Made by a program: the position numbers and the translations under genes | In this document: piece after piece, positions 1 through 64,000 of the stretch | How positions within the stretch are numbered: position 1 is the stretch's first letter | How the letters are laid out: the number at the start of each line of letters is the position of its first letter | Assembly: GCA_001789205.1 (NCBI GenBank) | Contig: MFYT01000039.1 | Location: 85,295-149,294, forward strand | Source: Candidatus Raymondbacteria bacterium RIFOXYA2_FULL_49_16 | GTDB lineage: Bacteria; Fibrobacterota; OXYB2-FULL-49-7; XYB2-FULL-49-35 | DNA: 64,000 nucleotides | Direction: 5' to 3' | The notes under the pieces: generated by a model | Databases searched by the model: none | Told to the model about the DNA's origin: nothing | Seen by the model: the letters and a program-made list of their open reading frames with translations, nothing else

Positions 1-552
1 GCAATTGCGCGGCGGTGCAATATCCATATTTGGCAGGAAATGGAACGCGGCCGGTTCCAGTACAACCGGTATGAGGAACGTTTTTGCGAATATATCGAAG
101 TGGCGCAGGAAAAGCGGATGATTTTGGGGTCGTTTTTCTCGTCGGACAATTTCCGTCATTTTACGCAAAACCTCGACGAGTGGGCGTCCATGGACCCTGG
201 CGTTCTCGACTATTTCGGCGGCAAATCGCTGTATACCATGTCGCACGGCCAGTCGCTTATCTCGTTTTTCCGCACCCGCTATGCCATTGAGGGGCTTTAC
301 CTGCTTGACGAGCCCGAGACCGCGCTTTCACCGCGCCGCCTCATTGAACTGCTCGCCATTGTCCGCGATATGGCCACGGCAGGCCATGCCCAGTTCATTA
401 TTGCCACGCATTCACCCCTGCTGCTTGCCTGCCCTGGCGCGATCATCTATAATTTTGACACTGTTCCTGTTTCATCCTGCTCTTACGAGGAGACAGACTA
501 CTTCCGGGTGTACAAGGACTTCATGGAACATCGGGAAAAATACCTGGGGTAG
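1..552 (+). CDS. AAA family ATPase (AAA_21/ABC-like), C-terminal fragment; ORF runs off the left window edge
   Basis: Frame 1 is open from nt 1 with no upstream stop. Walker B-like 'LYLLDEPETALSP' and H-loop 'IATHSPLLL' are typical of AAA_21/SMC-type ATPases. Confidence 0.55.
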   Translation, partial: AIARRCNIHIWQEMERGRFQYNRYEERFCEYIEVAQEKRMILGSFFSSDNFRHFTQNLDEWASMDPGVLDYFGGKSLYTMSHGQSLISFFRTRYAIEGLYLLDEPETALSPRRLIELLAIVRDMATAGHAQFIIATHSPLLLACPGAIIYNFDTVPVSSCSYEETDYFRVYKDFMEHREKYLG

Positions 553-554
553 GG

Positions 555-1331
555 CTATTCGTCGTTTTCGCGGGCAGGTTCTTCGGCGGGTGCTGAATGA
601 CCCGCATTTTCAGCCTTGGGCTCGTATTTGTTGAACCCGCTTACCATAAGGACAATATCGACCCTGCGGTTCTGCGCCTTGTTCTCGGGGGTGTCGTTGG
701 GGGCTTTTGGACGGTATTCGCCGTATCCAGCTGCCGAGAGCCGGTCTGGGGAAATACCGCCGGAATGGAGCAGGTATTGGAGTACGTTGGTGGCGCGGGA
801 TGTTGACAGCTCCCAGTTTGAATAGAACCTGGTATTGTGAATGCGGTCAGTATCTGTGTGTCCTTCAACGCGTATGAAATTGGGCATTGGCTGGAGAATC
901 CGGGCAACCCTGCCAACAATCTCCATTGCCGGCCCCGAGAGCTCGCCTGATCCCGAATAGAACAGCACTGAATCCTTTATGCTAATGACTAGGCCCCTTT
1001 CCTCGCGCGAAACCGAGATTTTCCCCTGAAGGCCCATTTGCGCGATCATCCGGTTGATACGCTCCTGGGTGTTAGACATGGCCCGTCGTTCCTTGGAGAC
1101 GCTGGGCCCGGGAACCAGGGACCTGCCGCCGTCGAGTACGCCTGAACGGCCTACCCCGCCGAATGTGATGGCGAGCGATTCAGCCATTTCCTGGAATTTT
1201 TGGGTATCGGTCTGCGCCATGGAGTAGAGCACAATGAAGAGCACCAGGAGCAGGGTGATAAGATCAGCGTAGGTGAGCAGCCATCGTTCCGCGTTTTCTT
1301 TTTCCGCGGGCTTGTTCTTCTTGTGCGCCAT
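555..1331 (-). CDS. motB: MotB-type stator protein (OmpA-like C-terminal peptidoglycan-binding domain)
   Basis: N-terminal plug/TM 'LLTYADLITLLLVLFIVLYSM'. OmpA-like C-terminus 'VEGHTDTD...NWELSTSRATNV'. Lies immediately downstream of motA on the same strand. Confidence 0.8.
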   Translation of the reverse strand: MAHKKNKPAEKENAERWLLTYADLITLLLVLFIVLYSMAQTDTQKFQEMAESLAITFGGVGRSGVLDGGRSLVPGPSVSKERRAMSNTQERINRMIAQMGLQGKISVSREERGLVISIKDSVLFYSGSGELSGPAMEIVGRVARILQPMPNFIRVEGHTDTDRIHNTRFYSNWELSTSRATNVLQYLLHSGGISPDRLSAAGYGEYRPKAPNDTPENKAQNRRVDIVLMVSGFNKYEPKAENAGHSAPAEEPARENDE

Positions 1332-1344
1332 ACGGGCCTACGCC

Positions 1345-2124
1345 TTATTTGCCGCTGCTGACGTTGACGTTTTTGGCTTCGGACTGGGAGAGGAATGAAA
1401 TAAGTTTTTGCGCCACAATGCGCGGGTTGTCGCCCGACTCAATGGAGAGCACACCTTCGACAATAATGCTTTTTACCAGCACCTCTTTCTTGCTTTTATT
1501 TTTAAGCTTGGTGCCGATAGGTATCCAGATGACGTTTGCGGAAAACACGCCGTACAACGTGGCAATAAAGGCAAGGGCGATTGAGGCCGCAAGCGACGCG
1601 GCGTCGGAGATGTTTGACAGCACGTTGATGAGGCCAAGAACAGTGCCAATGATGCCCATGGTGGGAGCAAAACCGCCCGCAGCCTCAAATATTCCCGCGC
1701 CACTGTGGTGGCGTTCCTCAATAGTGGTTATTTTAGTTTCGAGAATGTCACGCACCAACGCGGGTTCAGTGCCATCTACAATGAGCTGGACGCCTTGTTT
1801 TAGAAAAGGATCGTTAATGTTTGTCAGTTCTACTTCAAGGCTCAGGATGCCTTCGCGCCGCGCTTTTTCGGAAAATCCCACAAGCATATTAATGGTTTTA
1901 GTGATGTCGTATTTTTGTTCGGTAAAAGCTATGATGAGCAGGCGGGGGGCTTTTGATAGAGTAGACAAGGGAAAACTGGTGATAACAGCACCAACGGTCC
2001 CGCAGGCGATGATGATGAAGGCTGATACGCCTACATACGCGAGCAGGTTGCCGCCCTCTTCAAGGATACCGACGATCATTCCGCCGACCGCCAAACTAAT
2101 CCCAAAAATGGTGGTAATATCCAT
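1345..2124 (-). CDS. motA: MotA/PomA-type proton-channel stator protein
   Basis: 259 aa, four predicted TM helices, MotA/TolQ/ExbB family sequence. Paired with the OmpA-domain MotB 14 nt downstream. Confidence 0.8.
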   Translation of the reverse strand: MDITTIFGISLAVGGMIVGILEEGGNLLAYVGVSAFIIIACGTVGAVITSFPLSTLSKAPRLLIIAFTEQKYDITKTINMLVGFSEKARREGILSLEVELTNINDPFLKQGVQLIVDGTEPALVRDILETKITTIEERHHSGAGIFEAAGGFAPTMGIIGTVLGLINVLSNISDAASLAASIALAFIATLYGVFSANVIWIPIGTKLKNKSKKEVLVKSIIVEGVLSIESGDNPRIVAQKLISFLSQSEAKNVNVSSGK

Positions 2125-2202
2125 ACGGGTCCTTTTCCTTTATTTCAGCTTAAAAGATTTACAAAAAAAATACACTCAACCTCCGTATATTGGCAATAGT
2201 AA

Positions 2203-2230
2203 TTATCGGCATATTCATTTAGAGTATTTA
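2203..2230 (-). promoter_or_regulatory. Putative sigma-28 (FliA)-type promoter upstream of motAB
   Basis: Minus strand reads TAAA-N16-GCCGATAA (consensus TAAA-N15-GCCGATAA), about 80 nt upstream of the motA start. Confidence 0.35.
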
Positions 2231-2294
2231 ATGATATCTGGCGTAAGATGTTTAAAAATAAGGAAATACTTGAATCGATCCTTGAAGTTTAGCT

Positions 2295-3569
2295 TCAGCA
2301 ACCGTTGTTTTTCAAAAGTTTTGCTGTTACTTTTTCCTGCTTTTCCCATTGGCCAAAAAGTGCCCCTTTGGGAAGGAGTTCCCTTTCAACAATTTTTCGT
2401 ATGGCAGGATTGATTGCGCCACATGGCTCATGTTCAAACCCAGTCCCGGGAAGGGGCATGAATGTATGGGCATGGATTGTCGCCCCCATTTTCACCAAGG
2501 CTTGCATCATACGGACTGTGTGCAGGGCATCGTCCTCGGTTTCACCCGGAAGACCGAAAATGAAGTCCACAAAGGGTTTGAGGCTAGCGGAGCAGGCAAT
2601 GTCAATGGCCTGGTACACGTCATTAACTGTATGACCCCGGTTGCACAGGTCCAGAAGGCGCTGGCTTCCTGTTTGCGCACCCACCACGATGTTCTTGTTG
2701 CACGCGTATTTCAGCACAAGCGCCACAGTGTCAGTTGTAACATGTTCGGGCCGCACCTCAGCTGGAAAATTGCCGAAGAATACACGGCCTTTTTTTCCAA
2801 TGGCCTGGTTTACGCCGGTCAGCAGTTCCTCCATGGCGTGCAGGTTAATGCCAAGGCCGTCCGGCGATCCATACGCAAATGCATCAGCCGAAACAAACCG
2901 TATGTTGTACATGTCCCGTTTGCGCATTTCAGCCACTGCTGCCACAATGGCCTCGCTTTTGCGGTGACGCACTGTGCCTCGCGTCAGCTGTGTTGCCTGG
3001 CAGAAATGGCAGCTGAAGGGGCAGCCGCGGGTGATTTCAATAGAGCCCAATTTATCGTACCGTAGTGAAAAGGGAGGGAATGCGTCAAGATCAACAAGTC
3101 CTGCAGGACCGGTATGCATATATCCGGCTCCTGGCTGGTAAAAGGCAATGCCTTTGATTGCGGTCACATCCCCATCTTCCAGCAATTGTTCCGCAAGCGC
3201 GGGAAAAGTTTCTTCGGCCTCTCCCAGCACAGCATAGTCAAACCCCATTGCCAGGGTGCCTTTTGGATCGCCTGTGGCATGGGGGCCGCCTGCAATGAGC
3301 GTGATCCGGTTTCCATAGGCCATTCGCAGCTGCGCCACCAGCTCCTGGGTCTCCCATTTTTGTGGAGTGCAAAATGAAAAGCAGAGCAGCGCTTTGTCAT
3401 GTGTTTCGAGAATACGGCCGGTTTCGGGGAGCAGGGCGTGGGCATAGTAGAAAAAACAGACATGCGCCTTTGTCGCCACAGGATGGTTTTCGAGCGCGCC
3501 TGCGAGCGCGTTAACGCTGTTTCGATTGAGCGAAGTGTAGAAAAAGGCCAAGCCCGTGCGCATAGGCAT
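2295..3569 (-). CDS. B12-binding-domain radical SAM protein
   Basis: N-terminal Rossmann-like B12-binding region followed by a radical SAM CxxxCxxC motif 'CPFSCHFC'. Length about 424 aa. Confidence 0.75.
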   Translation of the reverse strand: MPMRTGLAFFYTSLNRNSVNALAGALENHPVATKAHVCFFYYAHALLPETGRILETHDKALLCFSFCTPQKWETQELVAQLRMAYGNRITLIAGGPHATGDPKGTLAMGFDYAVLGEAEETFPALAEQLLEDGDVTAIKGIAFYQPGAGYMHTGPAGLVDLDAFPPFSLRYDKLGSIEITRGCPFSCHFCQATQLTRGTVRHRKSEAIVAAVAEMRKRDMYNIRFVSADAFAYGSPDGLGINLHAMEELLTGVNQAIGKKGRVFFGNFPAEVRPEHVTTDTVALVLKYACNKNIVVGAQTGSQRLLDLCNRGHTVNDVYQAIDIACSASLKPFVDFIFGLPGETEDDALHTVRMMQALVKMGATIHAHTFMPLPGTGFEHEPCGAINPAIRKIVERELLPKGALFGQWEKQEKVTAKLLKNNGC

Positions 3570-3571
3570 TA

Positions 3572-4297
3572 TTAAAATGACCAGGAAGCCCGTATGCCCC
3601 CGGGCGCAGGAGCGATTGCCGAGTCAGTGGAAGGCGTTTTGTACAGACGGTATACCAGGTATGTGATCGCAGTGCTCACACACGCGCCTGTGACAATATC
3701 AGACAGGTGGTGCCAGTGCTCGTTGTACCTCGTGTATCCCACATAACCTGCCCATCCGTAGAACGCAATTGGCAGACTGTATTTCAACGCCGGCTGTTTT
3801 ACATGGTCAAGCCAGTAGAGGCTCATATATGTTGCGGAACAGAAACTCATTGATGTATGGCCTGAATAAAAGCTTCTTCGCTGGCCTTCGTACCCATGGG
3901 CAATGGCATCGTCGTAATTGGGACGTTTGCGGCCCACGGTCGATGAAACCGCGCTGTAGATGCCAAAATTTACGGAAAAAGCTGTCATAAACCCCCGGAA
4001 ATTCCTGAGCGCGTCGTTTTTATCAACAGCAAAAGGCGTTGCCGCGTATCCGAGGTGGACAAGGGGGATGACCCAGCAGGGGATGCTTTCGTCGCGATAG
4101 GTTTTTACATCAGAACTGATGAACGGGTGGTCTGGGTTCAAGAGCACTGTCTGGAATAGAGCGCCGGCCGAGAGACCCGCAACATCGATGAGAACATCGG
4201 TGTATTGATGATTAAAAGGCGTACTCGAATTTTGTATGACAGCCTGAGACTGCGGCACATACAAGAGCAACCCCAGGAAGACCAAGGTCAATCGCAT
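3572..4297 (-). CDS. PAP2 family (type 2 phosphatidic acid phosphatase-like) membrane/secreted phosphatase
   Basis: Signal peptide plus PAP2 signature 'KRPNYDD ... SGHTS ... HWHHLSDIVTGA' (KxxxxxxRP / PSGH / SRxxxxxHxxxD). A 3-nt gap separates it from the radical SAM gene. Confidence 0.7.
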   Translation of the reverse strand: MRLTLVFLGLLLYVPQSQAVIQNSSTPFNHQYTDVLIDVAGLSAGALFQTVLLNPDHPFISSDVKTYRDESIPCWVIPLVHLGYAATPFAVDKNDALRNFRGFMTAFSVNFGIYSAVSSTVGRKRPNYDDAIAHGYEGQRRSFYSGHTSMSFCSATYMSLYWLDHVKQPALKYSLPIAFYGWAGYVGYTRYNEHWHHLSDIVTGACVSTAITYLVYRLYKTPSTDSAIAPAPGGIRASWSF

Positions 4298-4363
4298 GGT
4301 GAAGAATATAATTTAATCGGACAATACGCTTCGACTGTGGAGATTGCGCCCACAGCGAGGGGT

Positions 4364-6619
4364 TTATCGCAGCAGCAAGGCCTTTGCTGAATAAAACGCG
4401 TCACCCGCCCGTAACCTGAACAGATAGAGGCCGCTGGACACCCCGACAGCCTTCCAAACAACGCCGTTGCGGCTGATTTTAGCCACTGTGGTTTCCACTG
4501 TGGCGACAGACGAGCCGTTTACCCTGAATATCTCAACCGTGACCAGACCGTCTTTTCCCGGTATTTTGCCGCATTGTATGGTCACCGCAGGGTTGAACGG
4601 ATTGGGAAAAACCATCAGCGATTTTTCTGGTACTTGAGCGGCGGGAATCGAGTATGGACCGCTGGTGCATGATTCAATGCTGTCGGGCTCACGACCGATA
4701 TCCGAATAGCGCCATTGACCTTTTCTGGCAACCAGTGTATCTGTACCGGAAACAAGGGCAAGATCAAAGGAGATGTCCGAACTACCCGATCCCTCTTGGT
4801 GGACTTGGGCCGCGATACTGTTCTGACCATCGTGGAGCAGTGGCAGGCCCTGAGCGGTAATATCAACGGTCGTATAGGTTCCGCCTTCGTGCGCAGTCGA
4901 GGCCCAGGTGTCGTATCCGACCTGACTTGCGGGCATGCCAAGGCGGGCGACCTCGGCGCCATTGAGATAGACAATCACGCCATCGTCGTAATTGAGCTCG
5001 AGCGCAAGTGAAGAGAGGGGTGCCGGATTGGAGACGGACATGCTCTTTCTGAAGTATGCGGTATAGACCCTCGCAATGGTTGTGGCCTCATTCCCATCGC
5101 CGTAACCGAACTCGGCCAGGCCGAGAGGCCAGGAAGAATCGTCATACCCAGGATCTTTCCAGGACATCGAAGTACAGGTTGTGTCCACTGTGAAACTGAT
5201 TACCGCGGAAGTGTCCATGGAGTTTCCGGAATCATCAATGGCGCGCACATAGAAGACATAGGTCTGCCCATGCACACCTGCCACGACCATGGAATGGTTG
5301 AAACCGCCTTCTCCTGACGGAAATTGGGTTGTCATGGTTTCGTAGGGTTGGTCGACAAGACCCCAGCGAACGTACGCAGGCTCGTTTGTTTTCAGTGTTA
5401 CAAGAACAGAGGCAGTGCGAACAGTCCCAGACGGCCCGCTTTCCCTGAAGAACGGCGCGGTCGTGTCAGGTCCCTGCGGCCGCTTGATAATGGTAAGACT
5501 GTCGAGTAGCAGCCCATATGGATCAAGGACGTCCATATGCAAGGTGTCGCCGTGAATCCGGCATTTGCCATAGTTGAGCGCCCACGCGCCTTTTTCCACA
5601 AACCAGTCGGTATTCGAGAAATAGCTGGGGGTCCCGTCATATCCCCCGGAACCCCAGTTGCCCAGGACCATCTCCAGCCTGCCCTGGCCAGGCCCGCTCC
5701 CATACTCTTCCACCGGTGTTTCAGCATTGACGTTTAAATTTATCGGCTTTGAACGCATGTAATAATGAATGTGTCCATTCAACACAAGATCAACGCCGTA
5801 GTCGTCGAACGCCTTCCACCAGGTTTCGCGGTATGCGTCCATGTCCTGCTGATGGACCACGGTTACGAAAAAGGGTTTGTGGAAATAGACGATTTTCCAC
5901 TTTTTTGCCGTGTTCCGGAGCTGGTCAACAAGCCATGCGTACTGGGCCGCGAAGTCGCGTTCGCTATTCAGGGAAATGAACAGCGCATCCCCAAATTCGA
6001 ACGAGTACCATTTCTCTTCACCCGGGAGCACAAATTGATTGTAATAGATGCTGTAATTGTAATCGTGATTGCTGACCGCGTAATAGATCAGGGCTTTTTC
6101 GAAAAGGGAGGCGCCATAGGAATAGATTTCGTCCCAGTCAGTCGCTGAGTTGCCATCGGTCGCTTTGTCTCCCATATGAATGAAAAAGTCGGCGTCCTGC
6201 TGCGCCAGCGTCTCAGCCATGGTCCTCCATCCGGGCAGATTGTAATCGTGGATGTCACCACCAGTGATGAAAGTAAGTCTGTCCGCAATCGTGTCGCAGG
6301 AGGTCTGGAATGTCTTTTCAACGCCCCAAGTTCCGTCGTATATGGAGTAATGGATGGTTGCAGACGGCTGAACCGCGGGAAAGGCGTAATCATAGAGATA
6401 TCCGGAATAATCCGCGCGCTGGGTTCCAGCAAATGTTCCCTGTTCGTACAAGTCCGTATACCCCCAGCGGATACTGTCAGCAGGGCCATAGCTTTGCCAG
6501 GTAACAGTCAGCCCGTTCAATGGATTGTTCTTTGAGCCCCAGTGGATATGCGTGACCGTGCTCCAAAGGAGTGAGGCGCCGCATAAGAGAATTCCCATGG
6601 AAAGTGGTATGCTTTTCAT
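4364..6619 (-). CDS. T9SS-sorted secreted purple-acid-phosphatase-like metallophosphoesterase with beta-sandwich domains
   Basis: Signal peptide. Calcineurin-like motifs 'GGDIHDY','HMGDKATDG','SNHDY','GHIHYY'. Fn3/beta-sandwich region. C-terminal T9SS sorting domain 'MVFPNPFNPAVTI...LYLFRLRAG'. Paralogous to the ORFs at 54163 and 56300. Confidence 0.75.
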   Translation of the reverse strand: MKSIPLSMGILLCGASLLWSTVTHIHWGSKNNPLNGLTVTWQSYGPADSIRWGYTDLYEQGTFAGTQRADYSGYLYDYAFPAVQPSATIHYSIYDGTWGVEKTFQTSCDTIADRLTFITGGDIHDYNLPGWRTMAETLAQQDADFFIHMGDKATDGNSATDWDEIYSYGASLFEKALIYYAVSNHDYNYSIYYNQFVLPGEEKWYSFEFGDALFISLNSERDFAAQYAWLVDQLRNTAKKWKIVYFHKPFFVTVVHQQDMDAYRETWWKAFDDYGVDLVLNGHIHYYMRSKPINLNVNAETPVEEYGSGPGQGRLEMVLGNWGSGGYDGTPSYFSNTDWFVEKGAWALNYGKCRIHGDTLHMDVLDPYGLLLDSLTIIKRPQGPDTTAPFFRESGPSGTVRTASVLVTLKTNEPAYVRWGLVDQPYETMTTQFPSGEGGFNHSMVVAGVHGQTYVFYVRAIDDSGNSMDTSAVISFTVDTTCTSMSWKDPGYDDSSWPLGLAEFGYGDGNEATTIARVYTAYFRKSMSVSNPAPLSSLALELNYDDGVIVYLNGAEVARLGMPASQVGYDTWASTAHEGGTYTTVDITAQGLPLLHDGQNSIAAQVHQEGSGSSDISFDLALVSGTDTLVARKGQWRYSDIGREPDSIESCTSGPYSIPAAQVPEKSLMVFPNPFNPAVTIQCGKIPGKDGLVTVEIFRVNGSSVATVETTVAKISRNGVVWKAVGVSSGLYLFRLRAGDAFYSAKALLLR

Positions 6620-6787
6620 TTTTTATTCCTCCTGATAGCATATGCCGGTATTATCCGCTGACATTAAATAAGATACAATGGGAAATAGAAATCGCCCCAA
6701 CTATTTGGCAATAATGACCGATTTTTCAGGAAAAAACGCCACTTTTTCGGAAATCATAGCTGGTAATGGGGAATATCCAGGCCAGCC

Positions 6788-8392
6788 TCAACCGGTTCTG
6801 TATTTACTGGGGCTTTTTCCGGTCATTTTCTTGAAATTTCTAAGAAAAATGTCAGGATCTGAGTACCCGACCTTATACGATATCTCTGTAATTGAATCAT
6901 TGGAAGAACGAAGCATGTCGCACGCTTTTTCTATCCTGACCTCCCGCAGTTGTTCCATCGGCGACTTGCCGGTGACTGTCTGATATATGGTAAGCAGGCG
7001 CCTGGGGCTTAGTCTGACAGTCCGGGCAATGGACTTGCTGCCCAGTTCCTCGTGGAAATGGGCGGATAAGAAGCTGTCTACTTCAGTGACAATGCTTTTC
7101 CAGTTATCGGGTACAATCCTGAATCTCTTTCTCCATGCCCTGGCCCCCAGGAGTGCGATGGCAACAGCCAGCACACTAGCGCCAACGAAGATCCGAGCCT
7201 TGGAATTGTCCCTGATCGTGAATTCGGTTTTGGGAAAATCAAGCACTTCGCCATTTTCACGCACCAGATATCCTTCAAAGGACCACCCGCCTTTCACCAT
7301 TTTATCATTCAGGACCAGGGGGAGGAGTATTTCACCGGATCCAGGGGAGAGGTCAAGCATGCTGACTGCTATTGCCGAGGTGAAAAAACGATCAGCCAGA
7401 CTATCTTTTTTTAACGCGATGAACTCATTGCTCCCCCGTCTATATTTGAAATAGAGGTCTTGGGTCTCGCTGTTGATGCTGAAGGTAAGGTTGGAGGTTT
7501 CGTCAAAAGGGCCGAACCGGTTGCCGCGATCTCCCGTAAAAATGTCCGCGTGCGCGTTCAGGTCAATGTAGCATTTTTTGGACACCGGAGGTAAGCGCAG
7601 GCGCAGGAACACGGTGTCTCCGCGGCGGAATTCGTGGTTGTCCTGCCGCGGGCGGACAATGTCCATTGCAAGCCCTTCGTGGACACGGCGGGCAGATGAT
7701 ATGATGAAATGGTCGATATCCATGGAAGCAATGCCGAATTCCCGAGCTGTTTTTTTACAGCGGAATTCGATGTACTGATAGTGGCCCACGGGCCGACTCA
7801 GTTCAATTTTCCGGTTTCCGGCCGGGAGCCCATCGATAAAAAGCGAGTCCTCGATTGTTGCGCCGTCCACGCGGATGAATATATCAATGGATATCCATTG
7901 GGAAAGACGCACCAGCGCCAGGCCTGTGTCGGGAATGGTCCAGGTGCGTCCTTTTCCATTGGGCCGCATGAGCAGGAGAAGTCCCGGGGTCCCGTCCGCG
8001 GTTTTCCGCAGGACAAGGCCAGGCGTGGTAAAGGGACTGTCGATTTTGCTTACCACGCGGAACCCCAGAAGGGTCAGGTGCGATGCAGTCGTCTGCGCTG
8101 GCAGTGTGCCGTTTGCCCGGTTCAGACGCATGGCAAAATGACAATACAGGCCCTTGACAAGCTCCGGAGAGGAACCGGTAAGCATGAGCGTCCGTGCCGC
8201 GACCCAGTCTGAATCGGCGCTGATGCGAAGTCCGGACGTGCCCCTGAATGCGGCCTTTTTTGTCACGGCAACGTTCCCCTGGGCCCAGCCGTTGATGGTG
8301 AAACCAGCCGAAACTTCCACGGAATCTTCGAAGTCTTCGGAGAAATAGACAGTGTCCGCGGCATGAGGAAGCGCGGTGAAGAAAAGAACCAT
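6788..8392 (-). CDS. Membrane-anchored AraC-family regulator (extracytoplasmic sensor domain, one TM, C-terminal AraC HTH)
   Basis: C-terminal AraC HTH 'ITEISYKVGYSDPDIFLRNFKKMTGKSPSKYR'. TM 'IFVGASVLAVAIALLGARAW'. About 400-aa N-terminal domain behind a signal-like start 'MVLFFTALPHAA'. The six-frame ORF extends to 8620 but has no signal peptide there. Confidence 0.7.
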   Translation of the reverse strand: MVLFFTALPHAADTVYFSEDFEDSVEVSAGFTINGWAQGNVAVTKKAAFRGTSGLRISADSDWVAARTLMLTGSSPELVKGLYCHFAMRLNRANGTLPAQTTASHLTLLGFRVVSKIDSPFTTPGLVLRKTADGTPGLLLLMRPNGKGRTWTIPDTGLALVRLSQWISIDIFIRVDGATIEDSLFIDGLPAGNRKIELSRPVGHYQYIEFRCKKTAREFGIASMDIDHFIISSARRVHEGLAMDIVRPRQDNHEFRRGDTVFLRLRLPPVSKKCYIDLNAHADIFTGDRGNRFGPFDETSNLTFSINSETQDLYFKYRRGSNEFIALKKDSLADRFFTSAIAVSMLDLSPGSGEILLPLVLNDKMVKGGWSFEGYLVRENGEVLDFPKTEFTIRDNSKARIFVGASVLAVAIALLGARAWRKRFRIVPDNWKSIVTEVDSFLSAHFHEELGSKSIARTVRLSPRRLLTIYQTVTGKSPMEQLREVRIEKACDMLRSSNDSITEISYKVGYSDPDIFLRNFKKMTGKSPSKYRTG

Positions 8393-8820
8393 CAGAAGGG
8401 CCGCGAGGATTTTTAACTTAGTTGAACAATAAGGACACACGAGTCTCTCAAAGAAAGAATCAATATGTTTCCAACGAAACGACTTACTTTTACTGGAAAT
8501 ATTGCTCCCAGCGTTGTATGTGGTGGTTATCAAATGATCACAAAGGGGCATTTGATTAGGTTCAACATTCAGGAGATCCCTTACCTCATTCCAATGCACA
8601 AAACTTCTCCTTGCTATCAAAGGCCTTTAAAAGAGAACTATGACATCAATCCTTATTTCTTTTCATCAGTTGAACTGTATCCTACAAATCCACGATACTC
8701 AACTTCCCTTCCCGCCACAACCCAATCCTGTTTCTGACTATTTTTTTTGCATGATACAGCGCCTTGTCCGCCCTTTAGAGCGCAACAGCACAACTCCTCC
8801 CTTAGAGTAATAGTATGGTT

Positions 8821-9201
8821 TTATGCTGCCTGTGCGCGTGAATGCCGTACTCTGCGTGACCTCCCCCGCGAATGCCGAGACGCGGGTGGATGCACTGTCC
8901 CTGTCCGTTTTATGCTTATCGCGACTTTATGCCCGGTTGCATTGGCGACCTTCCAAAGCGTGGAAAGCCGGATATCTTCGCCATGGTTTTCTAATTTGCT
9001 GACCGCTTGTTTGGTAATATGAATGAAATCTGCAAGCTGTTCTTGATTTAATCCTGAATCTTCCCGGAATTGCTTCAGTAAAACGGATATTTTGAAGGTC
9101 TGGAGGCCTATGTCATAATTTTTCCATCCTTCAGGATCTTTTGCCTTCAATTCTTCAAGGTGCGCCAAGGCGTCATCATTGTAATGGAGATTCTTTTTCA
9201 T
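8821..9201 (-). CDS. HTH XRE-family antitoxin (HigA-like)
   Basis: Cro/C1-type HTH 'LNQEQLADFIHITKQAVSKLENHGEDIRLSTLWKVANATG'. Lies 15 nt downstream of a Gp49/HigB-like toxin gene. Confidence 0.6.
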   Translation of the reverse strand: MKKNLHYNDDALAHLEELKAKDPEGWKNYDIGLQTFKISVLLKQFREDSGLNQEQLADFIHITKQAVSKLENHGEDIRLSTLWKVANATGHKVAISIKRTGTVHPPASRHSRGRSRRVRHSRAQAA

Positions 9202-9216
9202 ATTTGCTCCCGCTAT

Positions 9217-9528
9217 TTATTTCTGTTTCCTCAACAAATGGTCTTTCTTTCTCTGTTCCGCAGTCTCGATTTCCTTAACAGGTGTTTTCTGAGTCTTCTT
9301 GGTAAAAGCATGCGCTAATACAAGAAAGTTTCCCGCTTCGAAAAAGCCCAGGAAACGGAAAATATCTCCTCCATATTCTACCCGAACCTCCCATAAACCA
9401 CTAGTCCCTTCCATTTTCTCAAAAAATTTGCCGGGAACCCTTTCGAAATTACGGACAATGTCAAACACATAAAGGCACTTTTCCTGTTGTTCACGGTGTA
9501 AGCTGTCAATAAAAATCTTGACCGGCAT
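9217..9528 (-). CDS. Type II toxin, RelE/ParE superfamily (phage Gp49-like / HigB-like)
   Basis: 103 aa. Motifs 'LWEVRVEYGGDIFRFLGFF...FLVLAHAFTKKTQKTPVKEIETAEQR' are characteristic of the DUF891/Gp49 killer proteins encoded upstream of XRE antitoxins. Confidence 0.65.
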   Translation of the reverse strand: MPVKIFIDSLHREQQEKCLYVFDIVRNFERVPGKFFEKMEGTSGLWEVRVEYGGDIFRFLGFFEAGNFLVLAHAFTKKTQKTPVKEIETAEQRKKDHLLRKQK

Positions 9529-9741
9529 TTCCCCGGTTCTCGTTCTATATTACAGGACATCCTCGAATGCTCGTACCAGTAATATACGTTATCTCATGAC
9601 ATCTAGCAAATATCACCCTGGCTAATTACTGGGAAAACCGATTGAACAAGACTGTAAGAGTCTGATATTTAGAAATTATTATCCGTCCCGGGGCTTTCCT
9701 GTGATGACCCAGGGAGATTTCTGTGTGCAGGAGGAAAATCC

Positions 9742-10719
9742 CTATTTTTTTCGCGCAACCTCGGACGGGAGCATGCCGAACCGGTGCCTGAAGAGTTTGG
9801 CGAAATACGATGAATGGTTGATGCCAACGCGATAGTGGACCTCGGTCACATTCATGTCCGTGGTCTTCAGTAATTCCATGGCCTTGTCGATCCGGAAATC
9901 ATTCAAATATTGGATGAAATTCGTTCCCGTGTCTTTCTTGAAAATCTTGCCCACGTAATCCTCGCTTAGGCCCGCGAAGCGCGCAAGGTCAGAGAGGGAA
10001 ATTTCCTCGGCATAATGGTCGCGGATGCAGGCCATGGCCTTGTTGGTCACAGCGCTGAACTGCTTTGGCACAACAGGGACTTGTTTTTTTCTTTTCCAGC
10101 GCAGCAAAATAGCAATGAACGCAATGACTGTGGCTGCCACAGGTATGGCCTTTGACCAGGGGATTTTGTGCTGTTTGGGCGCAGTTGTTAGAGGCGCCAG
10201 GGAGTCTCCTGGTACACTATCCGAAGTCTTGAGCGCGATCATGTCTATTTTAGCGCCAACCTCTTTGACTCTAAGAGAAAGCAGATGTTTTCCAAGTTTT
10301 TCAACAATGAAATATGGGGTATTTTTATGGCAGCCGTCGCCGCAGCTTACCTTGGTGGCCCATTGCCATGAGTCCTTTTTATAAAAATAGAGCCCATCTG
10401 TGTAATCTGGATTGTCCGGATTTTTGTTATCAAGCGTGACAAATACCCCGTTATCTCCTGGATTTGTTGCCCAAGTCCTTAAAAAAAGGTAATAGGTGTC
10501 AGCCACAGGCATATCGATGGTGTATTCAATTCTGCCCCTGCTTTCGTAGATGCCGGCAGAAACAATGTATTTTCCTGACGAGGCGTTTTTATACGCGCGT
10601 TCAATGGCCCACCCTGAATTATCGATTCGATTGTAGGTTTCAGCTTCAATGAACAGAGAATTTGTGTCCACGGCATGCAAGACACTGCAAGCAATGAAAA
10701 CGCAGGAAATTACCTTCAT
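9742..10719 (-). CDS. Membrane-anchored AraC-family regulator with N-terminal carbohydrate-binding-module-like sensor domain
   Basis: Signal peptide. 'FIEAETYNRIDNSGWAIE...SGKYIV' resembles CBM6/35-like galactose-binding folds. TM 'AATVIAFIAILLRW'. C-terminal AraC HTH 'MNVTEVHYRVGINHSSYFAKLFRHRFGMLPSEV'. Confidence 0.7.
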   Translation of the reverse strand: MKVISCVFIACSVLHAVDTNSLFIEAETYNRIDNSGWAIERAYKNASSGKYIVSAGIYESRGRIEYTIDMPVADTYYLFLRTWATNPGDNGVFVTLDNKNPDNPDYTDGLYFYKKDSWQWATKVSCGDGCHKNTPYFIVEKLGKHLLSLRVKEVGAKIDMIALKTSDSVPGDSLAPLTTAPKQHKIPWSKAIPVAATVIAFIAILLRWKRKKQVPVVPKQFSAVTNKAMACIRDHYAEEISLSDLARFAGLSEDYVGKIFKKDTGTNFIQYLNDFRIDKAMELLKTTDMNVTEVHYRVGINHSSYFAKLFRHRFGMLPSEVARKK

Positions 10720-10745
10720 CCTGGAATTTCCTCTATTAATTCATC
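10648..10745. repeat. 98-bp direct repeat copy 1 (5' end of the AraC gene plus its upstream region), about 95% identical to 25231-25328
   Basis: Aligned by eye: 'aatgaacagagaatttgtgtccacggcatgcaagacactgcaagcaatgaaaacgcaggaaattaccttcatcctggaatttcctctattaat' against the copy at 25231, with about 5 mismatches. Confidence 0.8.
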
Positions 10746-11993
10746 CTCAAAAATGCGTGAAAAAATGCCTTTTCCCTTCTTAAAAATAATATTTCTCCTC
10801 TGGAACCATGTATAAAGAAAAGAATAAAATCTTCTCCGTGAATACCGCCCTAAAAGTATATTATTCACGGGATGCCGAAATCGATTCAAAAAGTACGGTT
10901 TTCATTCGAGGAAACGGGCCTAACCCACTTTGGCGGGATGTGGCTTATTCAGAGTTTTTGCAAGTTGCTCGGTTTACGCCAGCGTCTTTACGATTATGTT
11001 CGACGTCCCCAAAGAAACCACTTTTACAGTTCCACCGAGTTCATTCTGGCGTTGCTTTATTCCATAATCATGGGACTTCGACGTATCAACAAGACTGATA
11101 TTCGATTTGGACTCTACGGTTATAGTCATTTACGGGGAGCAGCAGAAAGGGGCTGTTGGATACAATCCGAAGAAGCCCGGACGGAGGTCCTATCATCCGC
11201 TTCTATGTTTCGAGGCAAATTTTCAGGAATTCTGGCACGGCAGTCTTCGTCCTGGGAACACAGTGGCCATGACAGGAGCGATACCGTTCATTCGGCGGTG
11301 TCTGGAGAAAGTTTCTTCCACGATATCACGGAGCCGGATACGGTTTCGTATGGACTCTGGTTTTTATTCCAACCGCATCACCAACTATCTGGACGCGCTG
11401 GGATGCGGTTATGTCATTGTCGCCAAGGAATACGCGACCATCAAAGCGCCATGCGTACGCATGCCGGTTCAAAAAGCTCGGCAATGGGTGGGAGGCCGGA
11501 GAATTCTGGGAGAAAGTTCGGCATGTGGACAAGAAAGAGCGCCGTTTCGTTGTGGTGCGACGTCCCATTCCTTCCGACGAGGAGGAGAACCGGCAACTGA
11601 CCTTGTTTAAGCACCAGAAATATGTGTATCATGTTTTCGTGACCAATCTACCGATCAGTCCATGGCGAGTGTATCTGTTTTACAGTCCGCGAGCAACCAT
11701 CGAGAAAAACATACGGGAACTCATGTACGATTACCCCTTGGGCAAGATACCGACGAAAGATTGGACGGCAAATGTGGCGTTCTTCCAGTTGGTTTTGTTT
11801 GCGGCAAATATCGCTCACTGGTTCAAACGCCTGTGTTTGCCCGAGGATTATCACTACCAGAAGGAATTTCTTCAGGCATTCAAAACAATCGAAGGGTTAC
11901 GGTTACCAGGAAATTTTCGAATTTGCAAAAGACCCGAGAGGTCTCTCTCTATGAAAGACCCGAGAAAATAAGTGTTTTCACGCATTTTTGAGG
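10745..11993 (+). mobile_element. IS1380-family-like insertion sequence (about 1.25 kb) with 19-bp terminal inverted repeats and a frameshifted transposase
   Basis: Left inverted repeat CCTCAAAAATGCGTGAAAA (10745-10763) is the perfect reverse complement of the right one TTTTCACGCATTTTTGAGG (11975-11993). The interior encodes a DDE transposase in three frames. Confidence 0.7.
10872..11971 (+). pseudogene. DDE transposase (IS1380/IS4-like), disrupted by at least two frameshifts
   Basis: Three overlapping ORFs (10872-11600, 11107-11610, 11411-11971) together reconstruct one transposase. Contains 'GYNPKKPGRRSYHPLLCF', 'FRMDSGFYS', 'VVRRPIPSDEE...HVFVTNLPISPWRVYLFYSPRATIEKNIRELM'. Confidence 0.7.
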
Positions 11994-12307
11994 TTGATAT
12001 GATGTGACACGGTTGAGCGGGAAAGTTTCAATTGGTTGCATGCGCACGTAAAGGCCTTTTCAATCCCTTGGCAGCAGGATTCGCCAGCCTTTTTTTTCTC
12101 AAATCAGGGGTCTTTGCACCGTAAGAAATAATACGTGTGCAGCGCATCATGCACGATCGCAACAGGGATGAAGCCCTTGATTTCATTATCGGCTGTATCG
12201 GCACGAAGGTAAGGGAGATACTTAACAAACCCCCCTGAAAGCCCGTGTTCAAGCTTCCCGCTTCGGGAAGGAGAATCAGAAGGCCGATGCAGTAACGGCG
12301 TCTAACA

Positions 12308-12970
12308 TTAGGAACATGTTAAATTTCCATCCACAATTTTCACCGTTCGTTGCGCCAATTTCGCAATATTAGGGTCATGGGTTATCATTACAACAGTCGT
12401 GCCTGCCGCATGCTGGAGCTGTATGATATGCATCACCTCTTTCCCGGTATCAGGGTCGAGATTTCCCGTCGGCTCATCAGCGAGAATAAGCCGCGGCTTT
12501 TTGACCAGGGCACGCGCAAGAGCGACCCGTTGTTGCTGCCCTATGCTTAACTCGGACGGCAGATGGTCTTTTCTGTCGGTCAGGTCGACTTCCTCAAGAA
12601 TACTCTCGATGCTTTGTGTACTCGTCAATTCTTTGTTTGCAAGAGAAAGTCCTACGCTGACATTTTCGAACACTGTCAAATAGGGTACCAGATTAAACGA
12701 TTGAAAAACGAACCCGACGCTAGACCCACGCCACTGAGAGCGCTTTGTAATTTTCCAATCATAAATGGATTGATTTTGCCACATGACGGCGCCTTCATCG
12801 GGATGGCTCATTCCGCCAAGGGCAAGAAGAAGCGTGCTTTTGCCGCTTCCACTGGGGCCTACTATGGCCACAAATTCGCCTTCCTTTATTTCGAGGGAAG
12901 CTTTATCGAGCGCTTTTACCGTGCCATGTTTGCGTTTGAATATTCTGGATACGGATGCTGCTTTAAGCAT
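12308..12970 (-). CDS. ABC transporter ATP-binding protein (MacB/LolD-like)
   Basis: Walker A 'GPSGSGKST', signature 'LSIGQQQRVALARAL', Walker B 'ILADEPTGNLD'. Confidence 0.8.
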   Translation of the reverse strand: MLKAASVSRIFKRKHGTVKALDKASLEIKEGEFVAIVGPSGSGKSTLLLALGGMSHPDEGAVMWQNQSIYDWKITKRSQWRGSSVGFVFQSFNLVPYLTVFENVSVGLSLANKELTSTQSIESILEEVDLTDRKDHLPSELSIGQQQRVALARALVKKPRLILADEPTGNLDPDTGKEVMHIIQLQHAAGTTVVMITHDPNIAKLAQRTVKIVDGNLTCS

Positions 12971-12974
12971 TGGT

Positions 12975-14192
12975 TTAGTCCTCTTTCATGATGAGTGATG
13001 GATCTACCTTTGTGGCGCTGATAGCCGGAACGGCGCTGGCCAACAAAGCGATTACCGTTGAAATTATCATACTGTAAACAGCATATACGGGCAGGGGTAA
13101 AACGGGTACGCCGGCAATTCGAGGGCCGAGGATCGTTGCCATGGAGGAACCGAGAATGTATCCGATGATTCCACCGATAAGACCGATTATCAAAGCTTTA
13201 AGCAGGAACAATTTCAGAATCCATTGTGAGTTCGCACCCATGGCCATATAGATGCCTATTTCTCTGCGCCGCTCATACACGTTCGCGAACATATAGTTGG
13301 CAATGCTTGCGCCGCCCACCACCAGAATCACCACGAGCATGATAAGGGAAATACGTTTCATGACCGTGTTTGCTCTGATTTGCGTTGAAACAATCTGGCT
13401 GATTGTGACCACTTTGGCATCGGGAAGCAGTTTATTTATCTGCTGGATCAGCCCTGTTGAAATAGCCGAACAGCAGCCCACAATTTCGATGGAATGCAAA
13501 ACAGAATCTTTTCCGGAGAGTTTCTGTACGGTATGCAAATGAGCGAAAAGACGGCCGTCATCGACTGTCCCGGTAATCGGCAATATGGCTTCTGCGACAA
13601 ACCTCTTGCCGAGTACGGTCAATGAATCACCCTCTTTGATGGCAAGCGACCTGGCGATGTCTGCGCCTACAAGCATGGCATTGAGGGCAAGGTCTTCGAT
13701 GACTCGTTTGCGGACAAGAGTTTTTGTCGTGTCTGTAATACCAGGGATATTCGCAGTAATTCCGCAGCTTTGCGGCTTTGCAAATACCCCAAGGGTCGTT
13801 TGCCATGTCGCCTTTGACTTAAACTCGTTTCGAGGCAGAATTCCGGTTAGTGTGGCCTTCCGGGCTCCAACTTCAACTGGCATGCTGAATTTTGGCGAGA
13901 GGTTGTCAAGTCCCTGTATGCCTGAACTGGTCAGGATTGACACATAGCTTTCTGGGATTTCCGACTGTTGGAAATCCGCGCTATAGTAATCCTGCACAGT
14001 AGCATCCTTGGCCAGCAGTAGAATGTTCGCGCCCAGCGCGTCAAGTTCACCGGCAACGGCCTTTTCGGAATAATACGTGGTGCTTTGAATGGCGACCATA
14101 ACCGCAATACCGAGCGAGACCGCTGCCAGGCTTGATATCAATTGATTGTTGCGCTGGAATATCTCTCGCAAGACCAGCTGTTTAATATTCAT
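12975..14192 (-). CDS. ABC transporter permease, FtsX/MacB family
   Basis: About 400 aa. N-terminal TM, a large periplasmic domain, then three C-terminal TM helices (FtsX-like). Start chosen at 'MNIKQLVLREIF'; the ORF continues upstream to 14264. Confidence 0.7.
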   Translation of the reverse strand: MNIKQLVLREIFQRNNQLISSLAAVSLGIAVMVAIQSTTYYSEKAVAGELDALGANILLLAKDATVQDYYSADFQQSEIPESYVSILTSSGIQGLDNLSPKFSMPVEVGARKATLTGILPRNEFKSKATWQTTLGVFAKPQSCGITANIPGITDTTKTLVRKRVIEDLALNAMLVGADIARSLAIKEGDSLTVLGKRFVAEAILPITGTVDDGRLFAHLHTVQKLSGKDSVLHSIEIVGCCSAISTGLIQQINKLLPDAKVVTISQIVSTQIRANTVMKRISLIMLVVILVVGGASIANYMFANVYERRREIGIYMAMGANSQWILKLFLLKALIIGLIGGIIGYILGSSMATILGPRIAGVPVLPLPVYAVYSMIISTVIALLASAVPAISATKVDPSLIMKED

Positions 14193-14214
14193 CTTGTGAA
14201 ATTCCTTTTCAGGG

Positions 14215-14949
14215 TTATTTTTTCGGGCAGCAACTGCCGCCAGCGCATGATTGAAGGGCGGCAAGTATGTCCGTCTTAATTACTTTTCCCGTAAGAACTT
14301 TTCCTATTCTGCCGGGCGGTAACAAAACAACAACAGTTGCTTCAGCCAAAGGGGAAATCAATTGACACTGTTTTATGAATTCCTGGCTCCCTTGGGCCGA
14401 TGGGTCGGCCTTTATTGCAGCAACGAATTGCTTGTATTGGGGATCATTTGCAAATTCATTGACTCCTGCCCACGATTCTGCGCTGAATCTGGTTGATGCG
14501 TTTTGAAGCGCCACGAGCGTCACTTTTTGTTTCTGAAGAGGTTTAAGCGTTTTAAGCATCAGGTCCGATACACCCATGCTTTGCTTTAGCTGTTCGGCGG
14601 TTATGGTTTTGGGGAAGCCGCCGGTAACGACGCCATTCGGAGCAAGAACGAGCACTAAGGGCAGGTCACCGCCACTTTTGATGCCATAATTATCCGCAAT
14701 CTGCTTATTGGCCGGATCGCCCAATTTTGCTTTGTAAACAGATGCCTTTTTCGCAGATGATTTATTGAATGTTGTGATGGCGGAAGACATACTCGTGAGT
14801 GCTGCATTCTGCGCTTCGTAAAAGATCAGGCATAGAAATTTGCCTGCAGCAGCTGCCTCGCTGATGGCTGCATTCGCATTGGTAGGTACCGCATAGGAAA
14901 CGGTCCCAAGCATGCATAACACAAATAGTTTGAACATCAACTTTTTCAT
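14215..14949 (-). CDS. Hypothetical secreted protein with a Cys-rich C-terminus (CAGGSCCPKK), first gene of the ABC operon
   Basis: Signal peptide 'MKKLMFKLFVLCMLGTVSYA'. No recognisable catalytic motif. Possible thioredoxin-like fold. Confidence 0.4.
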   Translation of the reverse strand: MKKLMFKLFVLCMLGTVSYAVPTNANAAISEAAAAGKFLCLIFYEAQNAALTSMSSAITTFNKSSAKKASVYKAKLGDPANKQIADNYGIKSGGDLPLVLVLAPNGVVTGGFPKTITAEQLKQSMGVSDLMLKTLKPLQKQKVTLVALQNASTRFSAESWAGVNEFANDPQYKQFVAAIKADPSAQGSQEFIKQCQLISPLAEATVVVLLPPGRIGKVLTGKVIKTDILAALQSCAGGSCCPKK

Positions 14950-14965
14950 GAATTTTCCTTTTCTT

Positions 14966-16030
14966 TTAATTATTTGCTGATGGAAACCAGTGGGTTGTAC
15001 GGTTTGCTATTCTCACCAGAGTCAACATGACCGGGACCTCAACCAGGACGCCAACGATTGTCGCCAACACCACAGGAGACGAGGTACCGAATAAAGATAT
15101 AGCTACGGCAACAGAAAGCTCAAAAAAATTGGACGCGCCAATCATACCGGCCGGTGCGGCTATATTGTGGCACAGTTTTAATTTTTTGCTACCAAGGTAA
15201 GCGATGAAGAAAATCAGGAAAGTCTGGATTGTCAACGGAATAGCGATTAGAACAATATGCAAGGGCTTGTTTACAATAACATTCCCCTGGAAAGAGAAAA
15301 TGATAATTAGGGTCAGCAGGAGACCGCCAATCGTCGCATTGTTGAACTTTTTAATAAATATGTTGATGAAATACTCTTCTCCTTTTGCCTTAATGACGCT
15401 TGTCCTGGTCAGTATTCCTCCCACCAACGGAATCACTACAAAAAGCAGAACAGACATTAATAATGTGGCCCAGGGAATGGTTATTCCACCGATTCCAAGC
15501 AGCAGTGCAACGATCGGGGTGAATGCAAACAAAATAATGAGATCGTTGGTTGCCACCTGAACAACCGTATAGGCTGGATTTCCCCTTGTCAAATGACTCC
15601 ACACGAAAACCATGGCCGTGCACGGCGCTGCACCCAGAAGAATTGCTCCTGCAAGATATTCCTTGGCAAGATAGGCCGGAATCAATGCCTTAAAAATTAC
15701 AAAAAAGAAGAACCAGGCTATTGCATACATGGTAAAGGGCTTGATTAACCAATTAGTCACCCACGTTATATACAGCCCCTTTGGATTTTTTCCCACATTC
15801 TTTATGCTAGCAAAATCGACCTTCATCATCATGGGATAAATCATAAGCCAAATCAGGATCGCAATCGGAATGGAGACATTAGCATATTCAAATTGGCCTA
15901 GAAAGGCGGGGATGCCCGGTAAAAACTTGCCGATGAGCACACCGGTTATCATGCAAAGGATGACCCAAAGTGTCAGATACTTTTCAAAGAAACCAATACC
16001 CACGGTTTTATTTTCCGCCATACGTTTCAA
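14966..16030 (-). CDS. acr3: Arsenite efflux transporter, ACR3 family
   Basis: 354 aa and 10 TM. ACR3-type N-terminus 'GIGFFEKYLTLWVILCMITGVLIGKFLPG', with the conserved Cys in TM4 context 'LLGAAPCTAMV'. Confidence 0.8.
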   Translation of the reverse strand: MKRMAENKTVGIGFFEKYLTLWVILCMITGVLIGKFLPGIPAFLGQFEYANVSIPIAILIWLMIYPMMMKVDFASIKNVGKNPKGLYITWVTNWLIKPFTMYAIAWFFFFVIFKALIPAYLAKEYLAGAILLGAAPCTAMVFVWSHLTRGNPAYTVVQVATNDLIILFAFTPIVALLLGIGGITIPWATLLMSVLLFVVIPLVGGILTRTSVIKAKGEEYFINIFIKKFNNATIGGLLLTLIIIFSFQGNVIVNKPLHIVLIAIPLTIQTFLIFFIAYLGSKKLKLCHNIAAPAGMIGASNFFELSVAVAISLFGTSSPVVLATIVGVLVEVPVMLTLVRIANRTTHWFPSANN

Positions 16031-16046
16031 GACTCCTTTCCACGGT

Positions 16047-16490
16047 TTATAGGGTATTCAAAATATCCGGAAGCTTTTCCACAAATCCTCGAATCTCGTC
16101 CCGGACCCTGCTATAATGGATGAGCGCTTCCTCTTCTGTTTTGGCGTTTTTGGCCAGGGAAGGGGGATCGTCAAACCCCATGTGCATATGTCTGGCTTTA
16201 CCGGGAAAAAAGGGGCACGCCTCGCGCGCATTATCACACAAGGTAATTACGTAATCAAAGGGGACAGACATAACTTCGGTCATGTCCTTTGACCGTTGAA
16301 GCGATATGTCAATTCCATTTTCCGCCATTGCACGAACGGCACGGGGATCGAGGCCGTGTGCCACGACGCCAGCGGAATAGGGTTCAATTGACTCTCCTTT
16401 CAGGTGGCGCGCAAGACCTTCTGCCATCTGGCTCCGGCAGGAATTTCCAGTACAGAGAAACAGTATTTTTATCTTTTTGGTTTCGGGCAT
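16047..16490 (-). CDS. arsC: Arsenate reductase, LMW-PTP (thioredoxin-coupled) type
   Basis: P-loop 'ILFLCTGNSCRSQMAEG'. Start taken at 'MPETKKIKILF'. Confidence 0.75.
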   Translation of the reverse strand: MPETKKIKILFLCTGNSCRSQMAEGLARHLKGESIEPYSAGVVAHGLDPRAVRAMAENGIDISLQRSKDMTEVMSVPFDYVITLCDNAREACPFFPGKARHMHMGFDDPPSLAKNAKTEEEALIHYSRVRDEIRGFVEKLPDILNTL

Positions 16491-16825
16491 ATGTTGTCCT
16501 TGATACTTTTTGGAATGCGCACCCCGCAGCACGAATCCTTGTCAACGCAGCGGCCAAGATGGTTTGAAAGCCATTCCAGGATACTTTTGACAGCCGGGGT
16601 TGTTCCCTTCTTTGCCAGTTTATAGTAAATCCATTTTTCATCCCTGCGGCTTTCCACCAGACCTGCGGCCTTAAGTATGCTCATGTGCTTTGATACGGTC
16701 GAAGGCGCAAGCTTCAGGAACTCCACAATCTGGCACACGCACACTTCACGGCCACAAAGCACCATCAGGGCCTTGATCCTGTTTTCATCAGAGAGCGCTT
16801 TGGCTATTGAAACAATTTCTTTCAT
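16469..16825 (-). CDS. arsR: ArsR/SmtB family transcriptional repressor
   Basis: Winged HTH containing 'ELCVCD'-like 'EVCVCQIVEFL...STVSKHMSILKAAGLV'. Confidence 0.75.
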   Translation of the reverse strand: MKEIVSIAKALSDENRIKALMVLCGREVCVCQIVEFLKLAPSTVSKHMSILKAAGLVESRRDEKWIYYKLAKKGTTPAVKSILEWLSNHLGRCVDKDSCCGVRIPKSIKDNICPKPKR

Positions 16826-16833
16826 AAATATCC

Positions 16834-17649
16834 TTATGATTTCTCTCCGTACACGGTAATACTTACTATCTTGGCGCTGCTGCGGACCTCTTTCAGGTCC
16901 TTTTCATTCATATATTGAAGCAACAAATCGTCTGGAATATCAATGTTCTTTTCGCTGCTTATGGATATATTTCCGAAACCGGCGTCTTTTATGATTTGAA
17001 GATATTCTTTCTTTGAAACCGCTCCTGAGATGCAACCCGCATACAGTTCCGCAACTGTTCTCAACTTTGCCGGAAGCTCACCTTCAATGACAATATCGGA
17101 AATGTTGAAATGCCCGTCTTTTTTTAATACCCGAATAATTTCTCCAAAGGCCTTCCTTTTATCGGGAACCAGGTTGAGCACGCAGTTACTGATCACCACA
17201 TCGGCGACAGCATCATCAACCGGAAGCTTTTCTATTTCACCCAGACGGAATTCAACATTATCATAGCCCATCTTTGCATTATTCTTTTTGGCTTTGCCTA
17301 TCATTTCTTCGGTCATGTCTATGCCAATCACATAGCCCGTCTCGCCGACCATGCGGCGAACGATAAAGCAGTCGTTTCCGGCGCCCGAACCAAGGTCAAT
17401 GACCGTTGCGCCCTTTTTGATTTTTGCCGATTCCACGGGTATGCCGCATCCAAGTCCAAGGTCCGCCTCGGGAACATACCCGTCGAGCTTTGAGTAATCC
17501 TGGCTGAACACGGTGTAATCAACCTCTCCGGATCCGCAACACCCCGAAGAGCAGCAGGAACTTTTCTTTGTTTCCGAGGCTTTTGCGATAGTGCCGTATT
17601 TTTCCCGTACCATTGTTTTGATTGAATCAGAACTCATTTTTACCCCCAT
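16834..17649 (-). CDS. arsM: Arsenite S-adenosylmethionine methyltransferase (ArsM-like)
   Basis: SAM-binding motif 'VIDLGSGAGNDCF'. N-terminal Cys cluster 'SSCCSSGCCGSG' and 'VISNCVLNLVPDK' are typical of ArsM. Heads the ars operon. Confidence 0.65.
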   Translation of the reverse strand: MGVKMSSDSIKTMVREKYGTIAKASETKKSSCCSSGCCGSGEVDYTVFSQDYSKLDGYVPEADLGLGCGIPVESAKIKKGATVIDLGSGAGNDCFIVRRMVGETGYVIGIDMTEEMIGKAKKNNAKMGYDNVEFRLGEIEKLPVDDAVADVVISNCVLNLVPDKRKAFGEIIRVLKKDGHFNISDIVIEGELPAKLRTVAELYAGCISGAVSKKEYLQIIKDAGFGNISISSEKNIDIPDDLLLQYMNEKDLKEVRSSAKIVSITVYGEKS

Positions 17650-17720
17650 TTATTATTTCGTTATTTCGACACATAACGAAATATACAAGATTCGGAAAGC
17701 AAAATCAAGCTCTCTGGTTC

Positions 17721-18881
17721 TTAGAACATTGCTTTCACCCTGAATTCAACCTTGTGCTTCGCAAGTTTTGAACCGTATTCGCTCTCCACGTCTCCGGCAA
17801 GGATGATATATCGGGCAGTGAAACCCATGTGCCGGAACCTCGTGTACGTTGCTTCTGCTCCGGCCATCAGGCTGCCATCCTGGATGTTCACAATAGCGTA
17901 GGCAGAGGGCGTCAGATAAACGATTGTGAACGGATCGGGGTGCGATGCTTTCAGATATAAATAGTTTGTCCTGGAAAACTGACCGCTTTCTCCGGCATGC
18001 AGATATTCCATGATGAATGTAGTGTTGAATGAGGCAAGATACCGTGTCCCTGCAACAGCCTCCCACTCAGCCCCTTCTTTAAGCGTCCTGGCATACTCGC
18101 CATGCACCTCCCATTCAGGCGATATGTTGCGGGAAAAATCCACCCCTGCTCTATAGGCAGACCTGCTGTCCCCGTACAAGCACACATCAATGTCCGTATT
18201 GAGCAGGAGAAAATACGCCTGCATTATTCCAGCAAAATTCTTATCCGGCAGGTAACCCTCATTAATCTGCCCGTACACCGGCAGTGCAGCCCCAGTGAAC
18301 GCAGCAGTGGCAAGTGATCCATCATAACTGCGGATGAACTCTGCTTCCGCAGCCCAGTACCCTTCAAGAGACGCGTCAATATCGTTAAGGTCCTTTGGTC
18401 TTCCTGCAAATGCAACCGGGTTGAATGCATACCCCTTGCCCCACTTGAACAGCTTCTTCCCGCCCATCACCGAGAACGCAGGCGCCGGGGAGTATTTTGC
18501 ATAGCACTCATACAAACGCGCGTCGTGGGTTAGGCTAGCGCTGGGACGCACATATCCGCTGCTCAGGACTCCGGCAGCTGTAGCAAGAAGTGCTGTGCGC
18601 TGAAACCGTGCCGAGCCCTCGGCCTTCATGTTGTATGCATCGGAATATCTCACATTGTCCTGTCCGTACTTCAATGCGTATATCGACGACTGCTGGTTGT
18701 ACTGGATGAGCGACGGCCAAAGTTCAATGCTTGCCGCCATTTCCAGGGGCTTTTTTTCCATTGCCGGAATATCGAATGAGTAGTCGTCCGAAGTCAGGGT
18801 ATCACCGGAAACTATGCCGCTCGTAAAAGTACAGGCCAATGCGCCGCACGTGGCAATTAAGCGCCAGAAGTCCCGGTTCAT
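17721..18881 (-). CDS. Hypothetical outer-membrane beta-barrel protein (last gene of the ABC/LolA-like operon)
   Basis: Signal peptide. Alternating hydrophobic pattern. C-terminal aromatic residue '...EFRVKAMF', typical of outer-membrane beta-barrels. Confidence 0.45.
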   Translation of the reverse strand: MNRDFWRLIATCGALACTFTSGIVSGDTLTSDDYSFDIPAMEKKPLEMAASIELWPSLIQYNQQSSIYALKYGQDNVRYSDAYNMKAEGSARFQRTALLATAAGVLSSGYVRPSASLTHDARLYECYAKYSPAPAFSVMGGKKLFKWGKGYAFNPVAFAGRPKDLNDIDASLEGYWAAEAEFIRSYDGSLATAAFTGAALPVYGQINEGYLPDKNFAGIMQAYFLLLNTDIDVCLYGDSRSAYRAGVDFSRNISPEWEVHGEYARTLKEGAEWEAVAGTRYLASFNTTFIMEYLHAGESGQFSRTNYLYLKASHPDPFTIVYLTPSAYAIVNIQDGSLMAGAEATYTRFRHMGFTARYIILAGDVESEYGSKLAKHKVEFRVKAMF

Positions 18882-18888
18882 CCCCTGT

Positions 18889-19626
18889 TTACTCCCTCAG
18901 TTCGCCGATCTTTGACATGTAGTTAATGCTGAATACCTCGTCGCTGAATTTCTTTCGCTTGATCTTCGCGTAGACCATTATAGATTTGTATCCCTTATAC
19001 AGCGGGCTGTCTGTTTCAATAACCGACGGCCGTTTAATGCCTGCGCCGAAATCCTTTGTTTCCTTGAAATACAGCGTTTTAATCAGCATGCCCGCTTCGG
19101 TCATGCACTCAATTTTAATTGGTAGCAATTCCTTTTTCGCAGCCCATAACCGTAATCGGTCATACGCAACGCTTCTTGTCCTCGCCTTTAGGGTAAACAA
19201 ATAGGTCCCTGCCGTATCCAGCATTTGCGCAACCTCGTACTCGGCTGAAAAATCGATACGCAGGATATCCGCGTTGTTGAACACGCCGCCGGTCGCGGAC
19301 TGCAGGCTTGTGATCCGCACGGGTTTTCCCACATTCGGGATATAGAGCCACATATTGTCGCCAAGCCGGAGCATGGAACGATCCTTGTCCGCAGGCGGCG
19401 AAAGAAAGACCCCGGCCACCTTGTCGTTGCCTTTTCTTACCATATAAAGCAAAAATTCTTTCTTTTTTCCATCAGGCTCCACATTGATCAGTTTCCGGTA
19501 CATTTCATATGAATCCGGTTCGAGGTTTCTGTCTATTTTCTGGAGCAATGCGGCCGGATCTTCTGCAAAAATAAGAATTGCGGGTAACAAAACAGCGATG
19601 ATGGTTATTGCATAACGTTGGATCAT
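18889..19626 (-). CDS. LolA-like outer membrane lipoprotein-sorting family protein
   Basis: Signal peptide. 'NMWLYIPNVGKPVRITSLQSATGGVFNNAD' matches the LolA_like/DUF4292-type proteins co-encoded with MacB-type ABC exporters. Paralog of the ORF at 29854. Confidence 0.6.
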   Translation of the reverse strand: MIQRYAITIIAVLLPAILIFAEDPAALLQKIDRNLEPDSYEMYRKLINVEPDGKKKEFLLYMVRKGNDKVAGVFLSPPADKDRSMLRLGDNMWLYIPNVGKPVRITSLQSATGGVFNNADILRIDFSAEYEVAQMLDTAGTYLFTLKARTRSVAYDRLRLWAAKKELLPIKIECMTEAGMLIKTLYFKETKDFGAGIKRPSVIETDSPLYKGYKSIMVYAKIKRKKFSDEVFSINYMSKIGELRE

Positions 19627-19642
19627 GGTCTATTCCTTTTCC

Positions 19643-20881
19643 TTACACGCTTTTCAGCGCTTTGATGGGTTCCAGTCTTGAAGCTTTATACGCCGGGTGA
19701 AGGCTGCCGAGAATGGAAACAACAATCACCACAAGAGAGACCACCACAACATCTTTAGGCGTCATGTGGGGTGAAAGGACAAAACCTTCCTTCATGCCAA
19801 AAGAGAATGTATAATGGGATACGCGGATGGCATTAACCGCCACAACACTTAGAATGGTACCGGCAAGAACACCAAACAGGCCAAGCAACCCTCCCTCGAC
19901 AATGAACATGGCGAGAATACGGCCCGGCAATGTACCAATGGCCGCCAGCGTCCCTATCTCACGGGTCCGCTCATAAACGGACATTATCATGACATCCATG
20001 ATGCTTATAAGAACTATCGCAATGAGCATTATCCGTATAAACACGGTCATGAGGTCGATCATTTTAGCAATATTGGCGAACGGAGAGAGTTTTTCCCAGG
20101 TGTGCAGTTCAAATTTCGGCATGCCTTTCGTGTTCTTTTCCTTATTTAAACGCTCTGTCAGCTGCTCAAAGACCTGATCCAGCCGGTTGAAATCCTTCAC
20201 ATGGACGGCAATCTCGCTGACTTCCGGTTCTTCCATGCGCAACAGTTCTGCTGCGTCCGTGATATGTATGTACCCATCACGCCCGCCCGGTCCGGGTGCA
20301 CTCTCAACAATGCCGCCCACGATGAATTGTTGGCCATTAACGGAACCATCTTTATTAGTCGCAATAATAACAACTGGAGCGCCGACAGTGATGTTTAAAC
20401 CTTTAGCCAAAAACTGAGGCACAAGTATTTGTCCCCGTCTAAGCTCTGAGCTGCCTTCCATGATGCGCTTTTGAAGGAGCGGGACCGTCTTAAATTCCTT
20501 CTCCGGGTCAATGCCGTAAAGCCGGAGGTTGGTAGTTTCGGTAAAGTTGCTTATTACGCCGCCCAATCTGATGCGTGTTGAGTAGGCCTCAACCTCCGGT
20601 ATTCCCTTGAGAATGTCCTCAATGATACCAACGCCATGCGGCATCATGTTCAGGTTCATGGGCACATTTTCAATAGAAACCACATACCCTTTTTTGTGTA
20701 TTTGCATCTGACCGAGCATGGCATCCGTTATCTGACCCACGATGAGCGACTTGTATGAACCGGAAGCGGCCATAAAAACCTGTACGGCGATGACGCCAAG
20801 CGCTATGAGTGCTCCGACAAGCAGTGTCCGGCGTTTGTAGCGCATTAAATTACGGGCTGCTATCTTGATGATTTCAAGCAT
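19643..20881 (-). CDS. ABC transporter permease, FtsX/MacB family
   Basis: 412 aa. N-terminal TM, periplasmic domain, C-terminal FtsX-like four-helix region. Confidence 0.75.
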   Translation of the reverse strand: MLEIIKIAARNLMRYKRRTLLVGALIALGVIAVQVFMAASGSYKSLIVGQITDAMLGQMQIHKKGYVVSIENVPMNLNMMPHGVGIIEDILKGIPEVEAYSTRIRLGGVISNFTETTNLRLYGIDPEKEFKTVPLLQKRIMEGSSELRRGQILVPQFLAKGLNITVGAPVVIIATNKDGSVNGQQFIVGGIVESAPGPGGRDGYIHITDAAELLRMEEPEVSEIAVHVKDFNRLDQVFEQLTERLNKEKNTKGMPKFELHTWEKLSPFANIAKMIDLMTVFIRIMLIAIVLISIMDVMIMSVYERTREIGTLAAIGTLPGRILAMFIVEGGLLGLFGVLAGTILSVVAVNAIRVSHYTFSFGMKEGFVLSPHMTPKDVVVVSLVVIVVSILGSLHPAYKASRLEPIKALKSV

Positions 20882-21578
20882 GGTTTGCAGCCCCTTTCTC
20901 CTGCTGGCCGGTCAGGATGCCGTCCTCTATGGTGTAAATGCATTCAGCCTCTCCGACGATTTTAGGGTCGTGGGTCGAAAAAATGAAGGTCGTGCTGAGT
21001 TCGTCGCGCATCTTTTTCATGAGGCTTAGAATCATATACGCGGTTTTATGGTCCAGATTGGCCGTGGGCTCATCCGCCAACACCAGCTTGGGGCTCGTCA
21101 CAAGCGCCCGCGCGATGGCCACCCGCTGTTTCTGCCCGCCGGATATCTGGTCCGGATATTTTTCGCTTTGATCGGCCATTTCAACAGCTTCCAGAAGGTT
21201 CAGCACAAGCTTCCGCCGTTCCGCCGCCGGAGTGTCCCGCACCATGACGAGTGGGTATTCCACATTCTCGTACACAGTGAGGATGGGCACCAGGTTAAAA
21301 TCCTGAAAAATGAATCCTATGTTGCCCCCCCTGAATTTAGCACTGTTGGTTCTATCAAGTGCCAAAACATTGGACCCGCCTACGTCGAGTCTTCCAGACG
21401 ATGGTTTGTCCAGACAACCGATAAGATTAAGAAGTGTCGTCTTCCCGCTTCCGGACGGCCCAATAAACGAGGTGATGGTTCCTGCCTCTATTGAGAAGCT
21501 GACGTCTTTCAGCGCCTGGACTGTTACTGTTCCAGTCTCATAAAATTTTCCCACGTTCTCAGCCTTAACTATTGTCAT
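20874..21578 (-). CDS. ABC transporter ATP-binding protein (MacB/LolD-like)
   Basis: Walker A 'GPSGSGKTT', signature 'ISGGQKQRVAIARAL', Walker B 'VLADEPTANLD'. Confidence 0.8.
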   Translation of the reverse strand: MTIVKAENVGKFYETGTVTVQALKDVSFSIEAGTITSFIGPSGSGKTTLLNLIGCLDKPSSGRLDVGGSNVLALDRTNSAKFRGGNIGFIFQDFNLVPILTVYENVEYPLVMVRDTPAAERRKLVLNLLEAVEMADQSEKYPDQISGGQKQRVAIARALVTSPKLVLADEPTANLDHKTAYMILSLMKKMRDELSTTFIFSTHDPKIVGEAECIYTIEDGILTGQQEKGAANHA

Positions 21579-21631
21579 GAAATATTTCCTTTTGTGTTAA
21601 ACATAATGCCGTTCATTTTGTTTCTTTAAGT

Positions 21632-22330
21632 TCAAAATCCAAAATACAACCCGAAATTATTTGTCAGCACCAGATAAACCCCGACCAGTATAAACAATAC
21701 CGCTGTCACTCGCCTCACCCACAATTCAATGATCGTCAGCTTGTTGAAAACAGAACCTACAAGGTGTGCTCCGAACGCCAACAACAGCGAAAAACCAATT
21801 ACCGGCAAGGCCGTGCCCACGCCATAAAGCACAGGCATTACAAGCGCTGAATTGTTTTTAATCGCAAGCGGGATAAGCCCTCCAAAGAAAAGACCGGCGG
21901 AAGTTGGACAAAAGGCCATTGCAAAAAGGACCCCCAGAATACCTGCGCCCCACACGCCGGTATTATCTATCCGCGCCTGGAGCCCCTGTGTCATCCCCTT
22001 TCCACCAAAGCCAAATCTGAACAGGTCGAGCAGAAGCACCCCCACTGCAAGGCAAACCGGCCCAATAATCTTACTCATGTTGTTCTGGAGAAAATTCGAT
22101 ACACCGGGAATTGTGAGCAGGCTTTTTATAACCAGCATGCCCACCGTAAGATAGGCAAGCGCACGGCCAAGCGTATAGAGCAATCCCGCGAAAAGGACTG
22201 TCCGCGTGGATCCCACACGCCTGCCCACATACGATATTGCCGCGATGTTCGTGGCAAGCGGGCAGGGGCTGATGGAGGTCAGTATCCCCAACCAGAGAGC
22301 GGCCCCCATGGCCACAAACGTTTCATTCAT
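21632..22330 (-). CDS. CcdA/DsbD_2-family transmembrane thiol-disulfide transporter-like protein
   Basis: 232 aa and 6 TM. Conserved membrane-embedded cysteines 'SISPCPLATN' and 'AFCPTSAG'. Confidence 0.55.
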   Translation of the reverse strand: MNETFVAMGAALWLGILTSISPCPLATNIAAISYVGRRVGSTRTVLFAGLLYTLGRALAYLTVGMLVIKSLLTIPGVSNFLQNNMSKIIGPVCLAVGVLLLDLFRFGFGGKGMTQGLQARIDNTGVWGAGILGVLFAMAFCPTSAGLFFGGLIPLAIKNNSALVMPVLYGVGTALPVIGFSLLLAFGAHLVGSVFNKLTIIELWVRRVTAVLFILVGVYLVLTNNFGLYFGF

Positions 22331-22881
22331 GACTTAAATTCCTTTTCAAACGCTTTAATCTCTTCACGGATGTATACCCTGAAAGCGTTCTCATCTCCCA
22401 GGAGTTCCCATATTTTTGCACAATTTTTCCAGCCCATCTCCTTCCCGTCTTTAACGCAAGAAAGAACAACGGACTTTGAATATAAGCTGTAATCCTTGGC
22501 AAAATGTTCGTTCTGCTTATCCTGAATGTTCAGCATCTTCCATTCCATGCTACCGCTCTTCAGTTCGTCCTTGAACGAAGCTTCGACCTCTGCGCGGGTA
22601 TATTTTTCAATCTTCTGGCACGAAGGGCACCGGTAACTTGTCATGAAATAATAGACGTATATCTTCCCGCCATTTTTCACCTGCTGTTTGGCAGATGCCG
22701 TATCGGTCTTTGCGGGGGTACTCTGCACGATCTTTTGTTTTGCCTGCGGCGCTGCGGTTTTGGGCGCTTCGGCAAACCCGTTGCTGCAACTGCAATTGGG
22801 AAGGCTGAACATCGTAATGCCGATAAGCATGATTGCAACCATTAGACTTTTTTCACTGTTGAACATACCATATCCTTTCAT
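22327..22881 (-). CDS. Thioredoxin-like protein (CxxC 'CPSC')
   Basis: Signal/TM, then the thioredoxin-fold motif 'YRCPSCQKIEKYT'. Overlaps the CcdA-like gene by 4 nt. Confidence 0.5.
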   Translation of the reverse strand: MKGYGMFNSEKSLMVAIMLIGITMFSLPNCSCSNGFAEAPKTAAPQAKQKIVQSTPAKTDTASAKQQVKNGGKIYVYYFMTSYRCPSCQKIEKYTRAEVEASFKDELKSGSMEWKMLNIQDKQNEHFAKDYSLYSKSVVLSCVKDGKEMGWKNCAKIWELLGDENAFRVYIREEIKAFEKEFKS

Positions 22882-22894
22882 TATTTTTAAAACC

Positions 22895-24190
22895 CTACAA
22901 GGTTCCATATATTAATCCGGAAATCGTCGCCATTATAACTACCAGCGAAATGTACGCCATGGTCTTTTTGATTCCCATTATGCTGTTCAGCACCAGCATG
23001 TTCTGCAGCGAAAGTGCCGGGCCTGCCAGCAATAGGGCCAATGCAGGGCCTTTGCCCATTCCGGCAGCCATGAGTCCCTGGAGAATGGGAACTTCGGTGA
23101 GCGTTGCAAAATACATGAACGCACCCACAACCGACGCAAGGAGATTTGCCCGCAGAGAATTGCCGCCAACGGCCGCGGTTATCCATTCGGAAGGAATGAT
23201 GCCTTCGTGACCAACGCGGCCGAGTGCAAATCCGGCAACGAGAACGCCGAAAAGCAGAAGTGGAAAGATCTGTTTTACAAATCCCCAGGTTGCAGAGAGC
23301 CAGTCACCAGCCTCGCCCTTGTCTGTACCTGTAATTACTGTAAGGCCCAGAATACCGGCAATAAACGCAATTATTGGTTGATGCGGGAACAAGAATGCGA
23401 GGACCACGGGTGATATTGTTGCTACTGCGACCTTCCACCATGGTATTTTCAGCCATGCTATTAAGGCCATGCCCAAACCAAGGGCAAAAAGGCCGGTGAT
23501 GGGCCACTTCAGCCCATAAATAAAGTGCCACGGGCCTGTTTCCTGGACTGGTTTGCCCCAGTTTGCAAAAACAAGTATGCCGATCATGGACGCAAAATAA
23601 AGCGCTGTCTGCCACAGGGGCCGGCCAGCTTCTGCGTCCGGCATGGCCATCTGGGCCGCGTTCTTCTGCGCTTCTTCTTTCCTGAAAATGAACTGCATTA
23701 TCAACCCAATGACAACGCTGAACCCGATTGCGCCAACCGCACGGGCCACTCCCATCTCAAGGCCAAGAATGCGGGCAGTTAAAATGATGGCCAGGACATT
23801 GATGGCGGGTCCGGAATACAGAAATGCTGTTGCCGGGCCAATGCCAGCGCCCATCCGGTATATGCCTGCGAAGAGAGGCAGCACGGTGCATGAACAGACC
23901 GCCAGTACTGTGCCTGAAACCGAGGCCACTCCATAGGCCAGGACCTTGTTCGCCTTTGCGCCCAGATACTTCATCACCGATGCCTGGCTCACAAAAACGC
24001 CTATTGCACCAGCTATGAAAAAGGCCGGCACCAGACATAGCAACACATGTTCGCGCGCATACCATTTTACAAGGTTCAGCGCCTCGGATATTGCATTGTT
24101 GAACCGGGGTGCATCAACAGGCAAATAATAGATGCCTATGAACAGCGCAACTACCCAGAATAGCGGTTTTAATTCCTTTTTCAGCAGCAT
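22895..24190 (-). CDS. ArsP-type permease (PF03773/DUF318 family), a putative organoarsenical/metal efflux permease
   Basis: 431 aa and about 8-10 TM. Cys pair in TM context 'VLAVCSCTVLPLFAGIY', analogous to the ArsP TPFcSCS motif. Confidence 0.6.
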   Translation of the reverse strand: MLLKKELKPLFWVVALFIGIYYLPVDAPRFNNAISEALNLVKWYAREHVLLCLVPAFFIAGAIGVFVSQASVMKYLGAKANKVLAYGVASVSGTVLAVCSCTVLPLFAGIYRMGAGIGPATAFLYSGPAINVLAIILTARILGLEMGVARAVGAIGFSVVIGLIMQFIFRKEEAQKNAAQMAMPDAEAGRPLWQTALYFASMIGILVFANWGKPVQETGPWHFIYGLKWPITGLFALGLGMALIAWLKIPWWKVAVATISPVVLAFLFPHQPIIAFIAGILGLTVITGTDKGEAGDWLSATWGFVKQIFPLLLFGVLVAGFALGRVGHEGIIPSEWITAAVGGNSLRANLLASVVGAFMYFATLTEVPILQGLMAAGMGKGPALALLLAGPALSLQNMLVLNSIMGIKKTMAYISLVVIMATISGLIYGTL

Positions 24191-24235
24191 GCGAGCAACT
24201 CTTTTCCTTTTGTTGCAACAGCGGCAATAGCTTCT

Positions 24236-24481
24236 TCAGTAATCTGAAATTGCAATAACCTTCTTTGCTTCTTCGAGCGATGGCACTTTGCCTGTTAATT
24301 TAACCACACCGTCGACAGCCAGGGCAGGGGTCATCATTACATTGAAGGCCATGATCTCGTTAATGTCCGTGACTTTGACCAGTTCATACTCGATCCCAAG
24401 CTCTTTTGCCGCCTGCTCCGCAACTTCTGCCAGTTTTTTGCATTTTGGGCACCCGGTGCCCAGAATTGATAGTTTTTTCAT
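24236..24481 (-). CDS. Small thioredoxin-fold redox-active disulfide protein (glutaredoxin-like, TM0996/MTH895 type)
   Basis: 81 aa with 'LGTGCPKCKKL'. This family is frequently paired with PF03773 permeases. Confidence 0.6.
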   Translation of the reverse strand: MKKLSILGTGCPKCKKLAEVAEQAAKELGIEYELVKVTDINEIMAFNVMMTPALAVDGVVKLTGKVPSLEEAKKVIAISDY

Positions 24482-24500
24482 GAAAACCTCTTTCTGTTAT

Positions 24501-24725
24501 TTACCAGCCCAGTTTTTCCTGGCCATTGCATGGCTGAACGATCTCCTCAACAGCTTTGTTCTTGCATAAGAGCTTGCATTTCAGGCAGCCTGAACAAAAA
24601 TAGAAATCAACCCAGGGCTTGTCTGTTTTATCCTCTTTGAAAACCGCCTTCTTTTCGCATAGTTCCAATACGTCGCACAGGTCGCAATTTGAACATATCC
24701 GGGGATTAATCATCGCGCGTTTCAT
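24501..24725 (-). CDS. Small Cys-rich ferredoxin-like protein (two CxxCxxC(x)nC clusters)
   Basis: 74 aa containing 'CSNCDLCDVLELC' and 'CSGCLKCKLLC'. Confidence 0.35.
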   Translation of the reverse strand: MKRAMINPRICSNCDLCDVLELCEKKAVFKEDKTDKPWVDFYFCSGCLKCKLLCKNKAVEEIVQPCNGQEKLGW

Positions 24726-24730
24726 GGTAT

Positions 24731-25048
24731 TTATCCTACTGATGCGAGCTGCTCTTTTGCCCTGTCATGGATGACCTTTTCAATGCACCCAAGAAACTGA
24801 AGGATGCACGGCACTTTGAGATGGTAAAAAACCATGGTCCCACGTTTGTCGTCAGTCACAATACCGGCGTTCTTGAGAACAGAAAGATGCTTGGATACTG
24901 TCGAGATATCATCCCCGACAAAGTCCGTCAGTTCGCAAACGCAATGCTCTCTCTCCACCAGCTTCTCAATTATAAGCAGGCGGGTAGGATGAGCCATAGC
25001 CTTTATAATATTCGCCCTGGCCTCGTATTTGTACATTACTGATGGCAT
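24731..25048 (-). CDS. ArsR/SmtB family transcriptional regulator
   Basis: 'AHPTRLLIIEKLVEREHCVCELTDFVGDDISTVSKHLSVLKNAGIV'. Confidence 0.75.
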   Translation of the reverse strand: MPSVMYKYEARANIIKAMAHPTRLLIIEKLVEREHCVCELTDFVGDDISTVSKHLSVLKNAGIVTDDKRGTMVFYHLKVPCILQFLGCIEKVIHDRAKEQLASVG

Positions 25049-25217
25049 AAGACTCCTTTGTTGGTTATTTGGTAAAATAGTAAAACAAGCAATTCATAAG
25101 CAAGTTTTTTGGTTCGCCGATACGTATTATATTACGGAAATGTTTAAACAGAACTTACAAATATTTAGCTTTTAAAATGAGGGCCTTGCCTTGGTGACCG
25201 ACCGGCAACTTTCATTT

Positions 25218-25301
25218 TCATAAGTAATTAATGAACGGAGAATTTGTGTCCACGGCATGCAAGACACTGCAAGCAATGAAAACGCAGGAAATTGCCTTCA
25301 T
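25218..25301 (-). pseudogene. 27-codon remnant of a transmembrane AraC regulator gene (5' end only)
   Basis: Minus strand encodes MKAISCVFIACSVLHAVDTNSPFINYL*. Nearly identical to the first 21 codons of the ORF at 9742-10719 (MKVISCVFIACSVLHAVDTNS). Confidence 0.6.
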
Positions 25302-25328
25302 TCTGGAATTTCCTCTATTAATCCATTA
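25231..25328. repeat. 98-bp direct repeat copy 2 (matches 10648-10745)
   Basis: Manual alignment gives about 95% identity in the same orientation as copy 1. Confidence 0.8.
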
Positions 25329-25452
25329 ATTGTGATAATTGTGAAAGTCATTAATAATTTAAAAATACAATAAAAGGCAGAAGGATTAAAACTTGCATTT
25401 TATTGATCGTGTGATTATATTTATACTGATCGATGAGTATGTAAGTCACTAT

Positions 25453-26079
25453 ATGCGAAAAACCAAGGAAAATACAGAGATCTCGAAACTGCGTATTCTT
25501 ATGGCAGCGGATAAGGAATTCTGCCAGCGAGGATTTATTGCTGCCAATATGGATGCCATTGCCGCGGCCGCGGGTATGACAAAAGGCGCCATATTCTGGC
25601 ACTATGAAAGTAAAATCGGGCTTTTTCGTGCCATTATAAAGCGCGCGATCCAAAGGATACAGGCCATTTTCCAGGAGACATTATCAGCCTCTGAACCTGT
25701 GGCAATCCTTGAAAAGTTCAGGGAACTCTTCAAACGAATCAAAAAGGACAATGCTTTTAATGTACTCTTGGTATTGAGCGATGCGGACAAAACAAAGGAC
25801 ATTCCAAAGGACGTGCTTGTTGAGTGCAACAAAGACATAGCAGAAATCATGACAGAGGTGGACCGCATACTATTAGAAGCGAAAAAAAGCGGTGAATTGC
25901 GTGCAGACACAGATGTTCAAAACATCCTTATTACCATGGTCCTTGTTATGAGCGGGTTTGCCAAAATCAAAGAATTTAGGAGTCTGATTGATCCCTTTGG
26001 CAGGAATATTGACGATGAATCTGTTATAAATACTCTGTTCAATGGGTTGCTTTCATTTCAGAAAAAAGGACAAAAATAA
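25453..26079 (+). CDS. TetR/AcrR family transcriptional regulator
   Basis: N-terminal HTH 'RILMAADKEFCQRGFIAANMDAIAAAAGMTKGAIFWHYESKIGLF'. Confidence 0.75.
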   Translation: MRKTKENTEISKLRILMAADKEFCQRGFIAANMDAIAAAAGMTKGAIFWHYESKIGLFRAIIKRAIQRIQAIFQETLSASEPVAILEKFRELFKRIKKDNAFNVLLVLSDADKTKDIPKDVLVECNKDIAEIMTEVDRILLEAKKSGELRADTDVQNILITMVLVMSGFAKIKEFRSLIDPFGRNIDDESVINTLFNGLLSFQKKGQK

Positions 26080-26165
26080 CAGAAAGCCCATTTTTATGTA
26101 CTTTTAACATACTGACCAATATGTATGTATAGGTCAGTAAATGTTTCACACCAGGAGAGGAGTGT

Positions 26166-27524
26166 ATGCGATTTTTAACCGTGGTTTTCAGCATGGTCTT
26201 TTTCCTTATGGTGCAAACCTTCCTTTTTGCGCAAGGGTTATTTGAAAGCGCTGGCCAGGAGGCTTCCAGTGCTGGAAACGAAGAGGCAAATCCGCTTTCT
26301 TTAAGCGGGTATTTAAAAGGTTCTCTCTGTGGCGGGCAAGACAACAACCATGTAATAGTTTCTTCAGGTAATGCCCAGGTATCGCTGAAACTTACGGCTG
26401 AAAGATCCGGATTGGCCAAGGCCTTTTCCGAAGTCCGTCTCAATGGCGGAAAAATCCGTGATTCATCGTCAATTGCGTGTGATGTTCGTGAAGCCTGGGC
26501 TTCTGCTTCTCCAGGGCCCTTTGATATCAAATTGGGGCGGCAAATTATCTCCTGGGGGCGGGCAGATGGCATCAATCCGACCAACACAATTACTCCAAAG
26601 GACGAAACCGCCCTTTCCTCTGAATTGGACGATACGCGACTTGGCAACGAGCTTCTTCAGGTCAGGGCGAAAATAGGGTCTGCAAGCATCCAGGGAATTT
26701 GGGTCCCCTATTTTAGGCCCGATGTATTACCCCTTTCAGGCGCACAAATTCCCTCTGGAATAACATTGGCAGCACCTGCATATCCTGATTCGCGGGTGAA
26801 TCATGCGGGTTATGCACTTCGCATGGAATACGCCTTTCCCTTAGTCGATGGCTCTGTTTCGTATTTCAATGGCTATCCAACGCTTCCGGGTTTTGATTTT
26901 TCAATAGGCCAGAGCGGCCTTTTACTCATGCCGCGCGCGTATCGCATCCATTCTATTGGCGCTGATTTTTCAACAACAATCAACGCAATTGGCCTGCGAG
27001 GCGAGGCAGCCATTAAATACCCTTACGATAACTATGAAAAGTATACCTATGTACCCAATCCCTATGCGCAATATGTCGCAGGGCTCGATAAATCCATTGG
27101 TAATTGGAATATTCTGCTCCAATATTCAGGCCTCTACGTTGTTGATTATCAGAAAATCGCTGACCCTGTGCTGTCCGACCCGTTTAATCCCATGGTCCAG
27201 GCGTTCTATGCCTTTGAATTGGCGCGTGCCAATATCATCCAGATGAACAGGTTGTTTACCGGAACTGCGGACAAATTTAGCCATGCATGCACAGGCAACG
27301 TGCAGTGGAACACGCTCTACGAAACCCTGCATTTCAGATTGGCAGGCATGTATAATTTTACCACAAAAGACTATGCGATCAATCCAAGCGTTTCCTACGA
27401 TATCGCTGATGCCGTCACTCTGGTCGCGGGCGGCCGCTACCTCAATGGGCCCGATGGAAATCTGAATGCCATGATCACCAATCTGATGAGTTTTGTATAT
27501 ACTGAACTCAAGGTATCGTTCTAG
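26166..27524 (+). CDS. Outer-membrane beta-barrel protein (DUF1302-like), partner of the MMPL exporter
   Basis: Signal peptide and C-terminal '...YTELKVSF'. Immediately upstream of, and overlapping, the MMPL gene. Confidence 0.5.
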   Translation: MRFLTVVFSMVFFLMVQTFLFAQGLFESAGQEASSAGNEEANPLSLSGYLKGSLCGGQDNNHVIVSSGNAQVSLKLTAERSGLAKAFSEVRLNGGKIRDSSSIACDVREAWASASPGPFDIKLGRQIISWGRADGINPTNTITPKDETALSSELDDTRLGNELLQVRAKIGSASIQGIWVPYFRPDVLPLSGAQIPSGITLAAPAYPDSRVNHAGYALRMEYAFPLVDGSVSYFNGYPTLPGFDFSIGQSGLLLMPRAYRIHSIGADFSTTINAIGLRGEAAIKYPYDNYEKYTYVPNPYAQYVAGLDKSIGNWNILLQYSGLYVVDYQKIADPVLSDPFNPMVQAFYAFELARANIIQMNRLFTGTADKFSHACTGNVQWNTLYETLHFRLAGMYNFTTKDYAINPSVSYDIADAVTLVAGGRYLNGPDGNLNAMITNLMSFVYTELKVSF

Positions 27525-27558
27525 CCTTCTATGCAATAGAAAGAGAGGATTGTGCGCC

Positions 27559-29841
27559 ATGGATAAAGAATTCTTCGTCATACGTCATAGAGCGCCCATT
27601 ATCGCTGCATGCCTGCTTTTAGCAGGCATAATGGGGTTTCAATTGAGAAAATTGGAAATTAACGCTGACTTTCTTTTCATGTTTTCTCCGACCATGCAGT
27701 CGCGTGTGAATACCGAAAAAATTGAGAAAATATTCGGTTCAAATGACATGCTTTTTGTTCTTCTTGAAACGCAGGATGTGCTGGACCAGGCAACGCTGGT
27801 GCGTGTGAAAAATATTGGTCAGGAACTTAAGAAGGTCCCTGGAATCAAAAATGTAATATCATTGTTCGACACAAAGGACATTCGCGGTGAAAACGGTTCA
27901 ATGATTGTTGAACCAGCGGTTACGGCAATCCCAACGACCGATGTAGAGCGTCGGGCCTTGAGGCAATCCCTGCTGGCCAATGAACTTGCCAAGGAAGTGG
28001 TGGTGTCAAAAGACTTCAAAGTGACTGCCATGCTCATGAGCCTTGATCTCAATGCTTCAAAAAAAGACATATACCAGGCTGTCAAAAACACGGTCCAGGC
28101 GTTTCCAGGCAATGAAAAGACGCTTATTGGCGGCATACCTGCTTTTCAAACAGTGATCATTGACAATATAATCCACGATATCCTCATCCTGCTCCCAGGA
28201 GCGCTGCTTATCATTCTCTTTATTTTATATGCTTTTTTCCGGCAGATGCGCGGCATTGTGCTTCCCTTATGTGTTGTATTATTATCAACAATCTTTGGCA
28301 TGGGCATTTTACCGCTCATGGGCTGGAAAATGACGGTTTTGTCCGCGATCCTTCCAATTATGGTTATCGCCTTTTCCAATAATTACGGTATATACCTGAT
28401 TGCGCGATACCAGGACCTGTGCGCCAGCTCCGGTAGCCTGACAAAAAAACAGATTGCAGTTGATGTGTTCAGGGTTCTGTATAAGCCTATCCTGTTTTCA
28501 GGAATCACCACCATGGTTGGGCTGCTGGGCATGCTTTTCCACGCCATTATACCAGCCAAACAAATCGGTGTAGCAGCGTCCATTGCCATAGGTTTTTCAC
28601 TTGTGGTCAGTTTGGGGGGAATCCCGGCTATTTTATCCATGTTGAAATTGCCCAAAAAAAAGACCAGGAGCGCTGGGCTTGGTTCTGTACCGCTTTTGGA
28701 TTCGGGCCTGCATAAAACAGCGGAAGTAGTTGTGCGGCGCCCTGGAATGGTATTGCTTGCAGCGGCAATCATAGCTGCCGTGGGAATCGGATCAGCAACA
28801 CACGTAATCGTGGACGCAAACCAGGAGAACCTGTTTGGGAAAAACCACCCAATCACCACATGCACACGGCTCATAAACCGACATTTCGGCGGTTCGCAAA
28901 ATGTTTCAGTGCTTTTTGAAGGTGATATAAAAGATCCGCAGCTGCTACGTTTAATGGAGAGCTACAAGGACACGCTGCAGAAGCTGCCTGGAGTGGGACA
29001 GGTCACCTCAATAGCGGACATTATCCGGATCATGAGCAAGGCGCTGAACGATTCGGGCACACCCGGGTACAATAGCATTCCCGATACCCGTGATGCAATT
29101 GCGCAATATCTTGAACTCTATTCCATGAGCGGAAGTCCTGAAGATTTTGAACGCCTAGTTGACTTTAATTACGAAAAGGCCCAATTTATCGTGCGTATTA
29201 CCAATGGCGCAACGCCAATAATCAATACCATTATACGCAAAATAGACACCATGCGTAAAAAGGACAAATCCATAGCGTTTGTAGGCGGTTGGGCAGCCAT
29301 GTTTGCGGAATTGGCAGCAGTCATGTTAAAGGGACAAATCATGTCCATTGTATCTGCTTTGTGCGCCATTGTCATTTTAGTCATGTTCATGTTCCGTTCA
29401 GTGGTTGCCGGGTTGCTATCCGCAATTCCCCTGGTATTTGCCATTGTCGTTGGGTTTGGCACCATGGGTGCGTTTGGCATTTATTTGGATGTTGCCACAG
29501 CGCTTATCACCTCAATTATAATAGGCACTGGCGTTGATTTTACTTTGCAGTTTCTCTGGAGATACCGCAGCATACGCCAAAGCGGCATGTCCTATGGAGA
29601 GGCCATAAAAGAAACCTATGCGACCATTGGAAGGGCCATTGTCTTCAATGCTTTTTGCGTGGCTTCGGGTCTGGGCGTTATGATTTTTTCGTCCATACCG
29701 CCGCTTCGGTATTTTGCCATACTTTTTGGCGTGCTTACCCTTGCGTGCATGTGCGGGGCGCTGATTGTGATACCAGCGCTGTGCCTGGTCTGCAAGCCCA
29801 AGTTTTTAGAACCAATACAAGCGGATAACACTCATTCTTGA
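27559..29841 (+). CDS. MMPL/RND-superfamily exporter (12 TM, two periplasmic loops)
   Basis: Two bundles of 6 TM helices each preceded by a large loop. Sequence typical of MMPL/HpnN-like 'predicted exporters'. RBS AGAGAGGA precedes the ATG at 27559. Confidence 0.75.
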   Translation: MDKEFFVIRHRAPIIAACLLLAGIMGFQLRKLEINADFLFMFSPTMQSRVNTEKIEKIFGSNDMLFVLLETQDVLDQATLVRVKNIGQELKKVPGIKNVISLFDTKDIRGENGSMIVEPAVTAIPTTDVERRALRQSLLANELAKEVVVSKDFKVTAMLMSLDLNASKKDIYQAVKNTVQAFPGNEKTLIGGIPAFQTVIIDNIIHDILILLPGALLIILFILYAFFRQMRGIVLPLCVVLLSTIFGMGILPLMGWKMTVLSAILPIMVIAFSNNYGIYLIARYQDLCASSGSLTKKQIAVDVFRVLYKPILFSGITTMVGLLGMLFHAIIPAKQIGVAASIAIGFSLVVSLGGIPAILSMLKLPKKKTRSAGLGSVPLLDSGLHKTAEVVVRRPGMVLLAAAIIAAVGIGSATHVIVDANQENLFGKNHPITTCTRLINRHFGGSQNVSVLFEGDIKDPQLLRLMESYKDTLQKLPGVGQVTSIADIIRIMSKALNDSGTPGYNSIPDTRDAIAQYLELYSMSGSPEDFERLVDFNYEKAQFIVRITNGATPIINTIIRKIDTMRKKDKSIAFVGGWAAMFAELAAVMLKGQIMSIVSALCAIVILVMFMFRSVVAGLLSAIPLVFAIVVGFGTMGAFGIYLDVATALITSIIIGTGVDFTLQFLWRYRSIRQSGMSYGEAIKETYATIGRAIVFNAFCVASGLGVMIFSSIPPLRYFAILFGVLTLACMCGALIVIPALCLVCKPKFLEPIQADNTHS

Positions 29842-29853
29842 AGGAGGTAATAT

Positions 29854-30645
29854 ATGCGCAGGTCTCTCATGAGTATTTCCCTGGCTGCAATACTGGCCTT
29901 GGCTGCGATTGTGTTTTCACAGGAAAATCCCAAACAGATTGTGCAAAAGTCGCAGGATGCCATGACTGTTGCAGGTTCAGAATCCATCAGTACCCTTACT
30001 ATCAATGATGGTAAAGGCAATCAGCGGGTGCGGAAGTTCTCGTCCGCGCAAAAGGCCGATGCTTCCAAGCAGGTGACAAAGATGGTCATGAGGTTTCTTG
30101 AACCAGCGGATGTAAAAGGCACGGGCATACTCACGTTCGACTATGACAACAAGGACGATGATATGTGGCTGTATATGCCCGCGCTCAGAAAGGTCCGCCG
30201 AATTGTGAGCGGGGAGAAGACAAAAAGCTTTATGGGTTCTGAATTTTCCAATGCTGATATTACCAAGCCGTCGATGTCGGATTTTACCTATGCAATGCTG
30301 GGCAGTGAAACACTTAATGATGTTGCGTGCTGGAAAATAGAGATGACACCCGCGTCTTCGGCCATAGGCGATGCATGCGGATATTCCAAAAAAATCGCCT
30401 GGATTGGGAAAGAGGATTATACTACACGAAAAACGGAGTTCTTTGACCTGGCCGGGTCGCTGACAAAGGTGATGATAACAGACAAAATCACGTGTCTCGA
30501 TGAAAAGCACAAGAAATACCAGCCAGTGGACATTACCATGCAGAACAAGCAGAATGGCCGTTCGTCCAGGTTTGTGATAGAAAAAGTGGTTTTTAATCCG
30601 AATGTTAAAGATGCATATTTTACCACAGATTATTTGGAGAAATAG
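29854..30645 (+). CDS. LolA-like outer membrane lipoprotein-sorting family protein
   Basis: Signal peptide. 'DMWLYMPALRKVRRIVSGEKTKSFMGSEFSNADI' parallels the ORF at 18889. Confidence 0.6.
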   Translation: MRRSLMSISLAAILALAAIVFSQENPKQIVQKSQDAMTVAGSESISTLTINDGKGNQRVRKFSSAQKADASKQVTKMVMRFLEPADVKGTGILTFDYDNKDDDMWLYMPALRKVRRIVSGEKTKSFMGSEFSNADITKPSMSDFTYAMLGSETLNDVACWKIEMTPASSAIGDACGYSKKIAWIGKEDYTTRKTEFFDLAGSLTKVMITDKITCLDEKHKKYQPVDITMQNKQNGRSSRFVIEKVVFNPNVKDAYFTTDYLEK

Positions 30646-30650
30646 ATTGT

Positions 30651-31121
30651 ATGAAGGGAAATAGCAGTCTGCGTCTTAATGCGTGCAGTGTAATCCTGAG
30701 ACTGGTTTTGTTCTGCTTTTCCTGCGTCTGCGCGCAGTCAGAGGGCGATAGTATTCTTGGGCAATGGTATACTGAAAAATGCCAGGCTGCGTTTCATTTT
30801 TACTGTTCTGGTCAGGAATACAAAGCAAAGATGGTTCCTCTTGAAAAACCTGATATGGTGGACACAAAAAATCCGGTTGATTCCCTTAAGACGCGAAAGT
30901 TGAATGGCACAACGACTATTTATGGCCTTGTATACAATTCCAAGAAAAAGCAATGGGAAAATGGGAAAGTGTATAATCCTGAAGACGGGAGAACGTATTC
31001 CTGTTATTGTTTTCTGAAAAAGGGCGGAACTCAGTTGTTTTTCAAGGGGTATCTTGGTGTAAGTGTTTTAGGTGGAAGCCAAATATGGACACGGGAGAAA
31101 TGCACAAAGGGCCGAAGGTAA
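30651..31121 (+). CDS. DUF2147-like small secreted protein
   Basis: Signal peptide, then 'ILGQWYTEK...', and length of about 150 aa, resembling the DUF2147 family. Identification is weak. Confidence 0.35.
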   Translation: MKGNSSLRLNACSVILRLVLFCFSCVCAQSEGDSILGQWYTEKCQAAFHFYCSGQEYKAKMVPLEKPDMVDTKNPVDSLKTRKLNGTTTIYGLVYNSKKKQWENGKVYNPEDGRTYSCYCFLKKGGTQLFFKGYLGVSVLGGSQIWTREKCTKGRR

Positions 31122-31410
31122 TTACTTAGGTTTCTAACGCATGCGCTACCAGAGCCTAGTGGTAAGTGCAGGCTTTCTAAGATGGTATTTAAAACACCTG
31201 GACAAGCTCAAAAAAGCCCTTAATGTGTAAGATGCTGAGAATAAGAAAGATAGCTATCGTGGGCATTTTGCATTATCGGAATAGTGCGAGTCAGTGCGGA
31301 ATTATGCCGGATTTTTCCTGAAATTTGTCACTGTTTTTCAGCCTTTTTTATATCGCCAGAAGGTTTTTCCTGGTATCTTAAAGATGTAATAATCGAAGGA
31401 GATATAACCA

Positions 31411-33432
31411 ATGCTGAAAACAATGCTCATGATCGCGGCGATTTTTCTTCCGGTAATTGTAATGGGTATACCCCAACAGGGTCAGATTGTTGTTGATCCA
31501 GACCATCCTGGCCGCATGGTTTATAATGATGTGTACGAGAACAGCCGCCTTAAACCCTGTTTTTTCGCTGGTCCGGGCGATCCTGAGGATTTTTTCTACA
31601 ACAATACTCAGGCCAATATCGATCTGCTTGTGGCAAAAGGCGCACGCTGCACATATATTACAGCGTATCTGGGTGATTTTGGCGGCGGCGATCCTGGCAC
31701 TGGAACCACACTTGATGCAACCTTGAATACCTGGGAAACATACATAACAGCGCTCGAGAATGCGGAAATCATCACGGTTTTTTTCTTCTACGACGACAGC
31801 AAGGCGCGTCCTTCAACCTGGCAGACAGACGTGGACAAAATTGTAGCAAAATTCAAGCATCACAAGCTGCTTGTCTGGTCTATTGCCGAGGAATACAGCG
31901 AAGAGCTTACAATATCGCAAGTATCGGAAGTGGCCGCGAGAATCAAATCACAGGATGAATACGGCCATGTTGTTGGCGTGCACCAGCTAAATGGCACCAG
32001 CTTCAATTTCAACAACGATGCCAATCTTGAGATGTTCCTGATCCAATACAATGTTTCAACGCCAGACGCCATACATACGGGCATGGTCAATGCGTGGAAC
32101 AATACAGGCGGGAACAAAATCATCAACATGTCTGAGATAGCCAACCACGCAACGCAAACCAGGGCAATGGTACGTAAATGGAACTGGGCCGCGGCCATGG
32201 GCGGCGCCTCGGCCATTCAAATACTTGGCATGGGAAGGGCAAGCGATCCCTCTGCCAACAATGAACAAGGCAAATACGATGACTGCGTTGCGCTCATGGA
32301 TTTCTTTGAAGGTACTGATGTCAATGCCATGGCGCCGCGTGATGACCTCAAATCAGGCGCAACCAAGTGGCTGCTCGCATATCCGGGGCATTCGTATATT
32401 GCTTACACTGACAATCTGAATGGAAACATGGGCGTTGCAGACATGACCGCAGGGTCGTATTCACTGCAATGGCTCGACATCACGACCGGAACCGTTTCGC
32501 AGACACAGGCAACGCTAACAGCCAGCGCAAACACGGTTATTGCTCCGGTTGGTTTTTCCGGGCATGAAGTCGCAGTATGGATCACCAACGGGTCCACTGG
32601 AGCAACCCCAATACTCACATCAGTCGTGGTGAGCCCTCCTGCTGACACAATCCTTGTCAATGGGTCAGCGACATTCATTGGCCAGGCAAAGGACCAGTAT
32701 GGCGCAAATTTCAGTGAAACCCTGGTCTGGTCGGTAAATGGCGGCGGTTCTGTCAGCAATGGAACGTTTACCAGCAATGGAACAGCAGGAACATACCTGG
32801 TAATCGCCCGGGCAGCGTCTGACGCGGGTGTCCGTGATACAGCCATGGTCGTGGCGCGTCAAGAATACCCGGCGCCAGTCGCGGACAACGCGGACCTGAC
32901 CACGCAGGCAAACACCCTAGTGGGAATCTCGCTGCCGTTTCACAGTATTTCCCAGGGCCCATTTTCATTTATTATTATACAGCAGCCCGTCCATGGGACA
33001 GCGACGGCAACAGGTAATGACGCAGAGTATACTCCTGAAAACGGTTTTATGGGTCTGGATACGTTTACGTGGAAGGTGACTGATCTTTCCAATGGCAAGG
33101 AATCAGACACAGCCGTGGTCACCATTACCGTGGAAGGTATGGGAAATGTTTCCCACTATAATGATTTCCCGGAAAATTCTTTACGGATAAGCGCCTGTCC
33201 CAATCCGTTCAATCCTTCAGTGATCATTTCAGTCCCGGGTTTAATATCGCTTCAGCAGCCTTCCCGCGTATGCATATTTGACACTGGGAGCCGTCTGGTC
33301 GCTGATTTGAGCGCGCAGGTTGTGGACGATACGGTATCGTGGAACGCGTCGAATGTACCCTCGGGAATTTATTTTATAAAAGTTACTTATGGCGGGACTG
33401 TGTTCGCAAAGAAGATATCGTTAATCCGGTAA
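31411..33432 (+). CDS. T9SS-sorted secreted multidomain protein (N-terminal hydrolase-like domain, Big_2 and cadherin-like Ig domains)
   Basis: Signal peptide. Ig-like 'VVSPPADTILVNGSATFIGQAKDQYG'. Cadherin-like 'DTFTWKVTDLSNGKESDTAVVTITV'. C-terminal sorting domain 'ACPNPFNPSVIISV...IYFIKVTYGG'. Confidence 0.6.
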   Translation: MLKTMLMIAAIFLPVIVMGIPQQGQIVVDPDHPGRMVYNDVYENSRLKPCFFAGPGDPEDFFYNNTQANIDLLVAKGARCTYITAYLGDFGGGDPGTGTTLDATLNTWETYITALENAEIITVFFFYDDSKARPSTWQTDVDKIVAKFKHHKLLVWSIAEEYSEELTISQVSEVAARIKSQDEYGHVVGVHQLNGTSFNFNNDANLEMFLIQYNVSTPDAIHTGMVNAWNNTGGNKIINMSEIANHATQTRAMVRKWNWAAAMGGASAIQILGMGRASDPSANNEQGKYDDCVALMDFFEGTDVNAMAPRDDLKSGATKWLLAYPGHSYIAYTDNLNGNMGVADMTAGSYSLQWLDITTGTVSQTQATLTASANTVIAPVGFSGHEVAVWITNGSTGATPILTSVVVSPPADTILVNGSATFIGQAKDQYGANFSETLVWSVNGGGSVSNGTFTSNGTAGTYLVIARAASDAGVRDTAMVVARQEYPAPVADNADLTTQANTLVGISLPFHSISQGPFSFIIIQQPVHGTATATGNDAEYTPENGFMGLDTFTWKVTDLSNGKESDTAVVTITVEGMGNVSHYNDFPENSLRISACPNPFNPSVIISVPGLISLQQPSRVCIFDTGSRLVADLSAQVVDDTVSWNASNVPSGIYFIKVTYGGTVFAKKISLIR

Positions 33433-33447
33433 CGCAAGGAGTTGCAC

Positions 33448-34812
33448 ATGAAAACCATCCTCATTATTCTGGTTCTGGTCCTGTCTCAGGCCGCCTTGTG
33501 CGCGGGCGTTTTCCCTGGAAGCGCGTGGCAATCCAGGCGTCCGATCGACGCGGGCCTCGACTCTCTGAAGCTAGTCCAAATCCAAAACTATTTGGGCGGC
33601 AGGGGCTGCATTGTCCGCAACGGGTACATGGTCTATACCTGGGGAAACCAGTCGCAGCGGACCGATGTCGCCTCGGCCTGTAAACCGTGGTTCAGCACTT
33701 TCCTGTTCAAGGCCGTGGAGGACGGAAAACTTTCCAGCGTTGATGAAAAGGTCGTTAACTACTGGTCCTGCCTCAATGATCTGAACGCGTCCCTGGGGTA
33801 CAAGGACCGGAACATAACCTTCCGGCACATGGCCAACCAGATTTCATGCTACGGCGTACATGAGGCGCCCGGCACGGCCTTTGATTATAACGACTGGCAG
33901 ATGGCCTTGTTCTGGGACATACTCTTTACGCATGTTTATGGCGCTACGTATAGTACCGTTGACGCCACCGTATTACACCCCCTTCTCACTGATATCATGC
34001 AGTGTCAGGACAACCCCACGATGATGGCGTTCGGCACTGGTGATCGTCCGGGCAGGGTGGGCGTTTCAGTGCGCGACTTTGCCAGGTTCGGACTTCTTTA
34101 TCTCAACAAGGGCAACTGGAACGGAACGCAGATCATGAGCGAGGCCAATGCCGTAAAGGCCGTGACCGAACCGCTTCCGAATTCCATTCCGCGGACCACC
34201 GGACAGGCCGCATCCATGTGTTCGGACCGGCGGACCATCGGTTCCGGGACCATTCCTGACAATCAGACAGACCACAATGGTAGTTATTCCTGGCTCTGGT
34301 GGCTCAATGGGACCGATAGAAACGGCTATAAGGTGTGGCCTGACGCGCCTGATGATGTCGCTGCCTGCCTGGGCCATGCCAACGGTAAGCGCGGCATGTG
34401 CTTTATTCCCAGCATGGGCATAGTGATGTCGTGGAACGACACCAAACTTGACCAGTATCCGGCCGGCCCGCCCCATCCGCTGAACACGGCCCTGGAATAC
34501 CTGGTGCAGGCTGATGCCAACTCAACCGCGCCTGGCACGCCGCAGGGTTTTGGCGCAATATCTTCAGAAACACCCGCCATCCATATCTTTCCCAATCCAT
34601 TCAATCCTGAGGTCACAATTGTTACAAGGATCCAAAGTAATCTTCCCGCGCGTGTTGAAATGTGCGATATCGCGGGCCGATACATTGCGACGCTGCGGCT
34701 GGAAAATAATACGGCTGTCTGGAATGCGGGAGACAACCCATCCGGCACGTATATCGCCCGCATGGTACAGGGCGGAAACAGCGTTTCGAGAATGGTCACC
34801 CTCAGAAAATAG
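33448..34812 (+). CDS. T9SS-sorted serine hydrolase of the beta-lactamase/transpeptidase superfamily
   Basis: Signal peptide. SxxK motif 'ASACKPW'. C-terminal sorting domain 'IFPNPFNPEVTIVTR...'. RBS AGGAG lies 7 nt before the ATG. Confidence 0.65.
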   Translation: MKTILIILVLVLSQAALCAGVFPGSAWQSRRPIDAGLDSLKLVQIQNYLGGRGCIVRNGYMVYTWGNQSQRTDVASACKPWFSTFLFKAVEDGKLSSVDEKVVNYWSCLNDLNASLGYKDRNITFRHMANQISCYGVHEAPGTAFDYNDWQMALFWDILFTHVYGATYSTVDATVLHPLLTDIMQCQDNPTMMAFGTGDRPGRVGVSVRDFARFGLLYLNKGNWNGTQIMSEANAVKAVTEPLPNSIPRTTGQAASMCSDRRTIGSGTIPDNQTDHNGSYSWLWWLNGTDRNGYKVWPDAPDDVAACLGHANGKRGMCFIPSMGIVMSWNDTKLDQYPAGPPHPLNTALEYLVQADANSTAPGTPQGFGAISSETPAIHIFPNPFNPEVTIVTRIQSNLPARVEMCDIAGRYIATLRLENNTAVWNAGDNPSGTYIARMVQGGNSVSRMVTLRK

Positions 34813-34829
34813 GCCACTGAAAAAAAGTA

Positions 34830-34863
34830 TTGACTTTCCTTTGTAATGTTGCTATATTAGCAA
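34830..34863 (+). promoter_or_regulatory. Sigma-70-like promoter (TTGACT-17-TATATT) overlapped by a 7-3-7 palindrome GTTGCTA-TAT-TAGCAAC, a putative IclR auto-operator
   Basis: The -35 at 34830-34835 and the -10 at 34853-34858 are read directly from sequence. The palindrome is at 34847-34863. The ATG at 34867 implies a near-leaderless transcript. Confidence 0.45.
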
Positions 34864-34866
34864 CAA

Positions 34867-35595
34867 ATGCTTCCGGCACAACCCAACCAGAGCCTCATCG
34901 ACGGCCTTACTGTTATCCAGGCACTTGCCATGCGCGACGCGCCGGTCGGGTGCCGCGAACTGGCCAGGGAGACAGGCATCGAGCTTACCAAAGTCAACAG
35001 GCTGCTTAAAACCCTGGCGCATATTGGCCTGGCCCGCCAGAATCCGGGACGCAAATATATCACTGGCCCGGGAATTCATGTGCTTGCCTCCCAGGCGCTC
35101 CATGGTTCAGGGCTTTTAAAGACCGCTTTTGATCCTCTGGAAAAGCTATCACAGCTCAACCTTATCGTGGCGCTGGGTGTGCTCTGGCGCGACCAGGTGA
35201 GTTATCTCTATTTCCGCACACCCGGCACCAGCGCTGCACAGGCCATTGGCAGCCTGGGGCTGTTTCCTGCGTCGCAGTCAAGCATAGGCATGGTCACGCT
35301 TGCGGGTATGGAAATGGAAGAGGTGAAGTCATTATATGCGGGCAAAGTCATCCCAGGGTACGAGAATTCGCAGGCACTTTTTTTCAAGGAAGTGCAAAAG
35401 ACCCGGGAACAGGGTTATGGTTTGGTGTACCGCGATGATACAAAAGAGACCAGCATGGCAGTGGCAGTGGGAATGCCTCTGGTGGGTGCCATTGCACTTT
35501 CCGGCAGAATGAAAAACAACGAACAGAATACGTATCTGAAAATACTGAAAAACATTGCAAAGGAAATAACAGAAAGGCTGGAAAAAAACTTATGA
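34867..35595 (+). CDS. IclR family transcriptional regulator
   Basis: N-terminal HTH 'CRELARETGIELTKVNRLLKTLAHIGLA'. C-terminal IclR effector domain 'LVYRDDTKETSMAVAVGMP'. Confidence 0.75.
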   Translation: MLPAQPNQSLIDGLTVIQALAMRDAPVGCRELARETGIELTKVNRLLKTLAHIGLARQNPGRKYITGPGIHVLASQALHGSGLLKTAFDPLEKLSQLNLIVALGVLWRDQVSYLYFRTPGTSAAQAIGSLGLFPASQSSIGMVTLAGMEMEEVKSLYAGKVIPGYENSQALFFKEVQKTREQGYGLVYRDDTKETSMAVAVGMPLVGAIALSGRMKNNEQNTYLKILKNIAKEITERLEKNL

Positions 35596-36980
35596 TGACT
35601 CTTGAACAAGTAAAAGGATTTCCGGTTTTCTATGAAACGGATGTTCTTGTGGTTGGAGGCGGGCCAGCAGGCACGGCCGCTGGGCTTGCCGCGTCTCGCA
35701 ATGGTGCGCAGACGTTGATTGTGGAACAGTTCAACTGTCTTGGCGGCGTAGCCACCGCAGGCGGCCACGGTCATATCTCCCGGTTCGATGAAAACGATAC
35801 AGGACGTAGAATCGCGGGCGGTATCGCCCATGAGATCGGGCAGCGAATCGCGCAAAACGGTTTCGGAAATTATGATTCTTACGGGACTTGGTTTGAAGTT
35901 GAAGGACTCAAGCTGATCCTTGAACGGATGGCGGAAGAGTCAAATGTTAATCTGCTGTATCACACTTTTTTCTGTGATGCTGTTGTTGAACATGGTATTG
36001 TCACCGGCGCCGTTGTCCAGAACAAGAACGGCCGCCGGGTGATTCGTGCAAAACGGATCATTGACTGCACCGGGGATGGCGATGCCGCTTTTCATGCGGG
36101 ATGCCCGAATGAAACGGGCAGGCCTTCAGACGGCAAATGCCAACCCGTGACCTTGATGTTTACCATGGGCGGTGTTGATTGGAAGCGGGTGGAAAAATAT
36201 CGGGAGGAATACCGCAAAAAATATCCTGATGATAAAAATCCGTGGAAACTTGAACGCGTATATGCTGAGGCAGCAGCCAAGGGGGACATGCGGCCGTTCC
36301 AGACGGGAAACATGGGATGGTGGTGGACTCCAACGCGTCCAGACCAGGTGGGAGTTAATTTTACGCATATTATCCATATTGATTCCACCAGGGCGGAGGA
36401 TCTTACACGGGCCACTATTGAAGGACGAAAGCAGGCCTTTGAAACCATTGAGGTATATAAAAAATACATACCTGGCATGGCGCACTGTCACATGGTTTCA
36501 ACACCCTGTACTATTGGCGTCCGGGAATCGCGGCGAATTATGGGGGACTATGTCCTTACGGAAGACGACATAAAAAACCAGCGGGAATTTGAAGATGGGA
36601 TCTGCTATAGTTCTTTTTTTGTGGATATTCACCGCATCGATGGTCCGGGTATGGATCCGACTACATGGAATCCGCCCAAAGGATTCAAGTACCAGATTCC
36701 CTATCGTTCGCTTATTCCCCGGGAGGCGGAGAATATCCTGACTGCCGGCAGGTGTGTAAGTTGTACTCATATTGCGCTAGGTTCCATACGGGTCATGGTG
36801 CCGTGCATGGGCATGGGCGAGGCTGCGGGAACTGCGGCGGCGCTTTCATTGAAATATAACGCCAGTCCAAGGGTCCTTGATATATCGGAACTAAAAAAAC
36901 AACTTTGCACGCAGGGCTGTATACTCAGCGAAGAAGATATTGTTAAAGCGGAACAGGACCGCAAAAGGAGAAAGCTTTGA
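35592..36980 (+). CDS. FAD-dependent oxidoreductase (PF12831 family)
   Basis: Dinucleotide-binding motif 'VLVVGGGPAGTAAGLAA'. The 4-nt overlaps with both neighbouring genes suggest an operon. Confidence 0.7.
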   Translation: MMTLEQVKGFPVFYETDVLVVGGGPAGTAAGLAASRNGAQTLIVEQFNCLGGVATAGGHGHISRFDENDTGRRIAGGIAHEIGQRIAQNGFGNYDSYGTWFEVEGLKLILERMAEESNVNLLYHTFFCDAVVEHGIVTGAVVQNKNGRRVIRAKRIIDCTGDGDAAFHAGCPNETGRPSDGKCQPVTLMFTMGGVDWKRVEKYREEYRKKYPDDKNPWKLERVYAEAAAKGDMRPFQTGNMGWWWTPTRPDQVGVNFTHIIHIDSTRAEDLTRATIEGRKQAFETIEVYKKYIPGMAHCHMVSTPCTIGVRESRRIMGDYVLTEDDIKNQREFEDGICYSSFFVDIHRIDGPGMDPTTWNPPKGFKYQIPYRSLIPREAENILTAGRCVSCTHIALGSIRVMVPCMGMGEAAGTAAALSLKYNASPRVLDISELKKQLCTQGCILSEEDIVKAEQDRKRRKL

Positions 36981-38719
36981 TGAATATACAGAAACATACG
37001 GCCGATGTCTGCGTTATCGGCGGCGGCATGGCCGGCTTGTGCGCGGCAATTGCCGCTGCGCGGAACGGTGCTGTTACAGTGCTTATGCACGACAGGCCGG
37101 TCCTTGGCGGTAATGCTTCAAGCGAAATGCGCATTCATATCTGCGGTGCGGACAGGCAAGGCGATATTATTAACATGCGCGAAACCGGAATATTAGAAGA
37201 GATACGCCTTGAAAACCTGTACCGCAATCCCAACAGGAACTTTTCAATCTGGGACACGGTGCTTTATGAAAAGGCCATGCTCCAGCCCAATCTCACGACC
37301 CTGTTCAATTGCAGTTGTGTCAATGCAGGCATGGAGGGGATCACGATAAAATCCGTTACCGGCTGGCAGCTCAATACCTATACCCATCATGAAATTTCAG
37401 CAAAGATATTTATCGATTGCTCAGGCGACAGTGTTCTTGCGTCATTATCCGGGGCCATGTACCGGCAGGGGAGAGAAGGTAATAATGAATTCAACGAGTC
37501 AGTCGCGCCAGAGAAGGCCGATGAAAAGACCATGGGCATGACCTGCCTTTTTCACAGCAGAAAATATGATACGGCCCAGGTGTTTAAGCCTTATGCGTGG
37601 GCCTATACCTTTGAAAAGGACGATGAGTTGCCCTATGGCGCCAAAGGGCATGGCTGGTTTGAGATGGGTTATTGGTGGGTGGAATTGGGCGGTGAGGCTG
37701 ATACTATCCGGGATACGGAAAAACTTCGGCATGAGCTACTGCGCATTGTTTTTGGACTATGGGATCATATTAAAAATCGCGGGGATCACGGAGCTGACAA
37801 TTGGGCCCTTGACTGGGTCCAGTTTCTGCCTGCAAAGCGCGAGAACAGGCGATACATTGGCGATCATATACTCAATCAGAACGATGTTGAGGCTGAGGGC
37901 CGTTTTGACGACCTGGTTGCCTATGGCGGCTGGCCAATGGACGACCACCATCCGGCCGGGTTTTGCGCTGTGAAACTGAGCAACCCTGCCACAATTTTCC
38001 ATTCCGCGCCCAGTCCATTCGGGATTCCCTACAGGTGTCTGTATTCTAAAAATATTTCCAATCTCATGTTTGCGGGCAGGAACGTGAGTTGTACGCATTT
38101 GGCCATGAGCGCAACCCGCGTCATGGGCACAGGCTGTTCCATGGGCCAGGCAGCGGGCACGGCCGCGGCACTTGCGGCAAAGTCCTCACAGACACCGCGC
38201 GACATTCTGGGCCGGATCAGGGAATTGCAGCAGGTTCTTATTCGGGACGATTGTTATTTACCATGGGTAAAACAGGAATTCTCGCAACTCACTAAAGATG
38301 CGGTCATCGAGTCCTCATCGGGCAGTGGTGAGAGTGTTCGTGACGGGATAAACCGGCCAGTGGGTCAGGAGCAGCATGGCTGGTCCTGCAGGCCGGGCGA
38401 GTCACTGACACTTACTTTTTCCCAAGAGCATAGCGTGGAGCAGGCGACCATGCTTCTGGACAGTGCGCTCCACAGGCTCAATGCGCTCAGCTATCATCAG
38501 GGCGATGAGCAGCTTACCAGCGTTCCTCCGGAAATGACCAAGTCATACACCCTTGAAGGGCTTTTTAATGGAACATGGACTGTGATAACCCGAGTGGAGA
38601 ATAATTACCAGCGACTAGTGCGTGTTCCCATACAAAAAAATATTCAGGGTGTTCGATTCACGCTTCATGAAACATGGGGAAGCGATCAGAGCACTGTTTA
38701 TTCGTTCAATGTTGAATAA
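36977..38719 (+). CDS. FAD-dependent oxidoreductase (PF12831 family), paralog of the ORF at 35592
   Basis: 'DVCVIGGGMAGLCAAIAAARNG'. Shared internal motifs 'NVSCTH[IL]A' and 'GAAGTAAAL' with the upstream paralog. Confidence 0.7.
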   Translation: MMNIQKHTADVCVIGGGMAGLCAAIAAARNGAVTVLMHDRPVLGGNASSEMRIHICGADRQGDIINMRETGILEEIRLENLYRNPNRNFSIWDTVLYEKAMLQPNLTTLFNCSCVNAGMEGITIKSVTGWQLNTYTHHEISAKIFIDCSGDSVLASLSGAMYRQGREGNNEFNESVAPEKADEKTMGMTCLFHSRKYDTAQVFKPYAWAYTFEKDDELPYGAKGHGWFEMGYWWVELGGEADTIRDTEKLRHELLRIVFGLWDHIKNRGDHGADNWALDWVQFLPAKRENRRYIGDHILNQNDVEAEGRFDDLVAYGGWPMDDHHPAGFCAVKLSNPATIFHSAPSPFGIPYRCLYSKNISNLMFAGRNVSCTHLAMSATRVMGTGCSMGQAAGTAAALAAKSSQTPRDILGRIRELQQVLIRDDCYLPWVKQEFSQLTKDAVIESSSGSGESVRDGINRPVGQEQHGWSCRPGESLTLTFSQEHSVEQATMLLDSALHRLNALSYHQGDEQLTSVPPEMTKSYTLEGLFNGTWTVITRVENNYQRLVRVPIQKNIQGVRFTLHETWGSDQSTVYSFNVE

Positions 38720-38755
38720 AGACAGGTTGTGCGCGATTCTTAGCGGTTGGTAATA

Positions 38756-40105
38756 CTACAGGTTTGCGCCGTTTTGTTCAATAACCGTCCGGTACCAGTG
38801 CGCTGAATCCTTGAGGATCCGTTTCTGGGTACAATAATCGACAAAAATAAGGCCAAACCGTTCCTTGTATCCTTTTGCCCACTCAAAATTATCCATCACA
38901 GACCATTGGAAATACCCAAGAATTTCAGCACCATCCTTTTGGGCGCGTTTAAGCTCCTTCAAATAGCGGGTAAGGAAGTCAATGCGCTGCGGATCGTGCA
39001 CCTTGCCATCCAGAGAAACAATGTCCCGGTTTGACATGCCATTTTCAGTGATATAGATGGGCAATTTGTAGGTGTCGTAAATAAACTTGGGGCCATAATA
39101 CAGTGCTGAGGGAAGAACGAGCCAGTCTATGCCGGTGAGAGGATGGCCTGCGGGAACACGCGTCTCTTCCAGCTCGCCTTTGCTATTTAGAGTGGTCGGT
39201 TCAGCGCTGTAAATATTCAGCCCGAGAAAATCTATGGGCTGTGCAATGGTTTTCATTTCATCGGCAGAAGGCCGCAACGCCTCCAGCTTCATGGTACTCC
39301 AGAGCTGCTCAGGATAGGCGCCTTTAACTATGGGAGCTGCCCAGTAATGGTGGCTGAAGATGTTGGTAAGCGTATCAACGCCAAAATTGCCATTCATGGC
39401 CTTGAGTGTTGCAGGGTCTTCGTTGTACGGGACCCTGAATTCCATGGCAAGCGCGCTGCCAATGCTGCTCTTTTGCGCGTGCGCACGGAGCGCCTGCACT
39501 GCCTTGCCGTGCGAGAGATTCACATTGTGTATTATGGTAAACAATTGGGGGAATTCAAGTTTGTCGCCGGGCGCATGCTCTCCGATCTGATGGCCGATGC
39601 AGGTAAAGACCGCTGGTTCGTTAAAGGTCATCCAGTTTGAGACATGGTCTCCCAGCTGTTTGGCAACTGTGGTTGCGTATTCAGCAAACCAGTCTGACGA
39701 CTCTTTTCTGAGCCATCCGCCTTTGGCATAAAGATCGAGCGGATAGTCCCAGTGGAAAAGCGTAACATAGGGCGTGATACCCGCTGCACGGAGTTCATCA
39801 ATAAGGCGTTTGTAGAAATCAATTCCCTTGGTATTGACTTTGCCAATGCCTTCGGATAAAATACGGGGCCAGGAAAGGGAAAGGCGATATGCCTGTATGC
39901 CGATCTCCTTCATAAGCGCAATATCTTCTTTATAGCGGTGGTAATGGTCGCAGGCAATGTCACCGGTATGGCCCTTGTAGATTTTCCCTGGTTTTTTGCA
40001 GAACGCGTCCCAGACCGAGAGGCCTTTGCCATCCTCGTTTGCGGCGCCTTCTATCTGGTACGAGGCTGCTGCAACGCCCCAGATGAAATTTTTAGAGAAT
40101 GACAT
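38756..40105 (-). CDS. Glycoside hydrolase family 1 beta-glucosidase
   Basis: 'FIWGVAAASYQIEGA', 'TFNEP' (acid/base), 'YITENG' (nucleophile). Confidence 0.85.
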   Translation of the reverse strand: MSFSKNFIWGVAAASYQIEGAANEDGKGLSVWDAFCKKPGKIYKGHTGDIACDHYHRYKEDIALMKEIGIQAYRLSLSWPRILSEGIGKVNTKGIDFYKRLIDELRAAGITPYVTLFHWDYPLDLYAKGGWLRKESSDWFAEYATTVAKQLGDHVSNWMTFNEPAVFTCIGHQIGEHAPGDKLEFPQLFTIIHNVNLSHGKAVQALRAHAQKSSIGSALAMEFRVPYNEDPATLKAMNGNFGVDTLTNIFSHHYWAAPIVKGAYPEQLWSTMKLEALRPSADEMKTIAQPIDFLGLNIYSAEPTTLNSKGELEETRVPAGHPLTGIDWLVLPSALYYGPKFIYDTYKLPIYITENGMSNRDIVSLDGKVHDPQRIDFLTRYLKELKRAQKDGAEILGYFQWSVMDNFEWAKGYKERFGLIFVDYCTQKRILKDSAHWYRTVIEQNGANL

Positions 40106-40198
40106 GAGAGAGAAAATAATCGATGATAAAGATACTGTGCCAGCTCTTCCCGTAATTGCCTAATTGAATCACGGAAAACACTGCAACTTTGAGCAGGA

Positions 40199-41758
40199 TT
40201 ATCTGACCAGCGCGACCTTTTTGGAAAACCGTTTCCCCTTGGCAAGACAATTCAGAATGTATACGCCTGGAGATATGTCTCGCGCATCCCACACAATAGT
40301 ATTCCGAGGTTTTAATGCTGCGCATTTGATCACTTGTCCCCGTAGGTTTGATAACTTCACTTGAGCATTGGATTCGCAATTCGATAGTGAAACGGTCATA
40401 CTGGCGTTACATGGGTTTGGGGAGACCGCCAGTTCCGTTTCCCGCCCTGTAATTGCTTCTTCAACAGCATCCGGAGAGAACTGGTACGCGCCTGCGGTTG
40501 CTAGGGCGGGCCGCGTCCGGCCTTCAAGGTCATAGACTGCTTCAGCAATGCTCGGTACCTGAAAATCACGCGTGGGATGAAAATCATAGACATCAGAAAC
40601 GCTGTTGAACGCGGACGGGGCCTGCACCCGCACATTATCAGCGTCATAGCACCCGCTGGAAAACGCTCCCCCAAAATACACATTGTTCCGTGCGGGAACC
40701 TGGTTGAAACATGTGCCCAGAGAGCCATCACCCTCCGGGTTCCATATGGTGTTGTGATATATCCATCCATTGGTCACGCTGCTGCCGATCTCAAAACTGA
40801 CATTGTATCTGAACCGCGGATCAGGGTCGTCGGCAACGACGATATTATTCAACGCCCACATGAAATTGCCGCCCGAACCCATGATGGCCATGCGCGCTCC
40901 CATATTGCAATTGATTATCAGATTGCCTTCGGTCAGCACTGAGTCGGTATGGTCCCACATAAGGATTGCGTCTGAATTGCCGCTGCCACCCTGCCTGAAG
41001 TTCCTGAAGAGGTTGTACCTGATGATCCAATTGACGCCCTTGTGGACATCCACACCCTGTGTTTCATACGTGCTTTCCGCGAAAAGCGCGTCGGTATAAT
41101 GCAGGTAGCTGCATTCGACAATGCAGTCCCTACTGCTGATCCCTGTGCCTGCCGCCACTTTTACCATCTGGCTGCCGCAGTCGTGCAGTTCAATGTTGTG
41201 CATGATGATATTCCGCCCCGAGTACCCTGTATTGCCGTCGATCTTGATCATTTTACCGGGGAAATTGCGTATGGTGAGGTCGGCAATGACAAAATGCTGC
41301 ACATCCTGCGTCTGGATGAACGACGCGATGCCGCACGGGCTGGGGCCACCGTATTCACTTGACTTCCAGAAGTTTGGGCTGGTCCTTGGGTCGAGTCCGG
41401 CCAAAACAACGTCTTCCCGGCGGCCGGTTTCGCCGCGTACCATGATGCAGCGCCGCGGTTCGGTGCTGCCGCCAATCGTGATGTTCCGGCAGCCAAGTAT
41501 GTACGGGGCAGTGTCCGCGGCGATCACGTAGGTTGTACTGTCGTCCTTGTTGAGCTGGTTGAGGAACTGCATGAAACTGATGGACCCATTGCCGCCAAAC
41601 CGCGTGACGCGCACGATGCTGTTCTCCGCGCATGGCGCGTAGGATTCAACATGTTCCTGGTGCCATTCGGCGCATCCGCAGGATGCCGGAGGCCAGGATA
41701 CTTGGGCGCTAGCGAACGCACAAGCGCTTGTGACCATTACTGCTGCAATTTTCCCCAA
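40199..41758 (-). CDS. T9SS-sorted right-handed parallel beta-helix protein (pectate-lyase-like fold)
   Basis: Signal peptide. Repeated beta-helix rungs 'NIIMHNIELHDCGSQMVKV'. Degenerate C-terminal sorting domain 'VSPNPCNASMTVSL...KRFSKKVALVR'. Confidence 0.55.
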   Translation of the reverse strand: MGKIAAVMVTSACAFASAQVSWPPASCGCAEWHQEHVESYAPCAENSIVRVTRFGGNGSISFMQFLNQLNKDDSTTYVIAADTAPYILGCRNITIGGSTEPRRCIMVRGETGRREDVVLAGLDPRTSPNFWKSSEYGGPSPCGIASFIQTQDVQHFVIADLTIRNFPGKMIKIDGNTGYSGRNIIMHNIELHDCGSQMVKVAAGTGISSRDCIVECSYLHYTDALFAESTYETQGVDVHKGVNWIIRYNLFRNFRQGGSGNSDAILMWDHTDSVLTEGNLIINCNMGARMAIMGSGGNFMWALNNIVVADDPDPRFRYNVSFEIGSSVTNGWIYHNTIWNPEGDGSLGTCFNQVPARNNVYFGGAFSSGCYDADNVRVQAPSAFNSVSDVYDFHPTRDFQVPSIAEAVYDLEGRTRPALATAGAYQFSPDAVEEAITGRETELAVSPNPCNASMTVSLSNCESNAQVKLSNLRGQVIKCAALKPRNTIVWDARDISPGVYILNCLAKGKRFSKKVALVR

Positions 41759-41875
41759 TTTTCCCCCTTAAATCCATTTTAAAAATAGCCCTTCCTGCCG
41801 GGGAAAACAAGTAAAAAAGGCGGCGTGGCAGGTATTTAAGCCCTGGGACTGTAGGAAAAATTATATTTGAGAAAC

Positions 41876-42961
41876 ATGGCTTCTCCGACTGCAAAGCGAA
41901 TTCTGGTCGCGCCCCTGGATTGGGGGCTGGGCCATGCCACCCGGTGCATACCCATAATCCGGCTGCTGCTCTCGCGCGGCCACGAAGTAATGGTTGCCGG
42001 CGACACTGGTCTTCTCAGCGAGACCTTTCCCGGACTTGCCTCGTTTTCCCTGGTGCGTTACAATATGACGTACGCGGCCACGCCTTTTGGCATGGCGCTG
42101 AAATTCCCTGCCATGGTATTGCGCGTTCTGAGAAAATCGCGGCAGGAGCATCGCGAACTTGAGGCATTGATCGAAAAACACCGCATTGATGTTGTTATTT
42201 CCGACCAGCGGTTCGGCTGTTATTCGGCCAAGGCTAGGTCAATTTACCTTACGCACCAGTTGTGCGTAAAAATGCCCAATGGGTTTGGCTTTTTCGAGGC
42301 CTTGGTTGCCCGCAGCCTGCGGTATGCGGCCAACAGGTTCCATGAAGTATGGGTCCCGGATGTTCCGGGTCAGGATAACCTTACCGGAGACCTTACGCAA
42401 AAATATCCAGCGCCAAACCATCGCCGTTTCATCGGCGTGCTTTCGCGTTTTGGGACCCAAGCCCCTGCTATCGGTGATGGTGAACGGATCGACCTTCTGG
42501 TCATGCTTTCCGGACCCGAACCCCAGCGGACCATGTTTGAGCGGAAAGTGCTGTCGCATTTACGGGCTTTTTCAGGCGCGGCAATTGTTTTGCTCGGCCG
42601 TCCAAATACAATTCTGGCTGAGAAGTATCCGCACAATATCCAGGTTTTTGCCCACTTGCCATCAGCGGACATTGAACGTTTTATCAGGGGAGCGAACGCT
42701 ATTGTGTGCAGAGGCGGATACACGACAATCATGGATCTGGTTTCGCTGAAGAAAAAGGCGCTGCTGGTGCCCACACCCGGTCAGAGTGAACAGGAATATC
42801 TGTGCGCCCGGCTTTCGCGCAGCAGCATGTTCGCGTCAATGGACCAGGAGACGTTTGATTTGCGCAAGGGAATGGACATGCTTCAGCGATACAGCCACTC
42901 TTCTTTGCCTAAGAGCGATACAACCCTTCTTATCGAGGCTTTTGAAGCCAATGGGCTTTAG
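41876..42961 (+). CDS. Glycosyltransferase (MGT/UDP-glycosyltransferase-like, GT-B fold)
   Basis: 'ILVAPLDWGLGHATRCIPII' N-terminal GT-B motif. Length about 360 aa. Confidence 0.6.
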   Translation: MASPTAKRILVAPLDWGLGHATRCIPIIRLLLSRGHEVMVAGDTGLLSETFPGLASFSLVRYNMTYAATPFGMALKFPAMVLRVLRKSRQEHRELEALIEKHRIDVVISDQRFGCYSAKARSIYLTHQLCVKMPNGFGFFEALVARSLRYAANRFHEVWVPDVPGQDNLTGDLTQKYPAPNHRRFIGVLSRFGTQAPAIGDGERIDLLVMLSGPEPQRTMFERKVLSHLRAFSGAAIVLLGRPNTILAEKYPHNIQVFAHLPSADIERFIRGANAIVCRGGYTTIMDLVSLKKKALLVPTPGQSEQEYLCARLSRSSMFASMDQETFDLRKGMDMLQRYSHSSLPKSDTTLLIEAFEANGL

Positions 42962-42982
42962 CGCGACCGCATATATTTTAAC

Positions 42983-44638
42983 TTATTTCATCAATATCAG
43001 ACGTTTTTCCATGGTCTGAGCGCCTATTTGCGCTCTGGCAATGTACATGCCCGAGGGAAGATGAGATGCGTCCCAGGTAATACACGTTGGCAACTGGCAG
43101 TTGGCCCGCGAAGCGAGGCGAGCAGCTGACAGCTTCTGGAGACGCTTCCCATGTATGTTCAAAATATTTATTTCTATCATCTCTTCACCTGCAATCACCC
43201 GCCCGTGTATCGTTATTCTTGTGCTTGGATTAAGGGGATTGGGGCATGCTTCCATAATGGGACAATCCCATTCCGGCGAGGCGGGCGCTGGTGCGGCGCG
43301 GGTATGAGACTGCTTGACAATAAGTACTCGGCGATACCGCGTCAGGGCAGGACTGCCGTTGTCTGTCACGATGAGCACCACGTGGATTGTGTCAGTATCG
43401 TCAATATCTGACGGTACGAGTACATTCGCCGTCTGCGCGGTTGAATCCGCTATATGGACCAGGCCATTGTATGTCCCGGCTTCCCGGTAGTACTCCCAAA
43501 CGTACGATAGCGCATTGCCGTCAGGATCGCTGGAGCCTGCGGCGCTGAGCGGCACCGTGCTTCCCGGAGAAGCCTCAATGGTCAGATGGGTAAGGTCATC
43601 ACTGCCGTTCACCACGGGAACGGGTTCATGATTGGCTTGGGAAAATCCTTTTACGCACCAGTCCATGCGCGCCTTGAAATCGTTCTGCAAATGGACTGCC
43701 CAGCGTTTGAGCGTGTTGTCGCGGTTGGTGCTCCCCTGCCAGGCGTCCTGCTGGTCCGGCCACGTATATTGAGGACCCCTCGCATAGGGTCCATTGTCAG
43801 TGGCACTGTACCGTCCTGCCCATCCTCCCCATTGCGGGCGCATGGGCTCGCACAGTCCGTTGGGAATGACCAGCAGAAATTCATGCGTGTCTCCCTCCTT
43901 CTGGATCGTATATAACGCACCAAGAGGACCATGGTTCGTCAGGACATCCGCGGTAATATTGAACCCGCCCGCGTTATAGGTAAGCGGCTCGAACCGGTGA
44001 TACCATCTGGAGCCGAACGCTTCGCACGGATAGGTCCCGCATTTTGTGTATGTTAGAATTCGCCAGAGCGGTATTATTGAAGTATCATGGGCCCCGAATT
44101 TGGGATCGCCGTTTATCCTGATTTTGTTCTTGAACGCTTCATATCCGGCCTGACCGCGTTCCGCAAGGACCTTGTCGAGTGCGCGCCACAAGCTGGATTT
44201 TGTTCCGTCGTCCGCACCCCAGTTGGAGAACCACACGGGACGCGGGTCAGCCTTATCCACGGCCGCTATGATCAGATTAACGCCGTCGTCAACAGTATTG
44301 TATCCGGCAACGGTACGGTCCCAGAGAAACTGTTTAGCGGGAAAATCCGCCTTATGCTGTTTCAGTGAATCGTACACCTCTCCGTAGGCGTTCACATAGC
44401 TTTGCACAATCGCCAGACCGGTTGGTAGCGGATTGGGATTGTCCGACCGGGTAACAGGCCGCGTGGCAATAATGCCCTCAATGTCCCATTCATTGGCATA
44501 CAAGAACCAGCGTACCAGAGAAGCTTCATCATCAGGGTCGCCACCAGCATCGGTTTCAATAATACAACGAATTTTTTCAGCATAACCGGTTGCCGCGAAA
44601 ACAGTTATGCAAAAAATAATACATATTTTCTTCAGCAT
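42983..44638 (-). CDS. T9SS-sorted DUF1593 (nucleoside-hydrolase-like) domain protein
   Basis: 'IIETDAGGDPDDEASLVRWFLY' is typical of the DUF1593 N-terminal domain. C-terminal sorting domain 'EACPNPLNPSTRITI...'. Confidence 0.55.
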   Translation of the reverse strand: MLKKICIIFCITVFAATGYAEKIRCIIETDAGGDPDDEASLVRWFLYANEWDIEGIIATRPVTRSDNPNPLPTGLAIVQSYVNAYGEVYDSLKQHKADFPAKQFLWDRTVAGYNTVDDGVNLIIAAVDKADPRPVWFSNWGADDGTKSSLWRALDKVLAERGQAGYEAFKNKIRINGDPKFGAHDTSIIPLWRILTYTKCGTYPCEAFGSRWYHRFEPLTYNAGGFNITADVLTNHGPLGALYTIQKEGDTHEFLLVIPNGLCEPMRPQWGGWAGRYSATDNGPYARGPQYTWPDQQDAWQGSTNRDNTLKRWAVHLQNDFKARMDWCVKGFSQANHEPVPVVNGSDDLTHLTIEASPGSTVPLSAAGSSDPDGNALSYVWEYYREAGTYNGLVHIADSTAQTANVLVPSDIDDTDTIHVVLIVTDNGSPALTRYRRVLIVKQSHTRAAPAPASPEWDCPIMEACPNPLNPSTRITIHGRVIAGEEMIEINILNIHGKRLQKLSAARLASRANCQLPTCITWDASHLPSGMYIARAQIGAQTMEKRLILMK

Positions 44639-44731
44639 AGTACCTCCTTACCTCTTCAAACAAATTATCATAATCCATGGTGAAAAGCTTGAGAATTCAC
44701 ATTTTTATACTGTGAATTCGCCGGGAAAATC

Positions 44732-46243
44732 CTAAGATAGGCTTTTTTCCTTCTTCCGATAGTCAGAGGGGGTTGTTCCAACGGCCTTTTTAAATACCGT
44801 GGAGAAGTGTTCCAGGGAATTATACCCAGCTTCCATGGATATTTCCGTTATGGACTTTTCTGTACCGGAAAGAAGGCATTGGGCCAGCGTAATCCGTTCC
44901 GTGTTGAGGTATTGGGGAAAGGTCATGCCGGTTTTCTGGTTGAAGAGTATGGAGAACTTTCCCTTGTTAACCGCAATAATCCTGGCTGCATCCTCAATGC
45001 GCAAATCAGCGTTTCCGAGGTTTTCTTTAATGTGCAGCAATACCGCATCCAGGGGGTCTCCGATCGGGTGCATCTTGGGTGCGCTACGGACCTTCCGCAG
45101 TATTACTATAAACGCAAAAAGGACGATACCCGCGCAGATGAGGAGTACAAGCATGCATGGTCGGTTGTGGTTTCTGACGAAAACCAAGTTTCCCCATTCA
45201 GAGGGAAAATCGTTGGCCGCAATTGAAACGCCGCTCCAGGTGGTCCGTATGCATTTGCCGTCTTCGCGTTCCCAGTTTCCATTGAAAAAATCAAACCCAA
45301 TAGTATCATTGTTTCGGGGAATTGGCATGCGCAATTCGGTCCAGGGAATGAACAACTCAACGGTATATCCGGAATCCCGGTCTGAATAGTTGTTCACGGT
45401 CCCGAGTATTTGAACCGCTTTCCGGACACCTGTTCCCCAGATATACACCTGCCCGTTTTGGTAATCGAAAACATTCCCCTGGGTCGAATCCACAGATATG
45501 ATTATCTCGCAGTCACCGGTGTCGCGATATACGTTCCGGTCGTGGACCCGGTCAAAACACAGTTCAATGTTATCGTCGTACCACAGCGGAATAATCCGTG
45601 TCGCCGACCCTTCGAATTCTTCTGAAAGCGGCAGCCGCGGTGAGATTGCCGTGAGGTGGCGGTCGTGGACCATGCTTGCGAAGTAAAGCCCGGTTTCGTT
45701 CCAGAAAGACCAGAGCGATATCAGGTTGTCGGTTGAGAGCGTCAGTACCGGCGCCAGTTGCCGCCACTCATCGAGTACGCCGTCTATGCGAATATTTTTT
45801 TTCAGATACGGGACGTTTAGGGCAATGGTTTTATATTCCTGGTTCCGGTCAAAAAAGAGGGGGCGTGATGATTCGGGAAAAACCGTGTCTGTCCCAGACC
45901 CCTGCAAAAAAATGACCGCCATAAGCCACTTTTGTTTAAGGTATTGGTCGGGTATGCCGTGGCAGTCCCAGGCAAATTCGTAGGGTGGAACAGCAACCGG
46001 GCCGATCCGTAAAAAAGGGCTGCTCTGCGCGTTGAATGTATTGAAATTTTTTGTTTCGGCCATGCGATAATAAAAGACCACGGAATCGGCCTTCAGGGTA
46101 TCGATATCCACCTCAAGCCTGACCCGGTCGCCTGTAACCACGGAAAACGGTGCGGGTTTAATGAATCGGGGTGCGGCGCAGAGTGTAAGCGCAAAAAGAG
46201 GAATACCGAGGACCCGCAGATATGGCATACGGGTAAAATACAT
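44732..46243 (-). CDS. Membrane-anchored AraC-family regulator with CBM9-like extracytoplasmic sensor domain
   Basis: CBM9/DOMON-like 'IDGVLDEWRQLAPV'. TM 'MLVLLICAGIVLFAFIVIL'. C-terminal AraC HTH 'ITEISMEAGYNSLEHFSTVFKKAVGTTPSDYR'. Confidence 0.7.
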   Translation of the reverse strand: MYFTRMPYLRVLGIPLFALTLCAAPRFIKPAPFSVVTGDRVRLEVDIDTLKADSVVFYYRMAETKNFNTFNAQSSPFLRIGPVAVPPYEFAWDCHGIPDQYLKQKWLMAVIFLQGSGTDTVFPESSRPLFFDRNQEYKTIALNVPYLKKNIRIDGVLDEWRQLAPVLTLSTDNLISLWSFWNETGLYFASMVHDRHLTAISPRLPLSEEFEGSATRIIPLWYDDNIELCFDRVHDRNVYRDTGDCEIIISVDSTQGNVFDYQNGQVYIWGTGVRKAVQILGTVNNYSDRDSGYTVELFIPWTELRMPIPRNNDTIGFDFFNGNWEREDGKCIRTTWSGVSIAANDFPSEWGNLVFVRNHNRPCMLVLLICAGIVLFAFIVILRKVRSAPKMHPIGDPLDAVLLHIKENLGNADLRIEDAARIIAVNKGKFSILFNQKTGMTFPQYLNTERITLAQCLLSGTEKSITEISMEAGYNSLEHFSTVFKKAVGTTPSDYRKKEKSLS

Positions 46244-46385
46244 GTTTCAATGCATTGAAAAAAATGACAATAAGTATATGATTTTAACCAATCGTTGTAT
46301 GTATATGTTCTTACTGAACTGGCTTTTTTTCCCTTGTTATCGTGGTCCAGGAGGGTTATTTTTTTAAAGAAGAGGACGAATTTAC

Positions 46386-47585
46386 ATGCGGAATATGGAA
46401 AGCGTGGGCCTGTCTCGCCATCGTGTCCGCTACGAATCTTTCGGAGGAATACTTTCTTCAACCGACCCGCCTTTTCTTGCATGGGTTGATCGCACATTTC
46501 TCAGAGACGCCGGCTACGAAGAAAGTCCTTTATGGCATACAGATGACCCAGGGTATCTTTCGGCCCCCACTGAAGCGCATTTCTCAATAACAGAAAAGTG
46601 CAGCAGCGGATGTGCGGGGTGCTACATGGATTCTTGCGGAGAGACTGCCGTTGATCTTTCCCTTGAAGAGGTAAAGGCCGTTCTTGATACCTTGCGTGCC
46701 ATGGGCGTCTTTCATGTGGCGTTAGGGGGTGGGGAGGCTTTTGAACGGCCGGACTTTGAGGACATTGCCGCCTACTGCCGCGAAATCGGCCTGGTCCCAA
46801 ATCTTACCACCAATGGACAGCGAATGGGTGACCGCGAAATCGGCATATGCAGAATGATGGGTCAGGTAAATGTGTCCCTGGACGGGCTGGAAAGCCACTA
46901 TGGAGTAAACGGAAGAGCCGGGAGCTTTGAGCGGGCAGACCAGGCGTTGCGGAAACTCCGCGCCGCTGGCATTGCGGCAGGTATAAATTGTGTTGTATCT
47001 GTGAAAAATTATTCCCATATCAAAGATATAGCGGAATACGCCTGCACCCGCGGACTGGCGGAAATTGAATTCCTTAAATACAAGCCCTCGGGCAGAGGAA
47101 AAGACCGGTACCCGGATTTCGCGCTCAGCCAGGAGATGATCCGTTCTTTTTATCCGCGTATCCAGGAAATCGCCGCATCCCTGCCTGTGGAAATTAAAAT
47201 TGACTGTTCCTTTATTCCGGCAATGATGTACCATCACCCTCCTCTTGAAGAACTGGAGAAATGGGCGGTGGCTGGCTGTGACGGAGGAAACATGCTTTTG
47301 GGAATACGAAGCAGCGGTGTTTTTTCCGCCTGTTCTTTTATTTCAAACAATGACGCCGAAAGCGCTTTATCCCTTAAAACACACTGGCACACCTCAGCGC
47401 ACCTTTCACGATTCAGACGATGGACACAAAACCCTCCCGAACCCTGCGCGTCGTGCACCTATCTAACCATCTGCAGGGGTGGATGCCGGGCAGTGGCATT
47501 ATATTATAACCATGATTTCTCCTCGCCCGACCCTGAATGTCCGTTCGTATACGATTATATGTGCTGTAAAGGAGCCCTTAAATGA
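46386..47585 (+). CDS. Radical SAM / SPASM-domain protein (putative peptide-modifying maturase)
   Basis: Cx3Cx2C 'CSSGCAGC'. C-terminal Cys-rich SPASM-like region 'CASCTYLTICRGGCRAV'. Its stop overlaps the next start (ATGA). Confidence 0.75.
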   Translation: MRNMESVGLSRHRVRYESFGGILSSTDPPFLAWVDRTFLRDAGYEESPLWHTDDPGYLSAPTEAHFSITEKCSSGCAGCYMDSCGETAVDLSLEEVKAVLDTLRAMGVFHVALGGGEAFERPDFEDIAAYCREIGLVPNLTTNGQRMGDREIGICRMMGQVNVSLDGLESHYGVNGRAGSFERADQALRKLRAAGIAAGINCVVSVKNYSHIKDIAEYACTRGLAEIEFLKYKPSGRGKDRYPDFALSQEMIRSFYPRIQEIAASLPVEIKIDCSFIPAMMYHHPPLEELEKWAVAGCDGGNMLLGIRSSGVFSACSFISNNDAESALSLKTHWHTSAHLSRFRRWTQNPPEPCASCTYLTICRGGCRAVALYYNHDFSSPDPECPFVYDYMCCKGALK

Positions 47586-47755
47586 ATAAACCAGTCATTC
47601 TGCCTGAAGGCGTCTTAAAAATTAAAAGAGGATATAATCCCAACTCAAGCAGTATCGGCAGCGTTGTATACAGTTTTCCCTATGCCTTTATAGCTTTAAG
47701 CGCGGTTCTCGCCGTGATCGCGCTTTTAAAAAAGAAGAAAGATAAAACCCCATGA
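47582..47755 (+). CDS. 57-aa membrane peptide A (conserved 'LKIKRGYNPNSSSIG' core, C-terminal TM helix and Lys-rich tail)
   Basis: MNKPVILPEGVLKIKRGYNPNSSSIGSVVYSFPYAFIALSAVLAVIALLKKKKDKTP. ATGA overlaps on both sides. Paralog at 50983. The core is conserved at the protein level despite synonymous codon differences. Confidence 0.5.
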   Translation: MNKPVILPEGVLKIKRGYNPNSSSIGSVVYSFPYAFIALSAVLAVIALLKKKKDKTP

Positions 47756-49179
47756 GTCTTCCAAACGCCGCGGCAATTGCCGCGTGCCTTTTCTGCGGGG
47801 TATACGCTCAGCCTTTTTCAGCCCTCAGCCAGGGGACCGCGAAAGACGTGTTTTCTTTTCAAAAGGAACTGCGCACTGCTCTGGAAAACCCATACAAATA
47901 TTTTCATACCGGCGCTTTTATTGCTCTCATAGATCCGGTCATCAGCGATAGTACCGCCATTGTGAGCGATATTCCAGCCGATTCCATAAAGACGCTGCTG
48001 GAACAGGCCCGCGCCCGGCACTCCTATCCCCTTGTATTTGTCTTTAGTCTTCTGTATGCGTCGGCCAGCGCTGGTACGTCCTCTAAAACCGAATGCGCCT
48101 GTTTAAACGAAGCGGCAAGCCTCGCCTTCCGACGGCTCAGCAGGCCCCATGAAGCGCTTCGCATTTTCAAAGCAGCTTCTTTACGGGGATGCGAAGGGTC
48201 GTATGATTCAGCCGAAACGGTTGACCGCTATATCGAAAGCGATATGAGCATTGACGCCCTGTTAAAGGAAAAGTTCTACCGGAAGGACAGTGTGGAAAAA
48301 GAGCGGTATGTATCAGCCCTCATCGCCGATCTCACCGCCCATCCGCATTCCTCTCTCCGAATGGAAGCGATGAAACGGCTGGGCGATGTCTATTTTGATC
48401 TTAAAAATTATCCGAAAATGAAACGATGGTATTTGAAAGTCCTGCAGACCGACCCGTCCCTGCGCAAGACTACGCCAATCGGATACCGGCTTACTATCGG
48501 AGACAGCCATATCAAACGCACTACCATACTGTATTTATTTTACGCATCCTACCTGTTTCTGGGATTTTTTCTTTTACGGCGCATACGGAGCGGGGGTGGC
48601 ATTGATACAGCCTTTCTGTTCAAACGCTTCTCCCTATTCGCCCTAGCGCTACTACTGTTCGGCATAGTGCTGTTCTTGGCCGACCTGATACTTTTTAAGC
48701 GGACAATCGGCGAACTGCTCAAGCAGGAGTCGTTCGCCTTGCGCTTCACCGATCCGGTAGTCCCGCTGAGCTTTCTTGATGTTGTTCCGCGAATCCTCCT
48801 GATAAAAATATTCTGTATTGGCCTGGCACCGCTTCTGTTCGCCACGCTCTGCAGCGCCACGAACAAATCCCGCTCCCGGCTTACCGGAAGTGCGGCGCTG
48901 CTGGTTTTCACCGCTGTACTATGGGGGCATTTTACCGTCGCCAGTTTCTATAACGAATACCTGTATAATGACGGCATCATCCTCAAGAGCCGCTACCTCT
49001 ACTCAGGCGAAATTGAATCGCTGCTGATGAACGACCTGGATAAAGTGATTAAAGCAAACCCGGATTTTTTCTTTAAAAGCAAAAATTCCGATCTTCGGGT
49101 TTTTATACGCAAGAACTTTTCAGAAGAGATGCGCAGCAAAACGCCCATGGGAGACTATTATCGTGAACAGAGACGCTGA
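47752..49179 (+). CDS. Membrane protein: periplasmic TPR-like N-terminal domain plus a C-terminal polytopic TM region
   Basis: Signal peptide 'AAIAACLFCGVYA'. About 250-aa helical/TPR-like domain. Four to five C-terminal TM helices. Confidence 0.5.
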   Translation: MSLPNAAAIAACLFCGVYAQPFSALSQGTAKDVFSFQKELRTALENPYKYFHTGAFIALIDPVISDSTAIVSDIPADSIKTLLEQARARHSYPLVFVFSLLYASASAGTSSKTECACLNEAASLAFRRLSRPHEALRIFKAASLRGCEGSYDSAETVDRYIESDMSIDALLKEKFYRKDSVEKERYVSALIADLTAHPHSSLRMEAMKRLGDVYFDLKNYPKMKRWYLKVLQTDPSLRKTTPIGYRLTIGDSHIKRTTILYLFYASYLFLGFFLLRRIRSGGGIDTAFLFKRFSLFALALLLFGIVLFLADLILFKRTIGELLKQESFALRFTDPVVPLSFLDVVPRILLIKIFCIGLAPLLFATLCSATNKSRSRLTGSAALLVFTAVLWGHFTVASFYNEYLYNDGIILKSRYLYSGEIESLLMNDLDKVIKANPDFFFKSKNSDLRVFIRKNFSEEMRSKTPMGDYYREQRR

Positions 49180-49180
49180 T

Positions 49181-50986
49181 ATGCGATTCCTGCCGCTTTT
49201 GGCCTGTTTTCTTCTGCTTGTCTGCGGACCGCAAAGGCACGGGGGTACGCTGCCTGAACTCACCGTCATCGACCGCTTTTCCGCCAGCATAGAATGGAGC
49301 ACGGCAAACGCGATCCGGGGTATGCTGTTGTATGCCGCGGAAGGCGAGACCGAACGGACCATAACCGAAGAAACCCGGACAACGTTTCATCACATAACCA
49401 TATCAGGCCTGCTTCCCGATAAAGTGCATACCTACCGGATCAACAGTGGTCCTGATCATACATACCGTTTCCGCACTGCTCCGGGAGCCACATCGTCTTT
49501 CAGGTTCGCGCTTATTGAGACATATGAGAAAACCCTGCAACAGGCATATCCCGATTTTGTCATTATTACTAGCGCCGATTCACACGTCTGCCGTGAAATC
49601 ATAAAAAAATATGCGGACCTCCATACCGGAACCGCCTTTTATTATGGAACGTTTGCCTTTACCTGGGGAAACAGCACATTTTCTTCAGATACAATAATCG
49701 ACTCAAAAAGTGAAAATCGTTTTTTGCTGGCTGCCACACAGTTGCCCGAATCCGCTGACAGCAATACGGCCTTGATTGTCCTTGATAAAAAAGCCCCATT
49801 GGGGATTGATACAACAGACCAGGCAATAACGGTGCATACCGCCGGGACAGCGTTGCTGTTTGAAGTGCAGGGTCCTGAAATTATCGCATCATTGATTAAC
49901 ACTGCATCCAACAACCCTGCCGAACTTACTGTGCGCCGGGGAAGCCTCGATTATAAGAAAAGCTGCGTCTATTGCCGCCGTCTTCTTGAAGACCGGAAAT
50001 ACCATGAAAGCATCAGGTGGTATCGGCGGTTCATGGAGAACGATACCGCTACTTCGCGTATCGACGATGCGTTATACCAGGTAGCCTATATATACGATCA
50101 TTATCTCTTTGATTATCCCAATGCGGTTTCTTCCTATCAGGAACTGGTGGACCGGTTTCCAGAAAGCAGCAAGGTCCGTACCGCCAGGTTCAGGATATCT
50201 TATATCAGCACTCATGCTGACCACGGATTTGAACCGCTTAAAGTGTTTGAGCGCGCCCGGCTTTCCCGTTTTCAGATAAATAGTGAGGAGTCTGCCCGTG
50301 AAGTAGAGGAACTTTTATCGAAATATCCGGGGACCTCCCTTGAAAAGGACATTCTTTTCTGGCTTGGTAATGTCTATGCTCCGGCGCATTCTGAGAAAGC
50401 GCTTTCCTGCTTTCTCCGCCTGGCCAAAGACAGCAATGCGGAGACCGCGTGGCGCGGAGGAATGGCCGCAGCAGACCTGTATTATCGCGACAGCAGATAT
50501 ACAGAAGCGCGACAGCAGTATATATTGCTCAGGTCTTACGCCGGCCAGGACCGGGCGGCCCTGGAAATAAAAATCAGCAGGTGCATACGAAATGCCCGTA
50601 GAGAAGTTGTCAGAATAGTTTTCCTGATATTCACCCTTGCCGTCATGCTCGCGTCACTTTGTATAAAGCCCCGTCCCGCGGCTGCCGCTCTATGTACGCG
50701 GTTCCTCGCTTTTCTTGCGGTTTACGCTGTGGCAGCAGCGCTGCCCTTTTTGATCTGGAAAGACTTTCTCATGCAAGCAAAGAACTTTACCCTCGCGGCA
50801 ATACCCGTACTGGCGTTTTCCTCAACGCTGATCAAAGAACGGTTTCCGCTTTTTTTTGCTGGAATAGACAACACGGTTTTACGCCTTTGCGTATCTCTTG
50901 CCGCGGCGTGTATGTTTACGCTGGGTATAATATACCTTTTGTTGTATTATTTTCATTATCTCTTTATTGTTGAAGGCATAGTATGA
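49181..50986 (+). CDS. Membrane protein: PAP-type N-terminal Fn3-like domain, degenerate phosphoesterase-like domain, TPR repeats and C-terminal TM helices
   Basis: Signal peptide. 'SIEWSTANAIRGMLLY...HHITISGLLPDKVHTYRI' resembles the N-terminal domain of purple acid phosphatases. Metal-binding motifs are not evident. TPR-like 'ALYQVAYIYDHY'. Polytopic C-terminus. Confidence 0.5.
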   Translation: MRFLPLLACFLLLVCGPQRHGGTLPELTVIDRFSASIEWSTANAIRGMLLYAAEGETERTITEETRTTFHHITISGLLPDKVHTYRINSGPDHTYRFRTAPGATSSFRFALIETYEKTLQQAYPDFVIITSADSHVCREIIKKYADLHTGTAFYYGTFAFTWGNSTFSSDTIIDSKSENRFLLAATQLPESADSNTALIVLDKKAPLGIDTTDQAITVHTAGTALLFEVQGPEIIASLINTASNNPAELTVRRGSLDYKKSCVYCRRLLEDRKYHESIRWYRRFMENDTATSRIDDALYQVAYIYDHYLFDYPNAVSSYQELVDRFPESSKVRTARFRISYISTHADHGFEPLKVFERARLSRFQINSEESAREVEELLSKYPGTSLEKDILFWLGNVYAPAHSEKALSCFLRLAKDSNAETAWRGGMAAADLYYRDSRYTEARQQYILLRSYAGQDRAALEIKISRCIRNARREVVRIVFLIFTLAVMLASLCIKPRPAAAALCTRFLAFLAVYAVAAALPFLIWKDFLMQAKNFTLAAIPVLAFSSTLIKERFPLFFAGIDNTVLRLCVSLAAACMFTLGIIYLLLYYFHYLFIVEGIV

Positions 50987-51156
50987 ATCATTCCAAAGGC
51001 CGCATTCTTAAAATTAAAACCGGGTATAACCCGAATTCCAGTTCAATAGGAACGCATGTTTCTTATTTTATAAAAGGCATGTCCGCGTTCGCGGTACTCA
51101 TTAACGGCATCATGGCCGTTCTGTACACGTTCCGCGAGAAAAGGAAAAAGAAATAG
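50983..51156 (+). CDS. 57-aa membrane peptide B (paralog of peptide A)
   Basis: MNHSKGRILKIKTGYNPNSSSIGTHVSYFIKGMSAFAVLINGIMAVLYTFREKRKKK. The start overlaps the upstream stop (ATGA). Confidence 0.5.
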   Translation: MNHSKGRILKIKTGYNPNSSSIGTHVSYFIKGMSAFAVLINGIMAVLYTFREKRKKK

Positions 51157-51161
51157 CCGCT

Positions 51162-51668
51162 ATGAGCTTTTTTAAGATCATGAGTGTCTTTGCTATCTGC
51201 GCCGGCTGCATAGGCTGCGCCGGCCGCCGGGAACAAACAGTGGCCCCTGATTTTCTTCTGAATGATCTGCAGGACCGGAGATTTTATCTGAGCAGCTGCA
51301 AAGGAAAGGCCGTGCTTCTGAATTTCTGGTCTACTCATTGCGCACCCTGCATGGAAGAAATGCCCCATTTGGAAAAACTCTATGGGGAATTCTCGAAACA
51401 GGGAGTGGTGTTTGCGGGAATATGCATTGATCCGGCGGAAGCAGGATATCTGGAAACGCTGGTACATGGTCTTGGCGTCACGTATCCTGTGCTTGCCGAT
51501 ATTTCAGGCCGGACAGCGGCGCTGTATGCGGTAACAGCCGTACCCGTAACCATTATCATCTCTCCGGAGGGTATGATACACAGCAGAACAACAGGATATA
51601 GGGAAGCGTATATACAGCGTTTCAGAGAACAGCTTGCCTCTCTGACAGGCGCATCCGGGACACCATGA
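51162..51668 (+). CDS. TlpA/ResA-like thiol-disulfide oxidoreductase (AhpC/TSA-redoxin fold)
   Basis: Lipoprotein-like signal 'FAICAGC'. 'LLNFWSTHCAPCMEEMP' contains a CxxC. Confidence 0.65.
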   Translation: MSFFKIMSVFAICAGCIGCAGRREQTVAPDFLLNDLQDRRFYLSSCKGKAVLLNFWSTHCAPCMEEMPHLEKLYGEFSKQGVVFAGICIDPAEAGYLETLVHGLGVTYPVLADISGRTAALYAVTAVPVTIIISPEGMIHSRTTGYREAYIQRFREQLASLTGASGTP

Positions 51669-53233
51669 AGCGTTTCATTGTAACCAGTGCCCTTGCATGC
51701 GTCCTTGTCGCCGGACCCAAAGCCGCATCTGAATTTCTTATCAGGCCTTTTGTCCAATCCATAACCAAGGAGTCCGCCGCTATCTGCTTCTCTCTGCCGA
51801 ACGATGCTGTTTCGCGCACGGTAATCGGCACGGCCGACAACGCTGAAACAGCCGTTTATACGGCGCATGAATCCTTAGTAAAAGCGCGTTTCACCGGTCT
51901 TAACCCGGAAACGAAATATTATTATACTGTTTCAGTCAATGGTACAGAACTTCTATCGCCGCCAGGAGAGTACTATTTTTTTACCGGATCCGCGGCATTG
52001 GAAACGCCGGTGACCATCGCGGTATATGGTGATACGCGCAGCGGCGAGGAAAGTTTTGATCTTGACCATCGGTCGGTCGTGGAAAGCATACGTCATTATT
52101 CGTCTCCCGATCTTCTCCTGCATACCGGAGATGTGGTCAATACGCAGGATCCCGAAGGGTGGAACCGGTTTTTTCACATCGAACATGAGCTTTTAAAAAA
52201 CACGCCGCTATATCCGGTACGGGGCAACAGTGACGGCGACCGGACTGATATCCTGCATATGTTCGCGCTTCCCGGAGATACCACCTGGTATTCCTTCTCC
52301 GCGGGACCGGTATACTGCATCGCCCTTGATCTGCAGAATAATATGACCGACAGCTATTATGCAAAACATATCGGCCCCGCAAGCGATCAGTGGAACTGGC
52401 TGACTCGCATGCTGGCCTCTGATGAACGGAAACGCTGCCCGTTTACACTGGTCTATTTTCACGCCCCGCTTTTCCCTCCGGATGACGAAACCAGCCCGGC
52501 AATGAAAGACCATCTTGTTTCACTGTTTGAAAAAAGCAATGTGGACCTTGTAATCAACGGCCAGCACTATTTTTCGTATGCCCAGCGGAATGGCGTAACC
52601 TATATGATAAGCGGCGGCGGGGGCGCCCTCCTTGACCGGTATCAGGCCAAACGATCAGCGTCGGTACGGGTGTATGAACCTGTTTTTCACCATCTGCGGA
52701 TCACGGCAAACTATCCCGCGCTCACCATAGAAGCGGTAGACAATGCGGGAACCGTCTTCTTCTCGCATTCCATTATCGCCTCTTCGCCTTCCCCGGGAAA
52801 AGAACAACCCCAGCCGGGCCTCACCGAAAACAGGATACCACTGCATATTTTCGGCAGTAGTGGCTGCGCCGAATGTGATTTACTTAAAAACGTGCTGCTT
52901 CCTGAAATTGAAAAGTCGCTCGCGCCCTATACCTTCTCCATTACTTTCTATGACACTGATATTCCCGAACACTATGAGCGGTTTCTCGTGTACGAGTCCC
53001 GTCTGGGCGACCGTAAGCACACCCTTCCTGCACTGTTATATGCCGACAGAATCCTGAGCGGCCCTGAACTTGACCTGCTTTCCCTGAAAGAGTTTTTTAA
53101 AAGCCGCGTCATGAGACAGGATAAAAACAGCGTCAAATCCCTTGGTTCCGAGAGGTATCCGATGTATCTTTATTTTATATTGGTTGCCGCAGGCATAGGG
53201 TTGTTCGTGTTTATTAAGAAAAGGAACGGATAA
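51665..53233 (+). CDS. Membrane-anchored purple-acid-phosphatase-like metallophosphoesterase with a thioredoxin-fold C-terminal domain
   Basis: Signal peptide. PAP N-terminal domain 'KYYYTV'. Metallophosphoesterase motifs 'AVYGDTRSG','HTGDVVN','RGNSDG','YFHAPLF'. 'GSSGCAECDLL' contains a CxxC. C-terminal TM 'MYLYFILVAAGIGLFVFI' followed by a KKRNG tail. Confidence 0.65.
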   Translation: MKRFIVTSALACVLVAGPKAASEFLIRPFVQSITKESAAICFSLPNDAVSRTVIGTADNAETAVYTAHESLVKARFTGLNPETKYYYTVSVNGTELLSPPGEYYFFTGSAALETPVTIAVYGDTRSGEESFDLDHRSVVESIRHYSSPDLLLHTGDVVNTQDPEGWNRFFHIEHELLKNTPLYPVRGNSDGDRTDILHMFALPGDTTWYSFSAGPVYCIALDLQNNMTDSYYAKHIGPASDQWNWLTRMLASDERKRCPFTLVYFHAPLFPPDDETSPAMKDHLVSLFEKSNVDLVINGQHYFSYAQRNGVTYMISGGGGALLDRYQAKRSASVRVYEPVFHHLRITANYPALTIEAVDNAGTVFFSHSIIASSPSPGKEQPQPGLTENRIPLHIFGSSGCAECDLLKNVLLPEIEKSLAPYTFSITFYDTDIPEHYERFLVYESRLGDRKHTLPALLYADRILSGPELDLLSLKEFFKSRVMRQDKNSVKSLGSERYPMYLYFILVAAGIGLFVFIKKRNG

Positions 53234-54123
53234 TGAAATCACGAAACGTTTCATCAATAGCGGAAACACGGACTGTTTTTGTTGATCTGAAATGGATAAA
53301 GGGAATATTGTTTGGAATTCTTTTTATGTTTATTGTCCCGCTGGCGCTATCATGCTCAAAAGAAACTTCCGGTACATTCAATCCCGCAGACCATTATTTA
53401 AAAATAGAAGAACTCAGGGCCGCTAAACCGCTGGACTTGCACAAAATTGAAAGCATATACACCACACAACTTGCACCGCGATATCACACGGCCTATCCCG
53501 CTATTCACGCATCCATCCTTGAAGCTATGAGGAAAGGGGAGGCCGGAGAAAACGTGCGTGTGCAATCGCAGACCATAAGCAAGGAGCTGCAGAAGATTTT
53601 CTACCGGGAGCTTGCCGCCTCGCTCAGCGCGCTTGAAGCGGAAGCAGACCCTGCGATGTATGCGCAGGAACTTGAAAGGGCGAAATCCGCGTATGCGTGT
53701 TTAAAACCGCTGTCTAAGCGCAGGAGCGAATGGCTGAAGAACGGCACAGCGTTTGACGACCTTTTCGCGTCAGCCTTCAGCACTTTGGCCTCAATGCCTG
53801 GCAAAGAAACCGTAAAAAAAACATGTGATCGGATCATTTTATTATTTCGCGACATTTTCATTTACTCTGTTTTTTATGAACTGTTCGGCATAGAGACGTC
53901 ACGGGGAACAGATAACATCACATGCGAAGAGAAAATGGCTGAAGCAAGGATCTTTCTGGAATCAGCTCTGCCATTCTGCAGGCAACAGCAGTTCTGCGTG
54001 CCGCTGGCAACAGCGTTTCATAAGGACTATAGGGACCTGGATATTGAAAAAACCAGGGAAGACTTGTTTGCCGCGTTCCCAGGGCTGGATACGCACGCAG
54101 TGTTGAAAGCGTCCGGGAAATAA
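53233..54123 (+). CDS. Hypothetical membrane/lipoprotein (last gene of the coupled operon)
   Basis: TM region with lipobox-like 'LALSCSKE'. The start overlaps the upstream stop (TAATG). Confidence 0.4.
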   Translation: MKSRNVSSIAETRTVFVDLKWIKGILFGILFMFIVPLALSCSKETSGTFNPADHYLKIEELRAAKPLDLHKIESIYTTQLAPRYHTAYPAIHASILEAMRKGEAGENVRVQSQTISKELQKIFYRELAASLSALEAEADPAMYAQELERAKSAYACLKPLSKRRSEWLKNGTAFDDLFASAFSTLASMPGKETVKKTCDRIILLFRDIFIYSVFYELFGIETSRGTDNITCEEKMAEARIFLESALPFCRQQQFCVPLATAFHKDYRDLDIEKTREDLFAAFPGLDTHAVLKASGK

Positions 54124-54162
54124 ACCGCCTGGTTCGAAAAAACCCCCGGTTTTCTCCACACA

Positions 54163-56211
54163 TTATCTTAGCAGCACCGCGCGCTTGGTATACACAATTC
54201 CATTGACGCATATGCGGATTATGTACGTTCCGGATGGCATGTTTCGGGCGTTCCAGGTGTATGCGTGCGTACAAGCGGTATTCACAGTACGTTTATTGTA
54301 CAGGAACGAGGTCCCCGCATTGTGTACGCATACGCCTTGCACATTATAAATGCGCAAGGTTGGGCTGGTTGCGGCGGGTAATCCATTTGTTGGATCAGGT
54401 GATAAACCCGCCCCAATAAATATGGATATCACCATAACTGGATTAAACGGGTTTGGTTCCACTGTTACAGCCATATCATTCTGCGTTGAGGCCGATATGC
54501 CCGCTCCGGTTGTTCCTCCGCACGAGCTTTTGTCTTCGGGCGTATTATAATCGGCAGAATAAAACCACACTTCCTGTGGAGCAACAAGCGTATCATTACC
54601 TGAATAGAGTTCAAGATCAAAGGACAGGTCAGAGCTTGTAGAGCTCACCTGATGGACCTCTGCCGCAATGACATTCCCGCCATTCCGGAAATGCGATATA
54701 AAAGAGGTGATGTCGTTGACCGCGAATGCCGATCCCTCGTGATCTCCGGAAGCAAAAGTGCTGTACGTCACTTCACCCGGAAGCATGGATCTGCGGGCGA
54801 TCTCGTATCCATTCAAATAGACCACAACACCATCATCATATTTTACTCCTAGCGAACAGGACGAAAAGGCGGACGCATCATCAATAAAAAAACTTTTCCT
54901 GAAATAGGCCGCATCCACATGAGGTATCACGGTGTTTTCGTCCCCATCGCCATAGCCGATTTCAGCCGTCCCCGTTGACCAGCTTCCATCGTCATATCCC
55001 TGGTCTTTCCATGTAACGGTATAACAGAGTGTGTCAATGGTAAAAGTAATAACACGGCTTGTATCCATCACATTGCCTGAATCATCGACCGCGCGCACAT
55101 AGAAGGTATATGCCATGTCATTTTCCAGAGAAAGAGTTGTTGTATGGATTTTTGCGCCCTCTCCGGTGACAAACTGATTGGCCATTTCATAATAAGATTG
55201 GTCGGACATGCTCCAGCGAACAAAGGCGTTTTCCTGCGTCTCAACCAGCACTATCACTTCCGTGGTGTTTACGGTACCCGATGGTTTGCTATCTGTAACA
55301 TACGGCGCCAATGAATCGGGGCCTAGTATCCAGTAATCGGTCATGGCCCAGGAATCATTATTAAAAGGGCAGGCCACCGTCATAAATCTCAGATTTGCCC
55401 CATCAACCTCGACATATACAATAGTATTATTATTATCACCACCCGTAATGCCCAAGGCGCCCGCGTCAATCTGGTATATGCCTCCGGGTTCATCCGGATA
55501 GCACAGACCGTCAAACGCACAGGCGGAATGGGGGTCAAGCACCCTCATTCTGCAGAAGGAATGGGTATGTCCGACCATAATACCCTTGACTTTTGTACCG
55601 TGTGAAAGCAGCATGTTCCACAGATCGTCCGCCCAGGCAGCTGGTGGTCCGGCATATCTTCCGCGGGGAAACGCCGGACCATGAAATGAAATGAATACAT
55701 GATCTGCGAAATCCGCATCCGTGATCAGGCTGTCCATCCAGTTGATCCAGGTTGCCTGACCAAGCCCGGAATACTGGTCAAAAACAATGATTCTCACGTT
55801 TTTCCAGTCCACGTAATAATTACACCTGTTGTCTCGCAGGACAACACTGTCAAGAGACGGGAGTATTGTATCGAGCATAAGGTCAACATCAGCAGGGGTC
55901 TCGTCATCATGATTACCCATGACCGGATAATAGGGGGGCGCCTGGTATTGCGGATCCTGTACGATGCCCCAGTTTTCATTTGCCAGGTCCAGATCACCGG
56001 CAGCGACAATGAATTCCGCTTTGGGAAATGGAACGGTCTCGTTAATGGTCATATCCCTGATTTCGGTGAGCATATACCGTACGCCAGTATGCCATCCGCA
56101 ATTGTCGGCCACAAGTGCAAAGGTCCACTTTTGGCAGAATGCCGACACTGTCAGAAGATATATACAAAGTGTTATAAGGATGTGCTTCATACTATATTGA
56201 TTCAGCCTCAT
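54163..56211 (-). CDS. T9SS-sorted secreted purple-acid-phosphatase-like metallophosphoesterase (paralog of the ORF at 4364)
   Basis: 'AAGDLDLANENW','MGNHDDE','GHTHSF'. Shared domain 'YTFYVRAVDDSGNVMDTSRVITFTIDT...GYGDGDENTVI'. C-terminal sorting domain 'VEPNPFNPVMVISI'. Confidence 0.7.
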   Translation of the reverse strand: MRLNQYSMKHILITLCIYLLTVSAFCQKWTFALVADNCGWHTGVRYMLTEIRDMTINETVPFPKAEFIVAAGDLDLANENWGIVQDPQYQAPPYYPVMGNHDDETPADVDLMLDTILPSLDSVVLRDNRCNYYVDWKNVRIIVFDQYSGLGQATWINWMDSLITDADFADHVFISFHGPAFPRGRYAGPPAAWADDLWNMLLSHGTKVKGIMVGHTHSFCRMRVLDPHSACAFDGLCYPDEPGGIYQIDAGALGITGGDNNNTIVYVEVDGANLRFMTVACPFNNDSWAMTDYWILGPDSLAPYVTDSKPSGTVNTTEVIVLVETQENAFVRWSMSDQSYYEMANQFVTGEGAKIHTTTLSLENDMAYTFYVRAVDDSGNVMDTSRVITFTIDTLCYTVTWKDQGYDDGSWSTGTAEIGYGDGDENTVIPHVDAAYFRKSFFIDDASAFSSCSLGVKYDDGVVVYLNGYEIARRSMLPGEVTYSTFASGDHEGSAFAVNDITSFISHFRNGGNVIAAEVHQVSSTSSDLSFDLELYSGNDTLVAPQEVWFYSADYNTPEDKSSCGGTTGAGISASTQNDMAVTVEPNPFNPVMVISIFIGAGLSPDPTNGLPAATSPTLRIYNVQGVCVHNAGTSFLYNKRTVNTACTHAYTWNARNMPSGTYIIRICVNGIVYTKRAVLLR

Positions 56212-56299
56212 GCAAGGCGCCTATACATGGAATATTAAAATTGCCAATTTTCATTTGCAAGAACCGTAATAAATAATCACTAAAGTCACGAACCTGTTT

Positions 56300-58675
56300 T
56301 TAGTTTAGCAATATCAATTTTTTTGACATCATTACCTTGCCATTACAATGAACTTTTAATACATATATGCCTGCCGGCATATCAGATGCGTCCCATACGG
56401 CTGTTAACGAGCTTTTTATTGCCGCAGTTACTGAAGCAATCGAAGCAACCCTCCTCCCTTTTACATCAAACACGTCAAATCGCGGGGTGGCATTCTTGCC
56501 GTTAGGATTTTGCATTATAAAGCCCATGTTTTTAATCGATATTGTTGTTGATGGATTGAAGGGGTTTGGAGAAACGTCAACCCCTATGTCCGATAAAAAC
56601 CCGTTAGAAGTATATGCCTCAGTAACAAGATCCGGGGGCATGCAACCCTCGTCATGATAGGACCATTCGCTCTCAAGACCAAACAGATCGCTGTTGTTTA
56701 TTGCCAATCTGGCGGCAAAGGTAAAAAAAGTATTATTGGCCGGTTTTTTATGCACTTCTATTGCCAGGGTATTTGTTCCGTTTATTAAAAGATCTGAATA
56801 TTCTGAAATATCCGCATTTAAAAACAACCATCCTGCCGTATCAGCGGCCCAGGTGTCGTATGTCACCGGCCCTTCGGACATTTCAGCCCTCAGCACTTCG
56901 CGGCCGTTAAGATATGCCACCGAACCATAATGCAAATTCTGGTACAGCTGCAACCTGGTCACCTCGGAAACATCAGGTATGTTAAAAAGTTTCACGAAAT
57001 ATGCCGCATTTATCCCTGATGCAAGAGGCGTATTGCTGCTGTAATTACCGAAACGGGCCAGCCCGGCGCTCCAGCCGGGTCCGGTGGTAGTATAACCTGG
57101 ATTTTTCCATTGCGGTCCGCTAATGGAAGTGTCATAGACAAAGGTAATGATCTCAGGGGCTGATTCATTGCCCGAATCATCTTTCGCGCGTAGATACACT
57201 GTTTTGGTGGTTGAATATTGACAATCAACATTTGCCGTATGAACAACACCGCCGGTAATGGTAAACATATTTTCCATCTCTGCATACGATCGGTCTTCGA
57301 GGTCCCACTTTACTGTGGCATTTTCATTCGTTGCTGCCATAAGCTCCGCAGGACAGGCATGTATTACTCCTCGAGGCCCGGCCGAGACAAAGCGCGGGTC
57401 ATAATAGTCGTTTGTGTCCGCCAGAAACGTAATGACCGCGGACGTGTCCATTATATTTGGCGTTGGTTCATCATCAGCCGCCCGGATATAAAGAGTCTTT
57501 GTTTCCCCCTGCAGACAGGTAATGACCGTGCTGTGTAAAACGTCTCCGGTAATAGAAAATGTATTGGCCATACTGCCGTATTCCTGGTTGGTATAGCTCC
57601 ATTTTACCGTAGAGTTCTCATTCGTATTTACTGTAATGACCGCATCAAGAGATCGTACGGTATCAATCATGGACAGGCCCGGAGAAAAAACGGTAAAATA
57701 AGGCGCCTCCCTGTCCGGTGCGTCATTTACCGTCCAGAGATTCGCTATCTGCCAATCAGGATCATCGGCCTCCCAATTCCACAGACCTTTTTTCACCATA
57801 AAAGTAACGCTGTCATCATCAACCTGGATCCAGACAATTCCCATTCGCGGATCGTTCATTGCTATGCCGACATGTCCTGGATCTATCTGCCATATGCCGT
57901 CATCTTCATGCGCCCTGATATCAGTCCTCTCCGCGGTCTCATAACATCCGGTATCAGTTGCGCAGGGTCCGTCAGGATCTTTTATACGAAGAATATCGTA
58001 CCAGTGGGTGTGGCCCACAAGAACACCTTTAACTTTATTGCCGTGAGAGATAAGCATGTTCCAGAAATCTGGGACCCAGCTCCCTCTGCCTTCGATTGAT
58101 GTATGGCGCTGCCGTGCAAATGCGGGACAATGAAAAGCGATAAAAACATGTTTATTATTACCGGCTCCCGCAATCATGCTGCTGACTGAGTCTATCCAGC
58201 CGGTTTCTCCCCAGAAAGCGGTATACTGATCAAGGACAATCAGGCGAACGTTTTTCCAGTCTACATAATAGTTAAGGCCATCGCTAAAAACCGTCGTGCT
58301 GTCCTGCTTAACAAGAATGGAATCAACCATATATTCAACACAGGTCACGCCGCTCACTGCCGAACACCCTGATTCAACATCATGGTTCCCGTTAACAGGG
58401 AAATAGGCAACGCCATTGCTGTTGGCCCTCACCACATCATATAGAAGGCTATCTCCCACGGAGCTTGCTAGGCTAAGGTCGCCCCCAGCCACAATAAACT
58501 CAGCTTTCGGAAACGCAGGAGATGTATTTACCGTAGCATTAGTCAGTTCTTTGCAGGCCCATCGTACTGGTTTTTCACTGGTCAGATTATCGGCATAATA
58601 ACCGAAGCTCCATTTTTCACCAAACGCAACGGTGCTCAATAGAAGAATAATTGTAATCAGCAGGTAATTTGTCAT
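56300..58675 (-). CDS. T9SS-sorted secreted metallophosphoesterase with duplicated beta-sandwich domains (paralog of the ORFs at 4364 and 54163)
   Basis: 'VAGGDLSLAS','NGNHDVE','VGHTHWY'. Two 'TITGxVxHST' repeat domains. C-terminal sorting domain 'VSPNPFNPSTTISIKN...KVMMSKKLILLN'. Confidence 0.7.
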   Translation of the reverse strand: MTNYLLITIILLLSTVAFGEKWSFGYYADNLTSEKPVRWACKELTNATVNTSPAFPKAEFIVAGGDLSLASSVGDSLLYDVVRANSNGVAYFPVNGNHDVESGCSAVSGVTCVEYMVDSILVKQDSTTVFSDGLNYYVDWKNVRLIVLDQYTAFWGETGWIDSVSSMIAGAGNNKHVFIAFHCPAFARQRHTSIEGRGSWVPDFWNMLISHGNKVKGVLVGHTHWYDILRIKDPDGPCATDTGCYETAERTDIRAHEDDGIWQIDPGHVGIAMNDPRMGIVWIQVDDDSVTFMVKKGLWNWEADDPDWQIANLWTVNDAPDREAPYFTVFSPGLSMIDTVRSLDAVITVNTNENSTVKWSYTNQEYGSMANTFSITGDVLHSTVITCLQGETKTLYIRAADDEPTPNIMDTSAVITFLADTNDYYDPRFVSAGPRGVIHACPAELMAATNENATVKWDLEDRSYAEMENMFTITGGVVHTANVDCQYSTTKTVYLRAKDDSGNESAPEIITFVYDTSISGPQWKNPGYTTTGPGWSAGLARFGNYSSNTPLASGINAAYFVKLFNIPDVSEVTRLQLYQNLHYGSVAYLNGREVLRAEMSEGPVTYDTWAADTAGWLFLNADISEYSDLLINGTNTLAIEVHKKPANNTFFTFAARLAINNSDLFGLESEWSYHDEGCMPPDLVTEAYTSNGFLSDIGVDVSPNPFNPSTTISIKNMGFIMQNPNGKNATPRFDVFDVKGRRVASIASVTAAIKSSLTAVWDASDMPAGIYVLKVHCNGKVMMSKKLILLN

Positions 58676-58830
58676 AACGTGCGTCCGAATAAAAAATTTT
58701 AGTTTAAAAACAGATGTTCATTATAAAATATAATTAATATTGGCCTTTTTATTAGCAAAAATCGAGTTAAATATTTAATAAGTATAGATAAGAATAGATA
58801 TGTTGCTTATTTTTGTGTATATTTATTTTA

Positions 58831-59889
58831 ATGAAATATATTCATTTGTATGAATTATTGAAAAAAGAGATTTTAGAACAAAAATTCGCTCCTGGAGCAA
58901 AGCTACCGCCAATCAACCATCTCATCACAGACCTAAAAGCTTCATATGTTACTGTTCGCCACGCCTTGAAACTGCTCCAGCAGGAAGGGCTGATAAAAGG
59001 CGTGCGTTCAAAAGGGACCTTTGTCCGGGATTTGTCAGGGTTTGCGCCCTTTCCCCAGGAAAAAGAACGTTACCGCGTGGCTGTGCTTACTCCTGAACAG
59101 TTGTCCCGATCCATGACCGAACCCTACTTCAATAAGATATTCTGGGGCATTGAAGACGCGCTTTCGGAAATGAAGGGGTTGGCCTATGCGTTTTCAAACA
59201 AGGACAAAAATTTGCGAGAGATACTTAGGGAGCTAAATGTGCTCCAGATACATGCACTTATCACGGTCGGCCTGGAAGAAACAGGCTTCCGTACTGAACT
59301 GGACCGGATTGCCATGCCTGTTGTACATACTGATATTGAAGAAAAGTGCCATACCCGGTCAATTATAACAGCGGACAACCGGCAGGGTGGCCGCCTGGCC
59401 TTTGAAAAGCTCCGCTCCCTGGGCCACAGTAAGATCCTTTTTATCGAGGCATTCAACCAGAATATTAAAAAGATCGATTCCACCACTCTGCAGCGGTTCA
59501 AAGGGGCACGCGAGGCCGCGCGGCGCATAGGTTTCAGAGGACTCATGCGACGTAGTGTTTCGCACGAGCGCACCACGCGTGTGCGCGATATGCGTGCGCT
59601 GCTTGAGGAATGCGGCGCTTTTACAGGACTTGTCTTTTGTTCCTCAACGCTTTTCGGAATTGCCAAAGAGTATCTTGAAAATAAGCCGGTAGATCAGACA
59701 AAGCCGCTGGACATTGTCCTGTTTGACCTGAATGACGATCCTGAATTCATCCACCGCAAGCCAGTATGGTTCTGCAAGTGGGACGGGCAGGCCATGGGGA
59801 AGAAAGCAGTGCAGCTTGCTTTTGGACCCCGGAGCGCCCCCGGTCAGACGCATTATTTCCCTATGTTTTTACAAAGAAATATTCAGTAG
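58831..59889 (+). CDS. GntR-family HTH regulator fused to a LacI/periplasmic-binding-protein-like sugar-binding domain
   Basis: N-terminal winged HTH 'LPPINHLITDLKASYVTVRHALKLLQQEGLI'. C-terminal PBP-like region. A TTG at 58813 is a possible alternative start. Confidence 0.65.
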   Translation: MKYIHLYELLKKEILEQKFAPGAKLPPINHLITDLKASYVTVRHALKLLQQEGLIKGVRSKGTFVRDLSGFAPFPQEKERYRVAVLTPEQLSRSMTEPYFNKIFWGIEDALSEMKGLAYAFSNKDKNLREILRELNVLQIHALITVGLEETGFRTELDRIAMPVVHTDIEEKCHTRSIITADNRQGGRLAFEKLRSLGHSKILFIEAFNQNIKKIDSTTLQRFKGAREAARRIGFRGLMRRSVSHERTTRVRDMRALLEECGAFTGLVFCSSTLFGIAKEYLENKPVDQTKPLDIVLFDLNDDPEFIHRKPVWFCKWDGQAMGKKAVQLAFGPRSAPGQTHYFPMFLQRNIQ

Positions 59890-59933
59890 TATTTCTTCTT
59901 GAATTAATATATATTACCAATAGATAAACACAT

Positions 59934-59963
59934 ATACGCATAGATATGCATAGAAATACATAG
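59934..59963 (+). promoter_or_regulatory. Three tandem 10-bp repeats (ATACGCATAG / ATATGCATAG / AAATACATAG) ending 7 nt before the MerR-fusion start codon
   Basis: Read directly from sequence. A related ATAGATA pair sits at 58785-58801, upstream of the GntR gene. Confidence 0.4.
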
Positions 59964-59970
59964 GTTTACT

Positions 59971-60741
59971 ATGGAAAAAGAATTACTATCGATTGGTGAA
60001 ACAAGCAAGCTGATAGGCATATCTATCGATACTATCCGGCGCTGGGAAAAGGATGGGATGCTGAAATCATTCCGGCCATCGCCAAGCGGTAACCGGTATT
60101 TCCGCAAAAAGGACATTACTGCTTTTCTTGCAAGGGAAAATCCTTTGGCAATCGGTTCCCTGGCGGGAAAAGCACGGGATTGGGTACTTGGTGCAACACC
60201 GGCCCCGCTTCCATCAACATTGCATTGCGAAACGAGCGATATCTTTAATGCGCGTCTCACCCTATTCGGACATGAGATCGGAAGCCTTCCGTATCTAAAG
60301 GATATTTTTCCGCTTGTCGTGGCAATTGCAGGTGAAATAGGGAACAATTCATACAACCATAATCTGGGAAATTGGCCCGATATGCCCGGCGCTTTTTTTG
60401 GCTACAATTTGTCAGAAGGCCTGGTTATGCTGGCAGACCGGGGGCAGGGGGTCTATGCGACGTTAAAACGTGTTTTGCCCGATTTGAAGGATGACAAGGA
60501 CGCGCTTGACGTTGCATTCACGCAGCACGTCTCGGGCCGTGCGCCTGAAAACCGGGGAAATGGATTGAAATTTGTCAAGGATGTGGTTCTGGCCAACCCC
60601 TTATCGCTTCAGTTCGCATCGGGTTCCGCTGAACTGATATTGAACCGTGTGCCGGGAAAAATGGAAAACATTGAGGCCGGGGTTCCGGTTCACGGATGTC
60701 TGGCTCGTATCGTTTTTCCTCGGAAAGGAATTAATCCATGA
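59971..60741 (+). CDS. MerR-type HTH fused to a GHKL/HATPase_c-like (anti-sigma-factor-kinase-like) domain
   Basis: MerR HTH 'LSIGETSKLIGISIDTIRRWEKDGML'. C-terminal 'LADRGQGV' (G1-like) and 'NRGNGLKFV' (G2-like). The stop overlaps the next start. Confidence 0.55.
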   Translation: MEKELLSIGETSKLIGISIDTIRRWEKDGMLKSFRPSPSGNRYFRKKDITAFLARENPLAIGSLAGKARDWVLGATPAPLPSTLHCETSDIFNARLTLFGHEIGSLPYLKDIFPLVVAIAGEIGNNSYNHNLGNWPDMPGAFFGYNLSEGLVMLADRGQGVYATLKRVLPDLKDDKDALDVAFTQHVSGRAPENRGNGLKFVKDVVLANPLSLQFASGSAELILNRVPGKMENIEAGVPVHGCLARIVFPRKGINP

Positions 60742-61016
60742 AAATCCAGGTGGGCAAATTCGGGACCATGCTTTTCGCGCGACCGGCTGGCAAAGAGGCT
60801 TTTCTGGCATTGCAACCCCTGCTCAGAGGCATGGACGATTCCGAGGAGGTTGTGGTTGATTTTTCCGATGTCGCCGTGATGACCCCATCGTGGGCCGATG
60901 AATTCGTGACCCCTTTGCGGAGTCAATTTCAGGGGCGCGTGCGTCTGCTGAATACGGAGAATCCTTCTGTCAAAGCAACGCTTGAGACACTTAAAAAGGC
61001 TTGCCGACGGCCATGA
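60738..61016 (+). CDS. STAS-like (DUF4325-type) small protein, putative partner of the HATPase domain
   Basis: 92 aa. 'EEVVVDFSDVAVMTPSWADEF' matches the DUF4325/STAS pattern. Translationally coupled on both sides. Confidence 0.5.
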   Translation: MKIQVGKFGTMLFARPAGKEAFLALQPLLRGMDDSEEVVVDFSDVAVMTPSWADEFVTPLRSQFQGRVRLLNTENPSVKATLETLKKACRRP

Positions 61017-63169
61017 CCATGGCACGCGGCATCCTGCAGGTTCTATTGATTGTTCTGACATGCATGACTTTTATTCCGGCAAGCGTTCTAAAAAATTCTT
61101 TTTTCACCTCCTCATTTGAAAGCGGCCCTGCCCTTATACAAGAGTCTTCGGTACAGAACAAAAAGAGTATGCTATACGAAGCCAGCGGCTTGGACCAATG
61201 GGTTTCACAGAATGGCCAGGGTTGGATTACTGTGCCGGAAAATATCGAACCGGTTTACTTTACCTATGCCCGTAGAACCGGAAATGTTTTCCAAGGCGTT
61301 TCCGGTCTCACGGGAAAATGGTCGGAATATTCAGAGGTGCGGACACGTGGATTCTACGGATGGGATGATATACCCACGGCCTGCGTGTCGCTTGTCCAGG
61401 GTATCCATGGACCAGGAGCCGCAAAGATCACCTTTCATACCAGCGACAAATATTGCCACCTTTTTGCCGCCATTCAGCCTCGAACAGAGTTGTACGGACG
61501 CTTTTACGTCAGGGTGTCCGAAGAGGCGATCAACTCGCTGTCAAAAGACCACGCGATTGCATGGTTCTACGAGCATATGTCCGACATTCACGGCCATTTC
61601 CGTATCGGGTGCGTGTTCCGGAACAATGAACCGGTTTTGTGTGCGCGGTTCCATATTTATACTGGAACGGAGAATGAGAAGCATGATGTGTATATGTACG
61701 GAAAAAATGCCGTTATTTCCGGGCAGGATTACTGTGTGGAGTTTTATTATCAGTGTGAATCCGACAACACCGGAGGTGCGCGTTTCTGGATAGATGGCGT
61801 GCTTGCGGCCGACAGTGCACGGTATCGTCTCCGGAACATGGGTGCTGTACAGCGCGTTCATTTCGGCGCTTTTTCGCGGGCAAAGTTTGATACCGGAAAT
61901 ATCATTATCGACGATATCGCATTTTCCAGCGAACGCGTTGGCCCTATCCCAGGGGTCGATTCCCTTTCTTTCCAGGACAATGTTTTTTCCCTGTTCTCTC
62001 GCGACCCATATATCCACATGCAGGTTCAGGCCGTGGATTCGTGCGTTCCCTGGTTTTTGGCTGGTTTCAACAGCGGGATTCTGAAAAAAGGAGACTCGCG
62101 ACTGTCCCATGCTTTAAACAACGCGGCTTTTATCAGGGCCCGTATACAAAACGCCTATGGGACCTGGAGCGAGTGGCGCGCTATCGCATCAGGCAGGAAC
62201 GTGGGTGCTTTCCCTCTCCAGAAGAGGGATTCCCTGGTGTGCGGCATTACGCTGACAGCGCTTGGAAAGGAAAAGCCTTTAAACTCGCTGCGGCCGGGCG
62301 AATGGGTCACGCTCCATATGAATTTTTCAGAGCTTCCCACGCGGGCGGATGTACTGTTGTCGCAATTCACCAACCGATCAGCATCGCTTCCTGGAAATTA
62401 CGGAAACGGTGATAAGAGGTCGAATTATTATTTTAGAATTTCATTGGGAGAAAGTCTTTTATGGACGCACAAGTTCGAAGGCGAAAGCGTGTTGTACGAG
62501 ATAAGCGGGCAAAAGCACGAGTATGTCAGGGACCATGGACTTGTCATAGACACGGTCGCCAAATCTATCTTGCTTACCTTCAGACTTTCTGACAGCGCAA
62601 AGACCGGGCCTTGGCTGTTGCAGGCTGTTGCCTATGATTCCATTGGGATGACTGGCGCAAAACCAATGCTGGTACCTTTCAACGTATCTGATATCCAAGA
62701 AGGAACAAAAAGAGTTCCCTTCGGGGGCATCGCGGTCATGATTGCGCTTGTCGTTGCCCTTGGCGCGGGCCTCATATTTGTTTTCAGAAAGGTACGTCCG
62801 GGAAAAACAGAGGGCGTGTCTTATTCAAGCAATCCGACTATACGACGGGCGCAGGAGATTATCAGCGAAGAGATCAGTAATCCAGCGCTTGATGTGGAAT
62901 TGGTTTCGGAAAAACTCAAGATAAGCAAAAGCAATCTCAGTTCGCAGTTTAAAAAAGAGACTGGACATTCGTTTCCTCAGTATTTAAATATGCTAAGAAT
63001 AGAAAAAGCAAAAGAATTGTTAAAAACATCAAATTTGAATGTTTCGGAAATAGCATTCCATGTCGGATACGGCACATATGAGCATTTCAACTATATTTTC
63101 AATCAGTATGAGAAGATACCTGCGAGCGAATTCCGCAAAAAAGCTGGCATGGAAAGGCTGAATAGATAA
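61013..63169 (+). CDS. Membrane-anchored AraC-family regulator with a large (about 570 aa) extracytoplasmic N-terminal domain
   Basis: Signal/TM 'GILQVLLIVLTCMTFIPA'. TM 'GGIAVMIALVVALGAGLIFVF'. C-terminal AraC HTH 'VSEIAFHVGYGTYEHFNYIFNQYEKIPASEFR'. The ATG overlaps the STAS gene stop (ATGA). Confidence 0.7.
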   Translation: MTMARGILQVLLIVLTCMTFIPASVLKNSFFTSSFESGPALIQESSVQNKKSMLYEASGLDQWVSQNGQGWITVPENIEPVYFTYARRTGNVFQGVSGLTGKWSEYSEVRTRGFYGWDDIPTACVSLVQGIHGPGAAKITFHTSDKYCHLFAAIQPRTELYGRFYVRVSEEAINSLSKDHAIAWFYEHMSDIHGHFRIGCVFRNNEPVLCARFHIYTGTENEKHDVYMYGKNAVISGQDYCVEFYYQCESDNTGGARFWIDGVLAADSARYRLRNMGAVQRVHFGAFSRAKFDTGNIIIDDIAFSSERVGPIPGVDSLSFQDNVFSLFSRDPYIHMQVQAVDSCVPWFLAGFNSGILKKGDSRLSHALNNAAFIRARIQNAYGTWSEWRAIASGRNVGAFPLQKRDSLVCGITLTALGKEKPLNSLRPGEWVTLHMNFSELPTRADVLLSQFTNRSASLPGNYGNGDKRSNYYFRISLGESLLWTHKFEGESVLYEISGQKHEYVRDHGLVIDTVAKSILLTFRLSDSAKTGPWLLQAVAYDSIGMTGAKPMLVPFNVSDIQEGTKRVPFGGIAVMIALVVALGAGLIFVFRKVRPGKTEGVSYSSNPTIRRAQEIISEEISNPALDVELVSEKLKISKSNLSSQFKKETGHSFPQYLNMLRIEKAKELLKTSNLNVSEIAFHVGYGTYEHFNYIFNQYEKIPASEFRKKAGMERLNR

Positions 63170-63223
63170 AATTTCATGTTTTTGTAAGAATTCCCACCTC
63201 TTTCCTGAAGAAATCTCACTCGT

Positions 63224-63345
63224 CTCCCTGCACTTTGAAGCTATTATTACAACTGGTGAAAGTCCAGTCAGGGGAAAGGTGGAATTGATGAGCCCGCGCA
63301 TCACGGTAAAGAGTCGTAATGGGTAGAAACTTTATTTAGGAGGTT
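63224..63345 (+). ncRNA. Possible structured 5' leader with cobalamin-riboswitch-like core elements (weak)
   Basis: 'ACTGGTGAAAGTCCAGT' fits the GGUGxAAxUCC element. 'GAGCCCGCGCATCACGGTAAAG' resembles 'GCxGCCCCCGCAACUGUAAG'. The B12 box is poor or absent. Confidence 0.2.
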
Positions 63346-63349
63346 AACG

Positions 63350-64000
63350 ATGCTGTCAGTACACAAGCGAGTAGTAGCGAATAGCCCTGTGCGAGAAAAC
63401 CGCACGCAAGGATCCGTGGGAGGGGTGCCGGGTAACCGGCGTTCCTATCCCAATCGTATCTTTTTTTTAATTTTTTTGTCCGTTTCCTTAAGCTTTGGCC
63501 AGCTATATGAATATATAAACGACCCATTGACAGATGGCGCTACCTTAGCCAAGGAAACGCAGGAAGGCTCGTTGGGGGCCGACGGCTGGAAGAGCCTCAC
63601 AAACACAGCATATCTGATGTATGAATTGCCTGAAAATACAAAATCCGGGAAATTGATATTTGAAGTCAAGGGATTCGAAGAGAATGCCGGAGAAGGCAAC
63701 GCGCGCCAGAACTGTATTGCATTGTATAATCTGTATCAGGCAACTGGCAACTATGTGGTAAAATCCAACACCGGCCAAGCCGGTATTATGTGGCGCTATT
63801 ATTATACAGATTTAGATGCGCACGGGCCTGGCGATGTACGGTTCAGGATCGAAGGACTCAATGTCTATGCGGAAGTGCAGCGTGATACCGAAAACCCGGG
63901 CTGGGACCAGAATACATGGTACACCATAGAGTTTGGCTGGAGCCAGACCAATGCGTACTGGAAGCGGAACGGTCAACAGTTCGCTACAATGTCATTTCCA
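63350..64000 (+). CDS. Hypothetical secreted protein, N-terminal fragment; ORF runs off the right window edge
   Basis: RBS GGAGG 8 nt upstream of the ATG. Open frame to the window end. Hydrophobic segment 'IFFLIFLSVSLSF'. Not in the six-frame track because there is no in-window stop. Confidence 0.5.
   Translation, partial: MLSVHKRVVANSPVRENRTQGSVGGVPGNRRSYPNRIFFLIFLSVSLSFGQLYEYINDPLTDGATLAKETQEGSLGADGWKSLTNTAYLMYELPENTKSGKLIFEVKGFEENAGEGNARQNCIALYNLYQATGNYVVKSNTGQAGIMWRYYYTDLDAHGPGDVRFRIEGLNVYAEVQRDTENPGWDQNTWYTIEFGWSQTNAYWKRNGQQFATMSFP

Follow-up and report, generated by a model that had tools for sequence, protein, structure and literature searches.

Putative membrane-anchored AraC/XylS one-component regulators and neighbouring T9SS cargo genes in an uncultured Candidatus Raymondbacteria bacterium

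Described membrane-bound regulators and the present locus

In Saccharophagus degradans 2-40, 16 of the 31 AraC regulators are membrane-bound, and 13 of these 16 are paralogues (Weiner et al. 2008, PMC2386152). The membrane-bound AraC genes adjoin cellulase and xylanase genes, and a hypothesis that they sense extracellular polysaccharide was proposed as early as 2008 (PMC2386152). Transmembrane transcription regulators (TTRs), defined by a DNA-binding domain together with at least one transmembrane (TM) region, have been surveyed in a census in which HTH_18 is the commonest DNA-binding domain (16,725 of 50,302, 33%), CBM9_1 occurs in three catalogued members, CBM_6, CBM_35 and GH115_C sensors are not listed, and no function is given for the AraC-type single-pass members (Demey et al. 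2023, PMC10269533). Given this census and the S. degradans precedent, we rejected the idea that the architecture described below is unusual as a class.

Other systems share parts of this design. The Bacteroidota hybrid two-component systems (HTCS) run N-out to C-in: a periplasmic domain that senses glycans, either a Reg_prop/Y_Y_Y propeller or of the periplasmic-binding-protein type, is joined through the membrane to a C-terminal AraC HTH. They control neighbouring glycan-utilisation genes. ToxR, TcpP and CadC are single-pass membrane one-component regulators with a periplasmic sensor and a cytoplasmic DNA-binding domain, which in ToxR is N-terminal and of the winged-helix OmpR type, with the sensor at the C-terminus. 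In Clostridium thermocellum, single-pass RsgI anti-sigma factors bearing CBMs are reported to sense extracellular polysaccharides and to control secreted-enzyme genes.

We analysed a stretch of 64,000 nucleotides (the window) from an uncultured aquifer bacterium of Candidatus Raymondbacteria, and four of its ORFs, A to D, encode proteins that fall under the TTR definition. They resemble the S. degradans set in placing an AraC HTH on a membrane protein, in adjoining, for A, C and D, genes of secreted proteins (polysaccharide-degrading enzymes in S. degradans) and in lineage-specific abundance, and the two predicted TM regions of Sde_0324 and Sde_3613 match a signal anchor plus one TM helix. However, the S. 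degradans proteins are gammaproteobacterial and mostly carry 6-7 TM regions, and the paper reports neither a CBM-type ectodomain nor a T9SS link for them (PMC2386152). The likeness to HTCS extends to orientation and presumably to control of neighbouring genes, whereas A-D lack HisKA, HATPase_c and receiver domains and have CBM-like or orphan beta domains as sensors. RsgI differs in its output by sigma-factor sequestration, its N-in/C-out orientation, its Gram-positive host and its proteolytic signalling. The cytoplasmic linkers of ToxR-type regulators are much longer than those of A-D.

Domain layout and predicted topology

A complete AraC/XylS DNA-binding domain ends each of the four ORFs: A (6788-8392, minus strand, 534 aa in the ORF translation from ATG 8392), B (9742-10719, minus strand, 325 aa), C (44732-46243, minus strand, 503 aa) and D (61013-63169, plus strand, 718 aa). 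In the Pfam search, HTH_18 lies at the extreme C-terminus with E values of 4e-18 to 2e-21 and the whole model covered (A, 6794-7030, E 1.7e-21; B, 9751-9987; C, 44753-44986; D, 62906-63139), and the domains also match full-length SoxS, MarA and RamA models. The HTH domains of A-D resemble one another no more than they resemble soluble AraC proteins, and among their best matches are a C-terminal fragment of an HTCS (PDB 12AW) and the HTCS-like protein P0170. When a profile built from A-D was run against every ORF of the window, no other AraC HTH was found. Gene calls for these proteins recur in more than 15 independent Candidatus Raymondbacteria assemblies. A Pfam scan of A-D detected no HisKA, HATPase or Response_reg domain, and the proteins are therefore free of a phosphorelay, as the first-pass annotation had proposed in calling them kinase- and receiver-free.

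Each protein has a hydrophobic signal-like N-terminus (residues 1-16 in B and 1-24 in C) and exactly one further Kyte-Doolittle peak of 2.0-3.3, at ~7142-7198 in A (peak 2.13), ~10102-10158 in B, 45098-45154 in C and 62729-62785 in D. In A, a start at the in-frame GTG further upstream (8440) would improve the signal peptide (MCPYCSTKLKILAALLMVLFFTALPHA). The peak is directly followed by RAWRKRFR (in A), RWKRKKQ, RKVR or RKVRPGK, with 4-6 K+R on the C-terminal side of the helix against 2-3 on the N-terminal side, and by the positive-inside rule this excess puts the HTH in the cytoplasm, ~8-12 residues from the hydrophobic helix. The TM segment and the K/R cluster are kept in the B family, the C family and the D homologue. 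AlphaFold models of A and D have pLDDT values of 33-43; that of A (33) is unusable for the ectodomain fold, and in that of D only the HTH and a helix predicted at the TM segment are credible. Based on hydropathy and charge bias, both of them conserved in homologues, the predicted topology makes A-D membrane-anchored AraC/XylS one-component regulators, i.e. TTRs, with the sensor outside and the DNA-binding domain in the cytoplasm. HTH_18 placement, hydropathy and charge bias thus agree with the layout first suggested for these ORFs (signal, ectodomain, one TM helix, cytoplasmic AraC HTH) and with its description as the reverse of ToxR, the sensor being N-terminal and the DNA-binding domain C-terminal; the single hydropathy peak and the K/R cluster on the HTH side speak against an external HTH or a missing TM helix. 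The ectodomains are dissimilar to one another, again as had been claimed.

Sensor domains and gene neighbourhoods

The sensor of C gives a CBM9_1 match (45179-45706, E 3.4e-9) above the Pfam cut-off, and its profile matches the CBM9-2 structure 1I82 (E 3.4e-6), bearing out the earlier label "CBM9-like"; a beta-rich N-terminal segment with no assigned family lies beside it. The sensor region of B (~10159-10671) has no Pfam match itself, and the earlier assignment as CBM6/35-like finds its support in a family profile built from 24 sequences, which matches CBM35 structures (3WNK, 1.2e-5; 2VZP, 1.9e-4) and the CBM6 structure 1UXZ (5.6e-3). At E<=1e-3 there are 343 relatives of this ectodomain. Pfam matches among them are to GH115_C and, weakly, to CBM_6, and the nearest five share the order signal, ectodomain, TM, K/R and HTH_18. 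The ectodomain of A (~7199-8359) has no Pfam, PDB or profile match and no homologue among 5.8 billion protein clusters. That of D (~61088-62728), at ~545 aa slightly shorter than the ~570 aa first estimated, likewise gave no family, PDB or profile match, in keeping with the fold having been called unknown. Carbohydrate binding by the A or D ectodomains is thus a suggestion that these sequences do not support.

A, C and D lie directly upstream of, and on the same strand as, genes encoding T9SS C-terminal domains (CTDs). Downstream of A, after 168 bp, lies a calcineurin-like phosphoesterase gene (4364-6619, minus strand; Metallophos E 1.8e-11), whose Por_Secre_tail match is under the cut-off and whose product has a C-terminus homologous to the other CTDs. 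It is a candidate target of A. The genes adjoining A comprise this phosphoesterase, PAP2 and B12-radical SAM genes, and not CAZymes.

C is followed after 93 bp by a gene for an Sde_0182-like protein (DUF1593, nucleoside-hydrolase-like; 42983-44638, minus strand; Sde182_NH-like E 5.7e-42; PDB 2YHG, E 6.7e-72) with a CTD similar to the others, which is the candidate target of C. The search for homologues of C that keep its layout yielded only two (P0002, 45% identity; P0003, 33%), and the gene downstream of P0002 differs, so this regulator-cargo link is not conserved. The gap contains a perfect 9-nt inverted repeat, GAATTCACA-N9-TGTGAATTC (44693-44719), which may be taken as a lead to an operator; it shares bases with the -35 of a weak sigma-70-like match, such promoter-like matches being at chance level in number.

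The start codon of D overlaps the stop of an upstream DUF4325 gene, and downstream of D stands an array of five tandem cargo genes, the first at 63350-64000 (plus strand) and running past the window end. In the scaffold the array spans L004 12338-18811, and TIGR04183 is above its cut-off in all five genes. For D a single homologue was found (P0020, 62% identity, from another metagenome, locus L006), and the cargo gene that comes after it shares 47-50% identity with the array genes d3 and d4. A weak match to DUF5005 is seen in this conserved family, and there is a gene of the pectate-lyase-like beta-helix type in the vicinity. The D-type gene of L006 is preceded, 14 bp upstream, by a B-type gene. 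Phosphoesterases 54163 and 56300 were rejected as cargo of D because they lie on the opposite strand, with GntR, MerR and DUF4325 genes between.

B has no T9SS cargo neighbour: a toxin-antitoxin pair of the Gp49/HigB-like and HTH_3 types (8821-9528, minus strand) separates it from A, and on its other side lies a dead IS element, a frameshifted DDE_Tnp_1_4 transposase remnant (10872-11971, plus strand). The claim that each regulator sits next to T9SS cargo therefore stands for A (4364), C (42983) and D (the array from 63350) and fails for B and for the two phosphoesterases named as neighbours of D. Those two genes and 31411, 33442 and 40199 are cargo genes with no such regulator nearby. The coding strand of the regulator-cargo gaps showed no intrinsic terminator, and no convincing operator motif common to the regulators was found. 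A GH1 gene is present in the window and a GH2 gene in the scaffold flank (L012).

Possible mode of action and alternatives

Because of the upstream same-strand placement of A, C and D and the one regulator-cargo pair conserved elsewhere, substrate-sensing control of neighbouring secreted proteins appears a reasonable functional idea. It would be undercut if the adjacency were coincidental and the regulators acted on distant genes or only on themselves, as the lack of a cargo neighbour for B and the different gene downstream of the C homologue might suggest. Cargo genes are also frequent here (~8 of ~52 genes, ~15%); at that frequency, simple arithmetic from gene counts gives a chance of ~0.01 that at least three of four regulators would be followed by cargo. 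With the pairing of D and d3/d4 kept at 62% regulator identity, we regard coincidence as very improbable.

We consider it probable that A-D are AraC/XylS-family TTRs that switch on downstream T9SS-secreted proteins on ligand sensing. The signal sequence would export the beta-rich sensor to the periplasm, the single helix would cross the inner membrane, and a MarA/SoxS-sized domain with two HTH motifs would be held in the cytoplasm close to the membrane. A periplasmic ligand, for B and C perhaps glycan ends or oligosaccharides freed by secreted enzymes, would bind the ectodomain and alter its oligomeric state or its packing with the TM helix. This would allow the tethered DNA-binding domains to bind at or beside the -35 of promoters in the vicinity and to bring in RNA polymerase, switching on the phosphoesterase (A), the Sde_0182-like protein (C) and the five-gene array (D). 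Domain content, the hydropathy and charge pattern and gene order are read from the sequences; we infer which ligands bind, that activation takes place from the membrane and which genes are targeted.

The short linker, with ~10 residues leaving little room for contact with DNA and polymerase at the membrane, is a counterpoint to this mechanism and favours regulated proteolysis, in which the membrane form would be an inactive store and site-1 followed by intramembrane cleavage would free a monomeric MarA-like activator. MarA/SoxS-type domains do act as monomers and are controlled by abundance. On the other hand, A-D are N-out/C-in, and the site-2 protease substrates RseA and RsgI have the opposite orientation. 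RsgI polysaccharide sensors are reported to signal through autoproteolysis and then RseP cleavage (PMC10328401, PMC12203970), yet the surroundings of the regulators yielded neither a protease gene nor a SEA-like autoproteolytic domain. ToxR, TcpP and CadC-type regulators are active while in the membrane according to the TTR literature, although CadC activation has also been reported to depend on proteolytic cleavage. Overall, we think proteolytic release unlikely. Slightly less likely still is that the sensors respond to non-glycan envelope signals (for instance phosphorylated compounds, T9SS cargo or surface polymers made by the cell itself, or some partner protein), with the CBM-like folds as mere scaffolds. 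No CBM signature can be detected in the ectodomains of A or D, the neighbours of A would fit such signals, and the B-type/D-type gene pair in L006 hints at paired action; against this stand the bona fide CBM9 in C, the CBM35/6 matches of the B family, the DUF5005 match and beta-helix gene associated with D-type cargo, and the GH1 and GH2 genes.

For the preferred reading, direct switching by membrane-anchored TTRs, the novelty is limited; what is new here is the CBM-type and orphan ectodomains, the link to T9SS and the occurrence in a candidate phylum.

Anatomy of four membrane-anchored AraC-type regulators

Translation of the window yielded, as the first-pass annotation had it, the four ORFs here called A (6788-8392, minus strand), B (9742-10719, minus strand), C (44732-46243, minus strand) and D (61013-63169, plus strand). 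Each is on record on 15-18 contigs among the Raymondbacteria MAG scaffolds, as 'hypothetical protein' or 'HTH araC/xylS-type domain-containing protein', and they are therefore not assembly artefacts; the scaffolds that match the window belong to Rifle aquifer Candidatus Raymondbacteria MAGs (e.g., GCA_001787835.1, contig MFYW01000025) and to ENA/JGI assemblies. At the extreme C-terminus of all four proteins, Pfam HTH_18 is matched full-length with E-values of 4e-18 to 2e-21, scoring 66-77 bits against a cut-off of 33.6 and covering model positions 1-79 of 80, and the HTH_AraC match also exceeds its cut-off. The C-termini align end to end with the NCBIfam models of SoxS, MarA and RamA, and the DNA-binding domains do the same with AraC, SoxS and MarA in the PDB. 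As judged from these alignments, A-D belong to the AraC/XylS family, with a predicted C-terminal DNA-binding domain of ~100 aa that contains two helix-turn-helix (HTH) motifs. No Pfam match to HisKA, HATPase_c or Response_reg was found in A-D at E ≤ 0.1, which, together with the complete HTH_18, bears out the earlier view of an AraC HTH with no kinase or receiver. Pfam matches to an AraC_binding or cupin ligand domain and to Trans_reg_C were likewise absent from the four proteins. With an HMM built from the four C-termini, none of the window's ORFs yielded a further AraC domain, and therefore all AraC regulators of these 64 kb share the A-D layout. A recent paralogous origin was considered and rejected: pairwise identity among the HTH domains is 26-35% (a shorter alignment of B with D reaches 41%), and they are no closer mutually than to soluble AraC and YesN proteins.

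The membrane topology was predicted by classical rules, namely Kyte-Doolittle hydropathy and charge bias. Each protein has a signal-like segment at the N-terminus and exactly one further hydrophobic peak, directly followed by a basic cluster (RAWRKRFR, RWKRKKQ, RKVR or RKVRPGK in the four proteins), which by the positive-inside rule places the HTH in the cytoplasm and the large N-terminal part (the ectodomain) outside it. Homologues of B, C and D retain both the transmembrane (TM) segment and the basic cluster, and AlphaFold places a helix at the TM segment of D with low confidence. From the TM positions and the coordinates of the DNA-binding-domain model, the linker between the two is only ~8-12 residues long in A-D. 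Hydropathy, the positive-inside rule and this conservation all agree with the topology initially proposed (signal-like N-terminus, ectodomain, one TM helix and cytoplasmic AraC HTH), and the N-terminus did not turn out to be a standard AraC/XylS ligand domain, given that AraC_binding or cupin is not matched and that a TM helix separates it from the HTH. A-D are predicted transmembrane transcription regulators (TTRs), as a recognised DNA-binding domain and at least one predicted TM region lie in the same protein.

Sensor domains of the four proteins

The ectodomain of C can be assigned to a known family. It matches Pfam CBM9_1 at 37.3 bits against a cut-off of 23.4, and a three-sequence C profile matches the structure of Thermotoga maritima Xyn10A CBM9-2 (1I82) with an E-value of 3.4e-6; a homologous-protein search returned two homologues of C. 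The CBM9-like character that had been proposed for this sensor is upheld by both matches, and C carries a predicted CBM9 domain. For B, the proposed CBM6/35-like fold holds at the level of the family profile but not for B alone, which gave no Pfam or PDB match. An exhaustive HMMER search collected 343 relatives of its ectodomain, of which the five closest are small proteins with the layout of B (signal, ectodomain, TM, K/R cluster and HTH_18), and the remaining ones are modules within large multidomain proteins that match Pfam GH115_C or, weakly, CBM_6. A 24-sequence profile of the B family matches the CBM35 structures 3WNK (1.2e-5) and 2VZP (1.9e-4) as well as the CBM6 structure 1UXZ, with E-values from 1e-5 to 6e-3 across the CBM35 and CBM6 matches. 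When this family was used to scan the GTDB species genomes, no match was obtained, and a scan of JGI metagenomes returned only the contig designated L006 and a fragment of the window itself. Members of CBM9 and CBM35 bind chain ends and small sugars, and by analogy the ligands of B and C are plausibly glycan ends or oligosaccharides.

A CG(D/E)(G/S)CH motif is present in five of six B-family ectodomains (residues 125-130 of B, window 10330-10347). It could be a disulfide or metal site, which would fit the oxidising extracytoplasmic location of the B ectodomain.

The ectodomains of A and D, in contrast to those of B and C, resemble nothing on record in our searches and are classed as orphans. 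In a search of 5.8 billion protein clusters, a single homologue (62% identical) came up for D and none for the A ectodomain. Fragments of the two gave no Pfam match even at E ≤ 10, phmmer found no match in the PDB, hhalign detected no similarity to the B and C family profiles, and A and D have no detectable relationship to each other outside the HTH. AlphaFold2 returned a mean pLDDT of 42.6 for D (two-sequence alignment) and 33.2 for A (single sequence); only the HTH domains were confident (pLDDT ~70-85) and the ectodomain models were unusable. That A and D are carbohydrate sensors is a conjecture. None of the four ectodomains gave a match to a neighbouring protein, and the idea of a domain common to sensor and cargo was dropped.

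Genomic context and secreted cargo

We examined the neighbouring genes for products with a T9SS C-terminal sorting domain, hereafter called cargo. With the sorting-domain models TIGR04183 and PF18962, seven of ten proteins tested exceeded the 23-bit cut-off of TIGR04183. The products of the genes at 4364, 42983 and 54163 scored 17-19 bits against that cut-off, and their C-terminal ~85 aa are homologous to other cargo tails in BLAST. The predicted T9SS tails of the neighbouring genes are, on these comparisons, real. A is followed on its strand, after 168 bp, by a phosphoesterase cargo gene (4364-6619), and C, after 93 bp, by a Sde_0182-like cargo gene (42983-44638; PDB 2YHG, E 7e-72). Downstream of D, five tandem cargo genes begin on its strand at 63350 and run past the window end. 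No cargo gene adjoins B, whose neighbours are a Gp49/HigB-like toxin with its HTH_3 antitoxin (8821-9528, minus strand) on one side and a DDE_Tnp_1_4 transposase pseudogene split over three frames (10872-11971, plus strand) on the other. The first-pass annotation, which had put every regulator next to T9SS cargo, is thus right for A and C, and for D by way of the genes from 63350, but not for B. Its pairing of D with the phosphoesterases at 54163 and 56300 fails, since these lie on the opposite strand, with GntR, MerR and DUF4325 genes between them and D.

Cargo is frequent in the window, with ~8 such genes among ~52. Three or more of four regulators would be followed by cargo with a chance probability of ~0.01, and this adjacency is suggestive rather than overwhelming. 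Gene order in L006 gives independent support to the link between D and cargo: a D homologue (62% identical) is followed there by a cargo gene 47-50% identical to d3 and d4, two of the genes downstream of D. The C-cargo link is not conserved, as the C homologue P0002 has a different downstream gene. In L006 (1810-5102; JGI 3300025152, Ga0208373_1006192), just 14 bp separate a B orthologue (67% identical) from the D orthologue downstream of it, and T9SS cargo comes next. The window has 50 kb between B and D, with the toxin-antitoxin pair and the dead IS flanking B. This arrangement suggests that an ancestral B-D tandem was broken by rearrangement, and the two proteins possibly function as a pair.

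The intergenic DNA offers few further clues. No terminator was found between the regulators and their downstream genes, nor a shared operator motif in the intergenic gaps, whose repeats are short, occur in two copies and do not exceed chance, with the exception of one inverted repeat. The gap between C and the Sde_0182-like gene contains a perfect 9-nt inverted repeat, GAATTCACA-N9-TGTGAATTC (44693-44719), that overlaps a weak -35 match.

Several other features of the region were recorded. The cargo genes d2, d3 and d4 (13447-17562 in L004, a scaffold reaching past the window end) form a family, 29-43% mutually identical, with a member in L006 (5287-7677); the family matches DUF5005 only weakly, has no relative in the PDB, and is conserved downstream of D-type regulators. 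Its activity would hint at the ligand of D. Overlaps of 4 nt join a MerR-family gene (59971-60741) to a small DUF4325 gene (60738-61016) and the latter to the ATG of D (61013); translation of D therefore appears to be coupled to that of two other putative regulators. Four calcineurin-like phosphoesterase paralogues occur within the 64 kb (4364-6619, 51665-53233, 54163-56211 and 56300-58675), three of them with T9SS tails (31-40% mutually identical); one adjoins PAP2 (3572-4297) and B12-radical SAM (2295-3569) genes, and together these may be a secreted phosphate-scavenging set. On the minus strand, 14966-24190 holds genes for an SBF/ACR3-like transporter (14966-16030), a Methyltransf_31 protein (16834-17649) and an ArsP_1 permease (22895-24190), as well as for MacB/FtsX-ABC transporters; this cluster may confer resistance to arsenic or metalloids. 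Clustered TetR, DUF1302, MMPL, LolA-like and DUF2147 genes on the plus strand (25393-31121) possibly encode a lipid or hydrophobic-compound export system.

Possible mode of action and relation to known systems

Each of A-D joins an exported sensor through a single helix to a DNA-binding domain of MarA size that lies near the membrane, with no phosphorelay. By analogy with other membrane-bound one-component regulators, a periplasmic ligand would alter the association of the ectodomains and helices, so that the tethered domains could settle close to the -35 of the promoters downstream and switch these on. The main difficulty for such action from the membrane is the very short linker, in view of which proteolytic release of the DNA-binding domain is kept as an alternative model, one that we consider unlikely. 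In a further-reaching reading, A-D would form a minimal glycan-sensing switch. Ligand-driven clustering of the ectodomains, CBM-type or orphan, would control an AraC domain ~10 residues from the membrane, and neither phosphorelay nor proteolysis would take part. Small B-type regulators with a CBM35-like module and large D-type ones would be a co-operating pair (with a gap of 14 bp in a related organism, and here apparently separated by an IS and toxin-antitoxin insertion), together driving a T9SS cargo regulon in a candidate phylum. As a whole, this picture strikes us as quite improbable. The anatomy itself is real, and a substrate-sensing reading of it is sensible.

The general design has precedents. 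A census of TTRs (Demey et al. 2023, PMC10269533) lists 50,302 proteins, 56% of them single-pass, with HTH_18 as the commonest DNA-binding domain (16,725); a receiver domain occurs in only 4,642 TTRs of any type, so most HTH_18 TTRs are not hybrid kinases. The same census has CBM9_1 in three proteins and CBM_6, CBM_35 and GH115_C in none. In the Saccharophagus degradans genome, 16 of 31 AraC regulators are membrane-bound; several adjoin cellulase or xylanase genes, two of these having two TM regions, and detection of extracellular polysaccharide has been proposed for the membrane-bound proteins (PMC2386152). In the literature searched, we found no experimental characterisation of a single-pass AraC-type membrane regulator.

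Other receptor families differ from A-D in build. The hybrid two-component systems of Bacteroidota are functionally alike, minus the kinase and receiver, but A-D fall outside that family, with no HisKA, HATPase_c or receiver and only ~8-12 residues between TM and DNA-binding domain. Classical AraC/XylS proteins have an N-terminal cytoplasmic ligand-binding/dimerisation domain (cupin or similar), whereas the N-terminal part of A-D follows a signal-like segment and is separated from the HTH by a TM helix. ToxR-like receptors carry an N-terminal cytoplasmic OmpR-type winged helix, a TM and a C-terminal periplasmic domain, whereas the DNA-binding domain of A-D is AraC-type and C-terminal. RsgI has an N-terminal cytoplasmic anti-sigma-I domain and a C-terminal extracellular sensor; in A-D the polarity is opposite and HTH_18 is the sole cytoplasmic domain found. 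A-D are a lineage-specific variant of a known, previously hypothesised class, in which the ectodomains, the T9SS context and the candidate phylum are new and the general idea is not.

What A-D have to offer is therefore a set of concrete examples that can be tested, and not a new principle. The AraC type is the largest catalogued TTR class, and A-D are small and simple test cases. B has only 325 aa, in which a single helix links a CBM35-like module to the DNA-binding domain. It suits the question of how binding in the periplasm is passed on to a DNA-binding domain held ~10 residues from the membrane, and glycan biosensors could be built on it as a compact chassis. As to the organism, A-D suggest how Raymondbacteria may match their T9SS-secreted enzymes to the available substrates.

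Follow-up and report, generated by a model that had tools for sequence, protein, structure and literature searches.

A 97-bp direct repeat around an IS1380-family element and an arsenic/export gene array in Candidatus Raymondbacteria as the probable scar of one old insertion

The locus described here raises the question of how the 5' end of an AraC-like regulator gene came to stand on both sides of 14,485 bp of other DNA (10745-25229). It lies in a 64-kb window, the whole stretch of DNA that was analysed, and its outer parts are as follows.

9742..10719, minus strand: AraC-family regulator, intact, 325 aa (Pfam HTH_18, 9e-21)
10648..10744: direct repeat copy A, AraC codons 1-24 plus 25 nt upstream, adjoining the IS left end
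10745..11993, plus strand: decayed IS1380-family IS, 1249 bp (NCBIfam NF033539 transpos_IS1380; Pfam DDE_Tnp_1_4)
25049..25229: rightmost 181 bp of the inserted DNA, lying upstream of arsR and ending ...CATAAGTAATT
25230..25326: direct repeat copy B, AraC 5'-end relic, joined to the native upstream region
25327..26079, plus strand: native divergent intergenic region and TetR gene (Pfam TetR_N)

The direct repeat reported in a preliminary description of the locus is real, with its coordinates shifted by 1-2 nt and a length of 97 nt rather than 98. Copies A and B are identical at 93 of 97 positions (96%), and the four mismatches (positions 8, 65, 73 and 94 of the repeat) are transitions only. 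A core of 54 nt is identical in both copies and occurs exactly twice in the window, against an expectation of zero from 100 shuffles, and a scan of 241 million metagenome records with a 33-mer of the repeat matched a single contig, representing this same locus. The repeat is thus not a dispersed multi-copy element, an alternative that the preliminary description had raised. Copy A carries the haplotype AACT between the flanks GGTTTCAGCTTC and CCTCAAAAATGC in five contigs, while copy B carries GGTC between TCATAAGTAATT and TAATTGTGATAA in six. These 11 contigs come from ENA, NCBI and JGI assemblies of different samples, and haplotypes and flanks are identical throughout what are independent assemblies of one Candidatus Raymondbacteria population. 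The source is a metagenome-assembled genome and one Logan contig (L009) breaks inside copy B, starting at window position 25264, both of which would fit a mis-join at a short repeat. Such a mis-join is nevertheless very improbable, as both junction types recur in the 11 contigs across different assemblers and samples, the identical core is shorter than the read length, and a de Bruijn graph with k=31 is expected to break contigs inside the repeat. The repeat structure is no assembly artefact.

Copy A corresponds to the signal-peptide end of the AraC-like ORF. The encoded protein has an N-terminal signal peptide, an extracytoplasmic domain, one transmembrane helix and a C-terminal HTH_18/HTH_AraC domain, with only five full-length homologues in a set of 5.8 billion proteins. 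Conservation in the alignment of the family starts at IEAE, right behind the part encoded by the repeat. Copy B holds a relic ORF of 27 codons (25301 to 25221, minus strand) beside the TetR/MMPL operon, its translation, MKAISCVFIACSVLHAVDTNSPFINYL followed by a stop, being that given earlier, and sequence comparison detected no trace of an AraC body to the left of this copy. No sequence separates the repeat copies from the two ends of the intervening DNA, and comparison of the flanks revealed no homology past either outer repeat edge, where similarity stops sharply on both sides. The arrangement therefore has the geometry of an insertion, running from the AraC body through one repeat copy, the IS and its cargo and the other repeat copy to the native upstream region with TetR, and the AraC-like gene was probably the target.

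As the preliminary description had noted, the first repeat copy meets the left inverted repeat of the IS: the last base of copy A is 10744, and the IS terminal inverted repeat opens at 10745. The terminal inverted repeats are perfect over 19 bp (CCTCAAAAATGCGTGAAAA, at 10745-10763 and 11975-11993), and no other instance of the pattern was found in the window, even allowing three mismatches. The transposase is decayed into three out-of-frame fragments, with at least two frameshifts and the loss of about 65 codons; its three ORFs, each in a different frame, match NF033539 transpos_IS1380 at model positions 2-69, 135-255 and 268-384 of 419. The exact 186-aa transposase fragment is recorded in this one genomic context only (seven contigs), and a 44-nt deletion inside the IS (11395-11438, contig L019) remains polymorphic in the population. 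The element has its left end directed toward AraC and its right end toward the cargo; since the transposase reads toward the cargo, the latter is on the IRR side. The pentanucleotides that flank the IS by itself, TTCAT and TTGAT, match at four of five positions and could be the decayed duplication of a stand-alone IS insertion, which would uncouple the IS from the cargo and counts against their joint arrival.

The cargo consists of a 17-gene array whose gene content agrees with the preliminary description, except that the ORFs there called CcdA and thioredoxin match the NCBIfam ArsG and ArsF-like models.

11994..12307: spacer, 314 bp, from the IS right end to the array 3' end (from sequence)
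12308-12970, minus strand: ABC ATPase (Pfam ABC_tran, 2e-37), distal array end
12975-14264, minus strand: FtsX-type permease (Pfam FtsX, 5e-18)
14215-14949, minus strand: 244-aa protein with no family match, distal array end
14966-16030, minus strand: Acr3-type arsenite carrier (Pfam SBF, 9e-37), in the arsenic module 14966..17649
16047-16532, minus strand: LMW-phosphatase-type ArsC (Pfam LMWPc, 1e-20)
16469-16825, minus strand: ArsR of the arsenic module (NCBIfam HTH_metalloreg, 1e-23)
16834-17649, minus strand: ArsM-like SAM methyltransferase (Pfam Methyltransf_31, 3e-42)
17721-18881, minus strand: 386-aa protein without family, in the MacB-type export module 17721..21578
18889-19626, minus strand: LolA-like protein, MacB-type export module
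19643-20881, minus strand: MacB_PCD/FtsX permease, MacB-type export module
20874-21578, minus strand: ABC ATPase, MacB-type export module
21632-22330, minus strand: ArsG-family permease (NCBIfam ArsG, 6e-83), in the organoarsenical/redox module 21632..25048
22327-22908, minus strand: ArsF-like protein (NCBIfam ArsF, 6e-31)
22895-24190, minus strand: ArsP permease (Pfam ArsP_1, 5e-73)
24236-24481, minus strand: small thioredoxin (Pfam Thioredoxin_3, 1e-26)
24501-24725, minus strand: ferredoxin-like 74-aa protein, organoarsenical/redox module
24731-25048, minus strand: ArsR, first gene of the array (Pfam HTH_5, 3e-13)

All 17 genes share one orientation, no gap between them exceeds 72 bp, and they form one compact unit from promoter to terminator. 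The 181 bp upstream of arsR presumably hold the promoter/operator of the array, and a terminator-like hairpin occurs in the spacer (12154-12137, minus strand). The two FtsX permeases are only 24% identical, which speaks against a recent internal duplication. An ArsM-like gene adjoins the same four-gene MacB-type module in the contig of the closest homologue, and this module also adjoins an ArsC-type phosphatase and metal-resistance genes on an unrelated 156-kb contig. The spacer and the sequence that follows copy B on the right are not homologous. The terminal 181 bp of the inserted DNA (25049..25229) resemble neither the IS right end nor the AraC body to a significant degree and contain no IS-end-like sequence. 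Beyond copy B lies the operon TetR/DUF1302-like/MMPL/LolA-like(DUF1329)/DUF2147, in which TetR is likely to start at the ATG at 25453 (208 aa) rather than at the start assigned by the ORF lister (25393); its homologues measure 204-208 aa. The operon is kept in Chitinispirillaceae-like relatives with a different upstream neighbour every time, never an AraC gene among the relatives examined.

The preliminary description had interpreted the segment as an accessory island integrated by att-site duplication, or else as the relic of a recombination event. Its insertion geometry, with a duplicated piece of the target and sharp outer edges, holds, while the att-site mechanism is not supported: no integrase, excisionase, recombinase, relaxase or tRNA was found in the segment or in the whole 64-kb window, the lack of an integrase having been noted already, and the left end is an exact IS1380-family terminus. 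Accessory status is not demonstrated either, the GC content and tetranucleotide usage of the segment being indistinguishable from those of its flanks. An empty site, in which an intact AraC gene directly abuts TetR, was found neither in 24+24 population contigs nor in more distant relatives, a result attributable to the extreme rarity of the AraC family. The insertion and its mechanism are consequently read from a single genome state.

The reading preferred here, held tentatively and at somewhat less than an even chance, is that the IS entered together with the DNA adjoining its right end, as a single ISEcp1-style unit, and that an unusually long stretch of the target was duplicated. The ancestral locus would have carried divergent AraC-like and TetR genes separated by an intergenic region of about 151 bp. 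An IS1380-family transposase, moving the IS together with adjacent downstream DNA as in one-ended transposition of the ISEcp1 type, would have delivered a 14,485-bp unit, the IS followed on its IRR side by the complete arsenic/export transcription unit. The IS left end would have been joined 25 nt upstream of the AraC start codon and the other end 97 nt further into the AraC gene on the opposite strand, and repair of the two single-stranded gaps would have copied the 97 nt on both sides. The IS would have decayed since then and the repeat copies diverged by their four transitions. We infer that the IS brought the cargo along, that both joints are the work of the transposase and that AraC and TetR were ancestral neighbours. 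Several observations favour this reading. The exact IS terminus points to a joint made by a transposase rather than a recombinase, and an unrelated IS would hit a pre-existing breakpoint in 14.5 kb to within a few bases with a probability of about 3e-4. The cargo forms a single compact unit on the side that ISEcp1/ISEc9 mobilises, the insertion is sharp-edged, integrase, recombinase and tRNA genes are absent from the 64 kb, and a 151-bp divergent AraC/TetR spacing is a normal arrangement. The apparent ages are also consistent, with a repeat diverged by 4% and an IS both frameshifted and internally deleted. The reading is weakened by the cargo right end (...AAGTAATT), which is unlike an IS right end and lacks the 3' G of surrogate ISEcp1 ends, the closest TGAGG lying 47 nt inside the cargo, as well as by the non-foreign composition, the different neighbours of the TetR operon in relatives and the lack of an empty site.

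Other histories have been weighed against the same evidence. DNA of a related strain, entering as a circle or by transformation with IS and cargo beside an AraC 5' piece, may have been integrated by one homologous exchange of the Campbell type within the 97 bp, or else through homology-facilitated illegitimate recombination, with the homologous segment remaining at either side. A crossover with a circle yields exactly the observed geometry, the 4% divergence could separate donor from recipient rather than reflect drift after insertion, native-like composition fits a closely related donor, and naturally competent species host many of the documented long target duplications. This route is still unlikely, given that the donor must already have had a truncated AraC 5' end fused to cargo and IS terminus, which only moves the origin of the junctions back one step; illegitimate joining leaves the exact terminus unexplained, and the 11 contigs contain no variant arrangement or hybrid haplotype. 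It is slightly less likely that two near-identical AraC paralogues came to occupy both positions by segmental duplication, the one on the TetR side being deleted to 24 codons and the IS inserting by chance 25 nt upstream of the survivor. Further transmembrane AraC-like paralogues do occur in the same 64 kb (6788-8620, 44732-46243 and 61001-63169), one relative has two family members in tandem, and TTCAT/TTGAT would suit a stand-alone IS. Yet the homology expected between the DNA right of the IS and that right of copy B is absent, so that a duplication boundary and an IS insertion point would have to coincide within a few bases, and nothing of an AraC body is left beside copy B.

A degraded integrative island is to be considered improbable as well. 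A site-specific recombinase, encoded elsewhere or lost, would have integrated a circle at an att site in the AraC 5' end, where the element-borne 97-bp copy restored the reading frame, and the IS would have come later at the att boundary. The SXT/R391 elements at prfC likewise insert at a gene's 5' end and restore it, and att-bounded elements without an integrase exist. Here too direct repeats bound the segment, the AraC 5' end is reconstituted and functional while a relic stays with the old promoter, and the four mismatches would fit attP and attB arms that had never been identical. Unlike in those elements, however, integrase, excisionase and transfer genes are missing and one end is an IS terminus, which demands a coincidental IS insertion or an additional IS-mediated deletion; moreover, the DNA right of the IS does not continue the repeat homology, and composition gives no signal.

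The preferred one-ended transposition finds its closest parallel in ISEcp1/ISEc9, which mobilise IRR-side DNA in units of up to 36 kb by experiment (PMC12116815), a range that includes the 14.5-kb unit. In both, an IS1380-family element forms one end of the unit, its left inverted repeat facing outward, and resistance cargo lies on the right-end side. The differences are considerable: the flanking duplication is 97 bp here against 5 bp there, and 4-5 bp as reported for the IS1380 family, which weakens the reading; no surrogate right end with the reportedly important 3' G is visible at the cargo terminus; the transposase is a pseudogene and the host an uncultured candidate phylum; and the cargo is transcribed toward the IS, so that the IS is not the source of its promoter. 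Long duplications are known from other elements, which lends the reading support. Among DDE-type IS elements, IS1549 and IS1634 generate direct repeats of 8-514 bp (PMC2266710), although these belong to the IS1634 family and their repeats flank the IS alone, rather than an IS together with 13 kb of neighbouring sequence. Across bacteria, inserts below 20 kb that are flanked by unique target duplications of 46-423 bp have been described as insertions with long target duplication (Nobusato et al. 2000; Furuta, Abe and Kobayashi 2010, PMC2853133). The present case resembles them in its unique direct repeat above 30 bp, insert size, duplicated gene end, lack of an integrase and range of repeat identity (384/412 and 44/46, for example, among those cases), and differs in carrying arsenic/export rather than restriction-modification genes, in having an IS terminus as one junction where those were defined without other mobile elements, and in being inferred where those were proven by empty-site genomes.

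The 97-bp repeat is probably the scar of one old insertion, and as such an ordinary, if tidy, example of a pattern that is known but poorly understood. Under the preferred reading, AraC would have remained intact with its native upstream DNA cut to 25 nt, so that its transcription now has to start inside the IS, while the native promoter side would remain with the 27-codon relic, aimed into the arsR-led array.

A direct repeat at both ends of the accessory segment, proposed in the preliminary description, has been confirmed with MAFFT and a repeat finder, which delimit two copies of 97 nt, identical at 93 of the 97 positions, at 10648-10744 (copy A) and 25230-25326 (copy B). The copies differ at repeat positions 8, 65, 73 and 94, all four differences being transitions, and the copies share a 54-nt core without mismatch, present exactly two times in the 64 kb, where 100 dinucleotide-preserving shuffles predict 0 occurrences. 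Copy A spans codons 1-24 of an AraC-like ORF that is intact (325 aa), together with 25 nt of upstream DNA, and translation of copy B has returned the same 27-codon remnant that had been quoted earlier. The right neighbor of copy A is an insertion sequence (IS), with the repeat ending at 10744 and the element starting at 10745, as had been stated for its left inverted repeat. The left neighbor of copy B is the 181-bp arsR upstream region, which is unrelated to the AraC body. Comparisons beyond the repeat, of the DNA right of the IS with that right of copy B and of the AraC body with the DNA left of copy B, gave no score above shuffles, so the idea that the IS merely split a longer duplication has been rejected. 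The repeat is otherwise unique, with two copies in the window and only this locus returned by a scan of 241 million metagenome records, which speaks against the dispersed multi-copy element envisaged as a possible refutation.

Features of the segment and its flanks (window positions)
9742-10719, minus strand: AraC-like target gene
10648-10744: copy A of the direct repeat
10745-11993, transposase on the plus strand: IS1380-family remnant, followed by a 314-bp spacer with a terminator-like hairpin on the minus strand
Array to the right of the spacer, minus strand: 17 genes with gaps of at most 72 bp, numbered from the promoter side
Genes 1-6 (Pfam/NCBIfam), minus strand: arsR, ferredoxin-like, small thioredoxin, ArsP, ArsF-like, ArsG
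Genes 7-10, minus strand: ABC ATPase, MacB-type permease, LolA-like protein, 386-aa orphan
Genes 11-14, minus strand: ArsM, ArsR, ArsC, Acr3
Genes 15-17, minus strand: 244-aa orphan, FtsX permease, ABC ATPase
25230-25326: copy B of the direct repeat
25393-31121: TetR/DUF1302-like/MMPL/LolA-like (DUF1329)/DUF2147 operon

The IS carries perfect 19-bp terminal inverted repeats, CCTCAAAAATGCGTGAAAA, which begin with CC, and an IS1380-family transposase that is present as a pseudogene. Three ORF fragments match positions 2-69, 135-255 and 268-384 of the 419 positions of the NCBIfam IS1380 transposase model NF033539, and since these fragments are split over three frames, the gene has suffered two or more frameshifts and the loss of ~65 codons. 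With the transposase read on the plus strand, the left end of the IS adjoins copy A and its right end is turned to the remainder of the segment; one outer junction of the insert is therefore the left inverted repeat and the cargo lies on the right-end side, a feature of ISEcp1 units. Within the window the inverted repeat matches only at 10745 and 11975, even when 3 mismatches are allowed, and neither a second IS copy nor a surrogate end has been found near 25229. A composite transposon with two IS copies has been discarded on this ground. Look-up of the exact 186-aa transposase fragment gave no genomic context other than this locus, the inverted repeat had no match in viral contigs, and blastn gave none in plasmids. 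The right terminus of the cargo reads ...CATAAGTAATT (also ...AAGTAATT); its alignment with the IS right end does not rise above shuffles, the 3' G is absent, and the nearest TGAGG lies 47 nt inside the cargo from its end.

Concerning the cargo, the four-gene module at 17721-21578 (ABC ATPase, MacB-type permease, LolA-like protein and an orphan of ~390-440 aa across contigs) has also been detected in two unrelated contigs, beside ArsC-type phosphatase, ECF sigma and Metal_resist genes in a JGI 3300075153 contig and beside an ArsM-like methyltransferase in the contig of the closest homologue. The association hints that the module is an envelope export system, so far uncharacterised, with a functional tie to metalloid resistance, and its recurrence beside metalloid and metal resistance genes indicates that the cargo is a coherent metalloid-resistance unit. 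The two ABC modules of the array are only distantly related, and a recent internal duplication has been rejected, given an identity of 24% between the permeases and the lack of relationship between the 244-aa protein and the LolA-like protein. In the second metalloid cluster (21632-24725), NCBIfam models identify ArsG, an aromatic aminobenzylarsenical efflux permease (6e-83), and an ArsF-like nitroreductase subunit (6e-31). These two genes adjoin those for ArsP, a small thioredoxin and a 74-aa ferredoxin-like protein, and judged from these matches the set looks like one for organoarsenical (roxarsone/nitarsone-type) detoxification.

Look-ups by exact protein assign the window to metagenomes of the Rifle aquifer, with a Candidatus Raymondbacteria MAG, GCA_001787835.1, as its source. 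The repeat is carried by 11 contigs, taken from different samples and from ENA, NCBI and JGI assemblies. In this set, copy A is invariably of haplotype AACT, with the AraC body on one side and the IS end on the other, copy B is invariably of haplotype GGTC, flanked by the arsR upstream region and the TetR side, and neither hybrid haplotypes nor an empty-site junction occur. These constant haplotypes indicate that the structure is not polymorphic in the sampled population and is not an artefact of assembly, an explanation made very improbable by the same haplotypes and flanks recurring across assemblies and samples. The insertion is fixed in the one population sampled. A deletion of 44 nt within the IS (11395-11438, at 1100/1101 of the JGI contig Ga0208374_1004563) is the sole polymorphism observed and also all that distinguishes this contig from the window over 3.3 kb. 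The inactive element continues to degrade within this population.

To our knowledge, long target duplications around inserted genes have been catalogued since 2000 and their mechanism has never been established. The order found here, target-left, repeat, insert, repeat, target-right, is common to three mechanisms: target-site duplication, att duplication and single-crossover integration. As the repeat ends at the first base of the IS inverted repeat, a joint made by a transposase explains this junction directly. Models without a transposase need an unrelated IS within a few bases of a prior breakpoint, with a chance of about 3e-4 over 14.5 kb, or an extra IS-mediated deletion. Integration of an island into the 5' end of the AraC gene by att-site duplication had been put forward in the preliminary description. 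Its insertion geometry stands, with direct repeats at both ends and one of them within the target gene, but the att/integrase mechanism is not supported, since all large ORFs of the segment and of the remaining window were scanned against Pfam and NCBIfam and no integrase, recombinase, excisionase or relaxase was revealed, in line with the earlier remark that an integrase is absent, and the 64-kb window holds no tRNA gene. Nor is the segment set apart in composition. GC is 0.44-0.55 inside and similar outside, and the tetranucleotide correlation is 0.80-0.90 inside the segment versus 0.75-0.90 outside, so neither measure separates the segment from its flanks and a foreign composition has been rejected; distinct composition is a supportive, not a strictly defining, criterion for an integrative island. 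A degraded integrase-type island, for which the exact IS terminus would also need the coincidence or the extra deletion, is unlikely. A relic of a second AraC paralogue, joined by a coincidental IS insertion, would demand the same landing within a few bases of the breakpoint (~3e-4) and is about as unlikely, as is recombination-based integration from a related donor, with the same demand on the IS terminus. Part of the probability is assigned to none of the readings considered. The 5 bp flanking the IS alone, TTCAT and TTGAT (4/5 match), could represent a duplication, since decayed, that the IS made when inserting on its own, and are taken as chance because a stand-alone insertion needs this positional coincidence (~3e-4).

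The reading tentatively favored, without its reaching an even chance, is an IS-led one-ended insertion with two end-joining events 97 bp apart, on account of the exact IS terminus, the ISEcp1-type orientation and the long duplications documented elsewhere. ISEcp1/ISEc9, the most thoroughly studied element of the IS1380 family, mobilises itself and the DNA adjacent to its right end through weak surrogate ends, has been shown experimentally to move units of up to 36 kb, and belongs to a family in which a target duplication of 4-5 bp is the norm (PMC12116815). The present locus resembles such units in that the left end is outermost and the cargo lies on the right-end side, and differs from them in the length of the duplication (97 bp versus 4-5 bp) and in a cargo terminus unlike the IS right end and without the 3' G. 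Insertions with long target duplication, with repeats of 46-423 bp around inserts of <20 kb, have been described in many bacteria with no established mechanism (PMC2853133), and duplications of 8-514 bp are known for the DDE elements IS1549 and IS1634 (PMC2266710). The locus is like the insertions described by the Kobayashi group in its repeat of 97 bp (>30), its insert of 14.5 kb (<20 kb) and the uniqueness of the repeat; however, their definition excludes other mobile elements and here an IS1380 remnant forms the left junction. A doubtful extension of one-ended insertion would have an IS1380-family transposase that used a poor surrogate right end in one-ended transposition and carried out two uncoupled strand transfers 97 bp apart, and would link ISEcp1-type mobilisation to long target duplication.

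Relatives of the flanking genes have been sought for an empty site. Exact-protein look-ups of AraC and TetR (24 contigs each) always showed the gene order of the window and no empty site, a 33-mer scan among metagenome contigs yielded a single contig, which differs from the window only by a 44-nt IS deletion, and no true relative emerged from two scans of species-representative genomes. In the more distant relatives either the AraC gene or the synteny is missing. An empty-site junction would read GGTTTCAGCTTC-[97 bp]-TAATTGTGATAA and a circular or tandem junction TCATAAGTAATT-[97 bp]-CCTCAAAAATGC. The empty site was not found because no closer relative came up in the species-representative and metagenome scans; it is from the anatomy of the locus that we infer an insertion. 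The AraC family has 5 full-length homologues among 5.8 billion proteins, all on short contigs and none adjoining a TetR gene. TetR orthologues, 75-83% identical and located on long contigs of Chitinispirillaceae-like relatives, have kept the operon, and its upstream neighbor is different in every relative (L014-L018, the contigs with related TetR operons). On contig L011 (2340-2500), a 71%-identical AraC homologue has been called without its N-terminus, and an in-frame hydrophobic signal-like stretch upstream, GGIFSVVFIFFFIKALYGAPPEDVYIEAE, overlaps the 3' end of a PMT-family glycosyltransferase gene. This region is unrelated in sequence to the repeat, so similarity starts at about the FIEAE/YIEAE motif, at the inner edge of the repeat. 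The homologue, whose signal-peptide region is its own and unrelated, therefore gives no indication of which copy of the repeat is the ancestral one. A second AraC-family member follows this homologue in tandem.

The AraC-like target protein consists of a signal peptide, an extracytoplasmic domain, a single transmembrane helix and, at its C-terminus, an AraC-type HTH. Its N-terminal domain has no Pfam match, and the record of one homologue lists Pfam PF17829 (shown as GH115_C). Three longer ORFs of the window (6788-8620, 44732-46243 and 61001-63169), one with CBM9, also end in an AraC-type HTH, and this domain order suggests a lineage-specific family of membrane-anchored one-component sensors. 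Directly downstream of the AraC gene (8821-9528), a Gp49-like (HigB-type) toxin gene and an HTH_3 antitoxin-like gene stand between it and the second, 610-aa AraC-like gene; toxin-antitoxin pairs are often linked to mobile or variable regions. Elsewhere in the window, a 56-nt direct repeat of 79% identity (55767-55822 and 58219-58274) falls within two large neighboring ORFs of the minus strand, 54163-56211 and 56300-58675, probably tandem paralogues.

An old insertion event is indicated both by the 4% divergence of the two copies and by how heavily the IS has decayed. The start of TetR listed by the ORF search is a TTG at 25393, and an ATG at 25453 gives 208 aa, as in the homologues; the true start is most likely this ATG, 20 codons later, from which the ancestral divergent intergenic region between AraC and TetR would have measured 151 bp. 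After the insertion, the AraC gene would keep only 25 nt of its native upstream DNA, and the native promoter side would have stayed with the copy B relic, pointing into the arsR array. Hexamer pairs in the IS left end point towards AraC (candidate -35/-10 at 10889-10860 and 10814-10786) and are weakly promoter-like in their sequence.

The locus belongs to a known pattern, accessory insertions associated with an IS and flanked by a long duplication, and its significance is modest unless IS1380-family transposition can be shown to have caused the long duplication. If that reading is true, it would be a natural record joining ISEcp1-type adjacent-gene mobilisation with insertion with long target duplication, and the first case in which a long target duplication is ascribed to the IS1380 family. 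The exact transposase-type IS end at one junction suggests a testable route, namely uncoupled end joining in one-ended transposition. Apart from this, it is a routine accessory-gene insertion scar whose mobility gene is dead. For the organism, a complete arsenic and organoarsenical resistance array would have entered the Candidatus Raymondbacteria chromosome through an insertion which preserved the target regulator gene but parted it from its promoter.

Follow-up and report, generated by a model that had tools for sequence, protein, structure and literature searches.

A conserved gene cassette of a radical SAM/SPASM enzyme, small hydrophobic peptides, and TPR membrane proteins in Candidatus Raymondbacteria and other anaerobic bacteria

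Introduction

The named family that scores best against the enzyme described here is MftC (TIGR03962) of the mycofactocin system, which is the top NCBIfam model in three phyla (133 to 149 bits). Both systems combine a radical SAM/SPASM enzyme with an adjacent small peptide that has a Tyr in the target region. However, MftA is soluble, comprises about 30 aa, and is modified at its C-terminal Val-Tyr, whereas the motif of our peptides is internal and precedes a membrane segment. The closest solved folds, with sequence identities of 15 to 20%, are those of SuiB (SuiB/SuiA, streptide), SkfB, CteB, and PqqE, peptide-modifying SPASM/twitch enzymes with a RiPP recognition element (RRE), which share with our enzyme an N-terminal accessory domain before the barrel and an adjacent gene for the presumed substrate. 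In our enzyme, this domain has only about 50 residues and, at the sequence level, no detectable similarity to PqqD, a RiPP recognition element. Furthermore, the four known enzymes act on soluble leader-core peptides, which undergo cleavage and export afterwards, and genes for these steps are absent from the cassette. The fold similarity to anSME is of the general SPASM kind only.

A conceptual analogue is the QhpD/QhpC pair of quinohemoprotein amine dehydrogenase, in which a small protein is cross-linked in the cytoplasm by a radical SAM/SPASM enzyme and then remains in an envelope enzyme as one of its permanent subunits, instead of becoming a natural product. QhpC is Cys-rich, its leader is cleaved, and a dedicated ABC exporter serves it, whereas the peptides described here are hydrophobic, have no cysteines, and lack an exporter.

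Two further comparisons concern the envelope proteins. Purple acid phosphatases (PF16656 + PF00149 + PF14008) share the PAP N-domain and the Metallophos core with a 522-aa protein of the cassette and its homologues, and their C-domain is present in long forms of this family; in contrast to them, motif III reads G[DN][NS]D, motif V reads WHxYER, and the domain shares its polypeptide chain with a CxxC module and a membrane domain. The thiol-reducing steps of cytochrome c maturation, carried out by ResA/CcmG and CcdA/DsbD with the TPR protein CcmI, involve a similar parts list, but the cassette lacks a haem lyase, CcsBA/ResBC, and a CxxCH substrate; the resemblance is one of parts, not pathway homology. 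No description of the cassette was found in the family libraries or the literature searched.

Results

Operon organization

The window, i.e., the complete 64,000-nucleotide stretch of DNA analyzed, contains eight plus-strand open reading frames between positions 46386 and 54123, at exactly the coordinates proposed in an earlier sequence-only reading. ATGA overlaps are found at four junctions (47582, 47752, 50983, and 51665) and a TAATG overlap at 53233, while gaps of 1 nt and 5 nt separate the genes at 49179/49181 and 51156/51162, respectively. The eight-gene run is a real operon, tightly packed throughout, and the gene number, overlaps, and domain identities stated in that reading were all reproduced by the ORFs, junctions, and profile matches. 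The features are as follows:

46255..46282, plus strand, sigma-70-like promoter match (TTGAAA-16-TATGAT), the best upstream of the first gene
46386..47585, plus strand, radical SAM/SPASM enzyme, 399 aa, with a Pfam PF04055 match and conserved cysteines
47582..47755, plus strand, peptide A, 57 aa, an ORF with a basic N-terminal strand, invariant motif, hydrophobic segment, and KKKKDK tail
47630..47659, plus strand, codons of G17-Y-N-P-N-S-S-S-I-G26 in peptide A, defined by the motif logo; proposed modification site
47752..49179, plus strand, TM1, 475 aa, with signal peptide, periplasmic TPR domain, four membrane helices, and C-terminal tail
49181..50986, plus strand, TM2, 601 aa from the ATG, with signal/lipobox, PAP-like domain, and a TPR plus four-helix membrane part
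50983..51156, plus strand, peptide B, 57 aa, an ORF paralogous to peptide A
51022..51051, plus strand, codons of G14-Y-N-P-N-S-S-S-I-G23 in peptide B, defined by the motif and its codon variation
51162..51668, plus strand, TlpA/ResA-like periplasmic thiol:disulfide oxidoreductase, 168 aa, with WSTHCAPC and a lipoprotein-type signal
51665..53233, plus strand, PAP-like metallophosphoesterase, 522 aa, with signal peptide, PAP N-domain, CxxC domain, and C-terminal membrane anchor
53233..54123, plus strand, exported all-helical protein, 296 aa, likely a lipoprotein

The promoter is a consensus match only, and such sites occur in the region in the number expected from shuffled sequence. For TM2, an alternative GTG start is present at 49163.

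Radical SAM/SPASM enzyme

The 399-aa enzyme is a member of the radical SAM superfamily according to its PF04055 match (61.8 bits, cut-off 29.5), its CxxxCxxC cluster motif (C72/C76/C79), and its model, which agrees with the partial TIM barrel of the superfamily. Besides the cluster motif, eight C-terminal cysteines (C274, C298, C316, C354, C357, C363, C367, and C385) are invariant among 18 homologues from several phyla. They place the enzyme in the SPASM subgroup, which is defined by a C-terminal domain with seven to eight cysteines for two auxiliary [4Fe-4S] clusters; consistently, a Desulfobacter homologue scores 44.2 bits with TIGR04085 (cut-off 27). The AlphaFold2 model (pLDDT of 89.6) displays alternating strands and helices, preceded by an N-terminal domain with a three-stranded β-sheet (residues 12 to 51) and short helices, in which R15, E17, F19, G20, G21, P28, L31, V34, and W50 are invariant. 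A Foldseek search with this model returned SuiB as the best match (E value of 5e-19), followed by SkfB, PqqE, CteB, and anSME; for SuiB, SkfB, CteB, and PqqE, E values ranged from 5e-19 to 2e-14 and TM-scores from 0.58 to 0.73.

All named SPASM families of NCBIfam gave sub-threshold matches only, and the peptides have no Pfam or NCBIfam family, which bears out the earlier statement that the composition of the locus fits no recognized family. The mycofactocin system was rejected with an MftC score of 133.4 bits (cut-off 265) and with MftA/MftB-like genes as well as MftD, MftE, and MftF genes absent from the loci. GeoRSP (TIGR04303/TIGR04304) reached 132.2 bits (cut-off 400), and the second SPASM protein is absent from the operon. 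For the PQQ system, PqqE (TIGR02109) scored 77.9 bits (cut-off 381), and neither PqqA (E-x3-Y) nor PqqB/C/D neighbours are present. Sactipeptides, ranthipeptides, and SCIFF do not apply, as the window peptides contain no Cys and Cys is not conserved in the peptide family; anSME, a radical SAM enzyme that generates formylglycine, was rejected because the loci lack a sulfatase and the motif is G-Y-N-P-N-S-S-S-x-G, not (C/S)-x-(P/A)-x-R.

Peptides and TPR membrane proteins

Peptides of the family have 55 to 95 aa and show the pattern K-G-[RK]-[IV]-L-[KR]-[VIL]-K-x-G-[YF]-N-P-N-S-S-S-x-G, after which comes a hydrophobic stretch of about 29 residues. Motif logos were derived from 98 locus peptides and from 148 cluster representatives (clustered at 50% identity). 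In the latter set, conservation is 100% for the motif residues G, N, N, S, and G and 99% for P and the two remaining S, while Tyr is replaced by Phe in 11% of the family. The codons for these constant residues vary freely (96 distinct DNA versions), so the small ORFs are real genes, and selection acts on the motif at the protein level. Peptide A was found unchanged on more than 17 public contigs. Peptide B shares the motif with peptide A and has a different hydrophobic segment. In one metagenomic homologue (P0256), a PqqD domain (53.7 bits) is fused in frame to the peptide; this fusion was seen once, on a contig of 1.2 kb.

In TM1, the TPR is detected at profile level, and the protein aligns with the Planctomycetota-type TM1 with a probability of 99% (hhalign; E value of 2.5e-18). 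The N terminus of TM2 aligns with that of the phosphoesterase (98.8%; E value of 4.5e-17) and lacks the metal-ligand motifs GD/GD/GN; TM2 carries a dead PAP domain with no ligands at all. TM2 also has a TPR_6 match, and its columns 267 to 591 align with TM1b (98.7%), so that its membrane part is a paralogue of TM1. The membrane domain of the TPR proteins is not represented in Pfam or NCBIfam. Since TM1 and TM2 are paralogous and so are the two peptides, the window contains two paralogous peptide/TPR-membrane pairs.

The motif-bearing N-terminal flank of the 98 peptides contains on average about 4.7 K/R and 0.5 D/E, compared to about 3.9 K/R and 2.7 D/E in the 15 residues past the hydrophobic stretch. 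Because of this charge excess, the positive-inside rule favours a cytoplasmic location of the motif, and the periplasmic location of the peptide cores proposed earlier is not supported. For peptides A and B of the window, the topology is not readable from the sequence since both flanks are equally basic.

Redoxin, phosphoesterase, and 296-aa protein

The 168-aa protein matches AhpC-TSA (PF00578, 84.1 bits) and Redoxin (PF08534, 58.1 bits), is exported, and has a W-x-x-x-C-x-x-C site. As it scores 101.9 bits with the ResA subfamily model, below the cut-off of 170, it is a member of the TlpA/ResA-like fold family rather than ResA proper.

The 522-aa protein matches Pfam Metallophos (46.9 bits) and Pur_ac_phosph_N. 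Its family shows the motifs GDxR, GDxVD, G[DN][NS]D, H266, WH301, and H342 and is divergent: compared with the five ligand motifs that define purple acid phosphatases (GDxG, GDxxY, GNH[DE], VxxH, and GHxH), the GNH[DE] histidine and the GDxxY tyrosine are absent. The protein is thus not a purple acid phosphatase by these motifs, and given the missing GNH[DE] histidine, it may not be a hydrolase. Of the thioredoxin-fold tail proposed earlier, the CxxC (C401/C404, conserved in 83%) and a cis-Pro stand, whereas the tail lacks an HMM match. In long-form homologues, two conserved cysteines (NPC, ELxC) lie within a membrane domain that gave only weak matches to ArsG and SfLAP.

The 296-aa protein has no relative in Pfam, NCBIfam, or PDB; the alignment shows K117, Q120, P159, R163, R164, E216, C231, K234, and E237 to be conserved. 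Its previous designation as a lipoprotein is plausible, with a lipobox cysteine in most homologues.

Conservation across genomes

Relatives of the enzyme are encoded by the genomes of 328 species. Among 41 full loci, defined by 6 kb or more of sequence on either side of the enzyme gene, a motif peptide is located near the enzyme in 38, a TM1-type TPR membrane protein with four helices in 39, and a PAP-like metallophosphoesterase in 36. Enzyme, peptide, and TM1 thus form a near-universal triad; five loci have the enzyme and no recognizable peptide. The cassette is spread over anaerobes from a dozen phyla or more, including Fibrobacterota, Planctomycetota, Bacteroidota, Spirochaetota, Desulfobacterota, and Acidobacteriota, with gene content kept and gene order permuted between phyla. 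The sequence-only reading had named lack of conservation as a unit in related genomes as evidence against the module; the unit is conserved across phyla.

Accessory genes are lineage specific: some lineages have HupE together with TonB receptors, others ABC systems, and others TlpA together with TM2. Specifically, the triad lies beside TonB-dependent receptors, TonB/ExbB, and HupE_UreJ_2 in type B loci, beside an SBP_bac_11 ABC importer in type C loci, and beside an ABC/FtsX system with ZnuA in type D loci.

Discussion

We tentatively propose an envelope system of two modules, centred on small membrane peptides that are matured by the radical SAM enzyme, a quite possible reading in which we infer the substrate role of the peptides as well as the reaction type, topology, pairings, and physiological role. 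In module 1 (enzyme, peptide A, and TM1), the cytoplasmic enzyme would recognize the basic N-terminal β-strand K-G-[RK]-[IV]-L-[KR]-[VIL]-K of the peptides, probably through its own three-stranded sheet, and then modify the invariant loop next to it, G-[YF]-N-P-N-S-S-S-x-G, by radical chemistry, the likeliest reaction being an intramolecular cross-link or a C-H oxidation involving the aromatic residue and Asn or Ser. The peptide would not be released; its roughly 29-residue hydrophobic segment may hold it in the membrane, where it would pair with the TPR/four-helix partner. Module 2 (TM2, peptide B, TlpA, the phosphoesterase-CxxC protein, and the 296-aa exported protein) would be a second such pair, with peptide B serviced by the same enzyme, and could couple it to the periplasmic metallophosphoesterase, the dead paralogue within TM2, and a thiol-reducing relay. 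The output might be periplasmic phosphoester hydrolysis or lie at the cell surface. In favour of this reading are the near-universal triad, the invariance of the motif, the conserved N-terminal domain of the enzyme, the two matched pairs, the frequent PAP-like phosphoesterase together with the ligand-less PAP domain of TM2 and the DSP-type phosphatase of two loci, and the lack of a conserved peptidase or exporter. If the motif is cytoplasmic, a connection through the membrane would be needed to reach the TPR, phosphoesterase, and redox proteins of the periplasm, which counts against this explanation. So do the missing GNH[DE] histidine, the loci with no recognizable peptide, the differences in accessory genes, the scores of NirJ and AhbD near that of MftC, the dissimilarity of the N-terminal domain to PqqD in sequence, and the single occurrence of the PqqD-peptide fusion.

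Maturation of a RiPP or membrane peptide had been suggested before. The maturation part is strengthened by the fold matches to SuiB, SkfB, PqqE, CteB, and anSME and by the PqqD-peptide fusion. As for the general features of a RiPP cluster, the presumed precursor lies beside the maturase, whereas a recognition element is seen only as the fusion in one homologue and the N-terminal domain of the enzyme itself is not PqqD-like by sequence. A released natural product, on the other hand, is unlikely since no peptidase or dedicated exporter for leader removal and export is conserved across 82 loci.

It is rather unlikely that the peptides are small structural subunits or membrane tethers recruiting the enzyme to TM1, where it would act on a tetrapyrrole, a lipid, or another non-peptide substrate handled by the envelope module. 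A tight protein-protein interface would also keep the motif invariant, the tetrapyrrole enzymes NirJ2 and AhbD score 97 to 124 bits, close to MftC, and the TlpA/ResA-like, DsbD-clan-like, and TPR-membrane parts resemble those of cytochrome c maturation. The lipid-modifying radical SAM enzyme GDGT-MAS is also among the fold matches, but with a TM-score of about 0.4 it falls behind the top-ranked peptide modifiers. Haem and tetrapyrrole genes are absent from 80 loci, the peptides lack CxxCH or another cofactor-binding motif, and the PqqD-peptide fusion points to a peptide substrate.

Still less probable is a classical RiPP cluster whose modified N-terminal part is cut off its anchor, exported, for example as a metallophore, and re-imported by the nearby transporters of other lineages. 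The neighbourhoods of type B, C, and D loci would suit it, and methanobactin-type loci are similar in layout; however, besides the missing protease and exporter, the window version has no transporter, the conserved segment offers no His, Cys, Asp, or Glu ligands, and the hydrophobic segment is conserved in a class-specific fashion, as for a lasting membrane partner. We consider it very improbable that the peptides are degenerate C-terminal sorting signals of the PEP-CTERM or LPXTG type with TM1 and TM2 as sorting enzymes. The succession of a motif, a hydrophobic helix, and a basic cluster fits the three-part build of such signals, and PEP-CTERM proteins are present in type B loci. Yet the peptides have no cargo domain or signal peptide, only 10 to 29 residues precede the motif, no invariant polar or catalytic residue was found in TM1, and the radical SAM enzyme would be left unexplained.

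In type B loci, the phosphoesterase partner has canonical GNHD and GHxH motifs. Two Planctomycetota loci contain a DSP-type phosphatase inside the cassette, one of them (L083) without a PAP-like gene.

Organization of the operon

All eight plus-strand ORFs that the sequence-only reading had placed between positions 46386 and 54123 of the window were found at exactly those coordinates. They encode, in this order, a radical SAM/SPASM enzyme (399 aa), peptide A (57 aa), the TPR/four-helix membrane proteins TM1 (475 aa) and TM2 (601 aa), peptide B (57 aa), a TlpA-like protein (168 aa), a phosphoesterase resembling purple acid phosphatases (PAP) and carrying a CxxC motif (522 aa), and an exported protein of 296 aa. 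The junctions reported for this run were likewise all present, i.e., ATGA overlaps at 47582, 47752, 50983, and 51665, a 1-nt gap at 49179/49181, and a TAATG overlap at 53233; a 5-nt gap precedes the TlpA gene. ATG 49181 is most likely the start of the 601-aa protein; a public gene call on the identical contig begins there. A search of the window from 40 to 58 kb against Rfam gave no match at E ≤ 1, and promoter and terminator scans returned site numbers not above the shuffled expectation. Divergent from the operon, positions 44732-46243 of the minus strand encode an AraC-family regulator whose N-terminal domain is CBM9-like and which further carries a membrane helix and, C-terminally, an HTH; this protein is a candidate for the operon's one-component transmembrane sensor.

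Conservation of the cassette

Homologues of the enzyme with 45 to 60% identity occur in many phyla, and a pattern scan covering one genome per species detected a relative in 328 genomes. The analysis covered the best 80 loci and five more obtained via protein look-ups, with peptide counts taken over 86 loci; the peptide motif G-Y-N-P-N-S-S-S-x-G was present in 77 of these, or in 78 by HMM. Of the 41 non-redundant loci having 6 kb or more on either side, 38 contain a peptide, 39 a TM1-family protein, and 36 a PAP-like phosphoesterase. The module is clearly conserved as a unit, contrary to the refuting condition set by the sequence-only reading. The triad of enzyme, peptide, and TM1 is the constant core, because four recurrent contexts differ around it, and the phosphoesterase is its commonest companion.

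Recurrent locus types (optional members in parentheses)
Type A (content of the window), usual order: TM2-(296-aa protein)-peptide-TlpA-phosphoesterase-peptide-TM1-enzyme-(DUF2950-like protein)
Type B: pentapeptide-repeat protein-canonical PAP-PEP-CTERM protein-TM1-peptide-enzyme-(six-helix protein)-HupE_UreJ_2-TonB-dependent receptor-ExbB/D-TonB
Type C: SBP_bac_11 ABC system-peptide-TM1-enzyme
Type D: TPR protein-TM1-peptide-enzyme-ABC ATPase-FtsX-like permease-ZnuA

Type A was found in loci labelled Planctomycetota, Bacteroidota, Spirochaetota, Desulfobacterales, Hydrogenedentota, Aminicenantes, and Myxococcota; in Fibrobacterota, its order is permuted, or it is split into two modules (loci L001 and L008). 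Type B occurs in Nitrospirota, Geobacterales, and Acidobacteriota, and type C in Brocadiaceae and other Planctomycetota-type MAGs. Two loci of type C additionally encode a DSP-type phosphatase. Such a protein phosphatase, anchored in the membrane (HCxxGxxR; PTP-NADK, 30.4 bits), is encoded directly upstream of TM1 in two Planctomycetota loci (L083, 8226-8849; L068, 8457-9122), and in L083 a PAP-like gene is absent within 10 kb. An H+-pyrophosphatase gene follows the enzyme gene in L023. With this protein and the DSP-type phosphatase, the phosphoester theme therefore recurs with non-homologous enzymes.

Seven of the 22 type B loci contain aptamers of the c-di-GMP-I class (RF01051, or the variant RF03167 "GGC").

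c-di-GMP-I-class aptamers in type B loci
L054, 3099-3173
L061, 2114-2188
L036, 4799-4873
L033, 5089-5164
L047, 11396-11470
L048, 9339-9416
L029, 16578-16657

Four of the seven head the gene run that extends from the PAP gene to HupE and the TonB receptor and includes TM1, peptide, and enzyme. Neither the window nor seven loci of types A, C, or D yielded such an aptamer. Cyclic dinucleotides may control the Nitrospirota/Geobacter form of the cassette. In L002 (11149-11769) and in 13 other type B loci, the enzyme gene is followed by one for a six-helix membrane protein of 206 aa in which histidines are conserved; it matches no Pfam or NCBIfam family and looks like a candidate small heme-b-type or MsrQ-like redox protein. 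Among the carriers are the cultured strains Desulfobacter curvatus DSM 3379 and Geomesophilobacter sediminis Red875, which makes the cassette directly testable.

The radical SAM/SPASM enzyme

The product of gene 1 matches PF04055 (radical SAM). Besides C72, C76, and C79, eight further cysteines are invariant in homologues from several phyla, a pattern that marks a complete SPASM domain; TIGR04085, the SPASM model, scores above its cut-off on the Desulfobacter homologue. The proposal that the enzyme belongs to no named system held against NCBIfam, where its scores stayed far below the respective cut-offs for MftC (133 vs 265 bits), GeoRSP (132 vs 400 bits), NirJ2 (109 vs 500 bits), and PqqE (78 vs 381 bits). 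The homologues of Geomesophilobacter and Desulfobacter likewise fall below the cut-off of every named SPASM family, and the PGAP label for the enzyme is generic only. The AlphaFold2 model of the enzyme, predicted with confidence (pLDDT, 89.6), displays at its N terminus a conserved sheet of three strands together with short helices and has among its best fold matches in the PDB the peptide or protein modifiers SuiB, SkfB, PqqE, CteB, and anSME.

The peptides and their invariant loop

Peptides A and B are paralogues of one another. Alignment of 98 distinct locus peptides and 148 representatives of clusters at 50% identity gave the consensus K-G-[RK]-[IV]-L-[KR]-[VIL]-K-x-G-[Y 86%/F 11%]-N-P-N-S-S-S-[IMLV]-G, in which the motif residues G, N, N, S, and G are conserved to 100% and P and the remaining two S to 99%. 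When 1.84 billion representative proteins were searched with a profile, 364 members of the peptide family were identified, nearly all of 54 to 130 aa; with 328 species genomes and 364 peptide clusters, the family is large. In high-GC loci, long ORFs that seemed to be fused to the peptide proved to be in-frame read-through of stop-to-stop ORFs.

The codons at the invariant motif residues are scrambled, and selection therefore acts at the protein level. Codon counts for the window (47630-47659 and 51022-51051) and related loci showed that serine 5 is encoded by TCN in 96 of 96 DNA versions and serine 6 by AGY in 92 of 96, with both codon families used at serine 7. Because a switch between TCN and AGY must pass via a non-serine residue, this pattern suggests that non-serine intermediates are not tolerated at motif positions 5 and 6.

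The motif is followed by approximately 29 hydrophobic residues and a polar tail, and the classes of the hydrophobic segment follow the neighboring gene (TM1-adjacent, TlpA-adjacent, or Geobacter type). The N-terminal flank carries on average 4.7 K/R and 0.5 D/E, the C-terminal one 3.9 K/R and 2.7 D/E, a charge bias that favors a cytoplasmic location of the motif. The two peptides of the window are about equally basic on either flank; a re-entrant hairpin with both ends in the cytoplasm is conceivable as well.

The membrane proteins, phosphoesterase, and redox proteins

TM1 and TM2 each feature a signal peptide, TPR repeats, and four long hydrophobic helices, and profile-profile comparison identified them as paralogues of one family. 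The N-terminal part of TM2, previously read as a degenerate PAP domain, is indeed homologous to the N-terminal half of the phosphoesterase and lacks the GD, GD, and GN ligand motifs. These relationships are visible only in hhalign profiles; BLASTP found no match between TM2 and the phosphoesterase or between TM1 and TM2. A homologue search with TM1 as the query returned TM1 itself alone, and its single-sequence AlphaFold2 model was unusable (pLDDT, 49.9).

The phosphoesterase combines a PAP N-domain and a Metallophos core with an unusual ligand set (GDxR, GDxVD, G[DN][NS]D, H266, WH301, and H342), and its family is devoid of the GNH histidine and the PAP tyrosine. The peptide tyrosine was ruled out as a source of the missing PAP tyrosine ligand, as phenylalanine takes its place in 11% of the family. 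C-terminal to the core are a conserved CxxC module and a membrane anchor; in most other phyla, a multi-helix domain forms this tail; it has two conserved cysteines in the membrane and matches only SfLAP and ArsG, both weakly (Pfam, NCBIfam). Kinship of this long-form domain to HupE was considered, and hhalign showed no relationship. Gene 6 encodes a TlpA/ResA-like CxxC protein. The gene 8 product is exported and helical, usually with a lipobox, and has conserved charged residues; no relative was found in Pfam or the PDB.

Peptides as probable substrates of the enzyme

In our assessment, the peptides are probably the substrates of the enzyme. A metagenomic protein, P0256 (JGI metagenome 3300042731), has a bona fide PqqD domain joined in frame to a GYNPNSSS peptide; by Rosetta-stone logic, this single case, on a contig of 1,176 bp, hints at presentation of the peptide to a radical SAM enzyme. 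A truncated 191-aa ORF lies 3' of it on the same contig. A phmmer search of the 86 loci found no PqqD-like ORF. As a structural guess, the N-terminal domain of the enzyme model might serve as a "mini-RRE," and its sheet could bind the basic strand of the peptide by β-augmentation; hhalign detected no similarity between this domain and the PqqD part of P0256.

With respect to the chemistry, the peptide has no conserved cysteine, which excludes thioether formation, and the replacement of tyrosine by phenylalanine indicates that the tyrosine hydroxyl is not essential. There are SPASM enzymes that form cyclophanes, ethers, or formylglycine. By analogy, the most plausible reactions are a cross-link in the loop, which would connect the aromatic ring or a serine oxygen to a carbon of a neighboring Asn or Ser, or, alternatively, an oxidation of Ser or Asn.

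A possible envelope system

To our knowledge, pairs of radical SAM/SPASM enzymes and peptides have so far led to soluble natural products or cofactors (PQQ, mycofactocin, sactipeptides, streptide, and darobactin), whereas the presumed substrate here is a membrane-embedded micro-protein. The cassette works like a radical SAM/SPASM peptide-maturation system yet lies outside every named family, and it is both widespread and unusual in its membrane-embedded substrate class, with a ten-residue loop essentially invariant over at least a dozen phylum-level groups. Neither Pfam (2025) nor NCBIfam (June 2026) has a family for the peptide, the TM1/TM2 membrane domain, or the 296-aa protein, and full-text literature searches for the motif and the component combinations returned nothing relevant. 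The GG-motif RiPP system of Bacteroidales (PMC10352776) is different from the cassette.

Since neither a peptidase nor an exporter is conserved alongside the triad and the TM1 family has no invariant polar residue, we favor a reading in which the peptides would stay membrane-bound and, once modified, act as partners of the TPR/four-helix proteins. The dead PAP domain on TM2 and the near-constant PAP-like or other phosphatase link the family to phosphoester chemistry in the periplasm. A putative reducing relay is indicated by TlpA and the CxxC module, joined in the long forms by the two-cysteine membrane domain. The transporters and TonB components of types B to D and the riboswitches of type B point to cell surface or uptake physiology without identifying a substrate. 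As an overall model, a two-module envelope system in which enzyme-matured peptides remain in the membrane is tentative, with a chance slightly short of even. Rather doubtful is the joint proposal that the peptides are permanent membrane micro-proteins whose cytoplasmic loop is remodeled by the radical SAM enzyme and which, with the TPR/four-helix proteins, would form a hitherto unrecognized anaerobe envelope machine controlling periplasmic PAP-type phosphoesterases and, elsewhere, c-di-GMP-riboswitch-regulated uptake. If true, it would constitute the first class of radical-SAM-matured membrane subunits or membrane-anchored peptide-derived cofactors. If the cassette were solved, the probable yield would be new radical chemistry acting on an Asn/Ser/Tyr loop, together with a new function for the cell envelope of anaerobes.

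Neighboring hydrolase genes

The window contains three additional large metallophosphoesterase genes.

Large metallophosphoesterases in the window (all on the minus strand)
54163-56211
56300-58675
4364-6619

Two of the three lie directly 3' of the operon and are convergent with it, and two of the three products have type IX secretion C-terminal sorting domains scoring above or near the Pfam cut-off. Additional PAP/metallophosphoesterase genes, some of them giant (1,700 to 2,000 aa), flank the cassette in six other loci (L001, L028, L046, L063, L064, and L075). Type IX secretion substrates are also encoded upstream of the operon on the minus strand (42983-44638 and 40199-41758), among them a Sde182-like protein with a nucleoside-hydrolase-like domain, and the region encodes many secreted hydrolases.
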